Shown here: piece after piece, positions 1 through 64,000 of the stretch
How the letters are laid out: each line of letters begins with the position of its first letter
How positions within the stretch are numbered: position 1 is the stretch's first letter
Source of the DNA: an uncultured Planctomycetota bacterium
GTDB taxonomy: Bacteria; Planctomycetota; JAJSAM01; JAKLKS01
Assembly: GCA_964607145.1 (NCBI GenBank)
Contig: CAZSIX010000009.1
Span: 467-64,466 of the forward strand
DNA: 64,000 nucleotides
Direction: 5' to 3'
The notes under the pieces: generated by a model
The model's input: the letters and a program-made list of their open reading frames with translations, nothing else
Database searches by the model: none
Told to the model about the DNA's origin: nothing
Made by a program: the position numbers and the translations under genes

Positions 1-278
1 CGCAGCCGGACGCTCTTCCCGATGGTCACCATCTTCGGGTCGGTCCGGCGGGGGTCGACGATCTGCATGCCCACCAGCGCCGACTCGAACTCCTGGAAGC
101 GCGTCGTCAGGAACTCGACCTCCTCGCGGGCGGCGTCGTACTCCGCGTTCTCCGAGAGGTCCCCCAGGGCCGCCGCGTCCCCGACCTTCTTCTTGGCCTC
201 CGCCAGCTTCTCCTCGATCCGGCGGATCTGCTCCACGTGCTTGTCGTACTGCCCGCGCGTCATGTAGTTCGTGCTCAT
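1..278 (-). CDS. greA: Transcription elongation factor GreA (3' end runs off the window)
   Basis: Manual translation from ATG at 278: MSTNYMTRGQYDKHVEQIRRIEEKLAEAKKKVGDAAALGDLSENAEYDAAREE...VTIGKSVRL. It contains the Gre-family GDLSENAEY motif. Not present in the supplied ORF track. Confidence 0.95.
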   Translation of the reverse strand, partial: MSTNYMTRGQYDKHVEQIRRIEEKLAEAKKKVGDAAALGDLSENAEYDAAREEVEFLTTRFQEFESALVGMQIVDPRRTDPKMVTIGKSVRL

Positions 279-354
279 GCGGGGCCGATGGTACGCACGA
301 CCGGGGGGAAGCGGCTACGTTTCGCGCCGCCCGCGATCCTCCGCCGAAGGGGGA

Positions 355-1527
355 TCAGTAGCGGGGAAACTCCGGATCGACCTCGTCCGCCCAGGCCTCC
401 GTCCCCCCGTCCATGGAGGCGACGCGGGTCAGCCCCCGTGACCTCAGGAAGTGCAGCGCCTCGAGGCTCCGGATTCCGCGGTGGCAGTAGAGGACCACGT
501 CGTGATCCGCGGGGACCTCCCTCCAGCGCGCGGCGAGGTCGCCCAGGGGGACGTTCCGGGCCGCGGGAAGCGCCCCCATGGCGAACTCCCAGGGCTCGCG
601 GACGTCCAGCAGGAGGGGCGGGTCCGCCTCCCCCATGCGCCGCCCCACCTCGGAGGCCGACACCGCCGCCCGGTGGGACCGTGGCCGGGGCGCCGCGGTG
701 GTCGCCGGGCCGGCCGCGGGAACGCCGCAGTAGCCCTCCAGGTCCCGGGGGGCGCGGAGGGTCGACCGGGGCCCGCAGGCCGGGCAGCCGGGGTCCTTGC
801 GCAGGCGGAGTTCCCGGAACGTCATCCCAAGGGCGTCGTAGACCAGCAGCCGGCCCTGGAGCAGTTCCCCGGCCCCCACCAGGTGCTTCACGACCTCCGT
901 GGCCTGCAGGCAACCGACCACGCCGGGGAGCGCCCCCAGGACGCCGGCCTCCGCGCAGGAGGGAACCAGGCCCGGCGGCGGCGCCTCCGGGTGGAGGCAG
1001 CGGTAGCACGGTCCCGTGCGGGCGTCGAACCAGGACACCTGCCCCTCGAACCGGTAGATGCTCCCGTGGGCATTGGGCTTCCCGAGGAGGACGCAGGCAT
1101 CGCTGACGACGTACCGCGTGGGGAAGTTGTCGCTCCCGTCGGCGACGACGTCCCCGCGGCGGAGGAGTTCCATGGCGTTCGCCGCGGTCACGCGGACATC
1201 GTGGGCCTCGACCTCCACCTCCGGGTTCAGCGCCCGGACCCGCTCCGCCGCCGCCTCGACCTTCGGGCGCCCCACGTCGGCGGAGGAGAAGAGCACCTGT
1301 CGGTGCAGGTTGGAGGCGTCGACCCGGTCCCCGTCCAGGAGCACGAGGCGGCCCACGCCGGCGGCCGCGAGGTAGAGCGCGAGGGGGCTGCCGAGCCCGC
1401 CGGCGCCCACCAGCACGACGGTGGCCTCCCGGAGGCGCCGCTGACCCTCGACGCCGACTTCGGGGAGGGAGATCTGGCGCGCGTAGCGCTGCAGCGACTC
1501 GGGCGGGAGGGGGCGCGGGTCGGTCAT
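355..1527 (-). CDS. moeB: MoeB/ThiF-family adenylyltransferase fused to a C-terminal rhodanese domain (MoeZ-like), 390 aa
   Basis: RYARQISLPEVGVEGQRRL, GAGGLGS nucleotide-binding loop, SNLHRQ, two CxxC motifs (CYRC, CPAC), and rhodanese DVREPWE ... LYCHRGIRS. Start trimmed to MTDPRP (ATG 1527). Confidence 0.92.
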   Translation of the reverse strand: MTDPRPLPPESLQRYARQISLPEVGVEGQRRLREATVVLVGAGGLGSPLALYLAAAGVGRLVLLDGDRVDASNLHRQVLFSSADVGRPKVEAAAERVRALNPEVEVEAHDVRVTAANAMELLRRGDVVADGSDNFPTRYVVSDACVLLGKPNAHGSIYRFEGQVSWFDARTGPCYRCLHPEAPPPGLVPSCAEAGVLGALPGVVGCLQATEVVKHLVGAGELLQGRLLVYDALGMTFRELRLRKDPGCPACGPRSTLRAPRDLEGYCGVPAAGPATTAAPRPRSHRAAVSASEVGRRMGEADPPLLLDVREPWEFAMGALPAARNVPLGDLAARWREVPADHDVVLYCHRGIRSLEALHFLRSRGLTRVASMDGGTEAWADEVDPEFPRY

Positions 1528-1596
1528 GGAGCCGGGGTGGCCCGCATGATAGCGCGGCGCCGTCGCCGGGGCGCGGCGCCGGTGTAGGATGCCGCG

Positions 1597-2193
1597 GTGC
1601 CCGCCCTCCCCGGTCGCCGCACCCGGCTGTTCCTCGCGCTTGTCGTGCTGGGCTTCGCCGCGACCGCGGCGGTCCTCATGGTGGGCCGCCCATCGCGGGG
1701 TACCGCTGGCGCGGAGGTCGTGTTCCTCCGCGTGCAGGAGGGCATCCTCGCGGGGGACCCCGACGCCCTCTGGCGCGCCATGGACCCCGACGCCGCGGCC
1801 CGGTTCGAGCGGTTCCTGGCGGAGCACATCCGGGAGAAGCCGGATTCGCCGACGGCGCGGAAGTACCGGGAGGTCATCGGGATCTCCCTCGCGGAATCGC
1901 TGGGGCTCACCCCCCGCGAGATCATGGCGAGGGAATGCGGGACCGCGGCGGAGAGCCACTTCCGGGGCGCCCGGGTCGTGAAGGTGGTCCCCGCGGGGGC
2001 CGACGAGGCCGTGCTCCACATCGGGATGCGCGAAGGCCTCCAGCGCCAGTGGCACGTCGTGCGCCGGAGCGGGGAGTGGAGGATCCACGACCTCGCCCCC
2101 GTCGTCTCGGCGGACGGGGATCTGCTCGACGGGCGGACCCGCGGGGCGTCGCCCGCATCTCCGTCCGGCGGCCCGCCCGCCGGGGGGCGCTGA
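1597..2193 (+). CDS. Hypothetical membrane-anchored protein, 198 aa (possible NTF2-like/DUF4878-type fold)
   Basis: N-terminal hydrophobic helix LFLALVVLGFAATAAVLMV. The C-terminal LHIG...QWHVVRRSGEWRIHD strand pattern is NTF2-like. TAGGAT lies 6 nt before the GTG start. Confidence 0.7.
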   Translation: MPALPGRRTRLFLALVVLGFAATAAVLMVGRPSRGTAGAEVVFLRVQEGILAGDPDALWRAMDPDAAARFERFLAEHIREKPDSPTARKYREVIGISLAESLGLTPREIMARECGTAAESHFRGARVVKVVPAGADEAVLHIGMREGLQRQWHVVRRSGEWRIHDLAPVVSADGDLLDGRTRGASPASPSGGPPAGGR

Positions 2194-2194
2194 C

Positions 2195-2812
2195 GTGGGG
2201 GAGGGCGGGCGGTGGGCCCGGCGGACGTGGCTGGGCGCGAGCCTGGTGGTCTTCCTCGTCGCCGCCGTGGCCATCGCCGCGTGGGCTGTGGGCCGGTTCC
2301 CGCGGGGGGAGGATGGAGCGGCCACGGAGACGCGTGACCTGGAGGCGGCCTTCGAGCGCCTCCGGGCGGCCATCCGCGACGGCGACGACGAGGAGTTCTT
2401 CCGCATGCACAGTTCCCGGGCGCGGGAGGAGGCGCTGGCGGACTTCCCGCTGGTGCGGGCGCGCTACCTGGGGGCACCGGAGGAGGAGCGCCGCGCCTTT
2501 CGGGAGCGGTTCCACGTCCAGGAGAAGGAGTTCCTGGAGGGAGCCCCGCGGGATCTGGTCGTGCGGATCCTGCCGTGGCGGACCGGCTGGCGCGAGCGCG
2601 CGGATCTGTACGCGGCGTCCCGGGTGAAGGAAGTGCGGCTGGAGGAGGTGGCGCTCCCCGCGGGAGGATCGGAACGCCGCGGCGTGGTGATCCTGGACCT
2701 CCCGGAGGAGTTGAAGGCCGCGGCGGAGGCGGTGGTGGAGGACCGGTTCCTCCCGACGGTGGTCTTCGTCCGCGACCCCGAGGGGTGGCGGCGCAGGTCC
2801 TTCTTTCCCTGA
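2195..2812 (+). CDS. Hypothetical membrane-anchored protein, 205 aa, similar in architecture to the upstream gene
   Basis: N-terminal TM helix. AFERLRAAIRDGDDEEFFR resembles FLRVQEGILAGDPDALWR upstream, and the protein ends in VVFVRDPEGWRR. It starts 1 nt after the previous stop. Confidence 0.7.
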   Translation: MGEGGRWARRTWLGASLVVFLVAAVAIAAWAVGRFPRGEDGAATETRDLEAAFERLRAAIRDGDDEEFFRMHSSRAREEALADFPLVRARYLGAPEEERRAFRERFHVQEKEFLEGAPRDLVVRILPWRTGWRERADLYAASRVKEVRLEEVALPAGGSERRGVVILDLPEELKAAAEAVVEDRFLPTVVFVRDPEGWRRRSFFP

Positions 2813-2867
2813 ACTTGACCCCGGCGGATCAGGAGTGCGATTGAAAGGTTCCGAAGGCTTGCATCAC

Positions 2868-2890
2868 AACATGCTTGTGGACAGCATGTT
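2868..2890. promoter_or_regulatory. 8-bp inverted repeat AACATGCT-N7-AGCATGTT, candidate regulator site
   Basis: Perfect dyad in an AT-richer intergenic segment, about 30 nt upstream of the predicted -35. Confidence 0.5.
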
Positions 2891-2917
2891 ATGTAGTCAA
2901 CCACGGCAAATAAATGC

Positions 2918-2965
2918 ACCGTTGACGGGATCCGGTGCACCCCGTATTCTTGTCCCGTCAACGGT
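2918..2965 (+). promoter_or_regulatory. Sigma70-type promoter TTGACG-N17-TATTCT inside a perfect 13-bp inverted repeat
   Basis: -35 at 2922-2927 and -10 at 2945-2950. Arms are ACCGTTGACGGGA (2918-2930) and TCCCGTCAACGGT (2953-2965). Confidence 0.65.
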
Positions 2966-3105
2966 CGTTGCGGAGACGCGACGGCCCGGAGACAAGGGGA
3001 GAAGTGGCGGCGTTCCCGGGGCGACCGGGATGGACAGGACAGGCCCGGTGGCCCCGGGTGGGACAATGGCGCCCGGCAAGACCGGGCCATGAAGGAGGGT
3101 GTGCA

Positions 3106-3693
3106 ATGGCCGACAAGAAGCGGACCGTGAAGCCGATCCAGATCGCTCTGACGGAAGACCAGATCTCCCGCATCATCGAGGAGGCCGCCCGCGGCCGCCG
3201 GAACCTCAACGTCGAGTCCCTCGAGGACAGGATCGCGCCCAGCCGCTTCGGCCTCCCCGTCTTCGGCGGTGCCGAGTCCGCCCTCCCGCCGGTCGACGGT
3301 CCGGAACTCCCGGGCGACCTGGGTGGCGGTCCCGAGGTGGGCAACCCGTACACTCCGGACCTCCCCAACGACCCGAACCTGCCCGGCGACGGGACGCTCG
3401 CCGACGGCCACGTCCCGTACGACCCCGCGCACGGCGCGCCGTTCAACCCGAACCTGCCCGGTGGCGACCCGCTGGGCGGCCCCGAGGGTCCTCCCCACGA
3501 GCGTCCGACGTACCACATCCCCGGCGCCCGGCACCTCGACCCGACCCTGCCCGGCTTCTCCGGCCGCATGGAGCACTTCATCCAGCAGCGGCTGGAGTCG
3601 AACGAGGCCGGCGGGTTCGACACGCCGACCGAGGAGGACCTGGCGCAGCACCGGAAGAACATCCTCCGCAACCTGCGCGGCTGGAACTCCTAG
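3106..3693 (+). CDS. Small acidic Pro/Gly-rich protein (195 aa) with an LNVESLEDRIAP leader motif; putative substrate or precursor of the adjacent exporter
   Basis: AAGGAGG RBS at 3092-3098. Residues 34-45 resemble the planctomycete extracellular / LEPR-XLL motif. Repeated PxLPG units follow. Confidence 0.8.
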   Translation: MADKKRTVKPIQIALTEDQISRIIEEAARGRRNLNVESLEDRIAPSRFGLPVFGGAESALPPVDGPELPGDLGGGPEVGNPYTPDLPNDPNLPGDGTLADGHVPYDPAHGAPFNPNLPGGDPLGGPEGPPHERPTYHIPGARHLDPTLPGFSGRMEHFIQQRLESNEAGGFDTPTEEDLAQHRKNILRNLRGWNS

Positions 3694-3708
3694 CCTTCAC
3701 CGTCCCCC

Positions 3709-3736
3709 GGCGGGGTGGCCACCGGGCCACCCCGCC
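3709..3736 (+). terminator. 12-bp GC hairpin downstream of the precursor gene
   Basis: GGCGGGGTGGCC-ACCG-GGCCACCCCGCC, with no U-tract. Confidence 0.55.
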
Positions 3737-3754
3737 CTCGGGACGCGGACGTCG

Positions 3755-3780
3755 ACGGGCTCCCGCGAGGGAGCCCGTTT
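3755..3780 (+). terminator. Intrinsic-terminator-like hairpin with GCGA tetraloop
   Basis: ACGGGCTCCC-GCGA-GGGAGCCCGT followed by a short TT run. Confidence 0.6.
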
Positions 3781-3874
3781 CCGATTCCAGCCCCCACCGG
3801 GCCCGATGGGACTCCCGCGTTTCCACGGCTGCCCGTAGAGTAGCCCGGCGGCGCGGGCGGCGCCGGGGGGGCAC

Positions 3875-5782
3875 GTGGATCGCACCGAGGACCTCGTCCG
3901 AAGGCTGCAGCGGCTCGACCTCATCCACACGGTCTCCCGGGAACTGAACGGCTCCCTGGACGCCGAGGCGCTCCTGCCCCGCGTTCTCAGCGTCGTGCTG
4001 GACGCCGTGGAGGCGGAGGCCGGCTCCCTGTGGCTCATCCGCGGGGACAAGATCGTCTGCGATCAGGCCATCGGCGGGGCCGCGGAGAAGGTCATCGGCC
4101 TCGAACTGCCCCGCGGCGCCGGAATCGTGGGGAGCGTCGCGGACAAGCGCGTCCCCGAGGTGATCCTGGAGGCGGAGAAGGACCCCCGCCACGTCCACCA
4201 GGTGGACGAGGCCACGGGCTTCCGCACCCGCTCCCTCATCACCGTCCCCCTGGTGGCCCGTGGCGAGTCCCTGGGCGCCCTCCAGATCATCAACAAGAAG
4301 GGGGGCGCCGACGAGCGCTTCACCGCCGAGGACGTCTCCCTCGTCCAGGAGATCGCCATCGATGCGGCGGCGGTGGTGAAGAACGCGTCGCTGCTCAAGA
4401 CCGAGCGGCGCCTGCGGGAACTGCGCACGCTCCTCCGGATGAGCCGGGAGATCACGTCCACGCTGGACCTCGACCGGATCCTCACCACCGCGGCGAACAT
4501 CCTCTCGGGCACCGTGAAGTTCCGTCGCTGCTCCGTGGTCCTGGAGCGGGAGGGGCGCCCCGTGGTGGCGGCGGTCTCCGGCGTGGAGCGGCTGCAGGCG
4601 GGGGACCCGGCGGAGCGCGAGATCTCGGAACTGGCGTCCATCGTCCGGTCCTACGGCGACACCATCTACAGCCCCTCGCCGGACCCCGAGGGCGAGGGGG
4701 GCGAGGAGACCTGGCGGAAGCCGCTGGCGGCGTGGGGTGCGGGTCTCGGCGTGAAGGCGGTCCTCGCGGTCCCCCTCAAGGACGACACGGGCACGCTGGG
4801 ACTGCTCCTCATGGAGGCCGCCGAGGAGGACTTCCTCGAGGAGGGGCAGCGGGAGGTCGTGGAGACGTTCGCCAACCAGGTGGCGGTGGCGCTCCGCAAC
4901 GCCGAGCTCTACCGGCACACCCCCCTGGTGGGGTTCCTCTCGCGGCGCAACGAGGGCTTCGGGCCGGCGCGCGCGGGACTCCTCGCGCGTCCGTGGGTGC
5001 GCTGGGGGCTCGCCGCGCTCGGCGCCGTTGCCGTCACGGCCGTCATCCCGTGGTCCACCTCGGCGGGGGGGGAGGCGGAGGTCTACCCCGTCCGGCGCCA
5101 TCACCTCCGGACCGAGGTTCCCCTCCTCCTCGCGGAGGTCGCCGTGGAGGAGGGGCAGTCCGTGCAGGCGGATCAGGTGCTCGGCCGACTGGACGACGCC
5201 GAACTCCGGATCCGGCGCAGCGAACTGGAGGCGCAGTTGACGGCCGCCCGTGCCGAGGCGGCGCGCAGCCTGGCGTCGGGCCGTTCCGCCGAGGCGCGTG
5301 CGGCGGAGGAGCGGGCCGGGTGGATCGCGGCGCAGCGGGATCAGGTCATCCGCCGCATCGAGGCATGCACGCTGCGGTCGCCCGTGGCGGGGATGGTGCT
5401 CACCCACCGGCCGCGGGAGCGCGTCGGCATGATCCTTCCCGGGGGGGAGACCGTCCTCGAGATCGCGGAGGGCGGGCGGTGGATGGTGGAGGTCCTCGTG
5501 CCGCAGGCCCTCATCCTCCGCGTGCGGGAGGGAGCGGAACTCGAGTTCCACACGCCCGCGCGGCCCGGGGTGCGCTTCCGCGGCAAGGTGTCCGGGGTCG
5601 GGGCGATGGGCATCCGGTCGCCGTCGGACGTCGCGTTCCCGGTCTCCGCCGTGGTGGAGGATCCGGAGGGACTGCTCCGGCCCGGCGTGATCGGGCGCGC
5701 CTCCGTCGCCCTGGGTCGAGGGACCCTGTTCGGGAACCTCTTCGGCGGCGTCTGGCGCTGGCTCCGCTGGGCGGCGGGCTAG
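3875..5782 (+). CDS. Tandem GAF-GAF domain protein fused to a HlyD-type membrane fusion protein, 635 aa
   Basis: Two GAF-like repeats (TRSLITVPLVARGESLGALQIINK; VLAVPLKDDTGTLGLL), a TM helix, lipoyl halves (VAVEEGQSVQADQVLGRLD; LRSPVAGMV), a coiled hairpin and an MFP beta-barrel. Confidence 0.85.
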   Translation: MDRTEDLVRRLQRLDLIHTVSRELNGSLDAEALLPRVLSVVLDAVEAEAGSLWLIRGDKIVCDQAIGGAAEKVIGLELPRGAGIVGSVADKRVPEVILEAEKDPRHVHQVDEATGFRTRSLITVPLVARGESLGALQIINKKGGADERFTAEDVSLVQEIAIDAAAVVKNASLLKTERRLRELRTLLRMSREITSTLDLDRILTTAANILSGTVKFRRCSVVLEREGRPVVAAVSGVERLQAGDPAEREISELASIVRSYGDTIYSPSPDPEGEGGEETWRKPLAAWGAGLGVKAVLAVPLKDDTGTLGLLLMEAAEEDFLEEGQREVVETFANQVAVALRNAELYRHTPLVGFLSRRNEGFGPARAGLLARPWVRWGLAALGAVAVTAVIPWSTSAGGEAEVYPVRRHHLRTEVPLLLAEVAVEEGQSVQADQVLGRLDDAELRIRRSELEAQLTAARAEAARSLASGRSAEARAAEERAGWIAAQRDQVIRRIEACTLRSPVAGMVLTHRPRERVGMILPGGETVLEIAEGGRWMVEVLVPQALILRVREGAELEFHTPARPGVRFRGKVSGVGAMGIRSPSDVAFPVSAVVEDPEGLLRPGVIGRASVALGRGTLFGNLFGGVWRWLRWAAG

Positions 5783-5796
5783 GAAGGGAGACTGCC

Positions 5797-6750
5797 ATGG
5801 GAGCGGGGATCCTGCGGGTCGCGGTGCTGGGCGTGGCCGTCGCCGCGCTGGCGGGGGGCGGCGCGGGGGCCGGTCCGGCTCCGGAACCGCTGGTGGGCAT
5901 GGGACTCCTCAGGGCGGAGTCGCAGATCTCGCTCCGCGCCGGCGTCTCGGGGAAGGTGCGGAAGGTGCTGCGCCGGGAGGGGGAGGCGCTGACGGCCGGG
6001 GAGGCCGTGGTCGAGATGGACTCCGCCGAGGCGGAACTCCAACTCGCCCTGGCGCGCTGCGACCTGGAGTCCGCGGAAATCGCGGCCAGGAAGGTGCGCG
6101 ACGGGGCCCGCAAGGAGGACCTCGAGCGCGCCCGCGCGTTCTACCACGAGGCGAAGGCGGGACAGGATCTCGCGGAGCGCACGCTCAAGTCGGACCTGGA
6201 ACTGCACGCCGCGGGCATGCTCTCCGACCTCTCCCGGCAGCGGAGCGAGCGGAGCCTCGATGCCGCGCGCGCCGTGGCGGAATCCCGGCGGCTCGACCTC
6301 GCCATCATGGAGAAGGGACCGCGGGCGGAGGATCTCCGCCTCGTGGAGATCGACACCGAACGCCGGCGCGTCATCGTCGCGCAGCGGGAGCTCGAGGTCG
6401 CGCGTCTCCGCATCGGCGGCGGCCGCGAGGGTCGGGCGTTCGTGACCCGGGTCCTCGTGGAGGAGGGAGCCTGGCTCTCGGGGGACGCCGTCGTCGCCGA
6501 GGTGGCGTACATGGACCGGCTGCGCGTCGACCTCGACCTGGCCGCGGAGGAGGGACTCGCGCTCCGCGCCGGGGCCGCGGCGACCCTCCGCGCGGACCTC
6601 TTCCCCGGCGTCGTGCTGCGGGGGCGCGTGATCGGCGTCTCCCCCGTCGTGGACCCGGCAACGGGGACCATCCACGTGGTCGTCCTGGCGGACAACCCGG
6701 ACCTCGCGCTCCGGCCGGGAGTGGCTGCGCGGGTCGAGATCGAGCGGTGA
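5797..6750 (+). CDS. Periplasmic adaptor / membrane fusion protein (HlyD family), 317 aa
   Basis: Signal-like N-terminus, LRAGVSGKVRKVLRREGE lipoyl half, long coiled coil, and GRVIGVSPVVDPATGTI...NPDLALRPG barrel. Start trimmed to ATG 5797 after GGAAGGGAG. Confidence 0.88.
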   Translation: MGAGILRVAVLGVAVAALAGGGAGAGPAPEPLVGMGLLRAESQISLRAGVSGKVRKVLRREGEALTAGEAVVEMDSAEAELQLALARCDLESAEIAARKVRDGARKEDLERARAFYHEAKAGQDLAERTLKSDLELHAAGMLSDLSRQRSERSLDAARAVAESRRLDLAIMEKGPRAEDLRLVEIDTERRRVIVAQRELEVARLRIGGGREGRAFVTRVLVEEGAWLSGDAVVAEVAYMDRLRVDLDLAAEEGLALRAGAAATLRADLFPGVVLRGRVIGVSPVVDPATGTIHVVVLADNPDLALRPGVAARVEIER

Positions 6751-6802
6751 ACGCGGGCTTCGCGCACGGCGCCCGCTCCACGGCGCCCGGAACCGCCCGC
6801 TG

Positions 6803-8917
6803 ATGGCGGGTCGGAGCGACGTCCCCGTGCTGGACGAGGGGAGTCGCGTCGTTCGCCAGGTCGAGGCCGGCGAGACCCGGTTCATCGTCCGCGCCGGCAC
6901 CACGGGCAAGTACCTGCGGGTGGGGGAGCCGGAGGCGGCGATCCTCGAACTCCTGGACGGCGAGCGGAACCTCGAGCAGGTCCGCAGGGCGTACATGGCG
7001 CGTCGCCGGGAGTCCATCGCGCTCGCGGAGGTGGCCGGCTTCGTCAACCGCATGCGCTCGCTCGGAGTGGTGCGCCCCACCGTCGAGGCGAGCAACCTGA
7101 TGCTCATCGAGAAGGCGCGCCAGCGACGCGTGGAGAGGAGGTTCTCGGGCCGCTTCGGGTCCCTCCTGTTCCTGCGCCGCAAGCTGTTCGATCCCGATCG
7201 GATCCTGAGCGCCCTCGTGGGCCCCCTGGGGTTCTTCTTCACGAGGGGCTTCGTCATCTTCGGCGCCGTCCTCGTCGTGGTGGCGGCGGGGATCCTCACG
7301 GCGCGGTGGGGGGACGTCGCGGCCGGCGTGAAGAACTTCGGCTCCGTGCTCGGCGCCTCCGGGCTCAGCCTCTGGGTCCTGTGGGGGACGGCGCTCGTGG
7401 TCGTCTTCCTCCACGAGTTCGGGCACGGGCTCGCCTGCAAGCACTTCGGCGGCGACGTGCACGAGATGGGGGTCCTGCTCCTGTTCTTCCAGCCGTGCTT
7501 CTACTGCAACGTCAACGACGCGTGGACGTTCCAGAGCCGCGCCGCGCGGCTCTGGGTGACGGCCGCCGGGGGCGTCATCGAGACGGTCATCGGGTCGGCG
7601 TGCGTGGTGATCTGGGCGGTGACGGAACCCGGGAGCCTGGTCCACGAACTCTGCCGCGTCGTGTTCACGATGTCGCTCTCGATGACCCTGCTGTTCAACA
7701 TGAATCCGCTCATCAAGCTGGACGGCTACTACCTGCTGGCGGACCTGCTCGGGATCGAGAACCTGCGCGAGCGATCCATGGGCCACCTGAAGTGGTTCAT
7801 CCGCGCGAGAATGCTCCGGCTGCCGGCGGACCGGATCACCGAGGACCCGCGGGAGGGACGCATCCTCATCGCGTACGCTCTGGCGTCCTCGACGTACATG
7901 GGACTCCTGATCCTGATGATCCTGACGCTCCTGGCGGGCGCCGTCCTGGGCGGTGGCGGACCGGGCATCGGGGTCATCCTGGTCCTGGGCGCGCTGGCGT
8001 GGCTGCTCCTCAAGCAGCCCGTGATGGTCGTGGGAGGTGCCATGGTCGAGACCGCGAAGCACATGAGGGAGTCCGGCGCCGCGCGGCGCGCCCTGCGCAT
8101 CGCGGGAGTCGCCGCCGCGGTGGTCGCGCTGGCCTCCTTCGTCGTGCCCTGGACTCCCGCGTCGACCGCGATCTGCGTCGTGGAGCCGGCGCGGATCGCC
8201 GACATCCGCAGCGGGCCCGCCGGCCGGATCGTCGACGTGATCGTGGCGGGCGGTGCGCGGGTGCAGGCCGGCGCCCCGCTCTTCCGCGTGGCCGCGCCGG
8301 AGGAGGAGGCGGCGGTTCGCGCGGGACGCGAGGGCGCGGACCGCCTCCGCGCGATGGCCATGGAGCGCCGCGCCTCCGGTGACACGTCCGGGGCGGAGGT
8401 CCTCGACAGGGAGGCGGAGGCCGCCGCGGGGAAGCTGCGCGAGGCGGAGGAACGGCTCTCGCGCGCCGTCGCCACGAGTCCCATCGACGGCGTCGTGATG
8501 GGGGAGCGGCTGGCGGAGATCGAGGGAGTCGGCGTGCAGCGCGACCAGAGGGTCCTGCGCGTGGGGGACGTGTCGCGGCTCCGCGTCCACTGCGCCATGA
8601 CGGCACGCGATTCGGCGCCCCTGCGCGTGGGCATGGGAGCCCGCGTGCGCCTGCACGCCCTCCCGGGAGAGTGGCTCGTGGGCGAGGTGGTGTCCATCTC
8701 CGGCCGCCCCATCGACGAGACCCATCCGGCGGGCGCGGCCCTGCACGTGCCGGCGGGGCCGCCGCGCTGGGCCGTGGAGGTCGAGGTCCCCAACCCGGGC
8801 ATGCGCGCGCTGCCGGGAATGACCGGCGAGACCCGGGTCGACCTGGGGAGGACGACCGTGGCGGGAGCGGCCTGGAGCGCCGTGCGGTCCACCTTCCGCA
8901 CCGACGTCTTCAGGTAA
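6803..8917 (+). CDS. Site-2 (M50) zinc metallopeptidase with N-terminal PqqD/RRE-like domain and C-terminal MFP domain, 704 aa
   Basis: HEFGH zinc motif in a TM helix and NPLIKLDG (NPDG-type third ligand). The N-terminal RFIVRAGTTGKYLRVGEPEAAILELLDG pattern is RRE-like. C-terminal lipoyl and barrel segments (ATSPIDGVV; NPGMRALPGMTGETRV). Confidence 0.88.
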   Translation: MAGRSDVPVLDEGSRVVRQVEAGETRFIVRAGTTGKYLRVGEPEAAILELLDGERNLEQVRRAYMARRRESIALAEVAGFVNRMRSLGVVRPTVEASNLMLIEKARQRRVERRFSGRFGSLLFLRRKLFDPDRILSALVGPLGFFFTRGFVIFGAVLVVVAAGILTARWGDVAAGVKNFGSVLGASGLSLWVLWGTALVVVFLHEFGHGLACKHFGGDVHEMGVLLLFFQPCFYCNVNDAWTFQSRAARLWVTAAGGVIETVIGSACVVIWAVTEPGSLVHELCRVVFTMSLSMTLLFNMNPLIKLDGYYLLADLLGIENLRERSMGHLKWFIRARMLRLPADRITEDPREGRILIAYALASSTYMGLLILMILTLLAGAVLGGGGPGIGVILVLGALAWLLLKQPVMVVGGAMVETAKHMRESGAARRALRIAGVAAAVVALASFVVPWTPASTAICVVEPARIADIRSGPAGRIVDVIVAGGARVQAGAPLFRVAAPEEEAAVRAGREGADRLRAMAMERRASGDTSGAEVLDREAEAAAGKLREAEERLSRAVATSPIDGVVMGERLAEIEGVGVQRDQRVLRVGDVSRLRVHCAMTARDSAPLRVGMGARVRLHALPGEWLVGEVVSISGRPIDETHPAGAALHVPAGPPRWAVEVEVPNPGMRALPGMTGETRVDLGRTTVAGAAWSAVRSTFRTDVFR

Positions 8918-8943
8918 CCGGCGGGCCTCCCGCGGGCGACGGC

Positions 8944-10983
8944 TCAGGACCGGGGGATGGCGTCGGGCTGGACGGGGGAGTCCCAGGTGCCGCCGGGCCG
9001 GAGCAGCGCGTCCAGCGGATCGGGGAGTTCGGGGACGAGCAGTTCGACGTCCCGCCAGGGACGGTCCTCCTTCTGCGGCCGGACGCCGAGCACGCCTCCC
9101 GCCAGCGGCGTCAGGCCGGGGATCTCCGGGCGCAGCAGTTCGACGGTGAGCGCCGGGGCCGTCTCCCCCGGGGAGCCCGCGGGCAGGCGCACCCGGAGCA
9201 CGTTGCCCTCCGCGCGGCGCTGGAGGCCGACGACGAGGCCCTCCAGGGGCGGTGCGCCCTCCCCCGTGGAGACGCGGGCGGGGGTCGCCATCACGAGCCC
9301 CTGGACGCGGGAGCCCGCCTCCGGGACCCCGACGACCGCGTGGATCGTGAACTCCCCCTGGGCGCCGCGGATGGTCGTGGGACGCATCCGGATGGCCGCC
9401 ACGGTGGAGGCATGGGTCCGCGTGGCATCGCTCACGAGGACCTGGCCGCCGGTCGCCTTCTCCTCCACGCGCTGCGCGAAGTTGACGTTGTCCCCGATGA
9501 CCGTGTACTCGAGCCGGCGCTCGCTCCCCACGTTGCCCGCGATGAAGGGACCGCTGTTCAGCCCGATGCCCATGCGGACCAGCACGGGACTGCCCGCCGC
9601 CGCCATGTCGAGCCGGAAGCCGTAGATGCGCTGCTGCATCTCGAGGGCCGCGGCGATGGCCGGCGTGGCGTGATCCGCCATCTCGACGGGCGCGCCCCAC
9701 ACGCAGAGCATGGCGTCGCCGCCGAACTTGTCCACGGTGCCGTCGTGGTGGAACACGGCGTCCACCATCTCGCGGAAGAAGCGGTTGAGGAGCGCGACCA
9801 CCTCCGCCGCCGCGAGCGTCCGGCAGATCTTCGTGAAGCCGACGATGTCGCTGAAGAGGCAGGTCCCCTCGCGGGTCTCGCCGCCGAGGGAGGGGACCAG
9901 GCGCCCCTTCGCGATCTCGGCGACGACCGACGGGGACAGGTACCGGCCCAGGTTGGTGCGCAGTTCCGTCTCGCGCTCGATCTGACCCACGAGCCGGGCG
10001 TTCTTGACGAAGATGCCCACCTGGCTGGCGAGGCTGGCGAGGAGTTGCAGGTCGTCGGAGGAGAAGGGGGAACCGATGTTGCCGGTGTCGACGTAGAGGA
10101 TGCCGTAGAACTCGTCCTTCTGGACGATGGGGACGCTCATGACCGAGCGGATGCCCGACGCCACGATGGACACGGCGGCGGACAGCCGCTGGTCCGTGGC
10201 CGTGTCGAACGAGAGCACGCCCTTCCGCTGGTCCTTGTTGAGCGCGAGGACCGTGCGGGAGAGGCGGATCTCGCCGTCCTCGGCGCGCGTGCGCCCCTTC
10301 GTCTTGACCTTGGCGGAACGGAGTTCCCCCCCCTCGTCGAGGAGCACGCAGCACCGGTCGGCGCGGGGGAAGAGCCCCAGCACCGCGAGCGTGACCTCCT
10401 CCAGCAGGGCGTCGACCTCGAGGATGCTGGCGAGGGCGTTGCCGATGCGGTTGAGGGCGGAGAGCTTCCGCGAGAGTCCCGCCATCTGTTCGAGGCTGAG
10501 CGCCTGGGTGGCGTGGCCCACGGCGTCGGAGTCCAGCGTGAGATCGGCCCTCGTCTCGCAGACCGAGCCCTCCACCGCCTCCGTGAGGACGATGCCCGTG
10601 GGCTTCCGCGCGGGGACCGGCGTGGGCGCGGCCGGGCCGGGTGGCAGCGGGCGGGTCGGAACCGGCGCGGCGCCGGCCACGGGCGCCGCGGAGCCGCCGC
10701 CGCGGAAGGTGAACTGCGAGCGGCCCACGACGAACGTATCGCCGTCCGCCAGGGCGCGCTCCGTGACCTTGACGCCCGCGATGGTCGTCCCGTTGGTGCT
10801 GCCGAGGTCGCGAACGAGGGCCCCGGTGGGGGTCGCCACGACGCGCGCGTGGAGCCGGCTCGCGAGGTCGTCCTGGAGCGCGATGGTGCAGTCGGAACCG
10901 CGCCCGATGGTCACCTCCGACTGGAGGGAAACCTCGCGGGGTGGGGCGCCCGGGGCGCGGTGGACGAGGTGGGGCCGGTCCAT
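8944..10983 (-). CDS. FHA-GAF-class III adenylate/guanylate cyclase, 679 aa
   Basis: FHA (TIGRGSDC...SRLHA...DLGSTNGT), a GAF domain, and cyclase motifs LFSDIVGFT, VDKFGGD and EYTVIGDNVNFAQRVE. The Lys in VDKFGGD suggests ATP specificity. Confidence 0.92.
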   Translation of the reverse strand: MDRPHLVHRAPGAPPREVSLQSEVTIGRGSDCTIALQDDLASRLHARVVATPTGALVRDLGSTNGTTIAGVKVTERALADGDTFVVGRSQFTFRGGGSAAPVAGAAPVPTRPLPPGPAAPTPVPARKPTGIVLTEAVEGSVCETRADLTLDSDAVGHATQALSLEQMAGLSRKLSALNRIGNALASILEVDALLEEVTLAVLGLFPRADRCCVLLDEGGELRSAKVKTKGRTRAEDGEIRLSRTVLALNKDQRKGVLSFDTATDQRLSAAVSIVASGIRSVMSVPIVQKDEFYGILYVDTGNIGSPFSSDDLQLLASLASQVGIFVKNARLVGQIERETELRTNLGRYLSPSVVAEIAKGRLVPSLGGETREGTCLFSDIVGFTKICRTLAAAEVVALLNRFFREMVDAVFHHDGTVDKFGGDAMLCVWGAPVEMADHATPAIAAALEMQQRIYGFRLDMAAAGSPVLVRMGIGLNSGPFIAGNVGSERRLEYTVIGDNVNFAQRVEEKATGGQVLVSDATRTHASTVAAIRMRPTTIRGAQGEFTIHAVVGVPEAGSRVQGLVMATPARVSTGEGAPPLEGLVVGLQRRAEGNVLRVRLPAGSPGETAPALTVELLRPEIPGLTPLAGGVLGVRPQKEDRPWRDVELLVPELPDPLDALLRPGGTWDSPVQPDAIPRS

Positions 10984-11029
10984 TGGGCGCGGATCCTACC
11001 GGAGCGGAACCGGGACCGGGAGATCGCGG

Positions 11030-13126
11030 TCAGCGCCCCGCCTGCTGCGCCTTGCGCTGCGCGATCCGCTCCTCGACGACCTTCTTCGAGACCGACTGCG
11101 GCACCGGGGCGTACTCGGAGGGCTCCAGGGAGAAGGTGCCGCGACCCTGCGTCATCGAGCGGAGCGTCGTCGCGTACTGGAACATCTCCGCGATGGGGAC
11201 CTTCCCCCGGATGATCTTGGCGCCGGCCTTCTCGGCCATCTCGGCCACGATCGCCCGCCGGCTGTTCATGTCGCCCATGACGGGGCCGACGAACTCCTCG
11301 GGCACGGTGATCTCGAACTTCATGATGGGTTCGAGGATGGTGGTCCCGACCTTCTCGACGGCGGTGCGCAGGGCGAGGCGGCCCGCCGCCTGGAACGCGA
11401 GCTCGCTCGAGTCCACGTCGTGGTACTTGCCGTCCGTGAGGGTCGCCTTCAGCCCCACGAACGGGAAGCGGAGGTCGCCTCCCTCCGTGGCGTAGGCGCG
11501 GATGCCGTCCTCGACGGCGGGGATGTACTCCTTGGGGATGGCGCCGCCCACGATGGCGGACTCGAACTCCACATCCGGTGAACCCGGGATCGGATCGAAC
11601 TGGACGTAGCACACGCCGAACTGGCCGTGGCCGCCGGTCTGCTTCACGTGGCGACCCTCCGCCTCGATGGACGCGGAGAGGGTCTGGCGGTACGCGACCC
11701 GGGGTCGACCCACGACGGCCTCGACGGAGTGCTCCGACTTCAGGCGCGACACGATGATCTCGAGGTGCAGTTCGCCCATGCCCGCGATGATCGTCTCGTT
11801 GGTCTCGGAGTCCGTGTACCGGCGGAAGGTCGGGTCCTCCTTCGCGATCTGCGCGAGGGCGTTCGTGAGGCGGTCCCTGTCCCCGCGGGCCTTCGGCTCG
11901 ATGGACATGGAGATGACGGCGTCCGGGAAGTCCATCGACTCGAGGACGATCTGGTGGTCCTCGTCGCAGATCGTGTCCCCGGTGAGGGTGTTCTTGAACC
12001 CCACCACGGCCACGATGTCGCCGGCCTTCGCCTCGGGGATCTGCTCCCGCTTGTCGGCGTGCATGCGGAGGATGCGTCCCAGGCGCTCGTCCCGGTTGCG
12101 GGTCGGGTTGAGGAGGCGCTGGCCCTGCGAGACCACTCCCGAATAGACCCGCACGAACGTCAGGTCGCCGTTCTTGTCGCCCACGGTCTTGAACGCCAGC
12201 AGGCACGCGGGGGCCTCGGGGAGCGCGGGACGTTCCATGTGCTCGTCCGTCCGGGGGTGCGTGCCCTTGACGGGAGGCAGTTCCTCGGGGGACGGGAGAT
12301 AGTCGCAGACGGCGTCCAGGAGCGCCTGCACGCCCTTGTTCTTGAGGGCGGAACCGCAGAGCACGGGGGCGATGGTGCCGCGGATGGTCCCCGCGCGGAT
12401 GGCCTCGCGGAGTTCGGCCTCGGAGATCTCGTCCCCGTGGAGGAACTTCTCGAGCACGACGTCGGAGACGTCGGACACGTCCTCGATGAGCTTCTCCCGC
12501 GCCTTCTCCGCCGCCGCCATCATCTCCGCCGGCACGTCGCCCTCCGTGAACGAGGACCCGTCACCGGCTTCGAAGTACCGCGCCCTCATGCGGACGAGGT
12601 CGACGATCCCGGAGAACGCCGCCTCGGCGCCGATGGGCAGCTGGATGGGGACCGGCAGCGGCTCCACCAGGGTCTTCTCGATCTGCCGGACGCACTCGGC
12701 GAAGTCGGCGCCCGTGCGGTCCATCTTGTTCACGAAGCAGAGCCGGGGAACGGCGTACTTGCTGGCCTGGCGCCACACCGTCTCCGACTGGGCCTCCACG
12801 CCGCTCACCGCGTCGAACACGGCCACCGCCCCGTCCAGCACGCGCAGGCTCCGCTCGACCTCGACGGTGAAGTCCACGTGCCCGGGCGTGTCGATGAGGG
12901 TGATCTGGAAGTCCCGCCACTGCAGGTACGTGGCCGCGGACATGATGGTGATCCCGCGCGCCCGCTCCTCCTCCATGAAGTCCATGGTGGTCTCGCCGTC
13001 GTGGACCTCGCCCATCCGTCGGATCATCCCCGAGTAGAACAGGATGCGCTCGGTGACGGTGGTCTTGCCGGCGTCGATGTGCGCCATGATGCCGATGTTG
13101 CGTCGGTTGGAGGGAGGCAGCGACAT
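11030..13126 (-). CDS. fusA: Elongation factor G, 698 aa, outside a str operon
   Basis: [55 protein letters not shown] and LRSMTQGRG. Confidence 0.97.
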
Positions 13127-13203
13127 GGGTGTTCTCCGCGGGGACGGCGACGGGGCCGGCCGCCGGGGGATTCTCCCCCCCGACCGGGCGTGAAAAAGCG
13201 GCG

Positions 13204-13232
13204 AGCCTAATGCGGGGCGGGGCCCCCTTCAA
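13204..13232 (-). promoter_or_regulatory. Putative sigma70 promoter of fusA, TTGAAG-N17-TAGGCT
   Basis: On the minus strand, -35 at 13232-13227 and -10 at 13209-13204 with exact 17-nt spacing. Confidence 0.55.
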
Positions 13233-13240
13233 GGAAACGG

Positions 13241-15631
13241 CTACCCCGGGGCCACCCTCCCGCGGCGGGGCGCCGGCAGGAGGGCGGCCTCCAGCACGTC
13301 GGAGACCGTGGACACTCCCACGATCCGCACGCTCCGGAGGACCTCGGGGCCCAGTTCGCGGGCATCGGCGACGTTGGGCTCCGGGAGGAGGACCGTGCGG
13401 ATGCCCGCCCGGGCCGCGGCGGTGACCTTCTCGCGGACGCCGCCGATGGGGAGCACGCGGCCGCGGAGCGTGACCTCCCCGGTCATCGCGAGGTCGGCGC
13501 GCACCGGTCGCCCCGTGTAGAGCGAGACGAGCGCGGTGGTCACCGCGACGCCGGCGCTGGGGCCGTCCTTCGGCACCGCCCCCTCCGGGAAGTGGATGTG
13601 GACGTCGCGCGTCGGGAACCCGGCGGGATCGATCCCCAGGTCCGCGTGGTGGGATCGGACCCACGACGCGGCGGCCTGGACCGACTCCCGCATGACATCG
13701 CCCAGCGACCCGGTGACGCTGAAGCCGCCCGCGCCGGGCATCAGGAGTCCCTCGATGACCAGCACGTCCCCGCCGTAGGGAGTCCACGCGAGGCCCGTCA
13801 CGACGCCGACCTCCGGCCGGGAGCGCCGCTCCGAGTCGCGGACGGGGGGTCTTCCGAGGAGGCGCTCCACGCCGGCGGCGCCCGCGGTGAACCGGCCCTT
13901 CTCGCCGGCGGCGATGCGGACGGCGTACTTCCGGCAGAGCTCCTCCAGCCGGCGGCCGAGGCCGCGCACGCCCGCCTCCATCGTGTAGTGGCGGACGATG
14001 GTGCGCAGCCCGGCCACGCTGACGCGGACGCGCCCGCGGGTGCCCGTACGCTCCAGGGCGCGGGGGAGGAGGTGGCGGCGGGCGATGGCGACCTTCTCCT
14101 TCTCCGTGTAGCCCGCCAGTTCCACGACCTCCATGCGATCGAGGAGGGGCCCCGGGATGTCATGCAGCGTGTTGGCGGTGGTCACGAACAGCACGTGGGA
14201 GAGGTCGAAGGGGAGGTCCAGGTAGTGGTCCCGGAAGTCCCGGTTCTGCTCCGGGTCGAGCACTTCCAGGAGCGCGGCCGACGGGTCCCCCTGGACTCCC
14301 GCCGACATCTTGTCGACCTCGTCGATCACGAGGACGGGATTGCGCGTCCCCGCCCGACGGAGCGCCTGGACGATGCGCCCGGGCATGGCACCGACGTAGG
14401 TGCGGCGATGGCCCCGGATCTGGGACTCGTCGTGGACGCCGCCCACGGAGATGCGCACCAGACGGCGATCCATGGCGCGGGCGATGGACTGGGCCAGGCT
14501 CGTCTTGCCCGTGCCCGGGGGCCCCGCGAAGCAGAGGATGGGCCCGGGGCTGCCCGGGGCCAGCGCGCGGACCGCGAGGTACTCGAGGATCCGCTGCTTG
14601 GGCTTCTCCAGGCCCTCGTGATCCTCGTCCAGCGCCTCGCGGACCCGCGAGACGTCCAGGCGATCCTCGCTCTCCTTCGCCCAGGGCATGTCCAGCACCC
14701 ACTCCAGCCATTGCTGCACGACGGCGTACTCCGACGAGGCGGCGGAGAGCAGCCGGAGCCGCTCGATCTCGACCCGCACCGCCCGGCCCGCCTCCTCCGG
14801 GAGGCCGGCTCCGTCGGCGCGGGAGGAGTAGCGCCTCGCGTCCGCCTCCTCGCGCGCCTCCTCCCCCAGTTCCGCCCGGATGGCCTTCATCTGCCGCCGG
14901 AGGTAGTGTTCGCGCTGGGCCTGGGAGATCTCGCCCAGGGCCTTCTTCTCGATCTCCCGGGCGATGCGGGCCACCTCGACCTTCTCCTGAAGGACGTCCG
15001 CGACCCGCCGGAGGCGGGACTCGACGGAGAGGTCCGCGAGGACCGCCATCCGCTCCCCGAGGTCCAGCGCCACGGTCATCGCCACGAGGTCGGCGAAGCG
15101 TCCCGGTTCGTCCAGGTTCGACTGGAGGAGACGCCCCAGTTCCGGCGTGTAGGCGTCGTCCAGGTGGACGAGGACCTCCACCAGTTGCAGGACCTGGAGC
15201 GTGAGGACCTCCGCCGTGCCCCTGGGGACGGGGATCTCCGTGGGGGGCAGGGGAATCGCCTCGAAGGTCGGCTCCGTGGTCACCCATCGCCCGATCCGGG
15301 CGCGGCGGAGGCCCTGCATGGCGATCTGCCAGGAGCCGTCCGGGAGGCGGAGGCGGGACACGATGCGCCCCACGACCCCCACGGGCGCGAACTGGGAGGC
15401 GAGGACGCTCTCCGGGTCGGCGCCGGCGGCGAACACGAACAGGAACAGGGTCTCCGGGTCCGGATGGGCGTCGACGCTGACGATGTTCCGCAGCGTCCGC
15501 AACTGAGCCTGCGCCGTGCCCCCGGGGAAGAGCACGGTGGACACGAGGAACACCACGGGGAACGGCTGAGCCTCGGGCACGTCGCCAGGCCCGGAGGGCC
15601 CGGCGCCGGCGAGTTCCTCGGGAGAGGCCAT
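13241..15631 (-). CDS. lon: ATP-dependent Lon protease, 796 aa
   Basis: Lon N-domain, Walker [24 protein letters not shown], Walker B VIDEVDK, catalytic PKDGPSAG and IGGVREK. Confidence 0.96.
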
Positions 15632-15764
15632 GGGAATCTCCGCAGTCGGTGCGCCGCCGGGGCCGCGGGCCGGGGAGGGAAACCCTTCGCCCGCTTTGAC
15701 TTCCGTTCGGCGCGGAGTCTACCATGCACGCTCCCCGCCGGGCCGCGGGGAGGGAAGGAGAGCG

Positions 15765-16865
15765 GTGCCGCCGGAGTCCGCGACGGTGCTGCGGCTCGCC
15801 GAGCCCCTCGCGGGGGAGGGGGCGGCGACGGCGGCCACGCTCCTCCGGGACGGGACCGGGACCGGGGCGGGCGCGGTCACCATCGACCTCGCGGACGTCC
15901 GCCGCGTGGACAGTTTCGGCGTGGCCGCCGTGGGCGCCGCGGTGCGGAGGTTGCGCGCCCAGGGTCGCCCGGTGCGCGTCATCAACGCCCCCGCGGGGGC
16001 GGCGCACCTGGCGGCGTTCCTGCGGCTCGATCGGGTGCTCGACGCGCCGGCGGTTCCCGCCGCGGCGCCGCGGACGCCCTTCCTCGACCGCGCCGGCGAG
16101 GTGGCGCAGGTGGCCCGGGACTACGCGGTCACGCACGTCGCGATGCTCGCCGACGGCTACCGGTACATGCTCACCGAGACGCTGCGGGCGGCGCCCGTCT
16201 ACCGGGAGCATTTCCTCCGCCAGCTGGCCGAGGTAGGCGCAGGGGCGGTGCCCATCATCATCGTCATCAACCTGATGATCGGCGCCATCCTCGGCATGCA
16301 GATGGCCTACGTCCTCCGGGACTACGGGGCGCAGATCTACATCGCGAAGGTCGTGGGGGTGTCGGTCACCCGCGAGATCGGTCCCCTCCTCGCGGCCATC
16401 CTCGTGGCGGGGCGGTCGGGGTCCGCCATCGCCGCGGAGATCGGGACCATGGTGGTCACGGAGGAGGTCGATGCGCTCGAGATGATGGCGCTGCGGCCCC
16501 GCCGGTTCCTGCTGGCGCCGCGGTTCGCGGCGCTGGCCATCTCCGTTCCGGCGCTGTGCGTGTTCGCCGACGTCTGCGGCATCCTGGGCGGCGCCGCCGT
16601 GGGCATCTTCCAGTACGACATCGGCTGGTACACGTACTACGGCGAGACCGTGAACAGCATCCGCGTGACGGACATCGGCACGGGGCTCCTGAAGTCGTTC
16701 TTCTTCGCCAATCTCATCGCCGTGGTGGGCTGCTTCCAGGGCATGCGGCTGCGCGGCGGGCCCGAGGCGGTCGGCCAGGCGGCGACGACGGCCGTCGTCC
16801 ACAGCATCCTCGCGGTCATCGTGTTCGATGCCGTGTTCACGACCCTCGTGTACTACGTGTTCTGA
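15765..16865 (+). CDS. mlaE: MlaE-family ABC permease with N-terminal STAS domain
   Basis: STAS-like IDLADVRRVDSFGV, then REIGPLLAAILVAGRSGSAIAAEIGTMVVTEEVDALEMM and VGQAATTAVV. GTG start follows AAGGAG. Confidence 0.9.
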   Translation: MPPESATVLRLAEPLAGEGAATAATLLRDGTGTGAGAVTIDLADVRRVDSFGVAAVGAAVRRLRAQGRPVRVINAPAGAAHLAAFLRLDRVLDAPAVPAAAPRTPFLDRAGEVAQVARDYAVTHVAMLADGYRYMLTETLRAAPVYREHFLRQLAEVGAGAVPIIIVINLMIGAILGMQMAYVLRDYGAQIYIAKVVGVSVTREIGPLLAAILVAGRSGSAIAAEIGTMVVTEEVDALEMMALRPRRFLLAPRFAALAISVPALCVFADVCGILGGAAVGIFQYDIGWYTYYGETVNSIRVTDIGTGLLKSFFFANLIAVVGCFQGMRLRGGPEAVGQAATTAVVHSILAVIVFDAVFTTLVYYVF

Positions 16866-16876
16866 GAGGCGGCACC

Positions 16877-17698
16877 CTGAGCGACCCCGACCCCCCCGAC
16901 ACCGGCGCGCCGCCGGCCATCGAGACGCGGGACCTGACCGTCCGGTTCGGTGCGCGCACGGTGCTGGAGCGCGTCTCCGTGCGCATCCGCCGCGGCGAGA
17001 TCTACGTCGTCATGGGGCCCTCCGGTTGCGGCAAGACGACGCTCCTCAAGTGCCTGGTCCGGCTGCTCGCGCCGACGGAGGGCGCGGTGCTCGTCGAGGG
17101 GCGGGACATCGGCGACCTGGACGAGGCCGGGCGGGAGGACCTCCGCCGCGCCACGGGCATGGTGTTCCAGGGGGGCGCGCTCCTGAACTCCATCTCCCTC
17201 CGCGAGAACGTGGCGCTGCCCATGCGGGCCCACCTCGACCTGCCCGCGGATCTCGTGGACGAGGCGGTCCGCATGAAGCTGGCGCAGGTGGGCCTCCTGG
17301 AGGCCGCCGACCGCATGCCGTCGCAACTCTCCGGGGGGATGAGGAAGCGGGCCGGAATCGCCCGCGCCCTGGCCCTGGATCCGCGGCTCCTGTTCTTCGA
17401 CGAGCCCACGAGCGGCCTCGATCCGGTGACGGCGGACGGCATGGACGAACTGGTGCTGGATCTGCGGCGGGCCCTCGGGGTCACCATGGTGGTCGTGACG
17501 CACGACCTGCCGAGCGCCGCGAAGATCGCCGATCGCCTCGTCGTGCTCTCCGGCGGCCGCGCGCTCGTGGAGGGCACCTGGGACGAGGTCGCGGCCTGCG
17601 CGGACCCCGCGGTCCGGGAGTTCCTGGGACGCCGCTCCCCCCGGGAGGCGATCTCCGCCGGCGGCGGGCTGATGGGGGATCCGGGGGAGGCCGCATGA
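16877..17698 (+). CDS. mlaF: MlaF-family ABC ATP-binding protein (start uncertain; CTG at 16877 follows GAGAGG)
   Basis: GPSGCGKT, FQGGALLNS, LSGGMRKRAGIARALA, DEPTSGLDP and VVTHD. Confidence 0.9.
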   Translation: MSDPDPPDTGAPPAIETRDLTVRFGARTVLERVSVRIRRGEIYVVMGPSGCGKTTLLKCLVRLLAPTEGAVLVEGRDIGDLDEAGREDLRRATGMVFQGGALLNSISLRENVALPMRAHLDLPADLVDEAVRMKLAQVGLLEAADRMPSQLSGGMRKRAGIARALALDPRLLFFDEPTSGLDPVTADGMDELVLDLRRALGVTMVVVTHDLPSAAKIADRLVVLSGGRALVEGTWDEVAACADPAVREFLGRRSPREAISAGGGLMGDPGEAA

Positions 17699-18732
17699 AT
17701 CCGTCCGAGGATCGCCGTCGGGCGGGGGTGTTCCTGCTCGCCGCCCTGTCGCTGCTCGCCGTCGTGGTGGCGACCCTGGCGGGCGTGCGGCTGATGTCGC
17801 GGGAGCGGGTCTACTACGTGGAGTTCATGGAGTCCGTCTCCGGCCTCGAGCCGTCGAGCCCGGTGAAGTACAACGGCGTCCCGGCGGGTACGGTCGCCTC
17901 CATCCAGTTCAAGCCCTGGGACGTGGCGCGCATCCTCGTGGAGATCCGCATCAAGGGGGAAGTGCCCATCAAGGCGGACACGCGGGCGCAGCTCAAGCCG
18001 CAGGGGATCACCGGCATCTTCTACCTGGAGCTCTACGGCGGGACGCAGGACGCGGCGGAGATGCCCGAGGGGGAGACGATCCCCTCGGATCCTTCGCTCA
18101 CGTCGGCGATCACCGGGATCGCGAAGAACCTGGGCGAACTGGTGGAGCAGTTGAACCGCTTCTTCGCGGTCAACTCGGGTCCCCTGACGGAGGCGGTCAC
18201 CGACCTGCGGGCGGCCATGGCCTCGGCGAGGGGCGCGCTGGAGCGGCTGGAGACGCTGGTCGCTTCGGGCGAGGCTGCCATGGCGGACGTGCGGACGGCG
18301 GTGGCGGGCATCCGATCGGAACTGGAGACCACCGGGAAGTCCGTGCGGGAGGCGGTGGGGGCGCTGGAGGAGTTCCTCGAGGATCCCGCGCTCCGGCAGC
18401 TGCCGAAGCAGGCCGGAGAGGTCCTCGCGGCGGCGAAGGCGAGCGTGGAGGGGGCCGACCTCCCGGGGCTCGCGGAGGAGGCCCGGGCCGCGGTGGCGGA
18501 GTTCCGGGACGTGGAGGCCTCCCTGGCCCGGGCGGCGGACTCCCTGGCGGCCATCGCCTCCGACGCCGGCGCCGACGTCGGGGCGGCGCTGCGCAACATC
18601 CGGGTCGCATCCGACCACGTGCGCGAGGCCACGCGGCGGCTGCGCGACGACCCGGGCCGGCTCCTGCGATCCCCGCAGCCGGCGGACAAGCCCGTCCCCG
18701 ACCCCTTGCCCGCCGAGGAGGCCCCACGGTGA
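17695..18732 (+). CDS. mlaD: MlaD/MCE-domain protein with long helical C-terminus
   Basis: TM anchor, ESVSGLEPSSPVKYNGVPAGTV and QGITGIFYLEL. ATGA overlap with mlaF. Confidence 0.88.
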   Translation: MNPSEDRRRAGVFLLAALSLLAVVVATLAGVRLMSRERVYYVEFMESVSGLEPSSPVKYNGVPAGTVASIQFKPWDVARILVEIRIKGEVPIKADTRAQLKPQGITGIFYLELYGGTQDAAEMPEGETIPSDPSLTSAITGIAKNLGELVEQLNRFFAVNSGPLTEAVTDLRAAMASARGALERLETLVASGEAAMADVRTAVAGIRSELETTGKSVREAVGALEEFLEDPALRQLPKQAGEVLAAAKASVEGADLPGLAEEARAAVAEFRDVEASLARAADSLAAIASDAGADVGAALRNIRVASDHVREATRRLRDDPGRLLRSPQPADKPVPDPLPAEEAPR

Positions 18733-19445
18733 CCCACCCCGTCCTCCGCCTCGCGCTCCCCGGAGTCCTCCTTGCCGCCGCCGGCGGGTGCATCTCGGTG
18801 GGGGGCACGGACGCCTCCGCGCCCCCCCGCGTGTTCGACCTGCGCCCGCCCCTGGCGGGGGAGCCCGTCCCCGCGGCGGGGCCGGAGACCCTCGCGCTGG
18901 AGTCCTTCACCTGCGACCCTGCGCTGGACCGGGAGGAGATGGTCTGGGAGCGAGGGGACGTGGAGGCGGGCGCCTACTCCTCGTGGCGCTGGGCCCGCCC
19001 GCCGGCGGAGGCCCTCCGCGACCTGTGCGCCGACGCGCTCCGCCGCGCCGGCGTCTGTGCGGTGGTGGCCGCGGACCCGGCGCCGGCGTCGCCGGACTTC
19101 GTCCTGAGGGCGCACCTCGCGCGCCTCGCCGAGCGGGACGGCGGGGAGTCCTGGAGCGGGGTCGTGGAGCTGCGCGTGGTGGTCGTGTCCACCGCCGACG
19201 GGGCCGAGATCCTCCGGAGGTCCTACTCCGAGCGCGAGCCGTGCCCGGAGCGCAATCCGCGGGGAACGGCCGTCGCCCTGGCCGTCGCGTCGGCGCGCCT
19301 GACGGCCCGGCTCTCGGCGGACGTGGGGGCGGCGCTCGAGCGCGTGCGCCTGGCGGCCCACCTGTGGAAGATCCAGAGCCGCCGGGGGCCCGCATCGCTT
19401 CAGGGTCGGAGCCGGATCGCCCCCTCGCGCAGCGTGCTCCGGTAG
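18729..19445 (+). CDS. PqiC-like ABC-transport auxiliary lipoprotein
   Basis: Lipobox-like AAAGGC, YSSWRWARPPAEAL, and position at the end of an MCE operon. Confidence 0.8.
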   Translation: MTHPVLRLALPGVLLAAAGGCISVGGTDASAPPRVFDLRPPLAGEPVPAAGPETLALESFTCDPALDREEMVWERGDVEAGAYSSWRWARPPAEALRDLCADALRRAGVCAVVAADPAPASPDFVLRAHLARLAERDGGESWSGVVELRVVVVSTADGAEILRRSYSEREPCPERNPRGTAVALAVASARLTARLSADVGAALERVRLAAHLWKIQSRRGPASLQGRSRIAPSRSVLR

Positions 19446-21763
19446 ACGGGCGCCGCGGGGGCCCCCACGCTCCGGTGGGCCCGGGTGGTGGGACCGTCGC
19501 TGGCGACGACCACGCCCGCACCGGTCGCGGCGGCGAAGAGAGGGGCGAGTGTCACCCCGGCGCCGCCGTGGTGGGGCAGCAGCATCGCGCGGGTCCGGAG
19601 GTCGGCGTCCGATCGGAGGAGCGCCAGGAGCGCCGGGTCCTCCGCGTCCCCCGGCAGCAGCGCCGACGCGCGCCCCGCGCGCCACCGCACCACGAGGGAG
19701 CCGTCGTTCTCCCTCCCCGCCCCCGGGTCGCCCGCGGGGGGATGGAGGATCTCCAGGAGCGCGCCCGGCAGGTGGACCCGATCCCCCGCCGCCACCCGCA
19801 GCACGGGCACGCCTCGCCGCGCCGCCGCCGCCAGGGCGGTCCGGGCGGCGGGGGCCTCGCCGAACCCCTCCGCCACCACGAGGGCGCCGACGGGCAGGCT
19901 CCCCAGCACGTCCGCCGCGCCCCCGGCGTGGTCGGAGTCCTCGTGCGAGACCACGAGGACCTCCAGCCGGTCGACCCCCTCGGCGCGGAGCGCCGGCAGC
20001 ACGCGGGACGCGGTCACCGCGGGGGAGCGCCCGCCGGCGTCGATGAGCGCCCGGCCCTCGCCGGCGACGGCCAGCACGGACATCCCGTGGCCCGTGTCCA
20101 GGATGAGCAGTTCGGCGGGGCGGGACACCGGTCCGCGCAGCGCGGGGAGCGCCAGCAGCAGGGGCGGGGCCAGCACCGCCGCCAGTCCCCACCGCCCTCG
20201 CGGTCCGCCCCGCAGGGCGGCCCACGCCAGGATCCCGCAGGGGAGGGCGAGCCCGGGAAGTCCCGGCGGCGGGAGCGTCGGGGAGCCCCCGGGGATCCGC
20301 TCCAGCAGCGACGTCACGTCGCGGATGGCCACCGCCGCGCCGTCGGCCAGGGGCGCGGACAGGCCGGGCGCCACCGCGCCGACGAGGAGGATCACGGGAG
20401 CCGCCAGCAGCGTGGCCAGCGCCAGCGGGACCACCACCAGGTTCGCCACGGGGGCGAGCAACGCCACCTGTCCGAAGCGCGCGGCGATGACGGGAGCCGT
20501 CGCCGACCAGGCCGCCAGCGCCGGGGGGAGGAGCCGCTCCATCGCGTCGCCCGCGAGGCGGCGCAGGGACCGGTCCGCGGCGGGGATCCGGAACCGCAGC
20601 AGCAGGCGCCGCCTCCGGTGGAGGACGTCGCCGATGCCCCGCGCGAGCCGCAGGATCCCCAGCACCGCCAGGACCGTCAACTGGAACCCCGGCTCCTCCG
20701 GGGCGGCCGGCCGTGCGCAGGTCTCCGCCGCCGCCGCCACGGCGAGGATGTGGATGGGGTCGACGGTCCGGCGGAGGAGCGGGGCCGCCGCCACCAGCGC
20801 CGCCGCCAGTGCGGCGCGGCGCACGGGGAAGCCCATGCCCGACGCCGCCGCGTAGGCGGCCACCACGGGGAGCGAGAGGAGGGCGGCCCACCGACGGGAC
20901 CCGATCCTGCGGAGGACCCACACCACCGCCCCCGCCGCCAGCGCCACGTGGATCCCGCTCACCACGAGCACGTGCCACGTGCCGGTCCTGCGGAGCCCGC
21001 GCACCAGATCCGGGTCGAGCCCGTCGCGCCGGCCGAGCAGCAGCGCCTCGAGGAGCGCCCGCCCCTCCCCGCGCGTGGCCGCCCGGATCCGATCCAGGAC
21101 GACGGCGCGGAGGCGCCAGGCGATCCCGCCGGGGTGCCACGGGGGCGCGTTTCCCACCACCCGCAGCGATCCCGGACCCCGCGCGTCCATGGTCGCGTGG
21201 ATTCCGCGGGCGCGGAGGTCCTCCCGCCGGTCCCGCTGCCCGGGATTGGTGGCGGCGGGCGGGGCGCGGGCGAGCCCGACGACCTCCACCTCGTCCCCCG
21301 GGAGCGCCCCACCCGCGCAGATCACCTGCGCGCCGCCCGCGACGGGGACGCGGGAACGGGCCGACGGGAGCAGGGCGTGGGCGGCGACCTCCACGGGGAG
21401 GTCCGGGGAGGCGCTCCCGTCGGTCCCCGGTTCGTCCGCCGCCGCCGTCACGCGCCCCGCGAGGCGCAGCGGGACGGGGCCCTCCGCGAGCACCGCCGCC
21501 AGCGACCCCGGCGGATCCGGCGCGCGGGAGACGAGCCCGCGGGCCACCCCGAGAAGCAGCGCCGCCGCCACCAGCACCGGTCCCGCCCGCGGACCGGTCC
21601 GTGCCGCGGAGGGCCCGCGTTGCGCACCGCGCCCGTGCCGGAGGGCCACTGCGGCCGCCGGCAGCGCGGCCGTGGCGACGGCGAGGGAGAGGGCCGGGGA
21701 CGCCCGGCCGACGAGGCACCCGGCGACGAAGGCGACGGCGAGGCACGGGACCGAGCGATCCAC
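19400..21763 (-). CDS. comEC: ComEC/Rec2 DNA-uptake channel with metallo-beta-lactamase domain, 787 aa
   Basis: HVLVVSGIHV competence motif, multiple TM helices, LDTGHG, SHEDSDHAGG, NDGSLVV, LPGDAE and PHHGG. Confidence 0.92.
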   Translation of the reverse strand: MDRSVPCLAVAFVAGCLVGRASPALSLAVATAALPAAAVALRHGRGAQRGPSAARTGPRAGPVLVAAALLLGVARGLVSRAPDPPGSLAAVLAEGPVPLRLAGRVTAAADEPGTDGSASPDLPVEVAAHALLPSARSRVPVAGGAQVICAGGALPGDEVEVVGLARAPPAATNPGQRDRREDLRARGIHATMDARGPGSLRVVGNAPPWHPGGIAWRLRAVVLDRIRAATRGEGRALLEALLLGRRDGLDPDLVRGLRRTGTWHVLVVSGIHVALAAGAVVWVLRRIGSRRWAALLSLPVVAAYAAASGMGFPVRRAALAAALVAAAPLLRRTVDPIHILAVAAAAETCARPAAPEEPGFQLTVLAVLGILRLARGIGDVLHRRRRLLLRFRIPAADRSLRRLAGDAMERLLPPALAAWSATAPVIAARFGQVALLAPVANLVVVPLALATLLAAPVILLVGAVAPGLSAPLADGAAVAIRDVTSLLERIPGGSPTLPPPGLPGLALPCGILAWAALRGGPRGRWGLAAVLAPPLLLALPALRGPVSRPAELLILDTGHGMSVLAVAGEGRALIDAGGRSPAVTASRVLPALRAEGVDRLEVLVVSHEDSDHAGGAADVLGSLPVGALVVAEGFGEAPAARTALAAAARRGVPVLRVAAGDRVHLPGALLEILHPPAGDPGAGRENDGSLVVRWRAGRASALLPGDAEDPALLALLRSDADLRTRAMLLPHHGGAGVTLAPLFAAATGAGVVVASDGPTTRAHRSVGAPAAPVYRSTLREGAIRLRP

Positions 21764-21784
21764 GCGGTACAGGACGCCGCGCCG

Positions 21785-24298
21785 GTGACACCGCGGCGCC
21801 GCCGCCCCGCGATTGACGGGTCCGGCGGGCGCCCGTGCCTACAATCCCTCATCCTCCCCCGGGTCCTCCCGATCGTCCTCGCGACCCTCGCCGCATGGGG
21901 CGTCGCCCCGCCCGCAGGCGCGGCGCCGGAGGAGCCCGCTCCCACGGCCCCCGCGGCGGACCGGCCCCGCTTCGTGCTGGAGGCGGGCTACGCCACCGAG
22001 GAGATCGTCGACGGGGCGTCGGTCCGCACGCTGGTCGAGGGCGTCCTCCTGCGGTTCGAGGATTTCGAGGTCCAGGCGAGGTCCGTCGTCATCTGGGGGG
22101 ATGCGGAGGGGATGCGGCGCGCGCTGGGGGAGGCCGGCCGGCCCGCCGCCGGCCCCGCGGCACCGGATCCGGCGGCGGGGAGCGGGGAACCGGTCCCCGC
22201 CACTCCCGCGGAGCGGCTGAAGGCCGTCCTCGGTCCCGTCGTCCACGCCCTCTACGCGGAGGGGGACGTGCAGTTCCGCCTGGGATCCCGCTCCACCGCC
22301 ATGCGGTGCGAGCGGCTGTTCGCGGACTTCCGGAAGGGCATCCTGACCACGGGCCGGGTGCTCCTCACGTCGTCGGTCATGCTTCCGAGGCGCGGGAGGG
22401 CGGTTCCCCTCGCGGTGCGGGCGGACCGCATGCGCCAGGTGTCGGAGCGGACCTTCCTGCTCGAGGACGCCGCCTACACCACGTGCGACTTCGAGGATCC
22501 CCACTACCGCTTCCGGTGCACCGAGTTCGAACTGTCGGAGTTCGACGATCACACGACGTTCATCGCGTGGAACAACGTCATCGACTACGCGGGCGTCCCG
22601 TTCCTCTTCCTCCCCGTGCTGGGGGGGCGCTCCGATCTCTCCGCCCGACCGCTCCGCTCCGTCAACTACACGCGATCGAGCCGGTTCGGCCACGAGGTGG
22701 AGTTGACCTGGGGGGACGACATCTTCTCCGAGGGGGAGCGCTGGGGGGAGTGGCGGCTCCGGACCGACTGGCGCAGTCGCCGCGGCGGCGCGGCGGGACC
22801 GGAACTCGACTACCGGACGAGCGACTACGAGGGGTCCTTCGCCGCCTACTACGCGCGGGACAAGGCGAGCACCGATCAGTTCGACGGTTCGCCGGTCCCC
22901 CGGCGGGACCGGGGGCGCGTGCGCTGGGAGCACCGCCAACGGCTCTCCGACGCATGGCGGCTCGACCTGTCGCTCTGGGACTTCTCCGATCGGAACTTCC
23001 AGCGGGAGTACCTGAAGCGGGAGGCGCTGCGGGAGCGGGATCCGGAGAACTACGTGGTCCTGCGCTTCGCCGAGGGAACGGACCTCTTCTCCGTCACGGC
23101 GGCCCGACGGCTCGACCGCTTCACGACCCACACGGAGACGATGCCGGAGGTGGCCGCCCGCCGCATCGGGGCCCCGGTGCTGCGCGGGCGGTTCCCGCTG
23201 GGCCTGCTGGACGACCTGACCTACACGACGGACGCCTCCGGCGGGGTCTACGAGCGGGCCTACGACGAGGCGCTGGGGGTCTCCTCCCGCGACCAGTGGC
23301 GGGGGGACGCGGTGGGCCGCCTGGAGGGCGTGAAGGGGCTGGGCCCGGTGCGCATCTCGCCGTTCTTCACCGCCGGGACGACCTACCACGAGGGCGGCGA
23401 CTATCCCGACGGGGCCGAGCACCGTCGGAGGGGGGACCTGGCCCTCGGCGTGAGGGCCGCCGTCGAGGCGCGGCGCGACTGGGGGGACGTGCGCAGCGAC
23501 CTGTTCGACCTGAGGGGGATGACCCACCGCGTGGGGCTGGAGGCGCTCTGGTACCGGCGCTTCGCGGTGAGCCGGTCCCCGGCGCAGTACGTGCCCCTGG
23601 ACGCGACGGAGACCCTGGACGAGATCCGCGCCACGGAGGTGCGGCTGCGCCAGCGGTGGCAGACCGAGCGCGGCTCCGAGCGGGTGGACTGGATCGACCT
23701 GGAACTCCGTGGCCTGTACTTCTCCGGGAGCCGGCCCACGGGCGCCTCGCCGCTCCGCTTCCGCGAGGAGGGGCTCGAGGGGCCGCGGTTCGCGGACCTC
23801 GTGGGCGAGGAGAAGTTCCGCGCCCGACCGCTCCGGGGGCCCTGGGGGCCCTACGAGGGGGACCTGCGCGTGCGCCTCCGGGAGAACCTGTTCTTCCTCG
23901 CGGAGGGGGAGTACGACCCCTACGACCGCTCCTTCGCGACGGCGGCGCTGGGGCTGCGCTGGTTCGTCGTGCCGCGGTTCTCCCTCTACGTCGGCGACCG
24001 CCGCATCGGTTCGGACAGCGACATCTACACGTTCCGGGCCGACTGGGCCGTCTCCGATCGCTGGAGCCTCGGCTTCTCGCAGCAGGCCGACCTCCGCAAC
24101 TCGGAGGGGTTGGAGACGGAGATCCGGATCCGCCGCGTCCTGCACGACTTCGTCATCGAACTGGGGCTGTCGCGGGATCGGGCATCGAACGACCGGTCCA
24201 TCCACATCTCGGTCATCCCGGCGGTCCTGTGGGATCCCCCCGTGAGCGCCCGGAACGCCCGCCGCCTCGACTTCGAGGCGCAGCGCTGGTACCGGTAA
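21785..24298 (+). CDS. lptD: LptD/OstA-like outer-membrane beta-barrel (LPS assembly); start uncertain
   Basis: Signal-like LILPRVLPIVLATLAAW, beta-jellyroll-like N-terminal part, AAYTTCDFEDPHY motif, amphipathic beta strands and aromatic C-terminus (QRWYR). GTG 21785 is the nearest in-frame canonical start upstream of the signal. Confidence 0.72.
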   Translation: MTPRRRRPAIDGSGGRPCLQSLILPRVLPIVLATLAAWGVAPPAGAAPEEPAPTAPAADRPRFVLEAGYATEEIVDGASVRTLVEGVLLRFEDFEVQARSVVIWGDAEGMRRALGEAGRPAAGPAAPDPAAGSGEPVPATPAERLKAVLGPVVHALYAEGDVQFRLGSRSTAMRCERLFADFRKGILTTGRVLLTSSVMLPRRGRAVPLAVRADRMRQVSERTFLLEDAAYTTCDFEDPHYRFRCTEFELSEFDDHTTFIAWNNVIDYAGVPFLFLPVLGGRSDLSARPLRSVNYTRSSRFGHEVELTWGDDIFSEGERWGEWRLRTDWRSRRGGAAGPELDYRTSDYEGSFAAYYARDKASTDQFDGSPVPRRDRGRVRWEHRQRLSDAWRLDLSLWDFSDRNFQREYLKREALRERDPENYVVLRFAEGTDLFSVTAARRLDRFTTHTETMPEVAARRIGAPVLRGRFPLGLLDDLTYTTDASGGVYERAYDEALGVSSRDQWRGDAVGRLEGVKGLGPVRISPFFTAGTTYHEGGDYPDGAEHRRRGDLALGVRAAVEARRDWGDVRSDLFDLRGMTHRVGLEALWYRRFAVSRSPAQYVPLDATETLDEIRATEVRLRQRWQTERGSERVDWIDLELRGLYFSGSRPTGASPLRFREEGLEGPRFADLVGEEKFRARPLRGPWGPYEGDLRVRLRENLFFLAEGEYDPYDRSFATAALGLRWFVVPRFSLYVGDRRIGSDSDIYTFRADWAVSDRWSLGFSQQADLRNSEGLETEIRIRRVLHDFVIELGLSRDRASNDRSIHISVIPAVLWDPPVSARNARRLDFEAQRWYR

Positions 24299-24352
24299 CC
24301 CCGCGCCGCGACATCGCTCCGCGGCGCCGCGGGGATCGGGGATGATGGGCCC

Positions 24353-24883
24353 GTGCGAAAGGCCCTGTACGCCGGCTCGTTCGACCCGGTGACGCTGGGA
24401 CACCTCGACCTCATCGAGCGGGGTCGCGGGCTCTTCCCGCGGCTCCTGGTGGGGGTGGCCGACAACGTCCGCAAGCAGGCCCTGTTCACGGTGCCCGAGC
24501 GGGTGGCCCTGCTCCGGGACGGCGTGCGGGATCGCGGCATCCGGGGCGTGACCGTGACGACGGTGGACGGCCTCGTGGTGGAGTGGGCGCGCGCGCACGG
24601 CGTGTCGGTCCTCCTGCGGGGCGTCCGCACGACCAGCGACTTCGAGTTCGAGTACCAGATGGCGCTGACCAACCGGGCGCTGGCGCCGGACGTCGAGACC
24701 GTCTTCGTCATGCCGTCGGAGCGGTTCGCCTACCTGTCGTCGACGCTCATCCGCGAGGTCGTCCGCCACGGCGGCGACGTCTCGCGGTGGGTCCCGCCGG
24801 CGGTGGAGGCGGCGCTCAGGGAGAGGCTGGGAGGGGAGGCCGCGTCGAGGCCACCCCGCAAGGGAAGGAGATCGCCACGATGA
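24353..24883 (+). CDS. coaD: Phosphopantetheine adenylyltransferase
   Basis: YAGSFDPVTLGHLDLIERG, LRGVRTTSDFEFEYQMALTNR and LSSTLIRE. Confidence 0.97.
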   Translation: MRKALYAGSFDPVTLGHLDLIERGRGLFPRLLVGVADNVRKQALFTVPERVALLRDGVRDRGIRGVTVTTVDGLVVEWARAHGVSVLLRGVRTTSDFEFEYQMALTNRALAPDVETVFVMPSERFAYLSSTLIREVVRHGGDVSRWVPPAVEAALRERLGGEAASRPPRKGRRSPR

Positions 24884-26928
24884 GCACCTGGAGGGTCCCG
24901 ACGGTCCCCGTGCTGGCGCTGCTGGCGGCGGCGGGCGCGTCGGCGCGGGCCGAGGACGGGGAGATGCCCGAGGATCCGGCGGCCTTCGTCGCCGCCGTCC
25001 GCGAGGGTCGCCTCCCCCCCGTGGCTCCCTGGCCGCGGTACGAGGGGACCCTGCGCGTCCCGGCCTTCGGCGAGCAGCCCCCCATGGATGCCGGCAATCC
25101 GGTTCCTCCGGGCAAGGAGGAGTGGGGCAATCCGACGCCGGGCGGCACGCTCATCGTCCAGTACAACTCCGCCCCCAAGAACATCAACAAGATCGTCAGC
25201 AACGACGCGGTGGTGGAGTACATCACCGAGACCGTCCGCCCCTACCTCATCCTCCAGGACAAGGTGGACTTCTCCTACGGCCGCCCCTCGCCGGAGGATC
25301 CCGCCCACCGGTTCGTCTCCGTGAACCCCCGGGACTGCGCCTCCGGCTGGGTGAAGGAGGACACGCTCCAGCGCGCCGACGGGACCGTCGTCGCCTACGG
25401 CGCGGTGACCGCGGACGGCGATTCCTGGGACGTGAAGCCCCTGGCGGTCCACCCCCGCGAGCCGCGGTCCGCGGCCCGGTATCCGAAGGCGGAGGGGGAC
25501 CGGGTGCTCAAGGGCACCTTCTGCACGGTGACCCTCAAGCCGGGCATCAAGTGGCACGACGGGGCGCCGTTCCGCGCGCAGGACGTCGTCTTCAGCGTGC
25601 GGGCCATCCAGAACCCCAACGCCAACTCCGACAACGTGAAGCCCTTCTTCGAACTGGTCAAGTCCGTGGAGGCGCTGGACGACCTGACCGTGCGCTGGAT
25701 CCTGGACCGGCAGTACTTCGGGGCCGACGACACGGTGGTGGGCGGGAACCAGACCATCATCCCGGAGCACGCCTACCGGGCGGAGTGGGACAAGGCGAAC
25801 CCCGGCAAGCCCATGGACCCCTCGGCGGACGAGTTCGGCCCCTTCTTCAACAACTGCACGCCCCTCAACGAGCGGCCCCTGGGCACGGGCCCGTACCGCG
25901 TGGTGGACTTCGTCCCCAGCCAGTCCGTGACGCTCGAGCGCTTCCCCGGGTACTTCGGACCGCCCGGGAGGGCGGATCGCATCGTCTGGAAGTTCATCAC
26001 GAACCCGGTCGCGGCCCTGCAGGCGCTCCAGGGCGGGGAGATCGACTTCGCCGCCCACGGCCTCGTCGAGGACCAGTACGTGAACGAGATGGGGACCCCC
26101 GAGTTCCAGGCCCGCTTCGCGCGGGCGGTCTGGTTCACCCCGTCCATGGGCTTCGTGGCGTTCAACCGGCGCGTGCCGCAACTCGCCGACCCGCGGGTGC
26201 GCGTGGCGCTGGGCCTGCTCGCCGACCGGCCCACCTACGTGAAGCGGAAGTTCCACGATCTCTCCGTCCTGATCTCCGGGGACCAGTTCGTCGCCGGGCC
26301 CGCCTACGACGCCGCGATCCGTCCTCTCGCCTACGACCCGGCGGCGGCGGAGGAACTCCTCGACGAGGCCGGCTGGTACGACCGGGACGGGGACGGGTTC
26401 CGCGACAAGGACGGGAAGCGCCTCGAGTTCGAGTTCCTCATCCCCAGCGGAAGCAAGACGATGAAGGAGTTCGCGCCGCTGTGGCTCGAGGCCTGCAAGA
26501 AGGTCGGCGTCGTCCTGAAGCCCGCGGAGATGGAATGGGCCGCCTTCATCGAGCGGTTCGAGGGGAAGAAGTTCGACTCCATCACGCTGCAGTGGGCCAT
26601 GGACCCGGAGAGCGATCCCCACCAGTTGTGGCACAGCAAGTGGGCGGCGGAGGGGATGAAGTCGAGCAACACGACCTCCTTCGCCGATCCGCGGGCGGAC
26701 GCCCTCATCGTGGCCATCCAGAGCTGCCTGGACCCGAAGGAGCGGGCGCGGTACCAGCACGCGCTCCACCGGATCCTGGACGCCGACGCCCCCTACCTGT
26801 TCCTGTTCGCGCGCCCGGACATCGCCGGCTACTCGCGGGACTGGCGGGGCGTCCGGTTCTACCCGCGCCGTCCCGGGTTCGACCTGACCGAGTGGTACCT
26901 GCCGCCGGGGGTGCGGAAGGCGCGTTGA
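24880..26928 (+). CDS. Peptide/nickel ABC substrate-binding protein (family 5), 682 aa
   Basis: Signal peptide, LKPGIKWHDGAPFRAQDVVFS, GTGPYRV, DPRVRVALG and LLDEAGW. ATGA overlap with coaD. Confidence 0.92.
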   Translation: MSTWRVPTVPVLALLAAAGASARAEDGEMPEDPAAFVAAVREGRLPPVAPWPRYEGTLRVPAFGEQPPMDAGNPVPPGKEEWGNPTPGGTLIVQYNSAPKNINKIVSNDAVVEYITETVRPYLILQDKVDFSYGRPSPEDPAHRFVSVNPRDCASGWVKEDTLQRADGTVVAYGAVTADGDSWDVKPLAVHPREPRSAARYPKAEGDRVLKGTFCTVTLKPGIKWHDGAPFRAQDVVFSVRAIQNPNANSDNVKPFFELVKSVEALDDLTVRWILDRQYFGADDTVVGGNQTIIPEHAYRAEWDKANPGKPMDPSADEFGPFFNNCTPLNERPLGTGPYRVVDFVPSQSVTLERFPGYFGPPGRADRIVWKFITNPVAALQALQGGEIDFAAHGLVEDQYVNEMGTPEFQARFARAVWFTPSMGFVAFNRRVPQLADPRVRVALGLLADRPTYVKRKFHDLSVLISGDQFVAGPAYDAAIRPLAYDPAAAEELLDEAGWYDRDGDGFRDKDGKRLEFEFLIPSGSKTMKEFAPLWLEACKKVGVVLKPAEMEWAAFIERFEGKKFDSITLQWAMDPESDPHQLWHSKWAAEGMKSSNTTSFADPRADALIVAIQSCLDPKERARYQHALHRILDADAPYLFLFARPDIAGYSRDWRGVRFYPRRPGFDLTEWYLPPGVRKAR

Positions 26929-27956
26929 AGACCTACCTCCTCAAGCGTCTCCTGCTGCTGCCGGTGACGCTGTTCGGCGTCTCCCTCCTGTCGTTCCTCA
27001 TCATCTGCCTCGCGCCCGGCGACCCCGCCTCCCTCAAGCGGCACGGGATGTCGGAGGGGGCCAAGGCGGCGGCGGAGTCCGAGCGGGGCACGGAGGACGC
27101 GCTCGCCAAATGGAGGGCGCGGTACCGGCTCGACAAGCCGATCCACGTCCGGTACGTCTACTGGCTGGGCGACATCGCGTCGGGGGACCTGGGGCGCACC
27201 TTCTTCGGCGACAAGGACGTCTGGGAGGAGATGAAGCCGCATCTCCTGGTGACGCTGTCGCTGGAGGCCGTGGCGATGCTCCTCATCTTCGCGGTGGCGA
27301 TCCCGCTGGGCATCTACTCGGCGTGGAGGCCGGAGTCGTTCTTCGACAAGATGTCCTCGTTCTGGCTCTTCGTCCTCTACTCGCTCCCCGCGTTCTGGGC
27401 CGCGACCATGCTCATCGTCATCTTCGGGAACCCGGAGACGGCGCCGTTCGGCCTCTCGTTCCCCGTCGCGGGCCTCCGCGACGTCCGGATGCAGGGGGCC
27501 GGCGCCTGGGACCGGTTCCTCGATCTCGCGTGGCACGCGTTCCTCCCGGTGCTGTGCCTCGCGTACGGGACCATGGCGCTCGTGTCCCGCTTCATGCGGG
27601 CGGGGATGCTGGAGGTGATCCGCCAGGACTACATCCGCACGGCCCGGGCGAAGGGGCTGCCCGAGCGGCGCGTGGTGCTTCGGCACGCGCTCCGGAACGC
27701 GCTCTTCCCCATCGTCACGCTCACCGCGGCGCTCCTCCCGGCGCTGGTGGGAGGCAGCATCATCGTGGAGTCCATCTTCACCATCCCCGGGATGGGCTGG
27801 TACGCGTACGACGCGATCCTGCGGCGTGAGTACAACATCCTCATGGCCACCTTCCTCCTCTCGGCGGTGGTCACGCTGTTCGGCATCCTCGTCTCCGACC
27901 TCCTGTACGCGTTCCTGGACCCGCGCGTCTCCTACGACTCGGGGGGAGGCGCTTGA
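26925..27956 (+). CDS. Oligopeptide ABC permease, OppB/DppB type
   Basis: [16 protein letters not shown] and EAA loop [16 protein letters not shown] overlap with the upstream gene. Confidence 0.93.
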
Positions 27957-29512
27957 GCGGCGCTTCCCCGCGCGGCGCGGCGCCGGAGCCGCCGCGCTCC
28001 ACCCTCGACATCGCCATCGCGATGTTCCTGAAGCGCCACCGCGCCGTCGTGGCCGGCATCGTCCTGCTGGGCTTCTTCTACATCGCGGTCTGGACACCCC
28101 TGCTGGCGACGAACCTGCCGCTCCACTTCCGCGGCGTGGATCCGGGGGGCGCGGCGCAGGCGGCGCGCGTCGCCCGCCTCGAGACGATGGCGCTGCGGAA
28201 CGCCCTGGCGGGGACGGAGACGCGGACCCGGGAGCAGATCGAGACGTCCTTCGGCGTGGTGGAGTTCCAACTGGATCGCCTGGACGGGGTCCTCGAGGAG
28301 TCCGCCCGCGCCCGCACCGCTCCCGTGCGAGAGCGACTCCGGTCCGTCCGGGACGCGTGGCGCACGCGCCCCGGGGCCGATTCCGCCGACGCGGCGCCGA
28401 AGGACCCCGAGGGCGCGGCGACCCTCAAGGCGCTGGCGGCGGAGATGAAGACCGCCCTGGAGGTGGCGCCGGCGGATCTGCGGACGCGCGACCTGCATCC
28501 CGCGTGGCTGGCCCTCGACTGGCTCGACGCGTTCCTCATGGCGCTCAGCCTGACGGTGCTCCCCGCGGCGTACTGGCTGCGACGGGGCCCGGGGCGGCCG
28601 CGGCGGCCCGCCGTGGCGGCGTGGGTGGCCCTGGTCCCCGCGGTGCTCGCCGCCATCGCCTGGGGGGCCCTCGTGGACCACGTGGACGACCCCACGGACT
28701 ACCGCAAGGGCATCCAGGAGGGGGCCCTCCTCGCCGAGTCCGTGACCTGGGCCGCGGTCCCCTACGGCCTGAACGAGAACAACCTCGCCCTGGTGGCGCA
28801 GGAGCCGGGCCCGCTCCACCCGCTGGGCACCGACGAGAGCGGCCGCTCCCTGCTCTCCCGGCTGCTCTGGGGGTCGCGGATCTCGCTCTCCGTCGGATTC
28901 GTGGCGGTGGGGATCTACGTGCTCATCGGGATCGTCATCGGGGCGGTGGCCGGGTTCTTCGGCGGGCTGGTGGACATCGTCGTGTCCCGGTTCATCGAGT
29001 GGGTCATCTGCTTCCCCACGTTCTTCCTCATCCTGGTCATCGTGGCGTTCCTCAAGGACCGGACCCTGTTCGGGACGGAGCCCCCCCAGCTCCTCGTGAT
29101 CATGGTGGTGATCGGCATCACCTCGTGGACCACCGTGGCGCGCGTCGTGCGCGCCGAGTTCCTGAAACTGGTGGGGCTGGATTTCGTCCTGGCCGCCCGG
29201 GCGCTGGGGGCCCCTCCGGGGCGAATCATCTTCCGGCACGTGCTGCCCAACGCCCTGGCGCCGGTGCTCGTCTCGGCGACGTTCGGCGTCGCCGGGGCGA
29301 TCCTCCTCGAGTCCTCCCTCTCGTTTCTCGGCCTCGGGATCACCGTGCCAAAACCCTCCTGGGGCGGCATGCTGTTCACCGCACAGGCCTACATCCGCGT
29401 GTCCACGTGGATGGTCCTCTGGCCGGGGCTGGCCATCTTCCTGGTCATCACCTGCTACAACCTCGTGGGGGAGGCGCTGCGGGACGCGCTGGACCCGCGG
29501 CTGCGGCAGTAG
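27953..29512 (+). CDS. Oligopeptide ABC permease, OppC/DppC type, with large N-terminal insertion, 519 aa
   Basis: [46 protein letters not shown] and [11 protein letters not shown]. Confidence 0.92.
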
Positions 29513-29556
29513 CCGCCGTCCCCCCGGGACGCGGTACCGCGAAGGAGGGAAGCGCG

Positions 29557-30621
<1,065 letters not shown>

Positions 30622-31665
30622 GTGGTCGGCGAGAAGATCCTCGAGGTCCGCGGGCTGAAGAAGCACTTCCCCATCAAGCGGGGGCTGCTGGCCCGGACCG
30701 TGGGAACCGTCAAGGCGGTGGACGGCGTCTCCTTCGACCTGCGGCGCGGGGAGACGCTGGGTCTCGTGGGGGAGTCCGGCTGCGGCAAGACGACGGCGGG
30801 GCGCACGCTCCTCCGCCTCCTCGACCCCCCGACGGGCGGCAGCGCCACCTTCCTCGGGAAGGACCTCTTCGCCCTCCGCGGCGAGGAACTCCGGCTCATG
30901 CGCCGGCACATGCAGATCATCTTCCAGGACCCCTACGGCTCGCTCAACCCGCGCATGACGGTGGAGGGCATCGTGGGGGAGGCGCTCCAGATCCACCGCG
31001 TGGCCCCGGATCGGAAGCAGCGCCGCGAGCGCGTCCAGGAGCTGCTGCGCGAGGTCGGTCTCGACCCGGTGCGCCACATCACCCGGTACCCCCACGAGTT
31101 CTCCGGCGGCCAGCGTCAGCGCATCGGCATCGCACGCGCCATCGCGCTGGACCCCGAGTTCATCATGTGCGACGAGGCCGTGTCCGCGCTGGACGTCTCC
31201 ATCCAGGCGCAGATCATCAACCTCCTCCAGGCGCTGCAGGAGCGGAAGAACATCTCCTACCTGTTCGTCGCCCACGACCTGAAGGTGGTCGAGCACATCA
31301 GCCACCGCGTGGCGGTCATGTACCTGGGCGAGATCGTCGAGACCGCTCCCTCCGATGCGCTCTACCGGGACCCGGTCCACCCGTACACGAGGGCGCTGCT
31401 CTCCGCCATCCCGGTCACCGATCCGAAGGTCGCGCGGACGCGGGAGATCCTCGCCGGCGAGCCGCCGACCCCCATCAACCCGCCGAAGGGGTGCCACTTC
31501 CACCCGCGGTGCAAGTTCGCCGAGGACCGCTGCCGGGACGGTGCGAAGCCGGTGCCCGTGTACGACATCGGGGACGGCCACCTCGTCCAGTGCATCCTCG
31601 CGGAGCAGCGCGGCGGCACCGTCGTCGAGGCCCGGCCGTCCCACGTCGAGGCGGTGGAGGTGTGA
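30622..31665 (+). CDS. Oligopeptide ABC ATP-binding protein, OppF type
   Basis: [43 protein letters not shown] and GCHFHPRC. Confidence 0.95.
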
Positions 31666-33416
31666 AGCTCAACGTCGGGACCGTGGGGCCGTTCCTGCTG
31701 CCCCTCCTCCTCGGCGTGGGGGCCGTCGCCCTCGGGAACCGGAAGCCGACGGAGGGTTTCGAGGCGGAGAACCGGCCCATCCCCGGAGTCCTCCGCATCG
31801 CGATCCCGGCGAACCCGCCGAACCTCGATCCCGTCGAGATGACGGACACGACCTCCGACGGGATCGTGGAGCGCATGGGGATCACGCTCGTCCGGTACGA
31901 CGACAACCTCCGGCTCGTCCCGGACCTGGCCGAGGCGCTGCCGTCGGTCTCCCCCGACGGGACCGAACTGACGTTCCGCCTGCGGGCGGGCGTGATGTTC
32001 CAGCCGTGGACCGACCTCGAGGGCCGGCGTCACGAGTCGCGCGAGATCACCGCGGAGGACGTGCGCTACTCGCTCGTCAGGCTTCTCGAGCCATGGAGCA
32101 AGCGGTCCTGGCTGCTGGACCCGGTCCTCGGCGTCGAGGAGGCCATGGCCGCCATGGCCGGCCGCTCCGATCGACGGGACGTGAGCCAGCCGGTGTTCCC
32201 CGGGATCGCCGCCCCCGATCCCCGGACGGTCGTGATCCGGTTGAAGGAGCCGAACCGGTTCTTCCCGTACTTCCTCGCCATGAACAACGCGATGGTGGTC
32301 CCCTCCGAGGCCGTGGCCGCGCTGGGGCAGCGGTTCGGGCGGCAGCCCGTGAGCGGCGGCCCCTACCGGCTGGTCTCGTGGAAGGACAACCACAAGGTCG
32401 AGTTCGAGCGGTTCGACGGCTACTTCGGCGAGCGCCCCGTCCCCGATCGAATCGTCTTCTACGTGATCCCCGACGAGGAGACGACGTTCCAGGCGTACCT
32501 CAACGGCGACCTCGAGATCGTCCAGGCCCCCTACGGCAAGGTCGAGAGCATCCGCCGATCGAACATCGGTCGGGAACTCGTCGTCAATCCGCTGGGCGAC
32601 GTCCGGTTCCACGGGTTCAACATGGAGAAGCCGCCCCTCGGTGGCAACACGGAGAAGGGCAAGAACCCCGTCCCGATGTCGGCCGAGGACAAGGTGCGCG
32701 CGCGGAAGCTGCGCCAGGCCTTCAACTGGGCCGTGGACCGGGACTTCCTCTGCGAGAGCGTGCTCGAGGGGCGTGCGGTTCCCGCCCGAGGGGCGCTGCC
32801 CCCCGGCATCCGCGGGTACAACCCCGACCTGAAGGGCTACGGGTACGACCCGGAGCGGGCGAAGCGCCTGCTGGCGGAGGCCGGGTATCCCGGAGGCAAG
32901 GGGCTCGGGAAGATCCCCTACCACTTCAACAGCCAGCCGCCCAACCCGACCGTCGCGCAGAACCTGCAGGAGATGTTCCGCAGGGTGGGGGTCGAGACGG
33001 AACTGCATCAGATGGACTGGGGCGCCTACCAGAACTACATCGACGAGGGCAAGGCGACGTTCTTCCGTCTCGCCTGGATCATGGACTACCCGGAGGCGGA
33101 GAACTTCCTCTACGTGCTGTTCCACTCGAGTTTCGTCGGCTCCGCCGGCAACAACCCGCGGACGCAGAACGAGGCGCTGGATCGACTGCTGGAGCAGGCG
33201 CGCGCATGCACCGATCCGGAGGAGGAGGTCCGCCTCTGGCGCAAGGCGGAGGAGATGGTCGTGGAGGAGGCGCCGTGGGTCTTCCTCTACCACAGCGCCA
33301 CCGCCCTCCTCGTGAAGCCCTACGTGAAGGGACTGGTCCTCACGCGGATGGACTCCGGCCCGGAAGTGCAGCAGGCCGACCTCGGCAAGGTCGCCGTCGC
33401 GGCGGTGGAGCGGTGA
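31662..33416 (+). CDS. Second peptide ABC substrate-binding protein (family 5), 584 aa
   Basis: [41 protein letters not shown] and [15 protein letters not shown] overlap with oppF. Confidence 0.92.
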
Positions 33417-33417
33417 A

Positions 33418-34359
33418 GTGACCGGCTACATCGCGCGCCGCCTGCTGCAGATCCTCCCGGTCCTCCTCCTCGTCTCCATCATCACGTTCTCCATCTCGTT
33501 CCACACCCCGGGAGATCCGGCGCGACTCCTCCTCGGCCAGAAGGCGCCGCAGGAGACCATCGACCGCACGCGCAACGAACTCGGCCTCAACGATCCGTTC
33601 TGGACCCAGTACGGCCGCTACATGGGCAAGGCGATCCGCGGGGACCTCGGACGGTCGTACGCGAAGAAGGGGATGGACGTCCGGGAGATCATCTCGGAGA
33701 AGTTCGCGCTGACGGTGCGGCTGGCGATCCTGGCCACGCTGCTCTCCAGCCTCCTGGGCGTCACGGCGGGCGTGCTCTCCGCCATGCGGCCCTACTCCTG
33801 GCTGGACTACGGCTCCATGCTGCTGGCGCTGCTGGGAGTCTCCCTCCCGGCGTTCTACCTCGGCTTCCTGCTCATCGTGTTCGTGGCGCGCCCCCTCGGG
33901 CTCCCCGTGGGCGGGTACGCGGACGACACCCTCTGGCAGCAGTTCCGGCACCTCCTCCTTCCGTCGCTCGTGCTGGGCTCGCTCACGGCGGCGGTGGTGG
34001 CGCGCCTCACGCGATCCGCCATGCTCGACGTCCTCGGCCAGGACTACATCCGCACGGCGCGCGCGAAGGGACTCGGAGAGCGGATCGTCGTGGTCCGGCA
34101 CGCGCTGCGCAACGCCGCCATCCCCATCGTGACGGTCATCGGCAACAACTTCGGCGGGCTCCTCGTGGGGGCCGTCCTCACGGAGACGGTGTTCGGGCTG
34201 CCGGGGCTGGGCCGCGAGATCGTCCAGGCGATCTTCCAGAGGGACCGGGAACTGATCGCCGGCGGCGTCCTGTTCATGGCGGGCATCTTCGTGAGCGTCA
34301 ACCTGCTGGTGGATCTGACCTACGCATGGTTCGACCCCCGCGTGAGGTACGACCATTGA
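33418..34359 (+). CDS. Second OppB/DppB-type permease
   Basis: YIARRLLQ, GDLGRSY and [12 protein letters not shown]. Confidence 0.94.
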   Translation: MTGYIARRLLQILPVLLLVSIITFSISFHTPGDPARLLLGQKAPQETIDRTRNELGLNDPFWTQYGRYMGKAIRGDLGRSYAKKGMDVREIISEKFALTVRLAILATLLSSLLGVTAGVLSAMRPYSWLDYGSMLLALLGVSLPAFYLGFLLIVFVARPLGLPVGGYADDTLWQQFRHLLLPSLVLGSLTAAVVARLTRSAMLDVLGQDYIRTARAKGLGERIVVVRHALRNAAIPIVTVIGNNFGGLLVGAVLTETVFGLPGLGREIVQAIFQRDRELIAGGVLFMAGIFVSVNLLVDLTYAWFDPRVRYDH

Positions 34360-35228
34360 GCGAGCCCGACGCCGCCACCGGCCGCTCCCCGACCGCACTC
34401 GCGATCCGGAGGCTCCTCAGGAGCCACACGGCCATCGCCGGCCTGGGAATCACCGGCGCCCTGGTCCTGGCGGGGCTCCTGGCGCCACTGGTCGTCGGCG
34501 ACGCGTACAAGGCGTCCGATCTGGAGGCCATCCGACTCCCGCCGGGCTCGCCGGGCCACCTGCTGGGCACCGATGAACTGGGCCGCGACATCCTGGCGAG
34601 GCTCCTCCGCGGGGCGAGTCTCTCGCTCAAGATCGGTGTCGGCGCCACGGCCCTTGCCGTGGTGTTCGGCACGCTCGTCGGGGCGGTGTCCGGCTACGTC
34701 GGCGGGTGGGTGGACACGGTCCTGCAGCGGATCACGGACACGTTCATGGCGTTCCCGACGCTCCTCCTCGCCATCGGCATCACCGCCGTGTTCGAGAACC
34801 CGTCGGAGACCATCCTCTTCATCGTTCTCGGCGTGGTCTCCTGGCCACCGGTCACGCGCGTCGTCCGAGGGCAGTTCCTCTCCCTCCGCGAGCAGGACTT
34901 CGTGCTGGCGGCGCGGAGCCTCGGGGCGCCGGGCACCCGGATCATCTTCCGCCACCTCCTTCCCAACTGCATCGGACCCATCGTCGTCCTCGCGACGCTG
35001 GAGGTGGCCACGAACATCCTCGCCGAAGCGGGGATGTCGTTCCTGGGCATCGGCGTGCAGCCGCCGGAACCCTCGTGGGGGCGGATGCTGCTGGACGCCC
35101 AGAAGTACATGGGCGAGTCGCCCTGGATGATGGTCTACCCGGGGGCCGCCATCGTGCTCACCGTCCTCGGTCTCAACTTCTTCGGGGACGGACTGCGGGA
35201 CGCCTTCGACCCGCGGATGAAGGCCTGA
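34356..35228 (+). CDS. Second OppC/DppC-type permease
   Basis: HLLGTDELGRDILARLL, QDFVLAARSLGA and GDGLRDAFDPR. TTGA overlap. Confidence 0.94.
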   Translation: MSEPDAATGRSPTALAIRRLLRSHTAIAGLGITGALVLAGLLAPLVVGDAYKASDLEAIRLPPGSPGHLLGTDELGRDILARLLRGASLSLKIGVGATALAVVFGTLVGAVSGYVGGWVDTVLQRITDTFMAFPTLLLAIGITAVFENPSETILFIVLGVVSWPPVTRVVRGQFLSLREQDFVLAARSLGAPGTRIIFRHLLPNCIGPIVVLATLEVATNILAEAGMSFLGIGVQPPEPSWGRMLLDAQKYMGESPWMMVYPGAAIVLTVLGLNFFGDGLRDAFDPRMKA

Positions 35229-35239
35229 GGAGATCCCCC

Positions 35240-35671
35240 GTGTCCCGATCCGTCATCCGCACCGACTCCGCGCCGAAGGCCATCGGGCCCTACTCGCAGG
35301 CGGTCGTCGCCGACGGCTGGCTCTGGTGCTCCGGGCAGATCCCCCTGGACCCGGCGACGGGCGCCATCGTCGGCGGCGGGGACGCCGTGGCCCAGGCGGA
35401 GCGGGTGCTCGCCAACCTCCGGGCGGTGGTGGAGGCGGCGGGGGGCACGCTGGCGGATGCCGTCAAGGTGACCATCTACCTCAAGGACATGGGGACCTTC
35501 GCGGCGGTGAACGAGGTCTACGGGCGGTACTTCCCCGGTGGTTCGCCGCCGGCGCGGGCGACGGTGGAGGTGGCCCGGCTCCCGAAGGACGTGCTCGTCG
35601 AGATGGACCTCGTTGCGCGCCTCCCCGAGGGTGCCCGCCGTCCCGCCTACACCGAGGGCCGCTCCGCCTGA
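35240..35671 (+). CDS. RidA/YjgF/UK114 family imine deaminase
   Basis: APKAIGPYSQAV, SGQIPLDP, VKVTIYL, FAAVNEVY, PARATVEVARLP and VEMD. Confidence 0.95.
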   Translation: MSRSVIRTDSAPKAIGPYSQAVVADGWLWCSGQIPLDPATGAIVGGGDAVAQAERVLANLRAVVEAAGGTLADAVKVTIYLKDMGTFAAVNEVYGRYFPGGSPPARATVEVARLPKDVLVEMDLVARLPEGARRPAYTEGRSA

Positions 35672-35740
35672 GCGGCGGTGAGCGGAGCGACGCCGCTCAC
35701 GGCCTTGCAGGCGGCGACGACCGGCCGGTGCGCGCTGCTC

Positions 35741-36157
35741 TCAGGCCGGCGTCGCCCCGCTGGGAAGCGAGAGGACGCGGCGCACCTCCGCCAGCAGATC
35801 CTCGTTCTGGAACGGCTTGATGAGCATGCCCGCGGCGCCCTCCCGGCGGAGCCGCTCCAGGTCGAACTCCGTGGTCAGCCCCGTCATGAGGAGTACGCGC
35901 GGCCGATCCTCCGCCAAGGGTCGGTCGGCGACGAGCCCGCGGAGGACCTCCCAGCCCGAGGCGCCGGGCATGCGGATGTCGAGCAGGGCGAGGTCGAAGG
36001 ATTCGGCGCGCAGCAGCGCCAGGGCCTCCGTCCCGTCCCGGGCCTCGACGACGACGTGGCCGGCGCTCTTGATCACGATGCTGGCCAGCGAACGGAACGG
36101 CCCGTCGTCATCGGCGACGAGAACCCGAGCCGCGGTCCTGAAATCTGCCCTGTCCAT
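35741..36157 (-). CDS. Single-domain response regulator (CheY-like), 138 aa
   Basis: VLVADDD, LLDIRMPGASG, MTG and IKPF. GGGAGAGGGAG upstream of ATG 36157. Confidence 0.9.
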   Translation of the reverse strand: MDRADFRTAARVLVADDDGPFRSLASIVIKSAGHVVVEARDGTEALALLRAESFDLALLDIRMPGASGWEVLRGLVADRPLAEDRPRVLLMTGLTTEFDLERLRREGAAGMLIKPFQNEDLLAEVRRVLSLPSGATPA

Positions 36158-36240
36158 GCTCCCTCTCCCGGCCCGGAAGCGTCGCCCGGGGCGGCGGCGC
36201 ATCATACCCCCCCCGCTCGGGGTGGGCGGCGGATCGCCCC

Positions 36241-36978
36241 CTACGCCGGGGGCAGCGCGTACTGCCCCTGCAGGATCTCCATCAGACCGGCGAAGTCCGC
36301 GACCTCGTGGTGGGCCGGGGGATCGGCGGCCACGCCGGCGTGCTTGCCGTCCGGCGACCTCATGCGGACGGTCCACATCCCGAGGGAGCGGGCCGGCGCG
36401 ATGTCGGCCCTGGGATTGTCCCCCACGTACAGGCACCGGGCGGGCTCGATGCCGACGCAGGCGCACGCGCGCTGCCAGAGCTTCGGGTTGGGCTTGGAGA
36501 TGCCGATGGAGTCGCTGATGAAGATCGCCCGGGGGTCCAGCCAGGGGTAGATGCCCAGGCGGACGATCTTCTCGGCCTGCTTGACCTCGAGTCCCTCCGT
36601 GATGACCCCCAGCACGAGGCCGGTCGTCTCGCGGAGCCGCCGGAGGCCGTCGAGAACGCCGGGGAACGCGCGGAACGCCTCGACCTTCGTGTTGTGGTAC
36701 GCCGCCACCCCCGCGGCCACGAGGATGCCCCGCGGATGTCCGCCCAGCGCCTCCGGCGGGAAGCGCCGGAGCAGCCGGTCGTAGTGGGCATCGTAGTTGG
36801 AGCCGAACTCGGCGATGACCTCGTCCAGTTCGCGGAGGAGATCGTCCGCGGAGATCCGCATCCCGCCCAGGGCGACCATGGCCTCCATGGCGCGTCGGCG
36901 CGCGCCGGAGGCGAACGCGGCGGTCGAGTAGAGCGTGTCGTCCACGTCGAAGAACACGGCGCGGAGCGGGGGAGGCAT
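36241..36978 (-). CDS. HAD-superfamily hydrolase
   Basis: FDVDDTLY motif I, ITEG motif II, SKPNP motif III and YVGDNPRADI motif IV. Confidence 0.93.
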   Translation of the reverse strand: MPPPLRAVFFDVDDTLYSTAAFASGARRRAMEAMVALGGMRISADDLLRELDEVIAEFGSNYDAHYDRLLRRFPPEALGGHPRGILVAAGVAAYHNTKVEAFRAFPGVLDGLRRLRETTGLVLGVITEGLEVKQAEKIVRLGIYPWLDPRAIFISDSIGISKPNPKLWQRACACVGIEPARCLYVGDNPRADIAPARSLGMWTVRMRSPDGKHAGVAADPPAHHEVADFAGLMEILQGQYALPPA

Positions 36979-37054
36979 GGGCCCCGATTGTAGTGGGGGC
37001 GCGGGGGTGGTCGCAACGGACGGCTGCCGCGGGCGGGTCGCCGACCACGGGTCC

Positions 37055-37098
37055 GCGGGAATCGAAGGGGCCGGCCCCGTGAGGTCGGGGCCGGCCCC
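37055..37098 (-). terminator. Terminator-like hairpin downstream of the secretin gene
   Basis: GGGGCCGGCCCC-N8-GGGGCCGGCCCC (each arm self-palindromic), followed on the minus strand by TTCGATTCCCGC. Confidence 0.6.
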
Positions 37099-37123
37099 GG
37101 AAAGGTCCGCGAAGGGCGCCCGG

Positions 37124-40100
37124 CTAGCGGCTGCCGAAGCTCCCGTACAGCGACGACTGGTCCGTCGGGTCGCTGATGCGCGCCCGGACGATGATGATGA
37201 GGTTCTTGAATTCGCGCTCGTCGACGCGGCGCGTGAAGAAGAAGGACACGATGGGGATCTTCGAGAGCAGCGGGGTCTCGAGCTTCAGGTAGGCCTCGTT
37301 GATGTTCTTCAGGCCGCCCATGAGGAGGGTCCCGTTGTTGGGGACCCGGACCGTCGTCTGCGCCTTCTGGATGTTGATCTCGGGGAGTTGCAGGGTGACC
37401 GGGGTCGTGAACGCGCCCAGGGACGTGGTGAACGGCTGCATGGGGCGCTGGAGCGTGGCGATGGTGGGCTGGAGCTGCAGCGTCACGTACCGCCGGTCGT
37501 TGCTGACCGTCGGGCGCACGTCCAGCGCCATGCCGTCCTGGATGATGGAGACGATGGGGTCGGCGATGAACGCCGTCTGCGCGACCTCGACGTCGAAGTC
37601 CTGCACGAAGGCGAGCTGGTTCAGCAGGGTGATGTTGGCGCGCTGCGTGTTGTAGACGGTGAGGTTGGGGGACTGGAGGACGCGGGCCTCCTGCTTCTTC
37701 TCCACCGCCTGCCAGATGAGGCTGAGCTGCGCGTCGTCGAGCAGCGTCCACTGGAGGACGGCGCCGCCGACGCTGGTGAGCGTGCCCACGGGACCGGAGT
37801 CCTCGATGTGCTCGGTCCGGGCGCGGTAGTCGCCGTCGGAGTTGTCGTTGAAGAACGCGCCGGAGGAGGGCTTGCCGGAGGCGTTGACGAAGCCGATGCC
37901 GCCGTTGTCGAAGCCCACGGAGGCCTTGTCGTCGAGGCCGTTGGTGACGTCGTCCAGGACGGAGGTGAGGCCGGTCTGACCGCCGAGGCCGCGAAGGCTG
38001 ACGCCGACGTCGCGCAGGAAGCCGTCCGTGACGGACAGGAACCGGGTCTCGATGTTCACGACGATGCCGGAGAACTTCCGGAGGTCGTTCAGGAAGCGGT
38101 CGACGGCCTCCTGCAGGGCGGGCTCGGCGACCACCAGGAGGTTGGACTCGCCCTGGCCGTCGACCTTGTTGACGTCACCCCAGACGTCGGGGCCGTCGCC
38201 CACGTGGTCGCGGATGAGGGCCACCAGGTCCTCCACGCCGCCGTACTGCTGCTTGCCCTCCTCGACCTTGCCGAAGGCGGGGGCGTTCTCGTCCTGCTCC
38301 GCACCCGCGGGCTTCAGGATGAGGTTGGGGGCGACGAAGTCGTTGATCTTCATGGTGAGGTCGCCCACGGGGTGGATCTTGACCACGGGGGCCTCGCGCG
38401 CCAGTTCCGGCTTGGTGATGAGGACGAAGTTGCCGCGGACGCGGTAGGTGAGCCCCGCGACGTTGCGCAGCAGGACCGCCAGCGCGTCGCCCAGGGGGAC
38501 GTCGGAGAGCTTGATGGAGGGCAGGGGCTGGGCATCGGCGTCGCCGCGCACCTGCTCGTCGACGAGGATGTTGATCCCGTGGCGGGCGGAGAGGAACTGG
38601 ACCGCCTGGCTGAGCGTCTGGCCGTCGAAGGTGAAGCCGGTCTTCTCCTGGGCGAGCCGGTTCCGGAGGGCCGCCGAGTCGGGCGAGTCCTCCGCGCCAC
38701 CGGTGATCTGGCCCAGGTTCTTCCTGAGCCGCGTGATGCGGTCCCAGTGCTCGGCGGAGGGCGGGTTGACGAGCCCGCTCCACGGGATCATGGCGTCCTG
38801 CATGTCCATGCGCCAGGCGTGGAAGCGCTCCTTCTCCAGCTTGCGGGTGGCCTCCTTCGTCTGGCCGTGGCGGGACCGCTGCGCGGCGACCATGAGGTCC
38901 TTCGCGCGGGAGTTCGTGGGCTCCATGTCGAGGGCCTGGCGAGCCAGTCGCTCCGCCCCGTCGAAGTCGTCCCGGTCGAAGGCGGCCAGGGCGTCGGTGA
39001 AGATGGCCTGCCACTTCTCCCGCTCGGCGCGGAGGCGCGCCAGCTCCTGCGCCTTGACCTGCGTGTAGGCCTCTTCGGCCTGGCGGCGCCGGGACTCCTC
39101 GGCGGAGCGCTCCCGGGCGGTGCGCGCGTCGGCGAGACGCGCCTCGGCGTCCGTGCGGAGGCGGCCCCAGGAGATCCCGTAGGGGTCGGCCTGCATGATG
39201 GCGAGGGACTGCTCGAAGGAGGCGATGGCGCCCTCGTGGTCGCCGGCGGAGGTGCGGGACTTGCCCTGGTCGTACAGGGCCTTGGCCTTGGCCTGGGACA
39301 TCTCCATCTTCATCTGGCGCTCCGCCACGAGGCGTCCGGCGGTCTCGCCGATCTCGCCGGTCCGCTCGCCCAGGGCGGCGCGGGCGCGCTGCAGGAGGTC
39401 GCGGGCGGCGGGGTTGTCACCCTGCTGGTCGAGGGCCTTCTGGGCCCACTGCTTGGCATCGTCGAACTGGAGCGCGGCGAAGGCCTGCTCGCCCATGCCC
39501 ACGTACCGCTCCGCCAGGAACCGCGCCTTCTCCACGGCGAGGCGCTTCTCCGCGGAGAGGGCCTCGAGGGTCTTCTTCGCCTCGTCCTGCTTCACCTGGT
39601 CGGGGCTCTTGACCATGGGGGCCGGGCGGGTGGGCTCGACGGGCTTGGGGGCCTCGACGGGCTTGGGGGCTTCGACGGGCTTGGGGGCTTCGACGGGCTT
39701 GGGGGCTTCGACGGGCTTGGGAGCCTCGACGGGCTTGGGGGCCTCGACGGGCTTGGGGGCCTCGACGGGCTTGGGGGCCTCGACGGGCTTGGGAGCCTCG
39801 ACGGGCTTCTTGACCTCCACGGGCTTGGGGGCCTCGACGGGCTTCTTGCCGTCGTCGGGCCGAACGACGGGGGTGGGGGCCGGCGGCTTGGGAGCCGGGG
39901 GCGGGGGGTCGATGCTGACGGGAGGCTTGGGGGGCGGCGCCGGCTCGTCGGGGGCGGGCGCCGGCGCGGGAGCCGGGGCGTCGGGCTTCTTCGGCTCCTC
40001 CTTGGGAGGCGATGCCTTGGCGACCTCGACGGGCTTCTTGGCTTCGCCGGAGGGGGCCGGGGCCTTGTCGGCCGCCGGGGCGGGAGTCTTCCCGGGCTCG

Positions 40101-40273
40101 CCGGGCTTCGCCGGCGACGGGTCCCCCTTCGCCGTCATCGGCGCGGAGGCCTTGCCCGGCGCCTCGGGACGCTTCGGCTCCGAGGAGGAGCAGCCCTTCG
40201 AGACCACGGCGGCCACGATGACGGCGCCGAGCGTGGCGAACCCGACGATGCGGGTGCGGCGGGGATCAAGCAT
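37124..40273 (-). CDS. Giant secretin (GspD/PilQ superfamily) with Pro-rich linker and TPR-like helical region, 1049 aa
   Basis: C-terminal secretin motifs (VNIETRF, SPNLTVYNTQRA, LDVRPTVSNDRRYV, TTVRVPNNGTLLMGG, PLLSKIPIVSFFF, NLIIIVRARI). Start ATG 40273 follows AAGGAGG. Confidence 0.9.
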   Translation of the reverse strand: MLDPRRTRIVGFATLGAVIVAAVVSKGCSSSEPKRPEAPGKASAPMTAKGDPSPAKPGEPGKTPAPAADKAPAPSGEAKKPVEVAKASPPKEEPKKPDAPAPAPAPAPDEPAPPPKPPVSIDPPPPAPKPPAPTPVVRPDDGKKPVEAPKPVEVKKPVEAPKPVEAPKPVEAPKPVEAPKPVEAPKPVEAPKPVEAPKPVEAPKPVEAPKPVEPTRPAPMVKSPDQVKQDEAKKTLEALSAEKRLAVEKARFLAERYVGMGEQAFAALQFDDAKQWAQKALDQQGDNPAARDLLQRARAALGERTGEIGETAGRLVAERQMKMEMSQAKAKALYDQGKSRTSAGDHEGAIASFEQSLAIMQADPYGISWGRLRTDAEARLADARTARERSAEESRRRQAEEAYTQVKAQELARLRAEREKWQAIFTDALAAFDRDDFDGAERLARQALDMEPTNSRAKDLMVAAQRSRHGQTKEATRKLEKERFHAWRMDMQDAMIPWSGLVNPPSAEHWDRITRLRKNLGQITGGAEDSPDSAALRNRLAQEKTGFTFDGQTLSQAVQFLSARHGINILVDEQVRGDADAQPLPSIKLSDVPLGDALAVLLRNVAGLTYRVRGNFVLITKPELAREAPVVKIHPVGDLTMKINDFVAPNLILKPAGAEQDENAPAFGKVEEGKQQYGGVEDLVALIRDHVGDGPDVWGDVNKVDGQGESNLLVVAEPALQEAVDRFLNDLRKFSGIVVNIETRFLSVTDGFLRDVGVSLRGLGGQTGLTSVLDDVTNGLDDKASVGFDNGGIGFVNASGKPSSGAFFNDNSDGDYRARTEHIEDSGPVGTLTSVGGAVLQWTLLDDAQLSLIWQAVEKKQEARVLQSPNLTVYNTQRANITLLNQLAFVQDFDVEVAQTAFIADPIVSIIQDGMALDVRPTVSNDRRYVTLQLQPTIATLQRPMQPFTTSLGAFTTPVTLQLPEINIQKAQTTVRVPNNGTLLMGGLKNINEAYLKLETPLLSKIPIVSFFFTRRVDEREFKNLIIIVRARISDPTDQSSLYGSFGSR
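39636..39845 (-). repeat. 18-bp tandem repeat, about 12 units, encoding (KPVEAP)n
   Basis: Plus-strand unit TCGACGGGCTTGGGGGCC. Most variation is synonymous; one unit reads KPVEVK. Confidence 0.95.
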
Positions 40274-40380
40274 CGGCTCCTGCCCTCCTTCGTTCGCGCC
40301 CGGAGGCGCGTGGTGCCCCCTGCCCAAGGGGGAAGTCCTCACGAACCGGGGAATGCCCAGGGTCCAGTGTCGAGGCCCGG

Positions 40381-40410
40381 ATTCTACAGAGCGCCGGATC
40401 GGAGGGTCAA
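40381..40410 (-). promoter_or_regulatory. Putative sigma70 promoter of the secretin gene, TTGACC-N18-TAGAAT
   Basis: Near-consensus hexamers on the minus strand, about 110 nt upstream of the start. Confidence 0.65.
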
Positions 40411-40481
40411 CGAGTTTCGGGAGCGGAGATCGGGAATGGTGACAGAGGGATGACCTCTGGACCCCGTCGGGGCGGGGGGAA

Positions 40482-42401
40482 TCAACGGATGAGACCGCGG
40501 ATCTCCGCGATGTGGCGGTCGTCGGCGGGGCCCCGCGCCCGCTTCGTCGCCTCCTGCAGCGCCGCCTCCGCGGCGGCGCGCGGCAGGGGGAGGAGGAGCC
40601 CGTCGGGGCCGACCCCGCCCGCGCGCACGTGGGCCAGCGCGATCCAGCAGTAGAAGGAGGCGCCCCCGTCGATGCCCTGCTCCAGGGCGAGGCGGGCGAC
40701 GTCCAGCATCTCCGCGTGCTGGCCGGCTCCCTCCGCGGCCTGCATCATGAGGGAGACCGTGGCGGCGTCCCGGTAGACGGCGCCGGCCTTCTGGAACTGG
40801 AAGAAGGCCTCCGACCAGACTCCGCGGGACCCGGTCCCCGTCATCTTCGCCTGGTGGGCGAGGGTGCGCCCGATCCAGAAGGGCACGGCGGGGTTGGCGG
40901 GGTCGAGGCGCCCCACGGCCTCCAGTCCGTCCCGGGCCTCCCGCAGCATGGGGAAGGCCACCGCCGCGACCTCCTCGCGCCGGGCCCGGGAGAAGAGCGC
41001 CAGCGCACGCTCGAAGGCGACCACCAGGGACGCCGAGGGGAGGGGGAGCGCCGCGGTGACCTCGTCGGGGGGGATCTCGATGCGGCTCGCCGGCGACAGG
41101 TAGGCGATGGTGCCGAGGCCGCCGTCGGCGGAGGGAGCGGGCGGGGCGGCGGCGTCGAGCAGCGGCTTCGACCGGAGGACCGTCCACGCCGTGGCCGCCG
41201 CGTCCCCTGCGCCCGCTCCCGCGGTGGAGGCGAGATCGCGGGTCTCCGTCGGGTCCGCGAGGACGTCGTAGACCTCCCGCCGCCCGCCGCCGAAGTCGAT
41301 GACGCGCGCGGCGCCCGCCCGGGCGGCGCAGCACTGGGCCCATCGGAAGGAGCGCCACGGGTACAGGGTCTCCGCGTACTGCACCGGGGAGGCGCCCTCG
41401 CCCCGCGCGTCCCCGGGGAGGGGGAGGAGGGCGGCGCCGTCCAGCGGAAGGGAGCCGGGCGACAGGCCCAGCAGGCGGAGCGCCGTGGGCATCACGTCCG
41501 TCAGGTCCACGGGGGTCTCGACCCGCGTTCCCGCGGGGACCCGCGACGGGTATCGGACCGCCAGCGGCACGCGCACGGTGCTGCGGTACAGGAAGTACCC
41601 GTGGGTCGACTCGCCGTGCTCCCCGAGAGCCTCGCCGTGATCCGCCGTGGCGACGACCACCGTCCGATCCAGCGCCTCCTCGTCCCGAAGGGCCGCCAGC
41701 AACCGGCCCACCTGCGCGTCGGCGTACGCGACCTCCTCGTCGTACGCGGCGGGGGAGTCCGGCGGCGCCCCCGCTCCGCCGGGGGCGGCATAGGGGGAAT
41801 GGGGATCGAAGAGGTGGACCCAGAGGAAGAACGGGCGGCTCCGGTCCCGGGAGCGGAGGAACCCCAGCGCGCGACCCGCGGTGACCGCGCCGTCCACCTC
41901 CGCCAGTGCCAGTTCCCCGGGCTCGTTGATGTCGGGCGCCTCATACTGGTCGAACCCCGCGTCGAGGCCCCAGCGCGAGGAGAGGGGGGAGGCGGAGACG
42001 AACGCCGCCGTGGCGTACCCGGCTCCCCGGAGGTGCTCCGCCAGGGTGCGGAACCGCCGCGCCGCGGGGGGAGCGAGGGGACGGGGGGGATCGTTGAGCC
42101 GCAGGCCGTGGTGGGGGGGGACCAGCCCGGTCAGGAGGCTGGCGTGGGCGGGCAGCGTGACGGGGCAGGGCGTCGTCGCGTCGGCGAAGAGGGCCCCCTC
42201 GGCGGCGATGGAGTCCAGGTGGGGGGTCAGCCCTCCGCCGTGGCCGTAGCAGCCGAGCCGGTCGGCCCGCAGCGTGTCCACGGTGATGAGGAGGAGGGAC
42301 GGGCGGCCGGCGCTGACGCGCACGCGGAGAGCGAGGGCGACGGCGATGGCGCAGACCGCCACGGCGAGGGCGATGGAGCGACCGCTGGAGGACTTGCGCA
42401 T
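40482..42401 (-). CDS. Sulfatase/alkaline-phosphatase-superfamily hydrolase with C-terminal TPR-like helices, 639 aa
   Basis: LLITVDTLRAD, TLPAHASLLTG, FFLWVHLFDPHSPY, TADHGE and VRVPL. N-terminal signal or anchor. Confidence 0.88.
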   Translation of the reverse strand: MRKSSSGRSIALAVAVCAIAVALALRVRVSAGRPSLLLITVDTLRADRLGCYGHGGGLTPHLDSIAAEGALFADATTPCPVTLPAHASLLTGLVPPHHGLRLNDPPRPLAPPAARRFRTLAEHLRGAGYATAAFVSASPLSSRWGLDAGFDQYEAPDINEPGELALAEVDGAVTAGRALGFLRSRDRSRPFFLWVHLFDPHSPYAAPGGAGAPPDSPAAYDEEVAYADAQVGRLLAALRDEEALDRTVVVATADHGEALGEHGESTHGYFLYRSTVRVPLAVRYPSRVPAGTRVETPVDLTDVMPTALRLLGLSPGSLPLDGAALLPLPGDARGEGASPVQYAETLYPWRSFRWAQCCAARAGAARVIDFGGGRREVYDVLADPTETRDLASTAGAGAGDAAATAWTVLRSKPLLDAAAPPAPSADGGLGTIAYLSPASRIEIPPDEVTAALPLPSASLVVAFERALALFSRARREEVAAVAFPMLREARDGLEAVGRLDPANPAVPFWIGRTLAHQAKMTGTGSRGVWSEAFFQFQKAGAVYRDAATVSLMMQAAEGAGQHAEMLDVARLALEQGIDGGASFYCWIALAHVRAGGVGPDGLLLPLPRAAAEAALQEATKRARGPADDRHIAEIRGLIR

Positions 42402-42489
42402 GGCGCGGCGAGTCTACCCGCGTCCGTCGCGGGCCCCGGGCGATCTCGCGGCGTCGCCGCCCCCCGGGGCCCGCCGGTGCCGCCCTCCG

Positions 42490-42951
42490 CTACCGGGCCG
42501 GTGGCGACCCCCGGAAACGGACGTCCTCGATGCCGGCCCCCACGAACAGGTCCATGGCGTGGACGACATCGCCGTGCCGGACCGTCGGCGTCGCGTCGAT
42601 CTCGCCGATCACGCCCGAGTCGGCGGCCCGGATGGCGCGCAGCCGGGAGGCGACGCGATCCCATGCGGCGCCCCCCTCGGCGATGGCGCCCATGGGGGTC
42701 CCTCCCAGCGAGATCCGGGTCTCGCCGCCCTCGACCCGGGCCAGCCGCAGTCGGGCGCGGGGGCGGACGTCGGGGGGCTGCACCCGTTCCGCGCTCCCCT
42801 CGTCCGGGAGCCGCGACTCGATCTTCATGTCGAGGGTGCGGAACTTCATGGAGCAGAGGAACACGATGATCAACTGGAACGTCACGTCGATCATGGGGGT
42901 CATGTTGAGGCGGGGACGGGCCTGCGCCGCTTCGTCCGCGGGACGACGCAC
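42490..42951 (-). CDS. ExbD/TolR-family protein (third copy; start approximate)
   Basis: NMTPMIDVTFQLIIVF with the conserved Asp, and EIDATPTVRHGDVVHAMD. Confidence 0.85.
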   Translation of the reverse strand: MRRPADEAAQARPRLNMTPMIDVTFQLIIVFLCSMKFRTLDMKIESRLPDEGSAERVQPPDVRPRARLRLARVEGGETRISLGGTPMGAIAEGGAAWDRVASRLRAIRAADSGVIGEIDATPTVRHGDVVHAMDLFVGAGIEDVRFRGSPPAR

Positions 42952-43047
42952 GGGGCACCTCCGCTGGCGGGGCGCTCCCGGGACCGGGCGCAGGAAGGGT
43001 ACCACGGGGCCGGCGCTGCGGCGGTCCCCGTGGGGCTACGCGGCGGG

Positions 43048-43085
43048 GCGGGAATCGAAACGGGGTCTCCCCGAGGGAGACCCCG
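43048..43085 (-). terminator. Intrinsic terminator after the exbB-exbD-exbD operon
   Basis: 11-bp stem CGGGGTCTCCC / GGGAGACCCCG, followed on the minus strand by TTTCGATTCCCGC. Confidence 0.7.
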
Positions 43086-43103
43086 CCGGTCCGTCTCCGC
43101 TTA

Positions 43104-43264
43104 GGGCCCTGGCCGAAATTACTGCGTCACACTGAGGCCGAGCGAGGAAGCCCAGGGCAAGGCGCACCGACGAAGGTGACCCGAATGAGGGTCACAGAGG
43201 AGGTGCAACGCGGCCATGGGCTTCCGGAGCCGGCCGGATGTAGCAGTAGTTTTGGTCAGGGTCC
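43104..43264. mobile_element. 161-bp MITE-like non-autonomous element (IS5/PIF-Harbinger-like signature)
   Basis: 22-bp terminal inverted repeats, 18/22 identical (GGGCCCTGGCCGAAATTACTGC vs GGACCCTGACCAAAACTACTGC). TTA direct repeats at 43101-43103 and 43265-43267. Reconstructed empty site CCGC-TTA-GCGG. Confidence 0.72.
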
Positions 43265-43771
43265 TTAGCGGGGCGGCGCGGCCCCGAACTGGCCCGTCTC
43301 GTTGAGGGGAGTCCCCTTGAAGACCACGTTCTGCATCTTCGCGGCGAGGAAGGAGTCCAGCGCCTTCATGACGTGGCCGTGGGGGACGTCGGGCTGGGCG
43401 TCGATCTCCCCCTTGATGTTGGGGTCCTTCTGGTGGAGGTCGGAGATGCGCGCCGCCAAGGTCTTCCAGATGGTCTCGCCGGTGGCCGTGCTGCCGAGGC
43501 GGTTGTCGAGGACGATGACCTGCGTGTCCTTGGCGTTCTTGTCCCACTTGAGGCGCACGACGAGTTTCGTCTCCACCTCGGAGGTCGGGTTCGCCGCGGA
43601 GAGGCCGACGTCCTTGGGGAGGAAGGCCTCGATCTTCATGTCCAGGGTGCGGAACTTCATGGAGCAGAGGAACACGATGATCAACTGGAACGTCACGTCG
43701 ATCATCGGCGTCATGTTCACCGTGGTCCGCGCGGCCTTGGCGGGGTCGTCGAACTCCTTCTTCTTGGCCAT
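43265..43771 (-). CDS. ExbD/TolR-family protein (second copy), 168 aa
   Basis: NMTPMIDVTFQLIIVF and EIDAQPDVPHGHVMKALD. Confidence 0.92.
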   Translation of the reverse strand: MAKKKEFDDPAKAARTTVNMTPMIDVTFQLIIVFLCSMKFRTLDMKIEAFLPKDVGLSAANPTSEVETKLVVRLKWDKNAKDTQVIVLDNRLGSTATGETIWKTLAARISDLHQKDPNIKGEIDAQPDVPHGHVMKALDSFLAAKMQNVVFKGTPLNETGQFGAAPPR

Positions 43772-43783
43772 GGTTCCGTCCTC

Positions 43784-44275
43784 TCAGTTGCTGCCCGACT
43801 TGCCGGCCTTGTTGGGGTCTTCCGTGGCGAACTGCAACTTGTAGATCTTGATGTTCGGGTCCGCGCAGACCTGCATCACCCACTGTACGTCCTGCCACCG
43901 GGCGTCCTTGTCGGCGCGGATGAGCACGAACAGTTCCGAGGCGTTGGGGGGCTCCGGCTCCTTGTACTTCAGCGCCAGGGGGGTGATGAACTGGGTGAAG
44001 CCGCGGAGGTCGTACTCCTTGCCCTTGACCTTGAGGCGGGGAGGCCCGCCGTTCTTCCCGGCGATGAGGTTCACGATGACGCGGTGCTGCTCCCCCTGCC
44101 CCTTGTCCTCCTGGGCGTTCGCGGCGGGGGGCAGCTTGAGTTCCTCGATCTCCTTGCGGCTGAGGTCATTGGCCAGCATGAGGAAGATGATCAACTGGAA
44201 GACGACGTCGATCATCGGCGTCATGTTCATCTCGAGATCGCTGGTGTCGTTCTCGACGGGCTGGTTGGCGGCCAT
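43784..44275 (-). CDS. ExbD/TolR-family protein (first copy), 163 aa
   Basis: NMTPMIDVVFQLIIFLM, LKLPPA and LIRADKDARWQDVQWVM. Confidence 0.93.
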   Translation of the reverse strand: MAANQPVENDTSDLEMNMTPMIDVVFQLIIFLMLANDLSRKEIEELKLPPAANAQEDKGQGEQHRVIVNLIAGKNGGPPRLKVKGKEYDLRGFTQFITPLALKYKEPEPPNASELFVLIRADKDARWQDVQWVMQVCADPNIKIYKLQFATEDPNKAGKSGSN

Positions 44276-44308
44276 GGGCGTCCTCCCGGGGGGCCGGGCT
44301 GGGTCCCC

Positions 44309-45034
44309 CTACTGCTTCTGCGGCCGGAACCGCTCCACGAGGTCGTCCGCCACGGCGGTCAGCTCGTTGACGATGCGGACCACCCTGTTGCGGAAGATGA
44401 AGAAGAACATCATGGCCGGGATGGCCACCACGAGGCCCATGAGGGTCGTGATGAGGGCCTGCTGGACGCCCTGGGCCAGGTCCTTCGGCGTGACGTTGGG
44501 GCCGAGACGCACGATCTCGGTGAAGGCGCCGACCATTCCCTGCACCGTGCCGTAGAGGCCCCACATGGGAGCCAGGTTCCCGATGAGGGCGAGGTAGGAG
44601 ATCTTCTGGTGGAGCTTGGTGGCCTCGATGGCGGCCTGCTCCGACATGACCTGCTTCATGGTGTCGAAGCCGGCGTTGAGCTTGGGCAGTCCGGCGGCGA
44701 GGATGTTGGTCAGGAAGTTCTGCTCGGACTCGCAGAGTTCGAGCGCCTCCTGGTACTCCTCCTCCTCGAACAGGGCCTCGATCTCGTCGACCACTTCCGG
44801 CGGGACGAGCTTCTCCCGCTTGATGTTCATGAAGTGTTCGATGATGAACGCGACCGCGGCGACGGAGTGGAGGATGATGATCCCGCCCACCCAGCCGCCC
44901 CACTTCAGGATGTTGCCGATGGTGACCTGCGCCTCGGGCGGGAGACCGCCCCCGTCCTGTGCGAACGCCGCCGTGGACGCCAGCAGCACGGCGGCTGCGC
45001 CGGACGCCCCGAGGACCCACTTGCGCTTGCTCAT
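44309..45034 (-). CDS. MotA/TolQ/ExbB proton-channel protein, 241 aa
   Basis: LALIGNLAPMWGLYGTVQGMVGAF and ALITTLMGLVVAIP. Signal-like N-terminus. Confidence 0.93.
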   Translation of the reverse strand: MSKRKWVLGASGAAAVLLASTAAFAQDGGGLPPEAQVTIGNILKWGGWVGGIIILHSVAAVAFIIEHFMNIKREKLVPPEVVDEIEALFEEEEYQEALELCESEQNFLTNILAAGLPKLNAGFDTMKQVMSEQAAIEATKLHQKISYLALIGNLAPMWGLYGTVQGMVGAFTEIVRLGPNVTPKDLAQGVQQALITTLMGLVVAIPAMMFFFIFRNRVVRIVNELTAVADDLVERFRPQKQ

Positions 45035-45107
45035 GGTTCTCGTCTCTCCTTGACCCGGGAAGCGGAACACGACCCAGGGCACCGGCGCCACGGACTCCCC
45101 TCGGGAG

Positions 45108-46265
45108 TCAACGTGCGCGGTTGGCCCAGTCCGACCACGGATAGAACTCGACCAGATCCTTGAGGGCGGCTTCACGCCCGGCCGCGTCGCCGAGCGCCTT
45201 GAGAGCCTCCGCCTTGTACCACAGCGCCCGCGCGACCTCGTCGGGAACAGCGAACCCGGTGACCTCGACCTCGATGAACGCGCGCAGCGCTTCCTTGTGT
45301 CTGCCCTGCTGCAGGAGGACGGCGCCGGTGCCGCAGCGGGCGGCGGCGACACCCGCCGGGGCGCCCCCGGTCTCCGACGCCAGCCGGTCGAACGTGGCCT
45401 GCGCCTCCGCGGCGCCGGCGCCGCCGGCCTTCTCCACGCGGGAAAAGGCCGCCCAGGCGCGCCGGACGAGGGCGTCCACGCGCAGCGCGTCCATGGCCTT
45501 CCGCTCCGGGGAACCCGCGGGGAGCGGGGCGGCCTCGCGCTGGCACAGGTCCGCCAGCGCCGAGTAGGTCTGCTCCGCGTCGCTGGAGTCGCCCTTCCGC
45601 TCGAGGAGGCGGCCGCGGGAGCGGCGCGCGGCGGCTTCCCAGAGGGGCCGCTTCGCGGCACGGGCCGCGGCGGCGAGGTCGTCCAGGGCCTTCAGCGCCT
45701 TGTCCGGCTGGCCCGCGCCGTACAGGGCCTCCGCCAGTCCCAGCAGCGCCACGTCGAGGACGGGGCTCTTGGGCTCCTCCTTGAGCGCGGCCTCGAACGA
45801 CTGGACCGCCTTCAGGTACTCGGCGGGGGCCGACTTGGACTGCGCGGCGATGCGCCGCTGGCAGTCCCCGATGTAGGCGTTCGCCCGGGCGCGGCACCAG
45901 GGTCGTGCCACGCCGTTGTCGCTGGCGGCGACGGCGCCGCGGAACTCCCCCTCCGCCTCGGCCCAGCGGCCCGCCTTCCACGCGTCGAGACCGCGGCGGA
46001 AGTACTCGGGAGTGTCCCCGTAGACGACGGCGGCCACCTCGGCGGCGGGCTTGGCCTGCGCCGCGCCGACCTTGGACTTCCACTCCACGGTCTCGTAGGT
46101 CTCCGTCAGGATCATGACTTCGGTCAGTCGCTTGCCCCCCACGGGCGTCACCTCGTCCTTGAACGTGTCCGCGGGGGGGGCGGCCCACGCGGGGGCCAGA
46201 AGAAGCGCGGGGATCAGGCCGGCCCGCAGGGTCGCGGAGGCGGCCCGGAGGAGGGGGGCGGTCAC
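45108..46265 (-). CDS. Exported TPR-repeat protein, 385 aa
   Basis: Signal peptide ending AWA, TPR-like helices (AVQSFEAAL, ALLGLAEALYGAG, ARALWYKAEAL) and a YP-W C-terminal cap. GTGA overlap with the upstream gene. Confidence 0.8.
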   Translation of the reverse strand: MTAPLLRAASATLRAGLIPALLLAPAWAAPPADTFKDEVTPVGGKRLTEVMILTETYETVEWKSKVGAAQAKPAAEVAAVVYGDTPEYFRRGLDAWKAGRWAEAEGEFRGAVAASDNGVARPWCRARANAYIGDCQRRIAAQSKSAPAEYLKAVQSFEAALKEEPKSPVLDVALLGLAEALYGAGQPDKALKALDDLAAAARAAKRPLWEAAARRSRGRLLERKGDSSDAEQTYSALADLCQREAAPLPAGSPERKAMDALRVDALVRRAWAAFSRVEKAGGAGAAEAQATFDRLASETGGAPAGVAAARCGTGAVLLQQGRHKEALRAFIEVEVTGFAVPDEVARALWYKAEALKALGDAAGREAALKDLVEFYPWSDWANRAR

Positions 46266-49200
46266 TCGCAGCCGTCCTTTCCGAGGCGCCGCAGCGCCGC
46301 ATCGGCCTCGTCCCGGACCTGTTCGAACTGCTTGCGGAGTCCGGGCTTCACCTTGTCCGCCTTGGTGACCTCGTCCAGCGTGGCCATGCTCTTGAAGAGG
46401 GCGCAGACCGTCCGGAGGGGGCCGTCCGCCTTCAGGGCGACGCCCAGCGTGCGGTAGATGCCCATGTGGTGGAGCCGCCACTCGAACCAGCGGCCGCTGT
46501 ACTTCGTCCCCTCGGGCTTCTTCTCCTCGTCCGACACGGGGGCCGACTCGATGAGGAGCTGGTACAGGTTCACGGCGGAGATGGCGCTCTCGATCTTGGT
46601 GGCGCGCGCCTCGTGGCACCGCGCCAGGCTGTACATGAGGTCTGGGGTGCGCTTCACCAGTTCGAAGGTCGCGTTGCGCACGTTGGGGGACATGGTGCTC
46701 GACTCCCCCAGCTTCGTGAGGGCGAGTCCGGCGGCGAGGGCCGTGATTCCGTCGGGCCCGGCGCCGTCGTACACGCGCATGAGGTCTTCCTTGTCCGGGT
46801 TGGCGGAGGCGACCACGCCCTCCGCGCGCGCCTTGAGCGGCGCGCCGGCGGGGAGGAGCGACGCCCGCGCCACGGCGGCGGCCAGGAACTTCTTCACCTC
46901 GCCCTGGTACACCGACGCCTCCGTGCCCGGGGGCGGCGCGCTGATCACCTTGAGGAACTCGCGGACGCTCGAGAGGTCCGTCTGCGGCTTCACGAACAGC
47001 CGCTCCAACTTCGGCAGGGCGTCCTCGTAGCGCTGCTGGTCGATGAGGATGTCCACGAGGTGGACGCGGACCGTCTCGGCCGCCTCCTTGTCCCCCGCGG
47101 CCTCGTGCTGCTTGAGAGCGATCTCGAACTCCGCGGAGGCGCGGTCGAGGCGCCCCGCCTCCTGGTTCATCTTGCCGACGTACACGTGCATCTCGGGCCC
47201 CGCCGCCTCGGCGGAGGCGATCCAGAAGTCGTACAGGTCCACGGCGCGGCCCAGCATCTCCTTGGCGACCTGCGGGTCCTGTTCCGCCGCCGCCGCCCGC
47301 TCGTTCACCAGGGCGTTGGCGACGCCGAGGCACGCGGAGGCGGTCCACGGGGAGTCGGGAGTGCCGTCCTTGAGCGCCAGGGCCTCCTTCTCGGCCTCGG
47401 CGAGGCGGCCCTTCAGTTCGAGCAGCGACCGCACGCGGAGGAAGCGGATCCGCGGCAGGGCGTTGTCGAGGCCGGCGCCGGCGAACCGGGTCTCGAAGTC
47501 CTTCAGCGCCTCGACGACGCGGTCGTGGCGACCGAGGTCGAAGCGGGCGTTGGCGAGCCAGAACGTCCCCCAGCCCTGCGGCTGGCGCTGCGGCGGCGGC
47601 GTGTTGGCGTCGTTGAAGTAGGAGGCCCACTTCGCGAGGAACCCTTCGATGTGCTTCGCGGCGTCCTCGGGCTTGCCCATGAGGACCAGGCACTCGCCGA
47701 TGCGGCTCTGCGCGGTCCTGTGCTGGGCCTCGCTCTCGGGGATGGCCTTGAGGAGCGCGATGGCCTCCTGGAACGCCGCCGCGGCCTCCTCCGCGCGTTC
47801 CTGGCGCTGGAGGGAGGCGGCCCTGTCCATGGCGGCGCGTGCCTCGATGTACTTGAGCCCGCCGCCGGCGACCCACGCCAGGGCGGGTTCGCGCGTGAGG
47901 AACTCCCGCGCCCTCTCCGCCTCCGCGATGATCTCCTTGTCCCTGGTCCGCTGGCCCAGGGCCTGGAGCGAGGAGTGCAGGCCCAGCGCCGCCCGTCGGA
48001 TGTCCTCGTCCTCGTCGGCGCGCTTCATGGCGAGGTACCGCTTGACGGCCTGGTCGGCGGCCACGTACGCCTCGCGGTAGCGGTCGAGCTGCATGTAGCA
48101 GTAGAAGATGCTGCTCCACGTCTTCGCGTGGTACTCGTCGAGGAGGCGCTTCTGCCGCGCCGGGTCGGGCTCCTCCTCGCAGGCGAGCAGCGTGCGCTGG
48201 AAGGCGCGGATGGCCCGCCCGTACTGCCGGGCGTCGCCGCTGCCCTCCCCGGCCTTGAAGAGGACGTCCGGGCTGAGGCGGATGTTCGCGTCCGGCGGGA
48301 TGGAGGCGATGACGTCGTTGAGCGCCTGCTTCGCGACGTAGCTGACGCCGCGGCCCCAGGAGGGGTCGGCCTGCCCCGCCGACTGCGTGATGGCGTTGAT
48401 CTCGCGGATGGCGGCCTCGTGCTGGCCCGTCCTCGCCAGCGCGCGCGCCTTCTCGACCAGCGCCTCGAGCCCGTAGCGTGTGGACCGCGTGCGCTGCGGC
48501 AGCGCCTTCTCGACGCGCTGCATGGTCTCCACGTACAGGCGGGGATAGGAGACGGAGTCGAGGCTTCCCACCTGGTTGCACAGCGCGCCGAACTCCCGGC
48601 ACGACTCGAACACCACGTTGGAGAGGGCGAGGATGGTCTTCGCCCCGGGGAGGTCCGCGGCGCCGATGGCGACGTCGAACCAGTCCTTCGCGTCCTTGAG
48701 GTCCGTCGCGTTCCAGGTCCCCTTGCCCTCGGCGCGACGGCCGAAGGAGCGGCCCAGCCACTGGGCCACGTAGTAGCCGACGATCTCGCCGTCGGTCTCC
48801 TCGAGGAAAGGCATCAGTTCGTCGTCGATGGTCTTCGTCAGCCCCGCCGTGCGCAGCGCGTCGCCCACGGGATGCAGGAGGGCGCGATCGTGCATGGCGA
48901 CGCAGAGGTAGTACCAGGCGACGTTCCGCAACTGGAACCGCAGCTCGTCGTCCGGGTCGCCGGCCCTGCCCTTCGTGTTCTCCCGGTCCCGGACGAGCTT
49001 CAGCAGCCGGATGGCCTCGTCGAACGCCCCCTCCGCCTCCTTCCGCACTTCCTCGGGGTTGGGGAGGTCGGCGATCTTCTTGTTCAGGTAGTAGCCGAAG
49101 TCCTTGAGGAGGTTGGCGCCGTTGAACTCGGCGTCGGCGCCGTGGGCGCCGCCGGGGAACGCCTTGAGGAAGGCCGCGTAGGCCTTCCGCGCCGCATCGA

Positions 49201-49504
49201 ACCGCTGGCGGACCTCGGCGGGATCGGACTTGTCGATGCCGGCGAGCGTGAGCGCGGCCCGCCGGAGCAGTTCGCAGCGCGCGAACTCCGCCGCCTCGCG
49301 CTGCTTCGCGGAGGGGTTCCGCGTGAGCATGTTGTCGATCTCGGCCTGCGCGAGTTCCGTGTACCCGCGGGCGGCGAGACGCAGCGCGAACTGGACGTCG
49401 TCCTCGTCGTCGCCGGCGCGGGCGTGCCCGGCGCACAGGGTCAGCGCGACGACGCCGACGGCCAGGCGCGCCCACGGGCGCAGGGTTCGCGCAGGAGCAA
49501 CCAT
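46262..49504 (-). CDS. Large exported TPR/alpha-solenoid protein, 1080 aa
   Basis: Signal peptide ending HARA, then DEDDVQFALRLAARGYTELA and continuous TPR-like helical repeats. GAGG RBS. Confidence 0.8.
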   Translation of the reverse strand: MVAPARTLRPWARLAVGVVALTLCAGHARAGDDEDDVQFALRLAARGYTELAQAEIDNMLTRNPSAKQREAAEFARCELLRRAALTLAGIDKSDPAEVRQRFDAARKAYAAFLKAFPGGAHGADAEFNGANLLKDFGYYLNKKIADLPNPEEVRKEAEGAFDEAIRLLKLVRDRENTKGRAGDPDDELRFQLRNVAWYYLCVAMHDRALLHPVGDALRTAGLTKTIDDELMPFLEETDGEIVGYYVAQWLGRSFGRRAEGKGTWNATDLKDAKDWFDVAIGAADLPGAKTILALSNVVFESCREFGALCNQVGSLDSVSYPRLYVETMQRVEKALPQRTRSTRYGLEALVEKARALARTGQHEAAIREINAITQSAGQADPSWGRGVSYVAKQALNDVIASIPPDANIRLSPDVLFKAGEGSGDARQYGRAIRAFQRTLLACEEEPDPARQKRLLDEYHAKTWSSIFYCYMQLDRYREAYVAADQAVKRYLAMKRADEDEDIRRAALGLHSSLQALGQRTRDKEIIAEAERAREFLTREPALAWVAGGGLKYIEARAAMDRAASLQRQERAEEAAAAFQEAIALLKAIPESEAQHRTAQSRIGECLVLMGKPEDAAKHIEGFLAKWASYFNDANTPPPQRQPQGWGTFWLANARFDLGRHDRVVEALKDFETRFAGAGLDNALPRIRFLRVRSLLELKGRLAEAEKEALALKDGTPDSPWTASACLGVANALVNERAAAAEQDPQVAKEMLGRAVDLYDFWIASAEAAGPEMHVYVGKMNQEAGRLDRASAEFEIALKQHEAAGDKEAAETVRVHLVDILIDQQRYEDALPKLERLFVKPQTDLSSVREFLKVISAPPPGTEASVYQGEVKKFLAAAVARASLLPAGAPLKARAEGVVASANPDKEDLMRVYDGAGPDGITALAAGLALTKLGESSTMSPNVRNATFELVKRTPDLMYSLARCHEARATKIESAISAVNLYQLLIESAPVSDEEKKPEGTKYSGRWFEWRLHHMGIYRTLGVALKADGPLRTVCALFKSMATLDEVTKADKVKPGLRKQFEQVRDEADAALRRLGKDGCE

Positions 49505-49623
49505 CCGGTACCTCGCGTGCGTGGGGGGGGTGGATGCACGTGCGGCCGCGGAACGGGGCGGCGGACCACAACGGGGCACCCCGTCCCGGCTGCCCACGGC
49601 CGGAACGACATCGATGGGGCGTG

Positions 49624-49651
49624 ATGATAGGTCTCCGGGGAGAGGGGGCAA
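49624..49651 (-). promoter_or_regulatory. Putative promoter of the TPR-TPR-exbB-exbD-exbD operon, TTGCCC-N16-TATCAT
   Basis: Hexamers lie in a local AT-rich patch of a roughly 300-nt intergenic gap. Confidence 0.45.
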
Positions 49652-49809
49652 TTTCTTTCGATCCCCGGACGCGTCCCGTGTGGCCTGCATGGGGAGTCTC
49701 CCGTGGGGAACGGGGCGGGACGCGACGACAGCGTACCACGATCCGGCGAATCGTGTCGGCGCCGGCGGGGTTCCCTCCCGCGCGCGCTGCCCCGCCTCCT
49801 CCGGACCGC

Positions 49810-50751
49810 TCAACGCGGGACCAGGGGTCCCGGCCCGGCGGCGCGGAGGATGCGCCTCTCCTCCGCGGGTCCTCGCAGCACGACCTCCGGCACTTCCACC
49901 GGGATCCCGGGCAGCAGGCGCTCCGTCGTCTCCATGGTCCCGTCGGCCCGCCGCAGGACGCGGCCGTCCGGCAGGAACCGCGGCACGGGTTCGATCCGCG
50001 GCTCCGTCACGCGGAGCGCCCGCACCGCCTCCAGCACGTACTCCGTCTGGAAGTCCACCGGCGTCCCCTGGTCGGCGACGGAGGAGAGTCCGCCGACGAC
50101 CTGCGTCTCGGACAGGTGGAACGGCGCCTCCACGGCCCGGCCGTCGTAGGCGCGCCGCAGGATCAGCAGGGCGCTGCGCGTCTCCATGTTGGCGCTCTCC
50201 GCCCGCAGGATCTCGACGGGAACGCGGAAGGGGATGGACACGCGCTCCTCCTCCGCCGCCGCCACCCCCAGCGGCGTGGCGGTGACGACCAGGGTGCCGG
50301 CCACCGCCGACACCGGTGTGCGGAGGACATCGGTGCCCGCGGGGACATCCAGTTCCAGCGTCCCCGGTCCACCCAGCCCGGAGACGCGCACGGTGGTCCC
50401 CCGGGAACCGGCGGCCGCGCTCCAGCGGGCCACGAGGCGACCCTCGGAAACGCTTCCGTCGAGACGCGCCACGCGCACCGGCGGCGCCGCCTTCGAGGGG
50501 AGAGGCCCCAGTCGCCGCTCCGCGAACGCCGGGGGCGCCGGGGCCGCGAGGAGCAGCGCCTCGGCGCGGCGGGCCCGGGCCAGCGCCGCTCCGGCACCCA
50601 CGCCGTCGGCGGTGACCGCTGCGGGCGGGGGTGGGGGAACCGCGTGCCGGGCGGAGGCGAGGTAGGCGGGGAGGAAGGATGCCGCCCCCACCAGCGCGGC
50701 CGCGGCCAGCGCCACGGCGTCGGCGCGACCGGCGGAACGGTGCCCCGTCAT
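49810..50751 (-). CDS. Hypothetical membrane-anchored protein with beta-rich periplasmic part, 313 aa
   Basis: N-terminal TM helix, Pro-rich linker and predicted beta strands. ATGA-coupled to the upstream gene. Confidence 0.6.
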   Translation of the reverse strand: MTGHRSAGRADAVALAAAALVGAASFLPAYLASARHAVPPPPPAAVTADGVGAGAALARARRAEALLLAAPAPPAFAERRLGPLPSKAAPPVRVARLDGSVSEGRLVARWSAAAGSRGTTVRVSGLGGPGTLELDVPAGTDVLRTPVSAVAGTLVVTATPLGVAAAEEERVSIPFRVPVEILRAESANMETRSALLILRRAYDGRAVEAPFHLSETQVVGGLSSVADQGTPVDFQTEYVLEAVRALRVTEPRIEPVPRFLPDGRVLRRADGTMETTERLLPGIPVEVPEVVLRGPAEERRILRAAGPGPLVPR

Positions 50752-51131
50752 GGAGCCCGCTCCAGGACGACCCGGCACCGGGCCCGCCCGGGGGAGTCCT
50801 CCAGGGCGTCCACCTCCAGCGAGAGGAGCGGCGCGCCGCTCTCCGCCACCCACCGGAGCACCTCCGGCACGGCGGACCACGGGACATCCCCCACCCAGCG
50901 ATCCGCACCGTCGGCCAGGAGCCCGGCGGGAGGCGTCGGAGAGGGGCCGGGGAGGAGGCCCTCCAGCGCGGCACACCGCGCGGGCACGGGATCCGGGGTC
51001 GCGGCGGGGAGGACGGCCGCGGGGTCGGCCGCCGGGGCCGCCGGCCCGAAGAGGGCCGCGGGCACCAGCGTCGCCCACGCGGCGACGCAGCCGACGACGG
51101 TGGCGGCGAACAGAAGCGCCCCGCGGGTCAT
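50748..51131 (-). CDS. GspM/PilO-like small membrane protein, 127 aa
   Basis: TM helix followed by VPWSAVPEVLRWVAESGAPLLSLEVDALEDSPGRARCRVVL, resembling the GspM periplasmic ferredoxin-like pattern. ATGA overlap. Confidence 0.55.
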   Translation of the reverse strand: MTRGALLFAATVVGCVAAWATLVPAALFGPAAPAADPAAVLPAATPDPVPARCAALEGLLPGPSPTPPAGLLADGADRWVGDVPWSAVPEVLRWVAESGAPLLSLEVDALEDSPGRARCRVVLERAP

Positions 51132-52672
51132 TTCCGATCCGCCGCGCCGGGGGGGGCGTCGGAGACGGTCCGGTGGAGCAGGGTGCGATCCCCCCCCGGC
51201 TCCGCCGTCCAGCCGCGGTCCGCCAGGGACGCCCAGACCCCGGCGGCGGGACCGGGCCCCACCCGGGGACCCCCCTCCCACCAGACGTCCAGCGCATGGC
51301 CACCGGCGATGCGGGTGACCCGCAGTGCCACCAGACCCGCTCCCGGTACGCGGCCGTCGGGGGCCGCCTCGTCCAGCGTCGCCAGGGCCCTTCGCAGGGA
51401 GGCCGCCCGCTCCACGGCGCCGGAGGCCCGGCCCAGCCGCTCCACGGCTCCGCGCCGCTCCGCCGTGGCCTCGCCGGTGACCGGCGAAGCGCCGGGGGGC
51501 CGACGGGCCCCGCCCACCTCCAGGGAGTAGAGGATGGACGCGGCGGTGCACGCCGCCAGCACCGCCGCCGCCAGGGGGTACAGGGTGCGCTCCCGGGGGG
51601 CGGGAAGGTCCTGCGGGAGGGTCCGGAACTCGAGGTCCCGCTGTCCCTCGTCGAGGGCCGCCGCGGCGGCCGCCAGGGGCGCCAGGAGGGACGGGAGAGC
51701 CGCCTGCAGGAGTTCCGGCCGGACGCGGGGGCCGGCCCGCACGCCCGCCGTGAGGGCGGGGGGCGGGCTGCCGGGGCACTGCGCGCACCGCACCAGCGCC
51801 GCCCGGAGGCCCGGTCGGGAGGCGGCGGGCCCCACCGGGAGGAACGTCTCCTCGCCGGTGCCCTTGACGAGGGAACGATGGTAGTCCATGGCGCGTCGGA
51901 CGTCCGCCGCGAAGGGAGCCAGCGCCGCGTCCAGCAGGGCCGCCGCGGGGTCCGCGGCGGTGGCCGGGTCGCGATCCAGCGCCGCCGCCGCGGAGGCCCC
52001 GGGGGCGCGCCTGGCGAGGTCCGCCTCCAGGTCCCGGCAACCCCACGGCAGGAGGTACTGCACGCTCTGCGCCCCGTCCACGGCGAGGAGCCGGGACCAG
52101 GTGCCCTCCATCTGGAGCAGGTACCCGCGGCGAGGGGCGACGCCCAGCCCCTCGGCGGCGTGGATCAGCGCCACGGGGACCAGGGAAATCCCGACCGCCG
52201 TCAGTCCCGCCTCGCGGAACGCCGCCTCCGTCCGCCCGAGGATCTCCCGGCGCGCGGCGGCGACGCGGAAATCGAGGGCACCGGCGTCCCCCAGCCGGCG
52301 CCAGCGCAGCTCCACTTCGCGCCCGTCGTAGGCCGTGAAGTCCTGGAGTTCCTGGGCCAGCTCCGCGTCCGGGAGGTCCGCGTCGTCGGCGGCGATGCGG
52401 AAGGTGCGGCACACGCCGCCGCGGGAGGGGAGCACGACCTGGAGCCCGTGATCCTGGAGGCGCCTCCGGCGGACCGCCGCCACGGCGATGGAGAGCGGAT
52501 CCTCGCCGGCGGCCACCGGGACCGTCCACCACTCAAGGACATCGAGGGGACCCTCGGGAGAGCGGCGGACGCGCACGGCCGTGATGGCCGTCTCGCCGAT
52601 CTCCAGGCCCCAGATGGGTGTGGGGTGCAACGGACCTCCGGGCGGACCTCCCTCCACGGACTTTCCCGACAC
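51128..52672 (-). CDS. PilM-like actin-fold protein with C-terminal TM/PilN-like extension (GspL-like fusion), 514 aa
   Basis: IWGLEIGETAITAVRV matches the PilM N-terminus. Also AGLTAVGISLVPVALIHA and DVRRAMDYHR. TM helix near residue 385. Confidence 0.7.
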   Translation of the reverse strand: MSGKSVEGGPPGGPLHPTPIWGLEIGETAITAVRVRRSPEGPLDVLEWWTVPVAAGEDPLSIAVAAVRRRRLQDHGLQVVLPSRGGVCRTFRIAADDADLPDAELAQELQDFTAYDGREVELRWRRLGDAGALDFRVAAARREILGRTEAAFREAGLTAVGISLVPVALIHAAEGLGVAPRRGYLLQMEGTWSRLLAVDGAQSVQYLLPWGCRDLEADLARRAPGASAAAALDRDPATAADPAAALLDAALAPFAADVRRAMDYHRSLVKGTGEETFLPVGPAASRPGLRAALVRCAQCPGSPPPALTAGVRAGPRVRPELLQAALPSLLAPLAAAAAALDEGQRDLEFRTLPQDLPAPRERTLYPLAAAVLAACTAASILYSLEVGGARRPPGASPVTGEATAERRGAVERLGRASGAVERAASLRRALATLDEAAPDGRVPGAGLVALRVTRIAGGHALDVWWEGGPRVGPGPAAGVWASLADRGWTAEPGGDRTLLHRTVSDAPPGAADRK

Positions 52673-52708
52673 GTGGCGGCGCGAGGGTAACCGCGGAGGC
52701 GGGGAGCG

Positions 52709-53506
52709 TCAAGGCGCGTCGAGGAGCGTTCGCAGCGTCCGGAAGTCCGCGCGGCCCTCGGGCTCCGCCGCGGGGTTGCGGAGGAGGTACGACGGGTGGT
52801 AGGTGGGCAGGAACAGGAACTCCCCCCGCCGCACGGGGCGCCCCCGCAGGCGCGTGATCCCCTCCCGCGTCTGGAGGAGCGCCTGGGTGGCCGGGTTGCC
52901 CAGGGGGACGAGGACGCGGGGCCGCACCGCCGCCACCTGCCGGCGCAGGAAGGGGAGGCAGGCCGCCGTCTCGTCGGGCTGGGGCGCGCGATTGCCGGGG
53001 GGACGGCACTTCACGATGTTCGCGATGAACACCTGCTCCGGTTCCCGCCCCAGTTCCTCGCGGATGAGCCGCCGGAGCAGTTGCCCCGCCCGCCCCACGA
53101 AGGGGCGGCCGGAGAGGTCCTCCTGCTCCCCCGGGCCCTCGCCGACGAACATGACCGCCGCCTCCGGATCCCCCTCGCCGGGCACCGTGAGCGTGCGGCC
53201 CCGGCAGAGGCCGCAGGCGGTACACGCGGCCACCTCCCCGGCGACGGCGGCGAGGACCGACTCCCGGGCGGCGCGGGACAGGGAGGGCAGGGGACGCCGG
53301 ACCCCTTCGGGGGGGGCGGCGGCCTCCGGGGGCGGGGCCGCCGGGGAGGGCCGCCGGCGGGGAGGGGGCGGCGGGGCCAGCCGGGCGGCGGGGGACGGGT
53401 CCTCCATGAGGAGCCACTCCTCGCCCCCCTCCGCCTGCGCCGCGTGGAACGCGCGGAGTTCCGCCGCCAGGGCGGCGAGTTCGCGACGGGAGGGGGGGCG
53501 GGCCAC
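52709..53506 (-). CDS. Uracil-DNA glycosylase, family 4
   Basis: CTACGLC Fe-S motif, VGEGPGEQEDLSGRPFVGRAG, NIVKCRPPGNR and TYHPSYLLR. Confidence 0.95.
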   Translation of the reverse strand: MARPPSRRELAALAAELRAFHAAQAEGGEEWLLMEDPSPAARLAPPPPPRRRPSPAAPPPEAAAPPEGVRRPLPSLSRAARESVLAAVAGEVAACTACGLCRGRTLTVPGEGDPEAAVMFVGEGPGEQEDLSGRPFVGRAGQLLRRLIREELGREPEQVFIANIVKCRPPGNRAPQPDETAACLPFLRRQVAAVRPRVLVPLGNPATQALLQTREGITRLRGRPVRRGEFLFLPTYHPSYLLRNPAAEPEGRADFRTLRTLLDAP

Positions 53507-53509
53507 GGG

Positions 53510-54541
53510 TTATGCGTCCTGGGGAGGCGGGCCCGAGTCGTCGGCGGGGAAGAGGGCGGTCTCCACCGCGGCCACCAGGGCGGTCTCCGCCGCCGCCAGG
53601 GGACCGGGGAACGAGCACCCCGCCGCCCGGGGGTGGCCCCCGCCGCCGAACCGGGCCGCCACCCCGTGGACCCCCAGGGGGCAGCGGCTCCGGAGGCTCA
53701 CCCGGGTGGGGCGCCCCTCCCCTGGATCCGTGAAGAGGAGGGCCACCAGGGTCCGCTCCAGGCTCACGGGGATGCGGACGAGGTCGGGGAGCTCGTCCAT
53801 GGGCACGCCGTGGCGGGCCGCCATCCCCGCGGACACGGACAGCCAGGCGATGGCGCCGTCCCGCGAAGTCCGGAGACCGGCGGTCGCCTCCGCCTCCAGC
53901 CGCCAGGACCCCTCCGTGCGCCTGCGGTCCAGCCACCGGGTCACCTGCTCCGGCCGCACCCCCGCCTCCAGGAACGCCGCCGCCGCCTCGTGGGACCTGG
54001 GGTCCGTGTTGGAGTACGCGAAGTGGCCCGTGTCCGTGACGAGGGCGGTGTAGAGGCAGAGGGCCGTCTCCCCGTCCAGCGGGATCGCCAGGTCCCGCAG
54101 GAGGTCCAGGGCCATGAGGCCCGTGGCGGCGTAGCCGGGATCGACCCAGGCGCGGGTCCCGAACCGCTCGTTGCCGGCGTGGTGGTCGACGTTCAGGAAG
54201 GCCCCCGCCCCCAGGGCCGTGGGGAGCAGCACCCCCAGCCGGCCCGCGGCGCCGCAGTCCAGCGAGACCACCGTGTCCGGTCCGTCCCAGGGGGCGGGGA
54301 GGCGGCCGTCGCCGGGGACCGCCAGGGCCCTGTCGCTGCCGGGGAGGAACCGGAGCGAGCGGGGGAGCGGGGTCGGGAAGGCCACCGCCGTTTCGATCCC
54401 CGTCGCGCGGAGGCCGCGGGCCAGCGCCAGCGCGCTCCCGGCGCCGTCGGCGTCCACGTTCTCGTGGCTCGTGAGGAGGACCCGGCGGGCCCCCCGCAGG
54501 GCCGACGCCACGGCGGCACGATCGGAGTCCGGGGGGGGCAC
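53510..54541 (-). CDS. DHH/DHHA1 phosphoesterase (NrnA-like oligoribonuclease / pAp phosphatase)
   Basis: HENVDADGAGS, LDC, VDHH, TDTGHF, SLRS and GGGHPRAAG. Start trimmed to GTG 54541. Confidence 0.93.
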   Translation of the reverse strand: MPPPDSDRAAVASALRGARRVLLTSHENVDADGAGSALALARGLRATGIETAVAFPTPLPRSLRFLPGSDRALAVPGDGRLPAPWDGPDTVVSLDCGAAGRLGVLLPTALGAGAFLNVDHHAGNERFGTRAWVDPGYAATGLMALDLLRDLAIPLDGETALCLYTALVTDTGHFAYSNTDPRSHEAAAAFLEAGVRPEQVTRWLDRRRTEGSWRLEAEATAGLRTSRDGAIAWLSVSAGMAARHGVPMDELPDLVRIPVSLERTLVALLFTDPGEGRPTRVSLRSRCPLGVHGVAARFGGGGHPRAAGCSFPGPLAAAETALVAAVETALFPADDSGPPPQDA

Positions 54542-54678
54542 CGCGGCATCGTGCCACGGGGGAGACCCCCGGCGAAGCACCGGCGGGCGGGGATCGTGCC
54601 CCGCTCCCCTCCCGTGCCGGTACGCTTCCGCCCCCCGGGCGCGGTGGCGCGGGGACTTCGAGGGACCGGGCCCGATCC

Positions 54679-55452
54679 ATGCTCGTGAGCGTCGTCATCC
54701 CCCTGTTCAACGAGGAGCCGGAGGTCTTCGGGCTCCTCGATGACCTCGCCCTCATGGGCGCCGCGCTGGAGCGACTGCAGCACCGGGTGGAGTTCATCCT
54801 CGTGGATGACGGCTCCACCGACGGCACCGCCTTCGCCCTCTCCGTGAAGTGCCGCGGCCGCCGCGACCTGCGCGTCGTCGCCCATCCCGTGAACCGCGGC
54901 TTCGGGGCGGCGCTGCGCACCGGCGTGGAGGCCGCGCGGGGGAGCGTCATCGTCTGCTGCGACGCCGATCGCCCCTACCCCCCGGGGGACGCCGCGCTGC
55001 TGGTGGAGGCGGTCCAGGGACCGGAGGGGGCGGACGTGGCCACCGTGTCCCCGTGGGCGACGGGGGGGCGCGTCACCGGCGTCCCCATGGGGCGGGTCCT
55101 GCTCTCCCGGGGCGCCTCCCTTCTCTACCGCATCGTGCTGGGGCGCCGCGCCCGCGGGCTCACGTGCTTCACCGCGTCCTTCCGCGCCTACAAGGGGGAG
55201 GTCCTGCGCGGGCTTCCCTTCGGCGCCGACGACTTCCTGGCTCCGGCGGAGATCATGTCCAGGGCCGTGGCCCGGGGCCTGCGCGTCATCGAGATTCCGG
55301 CGACCCTCGTCGCAAGGAGAACCGGGACCAGCAAACTCCGCGTGCTCCGCACCGTGGGGCGCCACCTGGGACTCCTGACCCGCATCGCGCTGGGACGGAA
55401 CCACGGACCGCCGCTCGAGGAACCGGGGGGAGTGGACTCGGCGCTCCGGTGA
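54679..55452 (+). CDS. GT2 glycosyltransferase, polyprenol-phosphate sugar synthase (Dpm1/ArnC-like)
   Basis: SVVIPLFNEE, VDDGSTDGT, HPVNRGFGAAL, DAD, FRAY and RRTGTSK. Confidence 0.9.
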   Translation: MLVSVVIPLFNEEPEVFGLLDDLALMGAALERLQHRVEFILVDDGSTDGTAFALSVKCRGRRDLRVVAHPVNRGFGAALRTGVEAARGSVIVCCDADRPYPPGDAALLVEAVQGPEGADVATVSPWATGGRVTGVPMGRVLLSRGASLLYRIVLGRRARGLTCFTASFRAYKGEVLRGLPFGADDFLAPAEIMSRAVARGLRVIEIPATLVARRTGTSKLRVLRTVGRHLGLLTRIALGRNHGPPLEEPGGVDSALR

Positions 55453-55524
55453 GTCACCCCCCGGTCACCGCGCCCGCGTTGGTTCTCCACCGCCGCGGGG
55501 GCCCGCCGTACCCTCCCGCGGATC

Positions 55525-57393
55525 GTGTGCGGCATCGCGGGGATCGTGCGGCCGACCGGGGGTCCCCCGGGGGAGACGGACCGCGTCCGCGCCATGCTCG
55601 CGGCCATGGCCCATCGCGGTCCCGACGAGGTGCGGGTCACCGCCCTCCCCGGGGCGACCGTGGGAGTGGCCCGGCTGGCCGTCGTCGACGGAGCGCGGTC
55701 CTCGCAGCCCATGGGGGACCGGGACTCCGGGATCCACCTGGTCTTCAACGGGTTCGTCAGCAACTTCGTGGAGTTGCGGCGGACGCTGGCGGAGGAGGGG
55801 GAGACGTTCGCGACGTCCGGCGACACGGAGGTCCTGCTCCGGGTGCTGGTGCGCCGGTGGGACGGGGGGCCGGAACTCCTGGACGGGATGTTCGCCTTCG
55901 CCGCCCACGACCCGGGCCGCCGTCGGACGCTCCTCGCGCGGGACCCCTTCGGCGTGAAGCCGCTGTACGTGGCGAAGGACGGGGACGCGTTCCTCTTCGC
56001 CAGCGAGGCGCGCGGGCTGCTCGCGGCGCTGCCCGGTCGCCCCGTGGTGGATCGGGAGGCGCTGCTGGAGTACCTGGCGTTCCAGGTGCCTCTCGGGGAT
56101 CGCACGCTCTACCGGGGGGTGCGACGGCTCCCGCCGGGCACGCTCCTGGAGGTCGACGGGGACGGCGTCCGCGAGCGGCGGTGGTGGTGGCCCCCGGTGC
56201 CCGGCTCGCGCCCTCTCCCCTTCCGCGACGCCGCGGAGGCGCTGCGGGCTGCCGCCGGGGAATCCGTCCAGCGGAGCCTCCGCGCCGACCTCCCCGTGGG
56301 GGTCTGCCTCAGCGGGGGCCTGGACTCGAGTCTCGTGGCCGCCCTCGCCGCCCCGGGAGGGGACCGCGTGGCCGCCCACTTCCACGGGGCCTACGACGCG
56401 GGCCCCGCCTACGACGAGCGGGTCCACGCCCGCTGCGCCGCCGCGGGCCTCCCCGCTCCCCTGCGGGAGACCGTCATCGCGCCGGCGGCGGTGGCGGAGC
56501 ATCTCCCGCGCATCGCCCGGGACCTGGACGAGCCCATGGCGGGGCCCGGCGTCATCGGCACGTGGTTCGTCGCGCGGGAGGCCTCCGACTCCGTCCGCGT
56601 CCTCCTGGGCGGCCACGGGGCCGACGAGGTGTTCTCCGGCTACGCGCGCCACCTGGCGGTGGAGTTCGGGCAGGCCCTCGGCGGCGCCGCCGCGGGGGAC
56701 GTGGGGTCGCTGCTCACGCTGCTCCCCAGGCTGGGCGCGCTGCGGGGCTACGAACCGCTGGTGGCGGGGTGCTTCGCCGGCGGGGACCCGTTCCCGCCGC
56801 CGGAGGAGCGCTTCTTCCGCACCGTGTTCCGGGGCGGCGGGCTGGAGGACGTGCTGCAACCGGACGTGGTGGCGGAACTGGCCGACTGGGGGCCGCGGAA
56901 GCGGTTCGCGGCGGTGTTCCCGGGGGCCGCCGCGGGAGACCTCCGCGCCCGCATGGCGGAGTTCGAGCGACGGGTGCTGCTGCCGGCGCTCCTCCACGTG
57001 GAGGACCGGGCGACCATGGCCCACGGGGTCGAGTCCCGCGTGCCGCTCCTGGGGCGGGAGGTGGTGGAGGGGGCCCTCGCCCTGGCGCCGGAGGTGCGGT
57101 GGGAGGGGGGCGGCCTCAAGCCGCTCCTGCGGGAGGTGGCGCGGCCCTTGGTGGCGGCGGCGGTCCTGGCGCGGGAGGACAAGATGGGCTTCCCCGTCCC
57201 CCTGGCGCCGTGGTCCCGCGGACCGCTGCGGGAGTTCGTGGGGGACCTCCTGCTGTGCGACGGGGCGCGGCGTCGCGGCCTCTGGCGGCCCCAAGCCGTG
57301 GAGGGGCTCCTGCGGGGCGAGGGCATCGACGGCCGCCGGCTCTGGGCCCTCCTCTCCGTGGAGCTCTGGTTCCGCGAGTGCGTGCGCGCGTGA
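55525..57393 (+). CDS. asnB: Asparagine synthase-like glutamine amidotransferase, 622 aa
   Basis: MCGIAG (catalytic Cys2), HRGPD, LARDPFGVKPLY, LSGGLDSS, GHGADEVFSGY, ESRVPLL and KMGFPVP. Confidence 0.93.
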   Translation: MCGIAGIVRPTGGPPGETDRVRAMLAAMAHRGPDEVRVTALPGATVGVARLAVVDGARSSQPMGDRDSGIHLVFNGFVSNFVELRRTLAEEGETFATSGDTEVLLRVLVRRWDGGPELLDGMFAFAAHDPGRRRTLLARDPFGVKPLYVAKDGDAFLFASEARGLLAALPGRPVVDREALLEYLAFQVPLGDRTLYRGVRRLPPGTLLEVDGDGVRERRWWWPPVPGSRPLPFRDAAEALRAAAGESVQRSLRADLPVGVCLSGGLDSSLVAALAAPGGDRVAAHFHGAYDAGPAYDERVHARCAAAGLPAPLRETVIAPAAVAEHLPRIARDLDEPMAGPGVIGTWFVAREASDSVRVLLGGHGADEVFSGYARHLAVEFGQALGGAAAGDVGSLLTLLPRLGALRGYEPLVAGCFAGGDPFPPPEERFFRTVFRGGGLEDVLQPDVVAELADWGPRKRFAAVFPGAAAGDLRARMAEFERRVLLPALLHVEDRATMAHGVESRVPLLGREVVEGALALAPEVRWEGGGLKPLLREVARPLVAAAVLAREDKMGFPVPLAPWSRGPLREFVGDLLLCDGARRRGLWRPQAVEGLLRGEGIDGRRLWALLSVELWFRECVRA

Positions 57394-57464
57394 GCCCCCC
57401 ACCTCTGTCCACCGCCGACCCCGCGGACGGTAGAGTCTCCCCTTTCGGCGGCGGGAGGTGTTCC

Positions 57465-58352
57465 ATGGCGGCGCGCGCGTCGATGCTGCTCCTGGCGGTG
57501 GTCTCCGGTCTCTCCGGCGGGTGCGCGGGACCGGACCTGCCCCCGCTTCCGGCGCATCCCGAGGGGCGCGTGCAGGGGGTCCTTCCGCCGCCGCCGCCGC
57601 CGGAGGACGTTCCCCCCCGCGCCCCGGATCCGCCGCCCGGGACGGCCCCGGCGCCCACGGATTCGGTGCCCCCGCCGCCGGACGGTGCCGGGGCCCCCGT
57701 GGCCACGGTGCGCGGCGGCGCTCCCGCCGCCGCCCGGGACGGCGAACCGCTCCTGCCGGGAGTGCTCCTCCGGGGCCCCGCGCTGGCCGGGGGGGGCGCG
57801 GAGTTCCACGTGTCCAACGGGGCCGGCGTGGAACTCCCGGACCTGATCCTGACGGTGCAGTTCGTCCTCGGAGGGGAGGGACCGGAGGAGGATCGCACGT
57901 GGCTGGAGACCGTGGAGGCCCCCCTCGCCGCCGGCGAGACGCGCGCCTTCCGCGTGGTCCCGTCGCGGGTCGACGGCGGCGCTCCGGTCCGGTTCCGCGT
58001 GGATGCGGGGTCGCCGGAGATCCTCGCCGTGGCGGAGGGCGGCGGCCGCGGGACGACGTTCCTGGGGGGCCGCATGGAGTGCGTGGAACTGGAGATGGAT
58101 CTCACCGCGGCGGAGCCCTTCGCCTCCGTGGGGCTGGCGCCCACGCGCGGCGCCAGCGCCGCCTCCCTCGGCTCGCTGGAGGCCCAACTCCTCCTCTCCC
58201 GCGCCGGCCGACTCGTCTGGGCGGGTCCCTGGATCCGGATCCCCGAGGCGGTGCGGGGTGAGGATGCCGTGCGCCGCCTGCGCTGGAACCTCCGCTCCGC
58301 CGGGGGGACCGCCGGAACGACGCCCTACCTCCGGGTCCGCGAGCGGCAGTGA
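57465..58352 (+). CDS. Hypothetical lipoprotein with Pro-rich linker, 295 aa
   Basis: Lipobox LSGGC, Pro-rich spacer and beta-rich C-terminal domains. GGGAGG RBS. Confidence 0.7.
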   Translation: MAARASMLLLAVVSGLSGGCAGPDLPPLPAHPEGRVQGVLPPPPPPEDVPPRAPDPPPGTAPAPTDSVPPPPDGAGAPVATVRGGAPAAARDGEPLLPGVLLRGPALAGGGAEFHVSNGAGVELPDLILTVQFVLGGEGPEEDRTWLETVEAPLAAGETRAFRVVPSRVDGGAPVRFRVDAGSPEILAVAEGGGRGTTFLGGRMECVELEMDLTAAEPFASVGLAPTRGASAASLGSLEAQLLLSRAGRLVWAGPWIRIPEAVRGEDAVRRLRWNLRSAGGTAGTTPYLRVRERQ

Positions 58353-61300
58353 CCGGAGCGGCCGGGACGGGGAGCGCGGAGCGCGGACCCTCCGCGGCGG
58401 CGTGGCGCGGGCCCGTGGAGGCGGGCTTGGTGGCGGTGGCGCTCTACGGGCTCGCGGCGGCGGCGGCGGGGGGTCTGGGGTTCGTCAACTACGACGACCC
58501 GGAGGTGGTGTTCCGCAACCCGGTCTCCTCGCCGGGGACGCTCCACCGCGCGTTCACGGAGACGATGGCGCACGCCTGGCTCCCGCTGTACGCGCTCTCC
58601 CTGGGCGTCGATGGCATCCTGTTCGGCACCGCCGACGCGACCGGGTTCCACCTCCACTCGTTCCTGCTCCACGGCGTGAACGCGGCGCTCGTCTCCCTCC
58701 TCGCGTTCCGGCTCGGCGGGAGCCGCCGCACGGCGCTCCTGGCGGGGCTGATCTTCGCCGTGCACCCGGCGGTGTCCGAGTCCGTGGCGTGGGTCTCGTC
58801 GCGGAAGGACCTGCTCTCCTTCACCCTCGCCGCGGGGGCGGCGGCGGTGTTCCTCCGGGCGGAGGACCGGGGGCGGTGGACCCTCCACGGCTGGGGCGCG
58901 GCCCTGCTGGGGCTGGCCCTGCTGGCGAAGGGGACCGTGGTCGTGCTTCCGCTGCTGCTGGCGCTGGCGGTGCTCGCCCGCGCCGCCGACGGGGCGGCGC
59001 GCCGACGGGGGCTTCGCGCCGTGGTGCCCTACGCGGCGGTGGCGCTGGCGGGCACCCTGCTGCACCTCGCCGTGGCCGCCCGGGAGGGCACCGTCTCCGG
59101 AGATCCCGTGCCGGGGACGACGGCGGCGACCCTCGCGTGGTCCGGGGCGCGCGCCCTGGCGCTGTACGCCATGACGCTGGGGGCGCCCGTCGCGCTCAGC
59201 GTGGAGCACGGCCTGGACTCCGCCGCCGGATTCGACCTGGCGGCGGCCGCGGGACTGGTCCTCGCGGCGGGGGCGGTGGTCCTGGCGGTGGGCGTGGCGA
59301 GGGGGCGGGTGTCGCCGGCGGGCGCGCTGGCGCTGGCCGTGGTGGCGGCGCTCCTCCCGTTCAACGGGGTCTTCCCCCGCACCGACGTGGTCTTCGCCGA
59401 ACGGTATCTCTACGTCGCCGCGGCGCCGGCGGCGGCGCTGGCGGCGCTCTGGCTGGGCCACGTCCCCGGGGGCGGCGGCCGCGCCCTGGCGGCGACGGCG
59501 GTGGCCGCCCTGGGCACGCTCACGTTCCTCCGCACCGCGGACTGGAAGGACTCCGAGTCCCTCTGGCGCTCCGCCGTGGAGCGGGCGCCCGCCAGCGCCC
59601 TGGCCCGGGGCAAACTGGGGGAGGCCCTCATGGAACGGGCCCTCGCCTCGGCGGACCCGGCGGAGCGTCGCGCGCTGTTCGGGGCGGCGGCGGAGGAGCA
59701 CCGCCTCGCCGCCGCCACCGCGCTCCGGCCCCCCCTCCGGTTCCGCGCCCTGCAGGACCGCGGGCTCGCGCTGCTGGGCACCGACGACGCCGCCGCCGCG
59801 CTGGAGGCGCTGGACGGCGCGCGGGCGCTGCTGGCCCCGGCGGGCCCCGTGGACGGCCCCGGCCTCGGCGCGTCGCTGGAGGTCAACCGGGCGCTGGCGC
59901 TGGAGCGCCTCGGCCGCGAGGAGGAGGCCGTGCGGGCGCTGGAGGCCGCCGTGGCGGAGGACCCCTCGGCCGCCGCCGCCTGGCACAACCTGGGCGCCCT
60001 CCGCGCCCGCGCCGGCGACGGCGAAGGGGCGCGGGAGGCGCAGCGGCGGGCGCTGGCGGCGGACCCCGGGTTCCTCGGGGCCCGCCTCGCCATGGCCGAT
60101 CTGGAACTGCTCGCCGGCGACTTCGCCGCCGCCCTGCGGGAGGCGGCACGCGCGGTGGAGGTCTCCCGCGGGGACCCCGAGGCCCTGGTGAAGGCCGCCG
60201 AGATCGCCGCCCTCCTCGGCCGGCCGGTGCAGGCGGAGGAGTGGTACCGGCGCGCCTGCGCCGCGGCCCCCCGCCTCCCCGCGGCCCGGGAGGGGCTGGC
60301 CCGGGCCCTGTCCCAGCGATCCCGCGCCGCCCTGATGCAGGGGAAGGGGGCGGACGCCGTGCGTGCGGCGCGGGAAGCGGTGCGCGTCGACCCCGCCGGC
60401 CCGGGGCCCCGGTTCTGCCTCGGCGACGCCCTCCGCGGCGCCGGGGACGGGGAGGGCGCCGCGGCGGCGTACCGCGAGGCGCTGGAGCGCGGCGGCGGGG
60501 ATGCGGCCCGGGACGCCTGCGCCTCCCTCCACCTGGCGAAGGCGCGCGCGGCGGCGGTCGCCGGGAGCGTCGACGCCGCGCGGCGCGCCGTCGAGGCGGC
60601 GCTGGCGGAGGGGCCCCGGGTCCTCCACCTCGGCGGCGCCGGGCCCCGCGTCGAGGTCGGCTTCGACCGCATCCCGCCCGCAGGGGAGGCCCCCGAGGAG
60701 GTCCGCGGCCCGCTCCTGGACGGACTGCTCTCCCTGGTGGCGGGGGAGCACGGCGCGGCCATCGCCTCCCTCAGCACGGCCATCGGCGGGGGGCGAGGCA
60801 CCGTGGCTCCGGACCCCGCCGGGCCCGGCGGCGCCGTGGAGGCGGCCCTCCTGCTCCGTTCCCGCGCGCGCAGCCTGGTGCCGGACCCGGAGGGGGCGGC
60901 GGCGGACCTGGAGGAACTGACCCGCCGCATTCCCCGCGATGCCCGCGCCTGGTTCCATCTGGGGCAGGCGCTCACGGTCCGGGCCGCCCAGCGGCGGGCC
61001 GACGGCCACGCCGACGGGGCCGCGGGGGACGACGGCGCCGCCGCCGCGGCGCTGGAGAAGGCGCGGTCCATGGACCCCTCCCTCGTGGAGGCTTCCATCG
61101 CGCTGGCGGAACTCCACTTCACGGCGGGCCGTCCGGTGGACGCCATCCGCGAGGTGAACGGCGTGCTCGCGGCGGCGCCGGATCGCGTCGAGGCCCACCT
61201 CGTGCTGGGGGACATCATGAAGGCGCAGGGGGCCCAGGGGCCGGACGGTTCCGGCCTCTCCGACGCCGAGGCGGCCTACCGGCGGGCCCTCGCCCTGGAG

Positions 61301-62260
61301 CCCGGCGCCGCCCGGGCCCTGGCGGGGCTCGGGGAGGTGGCGGCGCTGGGGGGCCGCAACCGGGACGCCCTCACCTACGTGCTCCGGGCGCTGGCGCTGG
61401 AGCCGTCCCTCCCGCAGGCGCGGTCCCTGGCGGCGCTCCTCTTCCTCCGCGGCGGTCGGGCCCGCATCGAGCAGCGGGACGGCGCCGGGGCGCTGGATGC
61501 GGCGACGCGGGCCGAGTCGCTGGGCGGGGAGACGCCGGCCCTCTGTCTCGTCCGGGCGGACGCCCACCGCCTCCTGGGGGACTGGGCCGCCTCCCACCGC
61601 GAGGTGGAGCGGGCCCGCTCCCTGGCGCCCGCCGACCCGGAGGTCCGCGACGCCCTCGCCGCCCACTACCGGGACGTGGGTTATGCGCTGCTCCTCCATG
61701 GGCGCCGCGCCGAGGCCGACGAGGCATTCCGCCGGGCGCTGGCCGCCGACGGCCCCTCCGTGGACCTCTCCCAGGTGCGCCTCGTGCTGGAGCGGGGTGT
61801 CGCTCCCCCGGAGGTCCCCGCCGGCGCCGACCCGGCCATGGGGGCGGCGCTGGACCGGCTGGTGGCGGCGGCCCGGGAGCGATTCGATCGGGGCGCCGAG
61901 GCCCTGAAGGCGGGGGACCCGACGGGCGCGGCGGAGCGGTTCCGGGAGTCCCTGGCGCAGTACGAGACCGCCCACGGCCGGTTCGCCCTCGGCGTGGCCC
62001 TGGAGGCGGCGGGGGAGCGGGGGGCCGCGGAGGAGGCCTACGGACGGGCGCTCACCCTCGACGGCGCCTTCGCCGATGCCTCGCTGAACCTGGGCGGGCT
62101 GCTGTACCGTCGGGGGGCCAAGAAGGAGGCCGCGGAGGCCTACCGTTCCTACCTCCGCAACCTGCCCCGGGCCCGGGCCGGCGACGGGGCCACCGTGGCG
62201 AAGGTGCGCTCGCTCCTCGAGGCGCTGGAGGGGGCGGACGCCGGAGAGGGGGGGCGATGA
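58349..62260 (+). CDS. TMTC-like GT-C membrane glycosyltransferase with extensive TPR array, 1303 aa
   Basis: FVNYDDPEVVFRNP first loop, HPAVSESVAWVSSRKDLL, AERYLY, multiple TM helices, then many TPRs. Confidence 0.85.
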   Translation: MTGAAGTGSAERGPSAAAWRGPVEAGLVAVALYGLAAAAAGGLGFVNYDDPEVVFRNPVSSPGTLHRAFTETMAHAWLPLYALSLGVDGILFGTADATGFHLHSFLLHGVNAALVSLLAFRLGGSRRTALLAGLIFAVHPAVSESVAWVSSRKDLLSFTLAAGAAAVFLRAEDRGRWTLHGWGAALLGLALLAKGTVVVLPLLLALAVLARAADGAARRRGLRAVVPYAAVALAGTLLHLAVAAREGTVSGDPVPGTTAATLAWSGARALALYAMTLGAPVALSVEHGLDSAAGFDLAAAAGLVLAAGAVVLAVGVARGRVSPAGALALAVVAALLPFNGVFPRTDVVFAERYLYVAAAPAAALAALWLGHVPGGGGRALAATAVAALGTLTFLRTADWKDSESLWRSAVERAPASALARGKLGEALMERALASADPAERRALFGAAAEEHRLAAATALRPPLRFRALQDRGLALLGTDDAAAALEALDGARALLAPAGPVDGPGLGASLEVNRALALERLGREEEAVRALEAAVAEDPSAAAAWHNLGALRARAGDGEGAREAQRRALAADPGFLGARLAMADLELLAGDFAAALREAARAVEVSRGDPEALVKAAEIAALLGRPVQAEEWYRRACAAAPRLPAAREGLARALSQRSRAALMQGKGADAVRAAREAVRVDPAGPGPRFCLGDALRGAGDGEGAAAAYREALERGGGDAARDACASLHLAKARAAAVAGSVDAARRAVEAALAEGPRVLHLGGAGPRVEVGFDRIPPAGEAPEEVRGPLLDGLLSLVAGEHGAAIASLSTAIGGGRGTVAPDPAGPGGAVEAALLLRSRARSLVPDPEGAAADLEELTRRIPRDARAWFHLGQALTVRAAQRRADGHADGAAGDDGAAAAALEKARSMDPSLVEASIALAELHFTAGRPVDAIREVNGVLAAAPDRVEAHLVLGDIMKAQGAQGPDGSGLSDAEAAYRRALALEPGAARALAGLGEVAALGGRNRDALTYVLRALALEPSLPQARSLAALLFLRGGRARIEQRDGAGALDAATRAESLGGETPALCLVRADAHRLLGDWAASHREVERARSLAPADPEVRDALAAHYRDVGYALLLHGRRAEADEAFRRALAADGPSVDLSQVRLVLERGVAPPEVPAGADPAMGAALDRLVAAARERFDRGAEALKAGDPTGAAERFRESLAQYETAHGRFALGVALEAAGERGAAEEAYGRALTLDGAFADASLNLGGLLYRRGAKKEAAEAYRSYLRNLPRARAGDGATVAKVRSLLEALEGADAGEGGR

Positions 62261-63027
62261 CCGTGCGGAGGCTTTTCGTGGAGGCGCCGCCGGAGGCGGG
62301 GGTCGCCGCCCTGGACCCGGCCACGGCCCGCCACGCCGTCCGCGTCCTCCGCATGGCGGACGGCGACCCGGTGGTCCTGTTCGACGGCGGGGGCCGGGAG
62401 TGGGACGGCGTCATCCGGCGGGCCCGCAAGGGGAACCTGCTGGTGGACGTGGGCGCCGCCCGGACGGCGGGACGATTCCCCGGCCCCCGGGTCGTGCTGG
62501 CCAGCGGGATCCCCAAGGGCAAGCGGCTTTCGCGGCTCGTCTCCATGGCCACGGAGACGGGCGTGGATCATCTTGTGCTGCTGGTGGGGAGGCGAAGCGC
62601 CGTGCGGGAACTCCCGCCCTCGGCCCTGCAGCGGCTGCGCCGGACGGTGGCCCAGGCGGGGCGGCAGTCGGGGCGGGCATGGCTCCCCGACATCGAGGGG
62701 CCCGTCGAGGTGGGCGCCTTCCTCTCCCGCACCATCCGACCGGGGGAGGCCCGTCTCCTCCCCACCACCGTGGGCTCCCCCCCGCCGCTGCCCGCCCTGG
62801 CGCCTTCCCTCGGCACCGCCGCCACGGCCATCCTCCTGGTGGGCCCCGAGGGGGGCTTCACGGAGGACGAGGAGACGGCGGCGCGATTCGCGGGGTTCCT
62901 CCCCGTGAGCCTCGGCCCCGCGGTGATGCGCGTGGAGACGGCGGGCCCCGTGGGAGTGGCCATGGTGCGGGCGCTGGCGCAACCCGTCGCCGACGATCAC
63001 ACCGTATCCGGACCGGGAGCCGGGTGA
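62257..63027 (+). CDS. rsmE: 16S rRNA m3U1498 methyltransferase
   Basis: HAVRVLRM, KATETG-like MATETGVD, QSGRAWLP, LVGPEGGF and LGPAVMRVETA. Confidence 0.95.
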   Translation: MTVRRLFVEAPPEAGVAALDPATARHAVRVLRMADGDPVVLFDGGGREWDGVIRRARKGNLLVDVGAARTAGRFPGPRVVLASGIPKGKRLSRLVSMATETGVDHLVLLVGRRSAVRELPPSALQRLRRTVAQAGRQSGRAWLPDIEGPVEVGAFLSRTIRPGEARLLPTTVGSPPPLPALAPSLGTAATAILLVGPEGGFTEDEETAARFAGFLPVSLGPAVMRVETAGPVGVAMVRALAQPVADDHTVSGPGAG

Positions 63028-63056
63028 TCGTCCGCGCGTCCGAACTTCCCTCCCCC

Positions 63057-63089
63057 TTGCAACCTGGTTGACGGCCGATAAACTGGTTG
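63057..63089 (+). promoter_or_regulatory. Putative promoter TTGCAA-N16-TAAACT overlapping the dyad CAACC-T-GGTTG and a CTGGTTG direct repeat
   Basis: AT-rich patch 20-50 nt upstream of the TTG start at 63111. Confidence 0.45.
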
Positions 63090-63110
63090 CCGGTTCCTCG
63101 AGGGCAGCCC

Positions 63111-64000
63111 TTGATCCGGTTTCGCGTCGAGGAGGAGTCCGGTACCCGGACCCTGGACATCGATCTGGACGACCTCACGGTGGGTCGCGCCCCCGGCTGC
63201 TCCGTGGCGCTCAAGGACCCGGCGGTGGGCCGGTTCCACGCCTCCCTCCAGCGGGACGGCACCATCCTGCGCCTCGTCGTCTCGGGACGGGGCGGCGGGA
63301 CCTGGGTGAACGGCCGGCCCGTGACGGACACCGCGGAACTGCGGGTGGGGGATCGCCTCACCGTGGGGAAGACCCACCTGGTCCTCGGCTCCATCCTGCC
63401 GGGCCGACCGCGCATCCCCCCGCCTTCCGCCCCGGACCCGCCGGTGGAGGCGCCGGGCCCTCCGGCCACGGCCTCCGACAGCGCCCTGCTCCCCGCCCCC
63501 GGCTCCGACGCCGGGGGGGGCCTCCTGGGGATGCTCCGCCGGGCCGTGACCCCCTCCGCCCCCCCTCCCCCGGCCACCCCCCCGGCTGCGCCGCCGCCCC
63601 CACCCCCGCGCCCCGTGGAGGAGTCGGGGGTCGGCTTCTCCACGGAGGTGCTGCGCGCGCCCGGGAGCAGCGGCGAGGAGGAGGCACGGGCGCTCCGGCG
63701 CATCCTGGAGATCAACACCCGCCTCGCCCGGGAGCGGGACGAGCCGCGGCTGCTGGAGCGCATCCTGCGGGCTGCGGCGGACCTCACCGGTGCGAGCCGG
63801 GGGATCCTCCTCCTCCGGACCGCCGACGGCGAACCCGCGGTGCGGGCCGCGCTGGGAGGGGCGGAGACGGACGCCGAGGCGTGGGCGGCGGCGGCGCGAC
63901 GGGTGCTCCGCACGGGCCGCACCATCCGCATCGAGGGGGAGGGCGGGACCGGCGGCCGGCCCATGCTCTCCGTGCCGCTCCGCGGGGACGGGGACCCGGT
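63111..64000 (+). CDS. FHA-domain, Pro-linker, GAF-domain signalling protein (runs off the window)
   Basis: Manual translation: LTVGRAPGCSVALKDPAVGRFHA...GTWVNG...LRVGDRLTVG (FHA), then ILEINTRLARERDEPRLLERIL (GAF entry). Not in the ORF track because no stop lies inside the window. Confidence 0.85.
   Translation, partial: MIRFRVEEESGTRTLDIDLDDLTVGRAPGCSVALKDPAVGRFHASLQRDGTILRLVVSGRGGGTWVNGRPVTDTAELRVGDRLTVGKTHLVLGSILPGRPRIPPPSAPDPPVEAPGPPATASDSALLPAPGSDAGGGLLGMLRRAVTPSAPPPPATPPAAPPPPPPRPVEESGVGFSTEVLRAPGSSGEEEARALRRILEINTRLARERDEPRLLERILRAAADLTGASRGILLLRTADGEPAVRAALGGAETDAEAWAAAARRVLRTGRTIRIEGEGGTGGRPMLSVPLRGDGDP

Follow-up and report, generated by a model that had tools for sequence, protein, structure and literature searches.

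The secretins of type IVa pili (T4aP) are encoded in pilMNOPQ operons (hofMNOPQ in E. coli), in which a PilM-fold protein and small bitopic proteins precede the secretin, and the pilus ATPases of that system are typically encoded elsewhere. The liposecretins HxcQ and BfpB carry an N-terminal lipid anchor, through which HxcQ pilots itself; PilF, PilW and Tgl, all TPR lipoproteins, serve as secretin pilotins, and their TPR modules promote secretin assembly. The Ton and Tol-Pal systems spend the inner-membrane proton motive force (PMF) on outer-membrane work through an ExbB/TolQ-family channel and ExbD/TolR subunits with a conserved transmembrane (TM) aspartate. Tol/Exb-type or related PMF motors also drive large envelope machines, such as Agl-Glt, the gliding machine of Myxococcus, which contains TPR proteins, and the Bacteroidota T9SS with its GldLM motor, which has an outer-membrane translocon; both use β-barrel outer-membrane components and no secretins. 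Planctomycetes and Verrucomicrobia further carry clusters of unknown function with the order TPR, tolQ-like, tolR, tolR, vWA transducer, ending in a TM-tethered vWA protein with an SHLS/His motor-binding motif (Williams-Jones et al. 2025, PMC12204202).

In the window, a stretch of 64,000 nucleotides from an uncultured Planctomycetota bacterium, GC3 frame analysis together with Pfam and NCBIfam scans confirmed 11 genes, all on the minus strand and in the order given by the initial annotation: K, J, I, TPR-long, TPR-short, ExbB, ExbD1, ExbD2, ExbD3, a sulfatase-family enzyme and secretin B. The identities of the secretin, the sulfatase-family enzyme, the three ExbD proteins, ExbB, the 385-aa TPR protein and the PilM-fold protein are backed by Pfam or fold evidence. 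The limits first assigned to the block, 37124–52672, proved too narrow: upstream, the minus-strand run continues with a uracil-DNA glycosylase (UDG)-superfamily gene (52709..53506, minus strand; PF03167, 2.4e-37) and a DHH gene (53510–54580), and downstream with a HAD-family hydrolase gene (36241..36978, minus strand; PF00702, 2.9e-18), then a receiver-domain gene. Start/stop overlaps of 4 bp join K-J-I, and likewise TPR-long and TPR-short. Promoter-like sites on the minus strand lie upstream of secretin B (40381..40410, sigma-70-like), before TPR-long (49624–49651) and before HAD (36987–37016), three being found against 0.3 expected, all within intergenic gaps, and a terminator-like hairpin (43073–43061, minus strand) lies directly upstream of ExbD3. 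These signals make several transcription units plausible, as originally suggested, and the window probably holds at least three.

The linkage of secretin and ExbBD-TPR genes recurs strongly across Planctomycetota, at secretin identities of 28–59%, and the window carries one version of a block that is maintained throughout the phylum, of which we found no prior description in the literature. The fuller block runs in the order UDG, in some lineages a PilM-PilN-type inner-membrane platform, secretin A, TPR-long, TPR-short, ExbB, two to four ExbD, in some lineages a predicted inner-membrane-anchored threonine-type esterase, secretin B and HAD. At its core, secretins A and B flank two TPR proteins, both secreted, and a stator of the ExbB/TolQ type that comes with two to four ExbD/TolR paralogues. 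With the anchor on secretin A, ExbB followed in 49 of the 55 loci that had ≥7 kb of downstream sequence; ExbB and secretin B were both present inside 10 kb in 28 of 50 loci, and 16 more secretin-A loci had ExbB, with secretin B below threshold or past the fetched flank. Anchoring on ExbB recovered the block in 12/12 loci, and secretin-B-anchored loci (L002, L004–L010; secretin identity 38–59%) repeated TPR-long, TPR-short, ExbB, ExbD, sulfatase-like enzyme, secretin and HAD. ExbB was missing between or after the secretins in 6/55 loci; secretin A is directly followed by B in several ExbB-less loci (L071, L076, L080, L086, L100–102), and stand-alone secretin copies also occur (L011, L074). This two-secretin form is probably ancestral. 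The window carries a derived form: secretin A is gone from the locus, and secretin B remains, together with the motor, both TPR proteins and the two optional parts, platform and esterase; in a close relative, secretin A sits elsewhere in the genome.

With its recurrence in dozens of distantly related genomes, the arrangement far exceeds what chance would give. Gene order retained at such evolutionary depth is usually limited to operons with physically interacting products. Synteny may nevertheless overstate functional unity, because the unrelated-looking genes at the edges are as tightly conserved as the motor: in all 48 loci with enough flank, UDG precedes secretin A or K, and HAD comes after secretin B in most loci extending that far. 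The most likely reading, which we hold at about an even chance, is that the block encodes one envelope-spanning apparatus, and from gene order we infer that the motor acts on the secretin or secretins through the TPR proteins. In this apparatus, an ExbB5:ExbD2-type inner-membrane motor would turn proton flow into mechanical work. Since no force transducer of the TonB, TolA or vWA type was identified in the block, force would pass from the ExbD periplasmic domains through TPR-short and TPR-long to the TPR/N0 end of the secretin. The secretin gate would thereby be opened, or its assembly helped, letting a macromolecule cross the outer membrane by import or export.

Secretin B (37124..40273, minus strand; 1049 aa from the ATG) carries a Secretin domain (PF00263, 2.7e-24), a TPR_2 match (28.2 bits) and a weak STN match. 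A lipoprotein-type signal with a conserved Cys is followed by a Pro-rich APKPVE linker, a TPR/helical region of ~300 aa, N0 (STN)-like and N domains, and the C-terminal secretin domain. The linker is encoded by an 18-bp tandem repeat of 11.7 copies (39635..39844, minus strand) that is missing in most secretin homologues, which are ~860–950 aa long and align only from residue ~230–270. The Pro-rich N-terminus is lineage-specific, is placed after the lipoprotein signal and is not TonB-like. Secretins A and B share the full-length architecture, including the N-terminal TPR-like region of ~300 aa, and both appear to be lipoproteins, judging from a lipobox and Cys present in most homologues shown of either type. 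The TPR-plus-N-domain region marks out a large family, whose representative clusters number 156 at E≤1e-30 and 657 at E≤1e-10. A neighbour-joining tree separated 73 A-type sequences from 42 B-type sequences plus the window secretin, which falls in the B clade; from these clean sister clades, the two are ancient paralogues, and the pair has been maintained since before these lineages split. The predicted N-terminal lipid anchor resembles that of HxcQ and BfpB; unlike in PilF, PilW and Tgl, the TPR region lies within the secretin polypeptide itself.

The platform is encoded by K, J and I. K (51128..52672, minus strand; alternative start at 52630, giving 500 aa) combines, as a PilM-PilN or GspL-like fusion, a cytoplasmic domain of PilM fold, a single TM helix and a small periplasmic α/β domain. 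A profile of six homologues matched T. thermophilus PilM (2ych, E 1.8e-5), and the ten best Foldseek matches of its AF2 model (pLDDT 61) were all PilM (E 8e-12 and weaker), with a match below cut-off to NCBIfam pilM (3.5e-7). Only five close homologues were found in a database of 5.8 billion proteins. J (50748..51131, minus strand), a small bitopic protein with a TM helix and ~100 aa in the periplasm, is conserved in close relatives and overlaps K and I by 4 bp at its start and stop. Its topology fits the GspM-like assignment made initially, but it has no Pfam match and no PDB sequence match, and we regard it as PilO/GspM-like by topology only. I (49810..50751, minus strand) is bitopic, with a TM helix, a helix and two FnIII/Ig-like β-sandwich domains (AF2 pLDDT 79); its top Foldseek matches were tandem FnIII domains (E 7e-5), with neither PilP nor GspC among the matches. 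In sister lineages, K, J and I are fused into one protein of 810–880 aa, with I at its C-terminal end, encoded directly upstream of secretin A (L039, L040, L046, L047 and L067). The platform goes with secretin A, in a pilMNOPQ-like arrangement.

This position beside secretin A makes an ATPase-driven fibre encoded elsewhere possible. On that account, the secretins would belong to a T4P- or T2SS-like machine whose PilM-N-O-P-type platform lies here and whose ATPase, platform protein and pilins lie elsewhere, a split usual for pilMNOPQ operons; the ExbBD-TPR genes would be accessory, serving secretin insertion, piloting or stabilisation or a TonB3-like pilus requirement, and would not power transport. 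We consider this unlikely, though to be taken seriously. Besides the PilM fold of K and the placement of K-J-I, or of its fused form, directly before secretin A in sister lineages, it draws on a distant family member (L124) with a plain operon of a PilM gene (Pfam PilM_2), two further genes and a secretin, with no ExbBD; on MshL and PilQ as the top NCBIfam matches of the window secretin, the N0, N and secretin domains aligning along the PilQ model (residues 568–1056); and on the precedent of TPR lipoproteins as pilotins. However, the platform, which the initial annotation named in the block, is an accessory detectable in only ~13/67 loci, whereas ~90% have the motor and the TPR genes. The block also has two secretin paralogues instead of one; between them lie two large TPR proteins and a stator driven by protons, and a pilotin role needs no such stator with two to four ExbD paralogues. 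The window secretin scores far under the PilQ, GspD and MshL cut-offs, and the NCBIfam scan found no AMIN or S domain in it. Unlike in pilMNOPQ, a single protein combines PilM with PilN and often takes in the rest of the platform, FnIII-like domains without a PilP match occur in the third platform protein, and the secretin appears to be a lipoprotein that includes a TPR region of its own. Planctomycetes do have many T4P genes (PMC7397252), and exbB and exbD of R. baltica were induced along with pil genes (PMC2754498), both of which count for the pilus account.

The motor genes comprise ExbB (44309..45034, minus strand; PF01618, MotA_ExbB, 3.4e-27), starting at an ATG at 45034 behind a GGAGA ribosome-binding site or possibly at a GTG at 45091, with 43–76% identity among related blocks, and three ExbD genes on the minus strand with PF02472 matches: ExbD1 (43784..44275, 1.3e-16), ExbD2 (43265..43771, 1.8e-12) and ExbD3 (42490..43005, 2.8e-13). 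All three retain the TM aspartate (TPMIDV in ExbD1), and ExbD2 and ExbD3 share a 90-nt patch over the TM helix that is 96.7% identical by blastn. TPR-long (46262..49504, minus strand) is a secreted protein of 1080 aa with a signal peptide probably cleaved at ARA/GD and positional orthologues of 950–1150 aa in all related loci. It is probably an α-solenoid: its several TPR matches agree with the first assignment, but every one is under the Pfam curated cut-offs, which periplasmic TPR-short (45108..46265, minus strand; 385 aa) clears with TPR_12, TPR_1 and TPR_2.

The enzyme encoded between ExbD3 and secretin B (40482..42401, minus strand) belongs to the alkaline-phosphatase superfamily (PF00884, 3e-43; PF01663, 2.3e-14), with an N-terminal signal-anchor helix abutting the catalytic domain, which places it in the inner membrane, and a helical C-terminal extension of ~250 aa. 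The "sulfatase-like" label holds at the family level but not at the active site: in an alignment to choline-sulfatase 7oz8, T-L-P-A-H, with threonine in the nucleophile position, stands where sulfatases carry (C/S)-x-P-x-R. TxPxH was matched by pattern in 23 orthologues and read by eye in one more (L105), and we rejected a true sulfatase on this motif.

The TolQ-like, TolR-like and CpoB-like TPR genes could instead form a planctomycete substitute for Tol-Pal, acting in outer-membrane tethering, lipid homeostasis or division, with the secretins as conserved but independent neighbours. ExbB does score better against NCBIfam tolQ (3.1e-22) than exbB (2.3e-13), ExbD1 scores best against TolR, TPR-short faintly resembles CpoB/YbgF (TIGR02795 tol_pal_ybgF, 8.8e-10; 39 bits where the cut-off is 90), separate promoters are likely, and UDG and HAD are equally conserved neighbours. 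We nonetheless find this account improbable: every Tol match is far under the equivalog cut-offs, no TolA, TolB or Pal/OmpA_C gene occurs in the window or the Pfam-scanned related loci, and same-strand secretin paralogues bracket the motor in most loci over phylum-level divergence, which is hard to explain without a common function. That the ExbBD set is an ordinary Ton energiser, with TonB and TonB-dependent receptors encoded elsewhere, is very improbable: the proteins belong to the corresponding Pfam families and Ton genes can be split among loci in many bacteria, but their scores are far under the ExbB and ExbD equivalog cut-offs, neither TonB_C nor a TonB-dependent receptor occurs in the 64-kb window or five Pfam-scanned related loci, and this account leaves unexplained why the set is constantly accompanied by two TPR proteins and two secretins.

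Pfam scans, including 31 further GC3-supported ORFs outside the block, and six-frame motif searches bore out the absence from the window of pilin, PilB/GspE, PilC/GspF, TonB and TonB-dependent receptor; the related loci examined likewise had no TonB, TolA, vWA transducer, TonB-dependent receptor, pilin or pilus ATPase. TonB_C, vWA, Pal, TolB and TonB-dependent receptor domains were absent from the window and from the block genes of the five related loci, scanned directly or through precomputed hits. Unlike Ton and Tol-Pal, the block would therefore have secretins as outer-membrane partners and two to four heterologous ExbD paralogues. Unlike the vWA clusters, it has no vWA gene and no SHLS/His-type helix, and its TPR-motor motif is flanked by secretins, which PMC12204202 does not mention. 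The analogy to Agl-Glt drawn initially stands as a functional likeness and not as homology, the block having no Glt-, Gld- or Spr-specific protein. As a single envelope-spanning apparatus, the block may be a new kind of machine; in lineages with a PilM-fold platform, its actual drive may come from an ATPase-powered fibre.

Because the window has a G+C content of about 72%, raw ORF lists are full of spurious frames, and third-position GC (GC3) was used to choose a single coding frame per segment. Minus-strand genes then run uninterrupted from 54580 to 35741. Three platform-type genes without Pfam matches come first in the block, all of whose genes lie on the minus strand: K (51128-52672), J (50748-51131) and I (49810-50751). 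They are followed by TPR-long (46262-49504), in which every TPR-family Pfam match is under cut-off, TPR-short (45108-46265), with Pfam TPR over cut-off, ExbB (44309-45034, or to 45091; MotA_ExbB, PF01618, 3.4e-27), ExbD1 (43784-44275), ExbD2 (43265-43771) and ExbD3 (42490-43005), each with Pfam ExbD (PF02472) over cut-off, a sulfatase-family enzyme (40482-42401; Pfam Sulfatase, 3e-43) and a secretin (37124-40273; PF00263, 2.7e-24). K, J and I are joined by start/stop overlaps, as are the two TPR genes. UDG and DHH genes lie upstream of the block on the same strand, and a HAD hydrolase and a receiver-domain gene downstream; the UDG-superfamily and DHH/DHHA1 genes (52709-54580) and the HAD gene (36241-36978) are neighbours of the block that are conserved across the phylum. 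These frames and Pfam matches agree with the initial annotation in gene content and minus-strand order.

A further 31 GC3-supported ORFs outside the block were scanned with Pfam, and a six-frame motif search covered the pilin N-terminus and the PilB-type Walker A. As first described, no pilin, PilB/GspE, PilC/GspF, TonB or TonB-dependent receptor was found in the 64-kb window by these scans, and Rfam and tRNA scans of the window gave no match. The remaining window genes are housekeeping: EF-G, Lon, Mla, two Opp-type ABC sets, ComEC and an LptD-like protein. The ComEC/Rec2-type DNA-uptake channel gene (19400-21577, minus strand; Competence and metallo-beta-lactamase domains) is some 16 kb away from the secretin and adjoins a gene for a large protein with a weak LptD match (21785-24298). 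The stretches 3875-8917 (plus strand) and 8944-10983 (minus strand) together hold three HlyD-type membrane-fusion genes in a row, of which one carries tandem GAF domains and another a peptidase M50-like region as fusions, and an adjoining FHA-GAF-adenylate/guanylate cyclase gene. On the plus strand, 58415-62260 encodes a 1281-aa protein combining a PMT-type (dolichyl-phosphate-mannose) glycosyltransferase domain with a long TPR array, with GT2 and asparagine-synthase genes upstream. Local G+C reaches 0.77-0.80 at 20001-22000 and 50001-54000, against about 0.71-0.72 nearby, with positive AT skew (0.12-0.28).

A search anchored on the window secretin recovered Planctomycetota metagenome-assembled genomes (MAGs) with the identical order TPR-long, TPR-short, ExbB, two to four ExbD genes, sulfatase-like enzyme, secretin and HAD, at 38-59% secretin identity. 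More distant loci carry a second secretin immediately upstream of TPR-long. Anchoring on this second secretin, termed secretin A, gave 206 relatives, 80 of which were fetched. The gene order that recurs among them is (DHH), UDG, [platform], secretin A, TPR genes spanning about 5 kb, ExbB, ExbD, ExbD, (ExbD), (esterase), secretin B and HAD, where the esterase is the sulfatase-like enzyme. The synteny across Planctomycetota that the initial annotation had put forward as a check thus held, with ExbB downstream of secretin A in 49 of the 55 loci having at least 7 kb of flank and the block present in all 12 loci of an ExbB-anchored search. UDG is an upstream neighbour in 48 of 48 loci. Of 50 loci, 28 have ExbB as well as secretin B within 10 kb; in another 16, ExbB is present and secretin B is under the score threshold or past the fetched flank. 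A neighbour-joining tree of 117 secretins separates a clean A clade (73) from a B clade (42 plus the window secretin), indicating an old duplication that was retained; one extra B-clade secretin bears an A label, from the partial locus L012, which was labelled by position. Single-protein scans for the block in cultured model planctomycetes returned close MAG relatives only, and the cluster names are exclusively those of 'Planctomycetota bacterium' MAGs.

The tree places the window secretin in the B clade, and the gap between I and TPR-long is only 306 bp, so that the window locus has no secretin A. Secretin A is also missing from the locus in close relatives (L026, L110, L111, L112 and L114). 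One of these, MAG.395, carries an A-type secretin alone amid housekeeping genes on a separate contig (L074), so secretin A has been relocated and not necessarily lost. Other exceptions include loci in which B comes straight after A with neither TPR nor motor genes (L071, L076, L080, L086 and L100-102), two that retain the TPR genes and esterase and lack the motor (L041 and L048), B-like copies standing alone (L011 and L012), and a distant member, L124, in which a PilM_2 gene, two other genes and a secretin form an operon without ExbBD. The neighbours of the relocated secretin A (L074) and of the extra B-like copy in L011 are unrelated and gave no functional hint. Beside the stand-alone copy in L012 (MAG SRP287453_co1_191), a gene at 5262-6485 encodes a DNA/RNA non-specific endonuclease (PF01223, 3e-45), a single case. 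Weak 'secretin' matches in L013-L019 and L022-L025, considered as canonical T2SS/T4P secretins, proved false in the three examined, L013, L016 and L019, which are HEAT-repeat or uncharacterised proteins.

The conserved set comprises an inner-membrane stator, TPR proteins of the periplasm and secretins bearing a lipoprotein-type signal, encoded on a single strand. We propose that the ExbB/ExbD motor, powered by the proton gradient, would perform work on the periplasmic TPR/N0 end of the secretin, with force passing through the ExbD periplasmic domains and both TPR proteins, and that this work would open or assemble the secretin channel. We give this reading about an even chance. The hybrid machine proposed in the initial annotation stands as regards synteny; its coupling is plausible and unproven, and its parts list needs correction. 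The strongest caution is that the seemingly unrelated UDG and HAD genes, at the edges of the block, are as tightly conserved as the motor within it.

The secretin itself has a C-terminal secretin domain (PF00263, 86 bits versus a cut-off of 27.5, residues 879-1056), and its PDB sequence matches are f1 pIV, PilQ, GspD and RcpA. For the periplasmic N0 (STN-like) and N domains ahead of it, STN scores 16.9 bits against a cut-off of 28.4. The PilQ model (TIGR02515) aligns with residues 568-1056 at 74.6 bits versus a cut-off of 284, no AMIN domain was found, and the GspD model (TIGR02517) gives 72.5 bits versus 351, placing the protein outside both families. A TonB-secretin fusion had been suspected from an N-terminal hydrophobic helix and Pro-rich tract; this was rejected, since a lipobox with a conserved Cys in most homologues shown marks the N-terminus as a lipoprotein signal. 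An 18-bp tandem repeat (39635-39844; 11.7 copies, 91% match) makes up the Pro-rich tract and encodes an APKPVE-type linker, which is lineage-specific and missing from secretin homologues of 860-950 aa. The linker is of low complexity and may vary in length. In L028 (7766-10867; MAG OFTM341), the N-terminal linker of a secretin A orthologue consists of GCGCGD-type Cys/Gly repeats instead of the Pro-rich type. The TPR and N-domain region of the secretin defines a family that counts 156 representative clusters with E<=1e-30, rising to 657 with E<=1e-10. It is easy to miss, because public records label several of its members, all of these from Planctomycetota MAGs, "hypothetical protein" or "tetratricopeptide repeat protein".

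Among the platform-type proteins, K has only 5 close homologues among 5.8 billion proteins. A profile of these homologues matches Thermus PilM (2ych, E 1.8e-5), NCBIfam pilM matches K at 3.5e-7, and the best ten Foldseek matches of its AF2 model (pLDDT 61) are all PilM (E 8e-12 and weaker), with FtsA behind. An actin-like domain is followed by a TM helix, a long helix and a small alpha/beta domain, the PilM-PilN (GspL-like) arrangement; K is thus a PilM/GspL-type actin-fold platform protein of the kind found in T4P and T2SS. Of the PilM/N/GspM-like platform first described, the PilM part is supported by this fold, while "GspM-like" for J was a guess from topology. J is a small bitopic protein for which a PDB sequence search detected no relatives of known structure and Pfam none, and profiles of J and I matched nothing among PDB sequences. 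The AF2 model of I (pLDDT 79) shows a TM helix, a helix and two beta-sandwiches; its identification as PilP or GspC was dropped, as the fold search returned only generic tandem FnIII domains.

The PilM-fold platform and the pilMNOPQ-like gene order favor the main rival explanation, in which the secretins work for a pilus or pseudopilus that is powered by an ATPase and encoded elsewhere, and the motor-TPR module is an assembly or stability factor. In sister lineages, K-J-I is a single fused ORF of 810-880 aa immediately upstream of a secretin. With a K-family HMM, the platform is recognised in 10 of the 80 loci fetched (13 counting the look-up loci L026, L027 and L124), and the interval from UDG to secretin A is long enough for it in only about 13 of 67 loci. 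No assembly ATPase, polytopic platform protein or (pseudo)pilin lies within the 64-kb window. We regard this explanation as unlikely, at about half the weight that we give to motor-driven gating.

The motor proteins are over the Pfam cut-offs (PF01618 and PF02472) and under the NCBIfam equivalog cut-offs. ExbB scores better as TolQ than as ExbB (tolQ 79 bits versus a cut-off of 221), the best NCBIfam match of ExbD1 is tolR, far under cut-off (33 bits versus 127), and TPR-short matches CpoB/YbgF weakly (TIGR02795, 39 bits versus 90). Such resemblances might point to a Tol-Pal substitute with unrelated neighbours, a less likely explanation that we consider improbable; no TolA, TolB or Pal domain was found in the window or the related loci scanned. 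An ordinary Ton energiser would account for the presence of ExbB and ExbD and is very improbable, with no TonB_C or TonB-dependent receptor domain detected by Pfam in the window or the related loci scanned, and the TonB-type SHLS/His motif missing from the candidate TM helices examined. The same loci and the window contain no vWA domain, the ExbD genes being followed by the esterase or secretin B, and no TonB-, TolA- or vWA-type transducer. A 90-nt stretch shared by ExbD3 (42817-42906) and ExbD2 (43628-43717) is 96.7% identical and covers exactly the TM helix (NMTPMIDVTFQLIIVFLCSMKFRTLDMKIE); outside it the two genes are diverged. From the sequences, this patch looks like gene conversion of a segment predicted to lie within the pore of ExbB.

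The enzyme between the ExbD genes and the secretin had been termed sulfatase-like. Alignment to choline-sulfatase places T-L-P-A-H where sulfatases have (C/S)-x-P-x-R, which excludes it from the S1 formylglycine sulfatases. Threonine is not convertible to formylglycine. TxPxH is present in all 23 pattern-matched orthologues and, by eye, in L105 (orthologues occur in L002-L010, L028-L070 and L105), so the earlier label is not retained and a genuine sulfatase acting on sulfated glycans is ruled out. We take TxPxH and the subsequent "SLLTGLxPxxHG" to be similar to the segment that holds the nucleophile in NPP-type phosphodiesterases. Pfam Phosphodiest matches the window enzyme at 2.3e-14 and one orthologue at 4.4e-19. 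The likely activity is that of a threonine-type phospho(di)esterase or transferase, and about 250 aa of helical sequence extend the protein at its C-terminus. The N-terminal helix directly adjoins the catalytic domain, from which the enzyme is predicted to act on the inner membrane's outer face. A role as a TM-tethered force transducer was ruled out, as this helix lacks both a linker and a His/SHLS motif.

The block is a new arrangement of known families. To our knowledge, every characterised secretin system (T2SS, T3SS, T4P, Tad and filamentous phage) is driven by cytoplasmic ATPases, and every characterised Exb/Tol-type motor uses a TonB/TolA-like transducer to act on partners that are beta-barrels or lipoproteins. 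A phylum-wide block in which two secretins surround an Exb/Tol-type motor, with no transducer seen, suggests an undescribed coupling. With Agl-Glt, the pattern of one TolQ, several TolR and TPR is the sole common feature; domains of the TonB-like GltG/GltJ and the outer-membrane barrels GltA/B/H/K were not found in the window. The nearest published item is a PVC-group "TPR, tolQ-like, tolR, tolR, vWA transducer" cluster (Williams-Jones et al. 2025, PMC12204202), in which secretins are not mentioned. The TPR-tolQ-tolR-tolR motif is common to both, whereas that cluster ends in a vWA protein and the block has none. Full-text literature on secretins, ExbB/ExbD/TolQ, PilQ, crateriform structures and Planctomycetes yielded no description of the block.

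Boedeker et al. (2017, PMC5394234) showed that planctomycetes bring 10-40 kDa dextran and GFP into the periplasm in a CCCP-sensitive manner, "through unclear mechanisms", and speculated about crateriform structures that join the outer membrane to the inner one. A proton-driven secretin gate would fit such CCCP-sensitive uptake. In its fullest form, our proposal is that a Tol/Exb-type proton motor, acting via TPR proteins and not TonB, gates paired, paralogous lipoprotein secretins that move macromolecules across the planctomycete outer membrane; this new machine class could explain the dextran and GFP uptake or belong to the crateriform structures. We hold this wider version to be doubtful, and the block would represent a new class of machine only if the motor-secretin coupling is true. 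It provides a concrete candidate for the question of CCCP-sensitive dextran and GFP uptake in planctomycetes (PMC5394234).

Follow-up and report, generated by a model that had tools for sequence, protein, structure and literature searches.

A multi-copy MITE with a covarying hairpin at the stop codon of an exbD gene in an uncultured planctomycete

The element at the exbD stop codon

What is the 161-bp segment that lies directly against the stop codon of an exbD gene in this genome, and how could it have come to be there without altering the protein? Within the window, by which we mean the whole 64-kb stretch of DNA analysed, the segment as read from the sequence spans positions 43104–43264. 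It is bounded by a left terminal inverted repeat (TIR) at 43104–43125 on the plus strand (GGGCCCTGGCCGAAATTACTGC) and by a right one at 43243–43264 on the minus strand (reverse complement GGACCCTGACCAAAACTACTGC), which extend to the very tips of the element and are identical at 18 of 22 positions; all four mismatches between them are G:T wobbles on the plus strand. TTA stands on either side, at 43101–43103 as the left copy of a 3-bp target-site duplication, by direct reading, and at 43265–43267 as the right copy, which on the minus strand is the TAA stop of the ORF 43265..43771. This minus-strand ORF is exbD (PF02472), the second of three ExbD genes in a cluster with the order exbB-exbD-exbD-exbD-sulfatase. 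When the empty site is rebuilt, it reads CCGC-TTA-GCGG and forms a dyad. The element has a GC content of 64.6% as compared with 73.6% for the window, where only 13 TTA/TAA sites occur in 64 kb, and it contains no real ORF, the spurious ones merely crossing it. The initial annotation had described a MITE-like element with precisely these features, namely 161 bp bounded by 22-bp inverted repeats, a TTA on both sides, a right TTA doubling as the exbD stop and a symmetric empty site, and our re-examination upheld each of them.

The inverted ends of the element are by themselves not exceptional, as inverted repeats matching at 18 or more of 22 positions at a spacing of 120–220 bp were found 20 times in the real window versus 0–7 times in shuffled versions. 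The element's pair is nevertheless the only one of these 20 with identical 3-nt flanks, a case that arose in none of ten shuffles. No second copy was found within the window. A non-coding, AT-richer patch at 2889–2913 holds two of the window's 13 TWA sites (TTA at 2889 and TAA at 2911).

Comparison with orthologous loci shows how the element relates to the operon. The nearest ExbD relative of the window protein is 74% identical to it, and the exbB-exbD gene order is also present in the syntenic relatives L039–L042. In these orthologous operons (L039/L040 and L041/L042, with ExbD identities of 62–74%) the element is missing. The window ExbD ends in ...GQFGAAPPR, exactly where its homologues end (...GQFGPQR, ...GEFGAAPPPK), and because homologous ExbD proteins terminate at the same place, the position of the stop codon is ancestral. 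What differs is the sequence beyond it: in both pairs of orthologues the exbD stop is followed within 8–26 nt by a GC-rich hairpin with a T(T/C)TCGATT tail, whereas in the window the equivalent hairpin, at 43061–43085 on the minus strand (CGGGGTCTCCC-tcg-GGGAGACCCCG, then the tail TTTCGATT), is separated from the stop by 164 bp. Since the same hairpin and tail lie near the stop in the orthologues and 164 bp away in the window, the element is an insertion between stop codon and terminator that left ExbD unchanged. The terminator-like structure at 43061–43085 is what originally lay 3' of the exbD stop.

Several other observations were made in the same cluster. The hairpin with its T(T/C)TCGATT tail lies between the second and third exbD genes both in the window (43061–43085, minus strand) and in every orthologous operon, as in L039 (~2286–2325) and L041 (~3013–3053), and it may represent a conserved attenuator or terminator inside the operon. 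The paralogue downstream of it in the window (42490..42951, minus strand; PF02472, E = 3e-13) has a likely GTG start at 42951, with GGAGG before the start. In the closest orthologue, L039, the corresponding spacer (2262–2650) measures 384 nt and carries GGTGCAGGT-like repeats; just after the exbD stop it also contains a 9-mer, ACCCTGACC, that is identical to part of the right end of the MITE, a match that may go back to an old insertion or be due to chance.

Copy number, relatives and target sites

Three metagenome runs from two studies, X1 and X2 (sand) and X3 (bioreactor), are near-identical to the region, and in four sludge runs (X4–X7) only ~39% of the region's 31-mers are present, suggesting a related strain. 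In X1, depth rose from ~25 in the flanks to 350–480 over the element, and in X3 from ~20 to 277–345, so that the ratio of element to flank was ~14–19 in two unrelated studies. The high-depth unitigs into which the copies collapsed run from 43103 to 43265, the outer bases that TTA and TAA have in common. Contigs in which a copy of the element is joined to other flanks, one of them 12.5 kb long, run at 21–25x, equal to the depth of the source genome. Both junctions of the exbD copy are crossed by flank-depth contigs of the independent runs X1 and X3, and the insertion at exbD is therefore real rather than an artefact of assembly. In the sludge runs, contigs of the related strain end short of both exbD junctions, and copies of the element were found at yet other loci. 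Flanks taken from sequencing runs are 30 nt each and unlinked. The metagenome runs bear on the further copies that the initial annotation had proposed to look for in the source genome: the element has 14–19 times the depth of its flanks, and other copies lie in other flanks.

Two depth anomalies of the exbD cluster deserve separate mention. In all metagenomes, depth spikes were seen at 42848–42911, 43680–43743 and 44192–44255, which correspond to the conserved NMTPMIDV-coding N-terminal stretch in each of the three exbD paralogues; the spikes stem from contigs of other organisms that cross-map there and not from changes in copy number. Some contigs of X1 and X3, with roughly half the depth seen locally, connect 42514 directly with 44177, omitting 1662 bp of the exbD cluster, with only 22 nt on their shorter side; either a variant with a deletion between exbD paralogues or a cross-match may account for this junction.

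Relatives of the element were sought by scanning metagenomes with a degenerate two-end pattern, which yielded 21 loci, with the qualification that a pattern built from the ends biases what is detectable. Of these loci eleven were true relatives, 156–160 bp in length (L008 and L009 being one locus), and ten, such as L010, which lies inside a histidine kinase gene, were chance matches in coding DNA. L018, which has the ends and no TWA and sits at the end of a contig, was excluded. The family end consensus, GGRCCCTGRYCRAAAT, is kept in ten other copies, and the family profile recovered the window element with an nhmmer E-value of 2e-27.

The flanks of the copies are informative about target choice. 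Among ten independent copies, the window's included, seven have perfect flanks, either TTA/TTA (window, L003, L008/9, L016 and L019) or TAA/TAA (L005 and L020), and the remainder are off by one or two bases: TAA/TAG in L012, TCA/TTA in L021 and CAA/TAC in L001. TCA recurs in three flanks, on the left in X1 and L021 and on the right in X4–6. Because the middle base agrees between the two sides, be it A or T, the repeat is a genuine 3-bp duplication rather than a fixed motif in the flanks. With all copies turned the same way, the right duplication is followed by G in nine of ten copies and the left one is preceded by C in five of nine, and thus the preferred target is C-TWA-G, in agreement with the dyad recognised in the initial annotation.

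The family is present in at least two bacterial phyla, as the contig of L021, judged by its alanyl-tRNA synthetase, belongs to the Acidobacteriota (Vicinamibacterales). That of L012 is probably from the Pseudomonadota, an assignment that its CusA-like gene supports weakly. Other searches gave no further members. Among species-representative genomes, a set without the source species, neither the degenerate-end scan nor a scan with an internal 20-mer returned a match; the same was true of the internal 20-mer in the metagenome scan, of BLAST searches of plasmids with two family members and of the two-end pattern among viral contigs, where 17 single-end matches were due to chance. No Rfam covariance model matched the window copy or five other copies at E <= 1, and full-text literature searches with end and core sequences returned unrelated primers or nothing. 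A comparison of filled and empty sites by means of the gene flanking L012 found no homologues above 80% identity.

Many copies, like that at exbD, sit on stop codons. The duplication is the TAA stop of a gene running into the element in L012 (CusA-like, 981 aa), L019 (phosphotransferase-like) and L021 (PilT-like), while in L005 the stop is TAG, made from the TA of the duplication and the first G of the element, an arrangement that L003 may share. Among the 30-nt flanks from X1 and X4–7, GC3-rich frames come to a stop at the element, as in ...GTG TAA/GGG, ...CCG TAA/GGACT and ...GAC GGT TAG/GG (the slash separating the stop from the bases that follow it), and further flanks have ...GCG CCG TAA on the other strand or, in one instance, TCA, which is TGA on the other strand. 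The copies in L016 and L020 clearly lie between genes. In the window itself, ~3–4 of the ten TWA sites outside the element, or about a third, are stop codons of plausible genes. Target availability, together with selection against insertions within genes, is enough to explain this pattern, and the earlier suggestion that the rare TAA stops would be preferred and harmless targets is a reasonable one, given the many copies on stops and the scarcity of TTA/TAA in the window. Genes ending on the duplication are sense to the plus orientation of the element in ~8–11 cases versus antisense in 3–5, which are small counts, and the window copy is one of the antisense cases. The family shows how an element that targets TWA persists where GC content is very high, by landing on stop codons and rebuilding them.

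A strand-specific hairpin around a conserved core

When folded, the plus strand of the window element, which is both the family's plus orientation and its best-folding strand, reached -108 kcal/mol (z = -11.7), as against -85 kcal/mol (z = -8.5) for the minus strand, and the whole element is predicted to form one long hairpin, far beyond chance. The alignment of ten copies is in keeping with this model. In it, 94.6% of cells are paired as compared with 32–42% when partners are slid by 1–3 columns, and compensatory double changes affect 26 of 54 pairs versus 7–9 in the slid controls. Across the family, G:T cells outnumber A:C cells by 36 to 11, for which the naive binomial p of 3e-4 is an upper bound on significance because the copies are related. 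The plus orientation folded better in each of 11 full-length copies and in 17 of 18 core segments. The initial annotation had taken covarying structure as an argument for an ncRNA and against a MITE, a premise that was not borne out: the element is at once mobile and a strand-specific covarying hairpin. At the exbD locus, where the copy is antisense to exbD, the hairpin that would be co-transcribed is that of the weaker strand and the terminator is intact; hence the local effect is probably neutral.

At the centre of the hairpin lies a core that is more conserved than the ends of the element. It is near-invariant, with GC-AA-GGCG-CG in the 5' arm and CG-(C)AA-CGCC-GC in the 3' arm, and in the folded form has two A-rich bulges on opposite strands with a 4-bp GGCG/CGCC helix between them. 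The core is situated midway, 54 and 53 nt from the two ends, and its halves are 50–51 nt apart (54 nt in the window), enclosing a variable apical stem-loop. In the window the left half, GGCAAGGCGC (GC-AA-GGCG-C, with AA bulged), occupies 43156–43165 on the plus strand and is defined by invariant columns in alignments A1 and A2. The apical stem-loop, GGTGACCC-GAATGA-GGGTCAC, follows at 43175–43195 (plus strand) in the predicted fold, its stem covarying between subfamilies, and the right half, GCAACGCGGCC (G-CAA-CGC.-GCC, with CAA bulged), lies at 43205–43215 on the same strand, with invariant columns A72, A73, C74 and G75 in A2 and a match to the core model R1 of 50.3 bits (E = 2.5e-8).

The same core was found outside the family. 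In L016, 190 bp from the TWA-type copy, a second MITE-like element (1396–1552, minus strand) has the core between ends that read CAGCCCRTGGTGAAAGTC and are flanked by CTAG, or possibly by TA, which suggests that the core has been paired with the ends of a different type of transposon. Viral contigs gave more than 119 matches to the core pattern, mostly by chance; among them, the covariance model R1 and manual folding singled out about six independent hairpins that keep the register of the core and differ in their outer stems. Because R1 scores of its training sequences are high by construction, the independent evidence is that register and spacing are identical within stems that are long and perfectly paired. 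One Mu-like prophage carries two head-to-head core hairpins between its lysis genes and its gp27-like and terminase genes. Rfam gave no match to the viral core hairpins at E <= 0.1. Three matches in viral contigs to the end of the second L016 element proved to have neither core nor transposase and were set aside.

Some details of the viral loci may be recorded here. Loci L066 (3151–3353) and L071 (5225–5500), which belong to one viral contig, show the two head-to-head core hairpins of a Mu-like prophage inside a composite palindrome of ~270 bp, of which the 31-bp outer arms include the RBS and ATG of the downstream gene; L071 also has an Rfam match to sRNA-Xcc1 (1059–1143, minus strand, 62 bits). 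In the homologous phage loci L053 (2308–2402) and L138 (1582–1677), which share their flanks, the core hairpin stands in the same place with very different outer stems, which suggests either fast compensatory change or separate insertions.

A core that is common to phyla, end types and prophages is not predicted for a simple deletion derivative of an insertion sequence. It is conceivable, although we hold the idea as tentative and rather doubtful, that the unit under selection is a central module of ~95 nt, a protein-binding or processing signal that acts in single-stranded form, as RNA or ssDNA. Such a module would be carried by at least two types of ends (TWA and CTAG/TA) as well as by Mu-like prophages, in at least Planctomycetota and Acidobacteriota and probably Pseudomonadota, and would be a widespread, undescribed mobile motif and not an ordinary IS deletion derivative. 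The conserved core may point to a signal, in RNA or ssDNA, that mobile DNA carries along and that has so far gone undescribed.

Origin of the element and comparison with known systems

Taken together, copy number, ends, duplications, varied contexts and absence from orthologues leave a mobile non-autonomous DNA transposon as the only reading that fits, and the identification of the element as a MITE, first proposed in the initial annotation, is strongly supported by its multi-copy, TWA-duplicating relatives and by the orthologous operons in which it is lacking. The proposed link to IS5/PIF-Harbinger elements stood in part: the TWA duplication and the GG ends, the features from which we infer the assignment, agree with it, while no insertion sequence with matching ends came to light. 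Neither an autonomous IS nor a transposase with such ends was found among the window ORFs examined, at the loci retrieved or by searching genomes, metagenomes, viral contigs and plasmids; the remark that the window holds no transposase agrees with its mid-sized ORFs, a check that was not exhaustive.

The explanation that we consider very probable as a whole, comprising a MITE copy, movement of the IS5/PIF-Harbinger type, targeting of stop codons and an RNA role in 3' UTRs, would run as follows. A transposase encoded elsewhere in the genome would recognise the GGRCCCTGRYCRAAAT ends and make cuts staggered by 3 nt at T-W-A, with a preference for C-TWA-G, and repair of the gaps would duplicate TWA. 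Duplication of TWA is known for PIF/Harbinger elements (PMC4482050), and the IS5-family element IS1237 duplicates TTA/TAA in high-GC Leifsonia (PMC2516522). In DNA of 65–74% GC, where TWA is rare, a large share of the available sites are TAA stops or TA followed by G. ExbD is unchanged because the duplication rebuilds its stop codon, and the element pushed 164 bp between this stop and the conserved terminator-like hairpin of the operon. The hairpin would then be maintained on one strand for an RNA-level role when co-transcribed in a 3' UTR, where, as a stabilising or processing stem-loop like those of ERIC, REP or bcr1, it would make copies tolerated or useful. MITEs at gene 3' ends are co-transcribed and can affect mRNA stability, and bcr1 shows compensatory changes at the RNA level (PMC3184786). 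By this analogy an RNA-level role is the likeliest reason for the hairpin; it is also the least certain step of the scheme, and a hairpin devoid of function is possible. Against the scheme stand the orientation of copies relative to genes, which is biased towards sense and yet not exclusively so, and the fact that DDE transposition explains neither why the core is more conserved than the ends nor why the same core occurs with other ends in L016.

A serious rival, somewhat unlikely in our judgement, also takes the element to be a MITE and has the hairpin and core serve transposition itself, either because folded single-stranded DNA joins the ends or because the core binds the transposase or an accessory protein, with no RNA or host function involved. 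The exactly central position of the core is in its favour, as are the presence of copies in both orientations relative to genes, that of the window being antisense, and the occurrence of the same core in intergenic prophage DNA; moreover, the excess of G:T over A:C suits a folded single strand of DNA as well as it suits RNA. A cruciform in double-stranded DNA, however, would select both strands equally and so produce no asymmetry between G:T and A:C, and a core that recurs between other ends, flanked by CTAG, is not bound to a single transposase. No use of single-stranded hairpins is known for DDE transposases of the IS5 type, which likewise counts against such a role. If single-stranded DNA were instead moved by an HUH (Y1) transposase that recognises hairpins, the element would be an IS200/IS605 palindrome-associated element or a REPIN, and its hairpin over the full length, strand-specific wobble pairing and conserved bulged bases in the stem would all find an explanation. 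Elements of that kind, however, have subterminal hairpins and insert 3' of a fixed tetra- or pentanucleotide with no target duplication, whereas here the duplication is a true one with W matching in seven of ten copies, the inverted repeats reach the very tips and no TnpA or RAYT gene was seen, and we regard this origin as very unlikely.

Readings that dispense with transposition fare worse still. Strong covariation and a conserved core would be expected of a resident structured ncRNA or regulatory hairpin of the exbBD operon, yet the depth-implied 14–19 copies with different flanks, the orthologous operons that lack the element, the copies beside unrelated genes in other phyla, the target duplications and the failure to match Rfam make an immobile element highly improbable. 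A site for site-specific recombination, attC-like as in integrons or of another kind, seems to us just as improbable. The element does resemble such a site in being a hairpin that has extrahelical bases and follows a stop codon, and one phage contig with core hairpins also has a match to sRNA-Xcc1, a family found in integron cassettes; against this, the R'' (RYYYAAC) and R' (GTTRRRY) boxes are missing in the required arrangement, the ends read GGRCCC...GGGYCC, the TWA flanks are direct repeats, and the copies are scattered, with no cassette array. The defining motifs of hammerhead and twister ribozymes, of K-turns, of ssoA-type origins and of sigma-54 promoters were absent as well.

The TWA-duplicating MITE that we favour belongs to an apparently undescribed family, for which a full-text literature search, Rfam and a plasmid collection gave no counterpart. 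Beyond a handful of model groups, the catalogue of bacterial MITEs is poor; the present family is seen in uncultured Planctomycetota and Acidobacteriota. Such elements also have practical consequences, since they enlarge intergenic spacers, break short-read assemblies at the repeat and create spurious ORFs. TWA-duplicating MITEs of the IS5/PIF-Harbinger superfamily are called Tourist-like, and Tourist MITEs (PIF/Harbinger - IS5) are indeed close in form: they share the 3-bp TWA duplication (PMC4482050), ends of the type GG(G/R)CC.TG, a length of ~150 bp, the lack of an ORF, the hairpin and the multi-copy state. Tourist elements are eukaryotic, however, whereas the present element is bacterial and no partner transposase was identified here, and it further differs from them in a core that is more conserved than its ends and is common to elements with other ends. 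In sequence it has nothing in common with them.

Among bacterial elements, IS1237 (ISLxx6) of Leifsonia xyli, an IS427/IS1031-like member of the IS5 family, produces the same TTA (TAA) duplication at a 3-nt target in a high-GC genome (PMC2516522); it is, however, an autonomous IS of 899 bp with ends (GAGGTGGTTTCAGTAGTCG) dissimilar to GGRCCCTGRYCRAAAT, and is on this evidence not a candidate parent. ERIC and Correia elements are likewise small palindromic MITEs with TA-containing duplications, frequently located at gene 3' ends, where they are transcribed together with the gene and influence the processing and stability of the mRNA (PMC3184786), although they have no sequence similarity to the present family, duplicate TA rather than TWA and come from enterobacteria and Neisseria. 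Another mobile repeat, of ~155 bp with short direct repeats and, like ERIC, a selected hairpin, is bcr1 of the Bacillus cereus group; yet bcr1 has 5-bp direct repeats and an unrelated sequence and is confined to one genus group, whereas the family described here spans phyla and carries a fixed double-bulge core.
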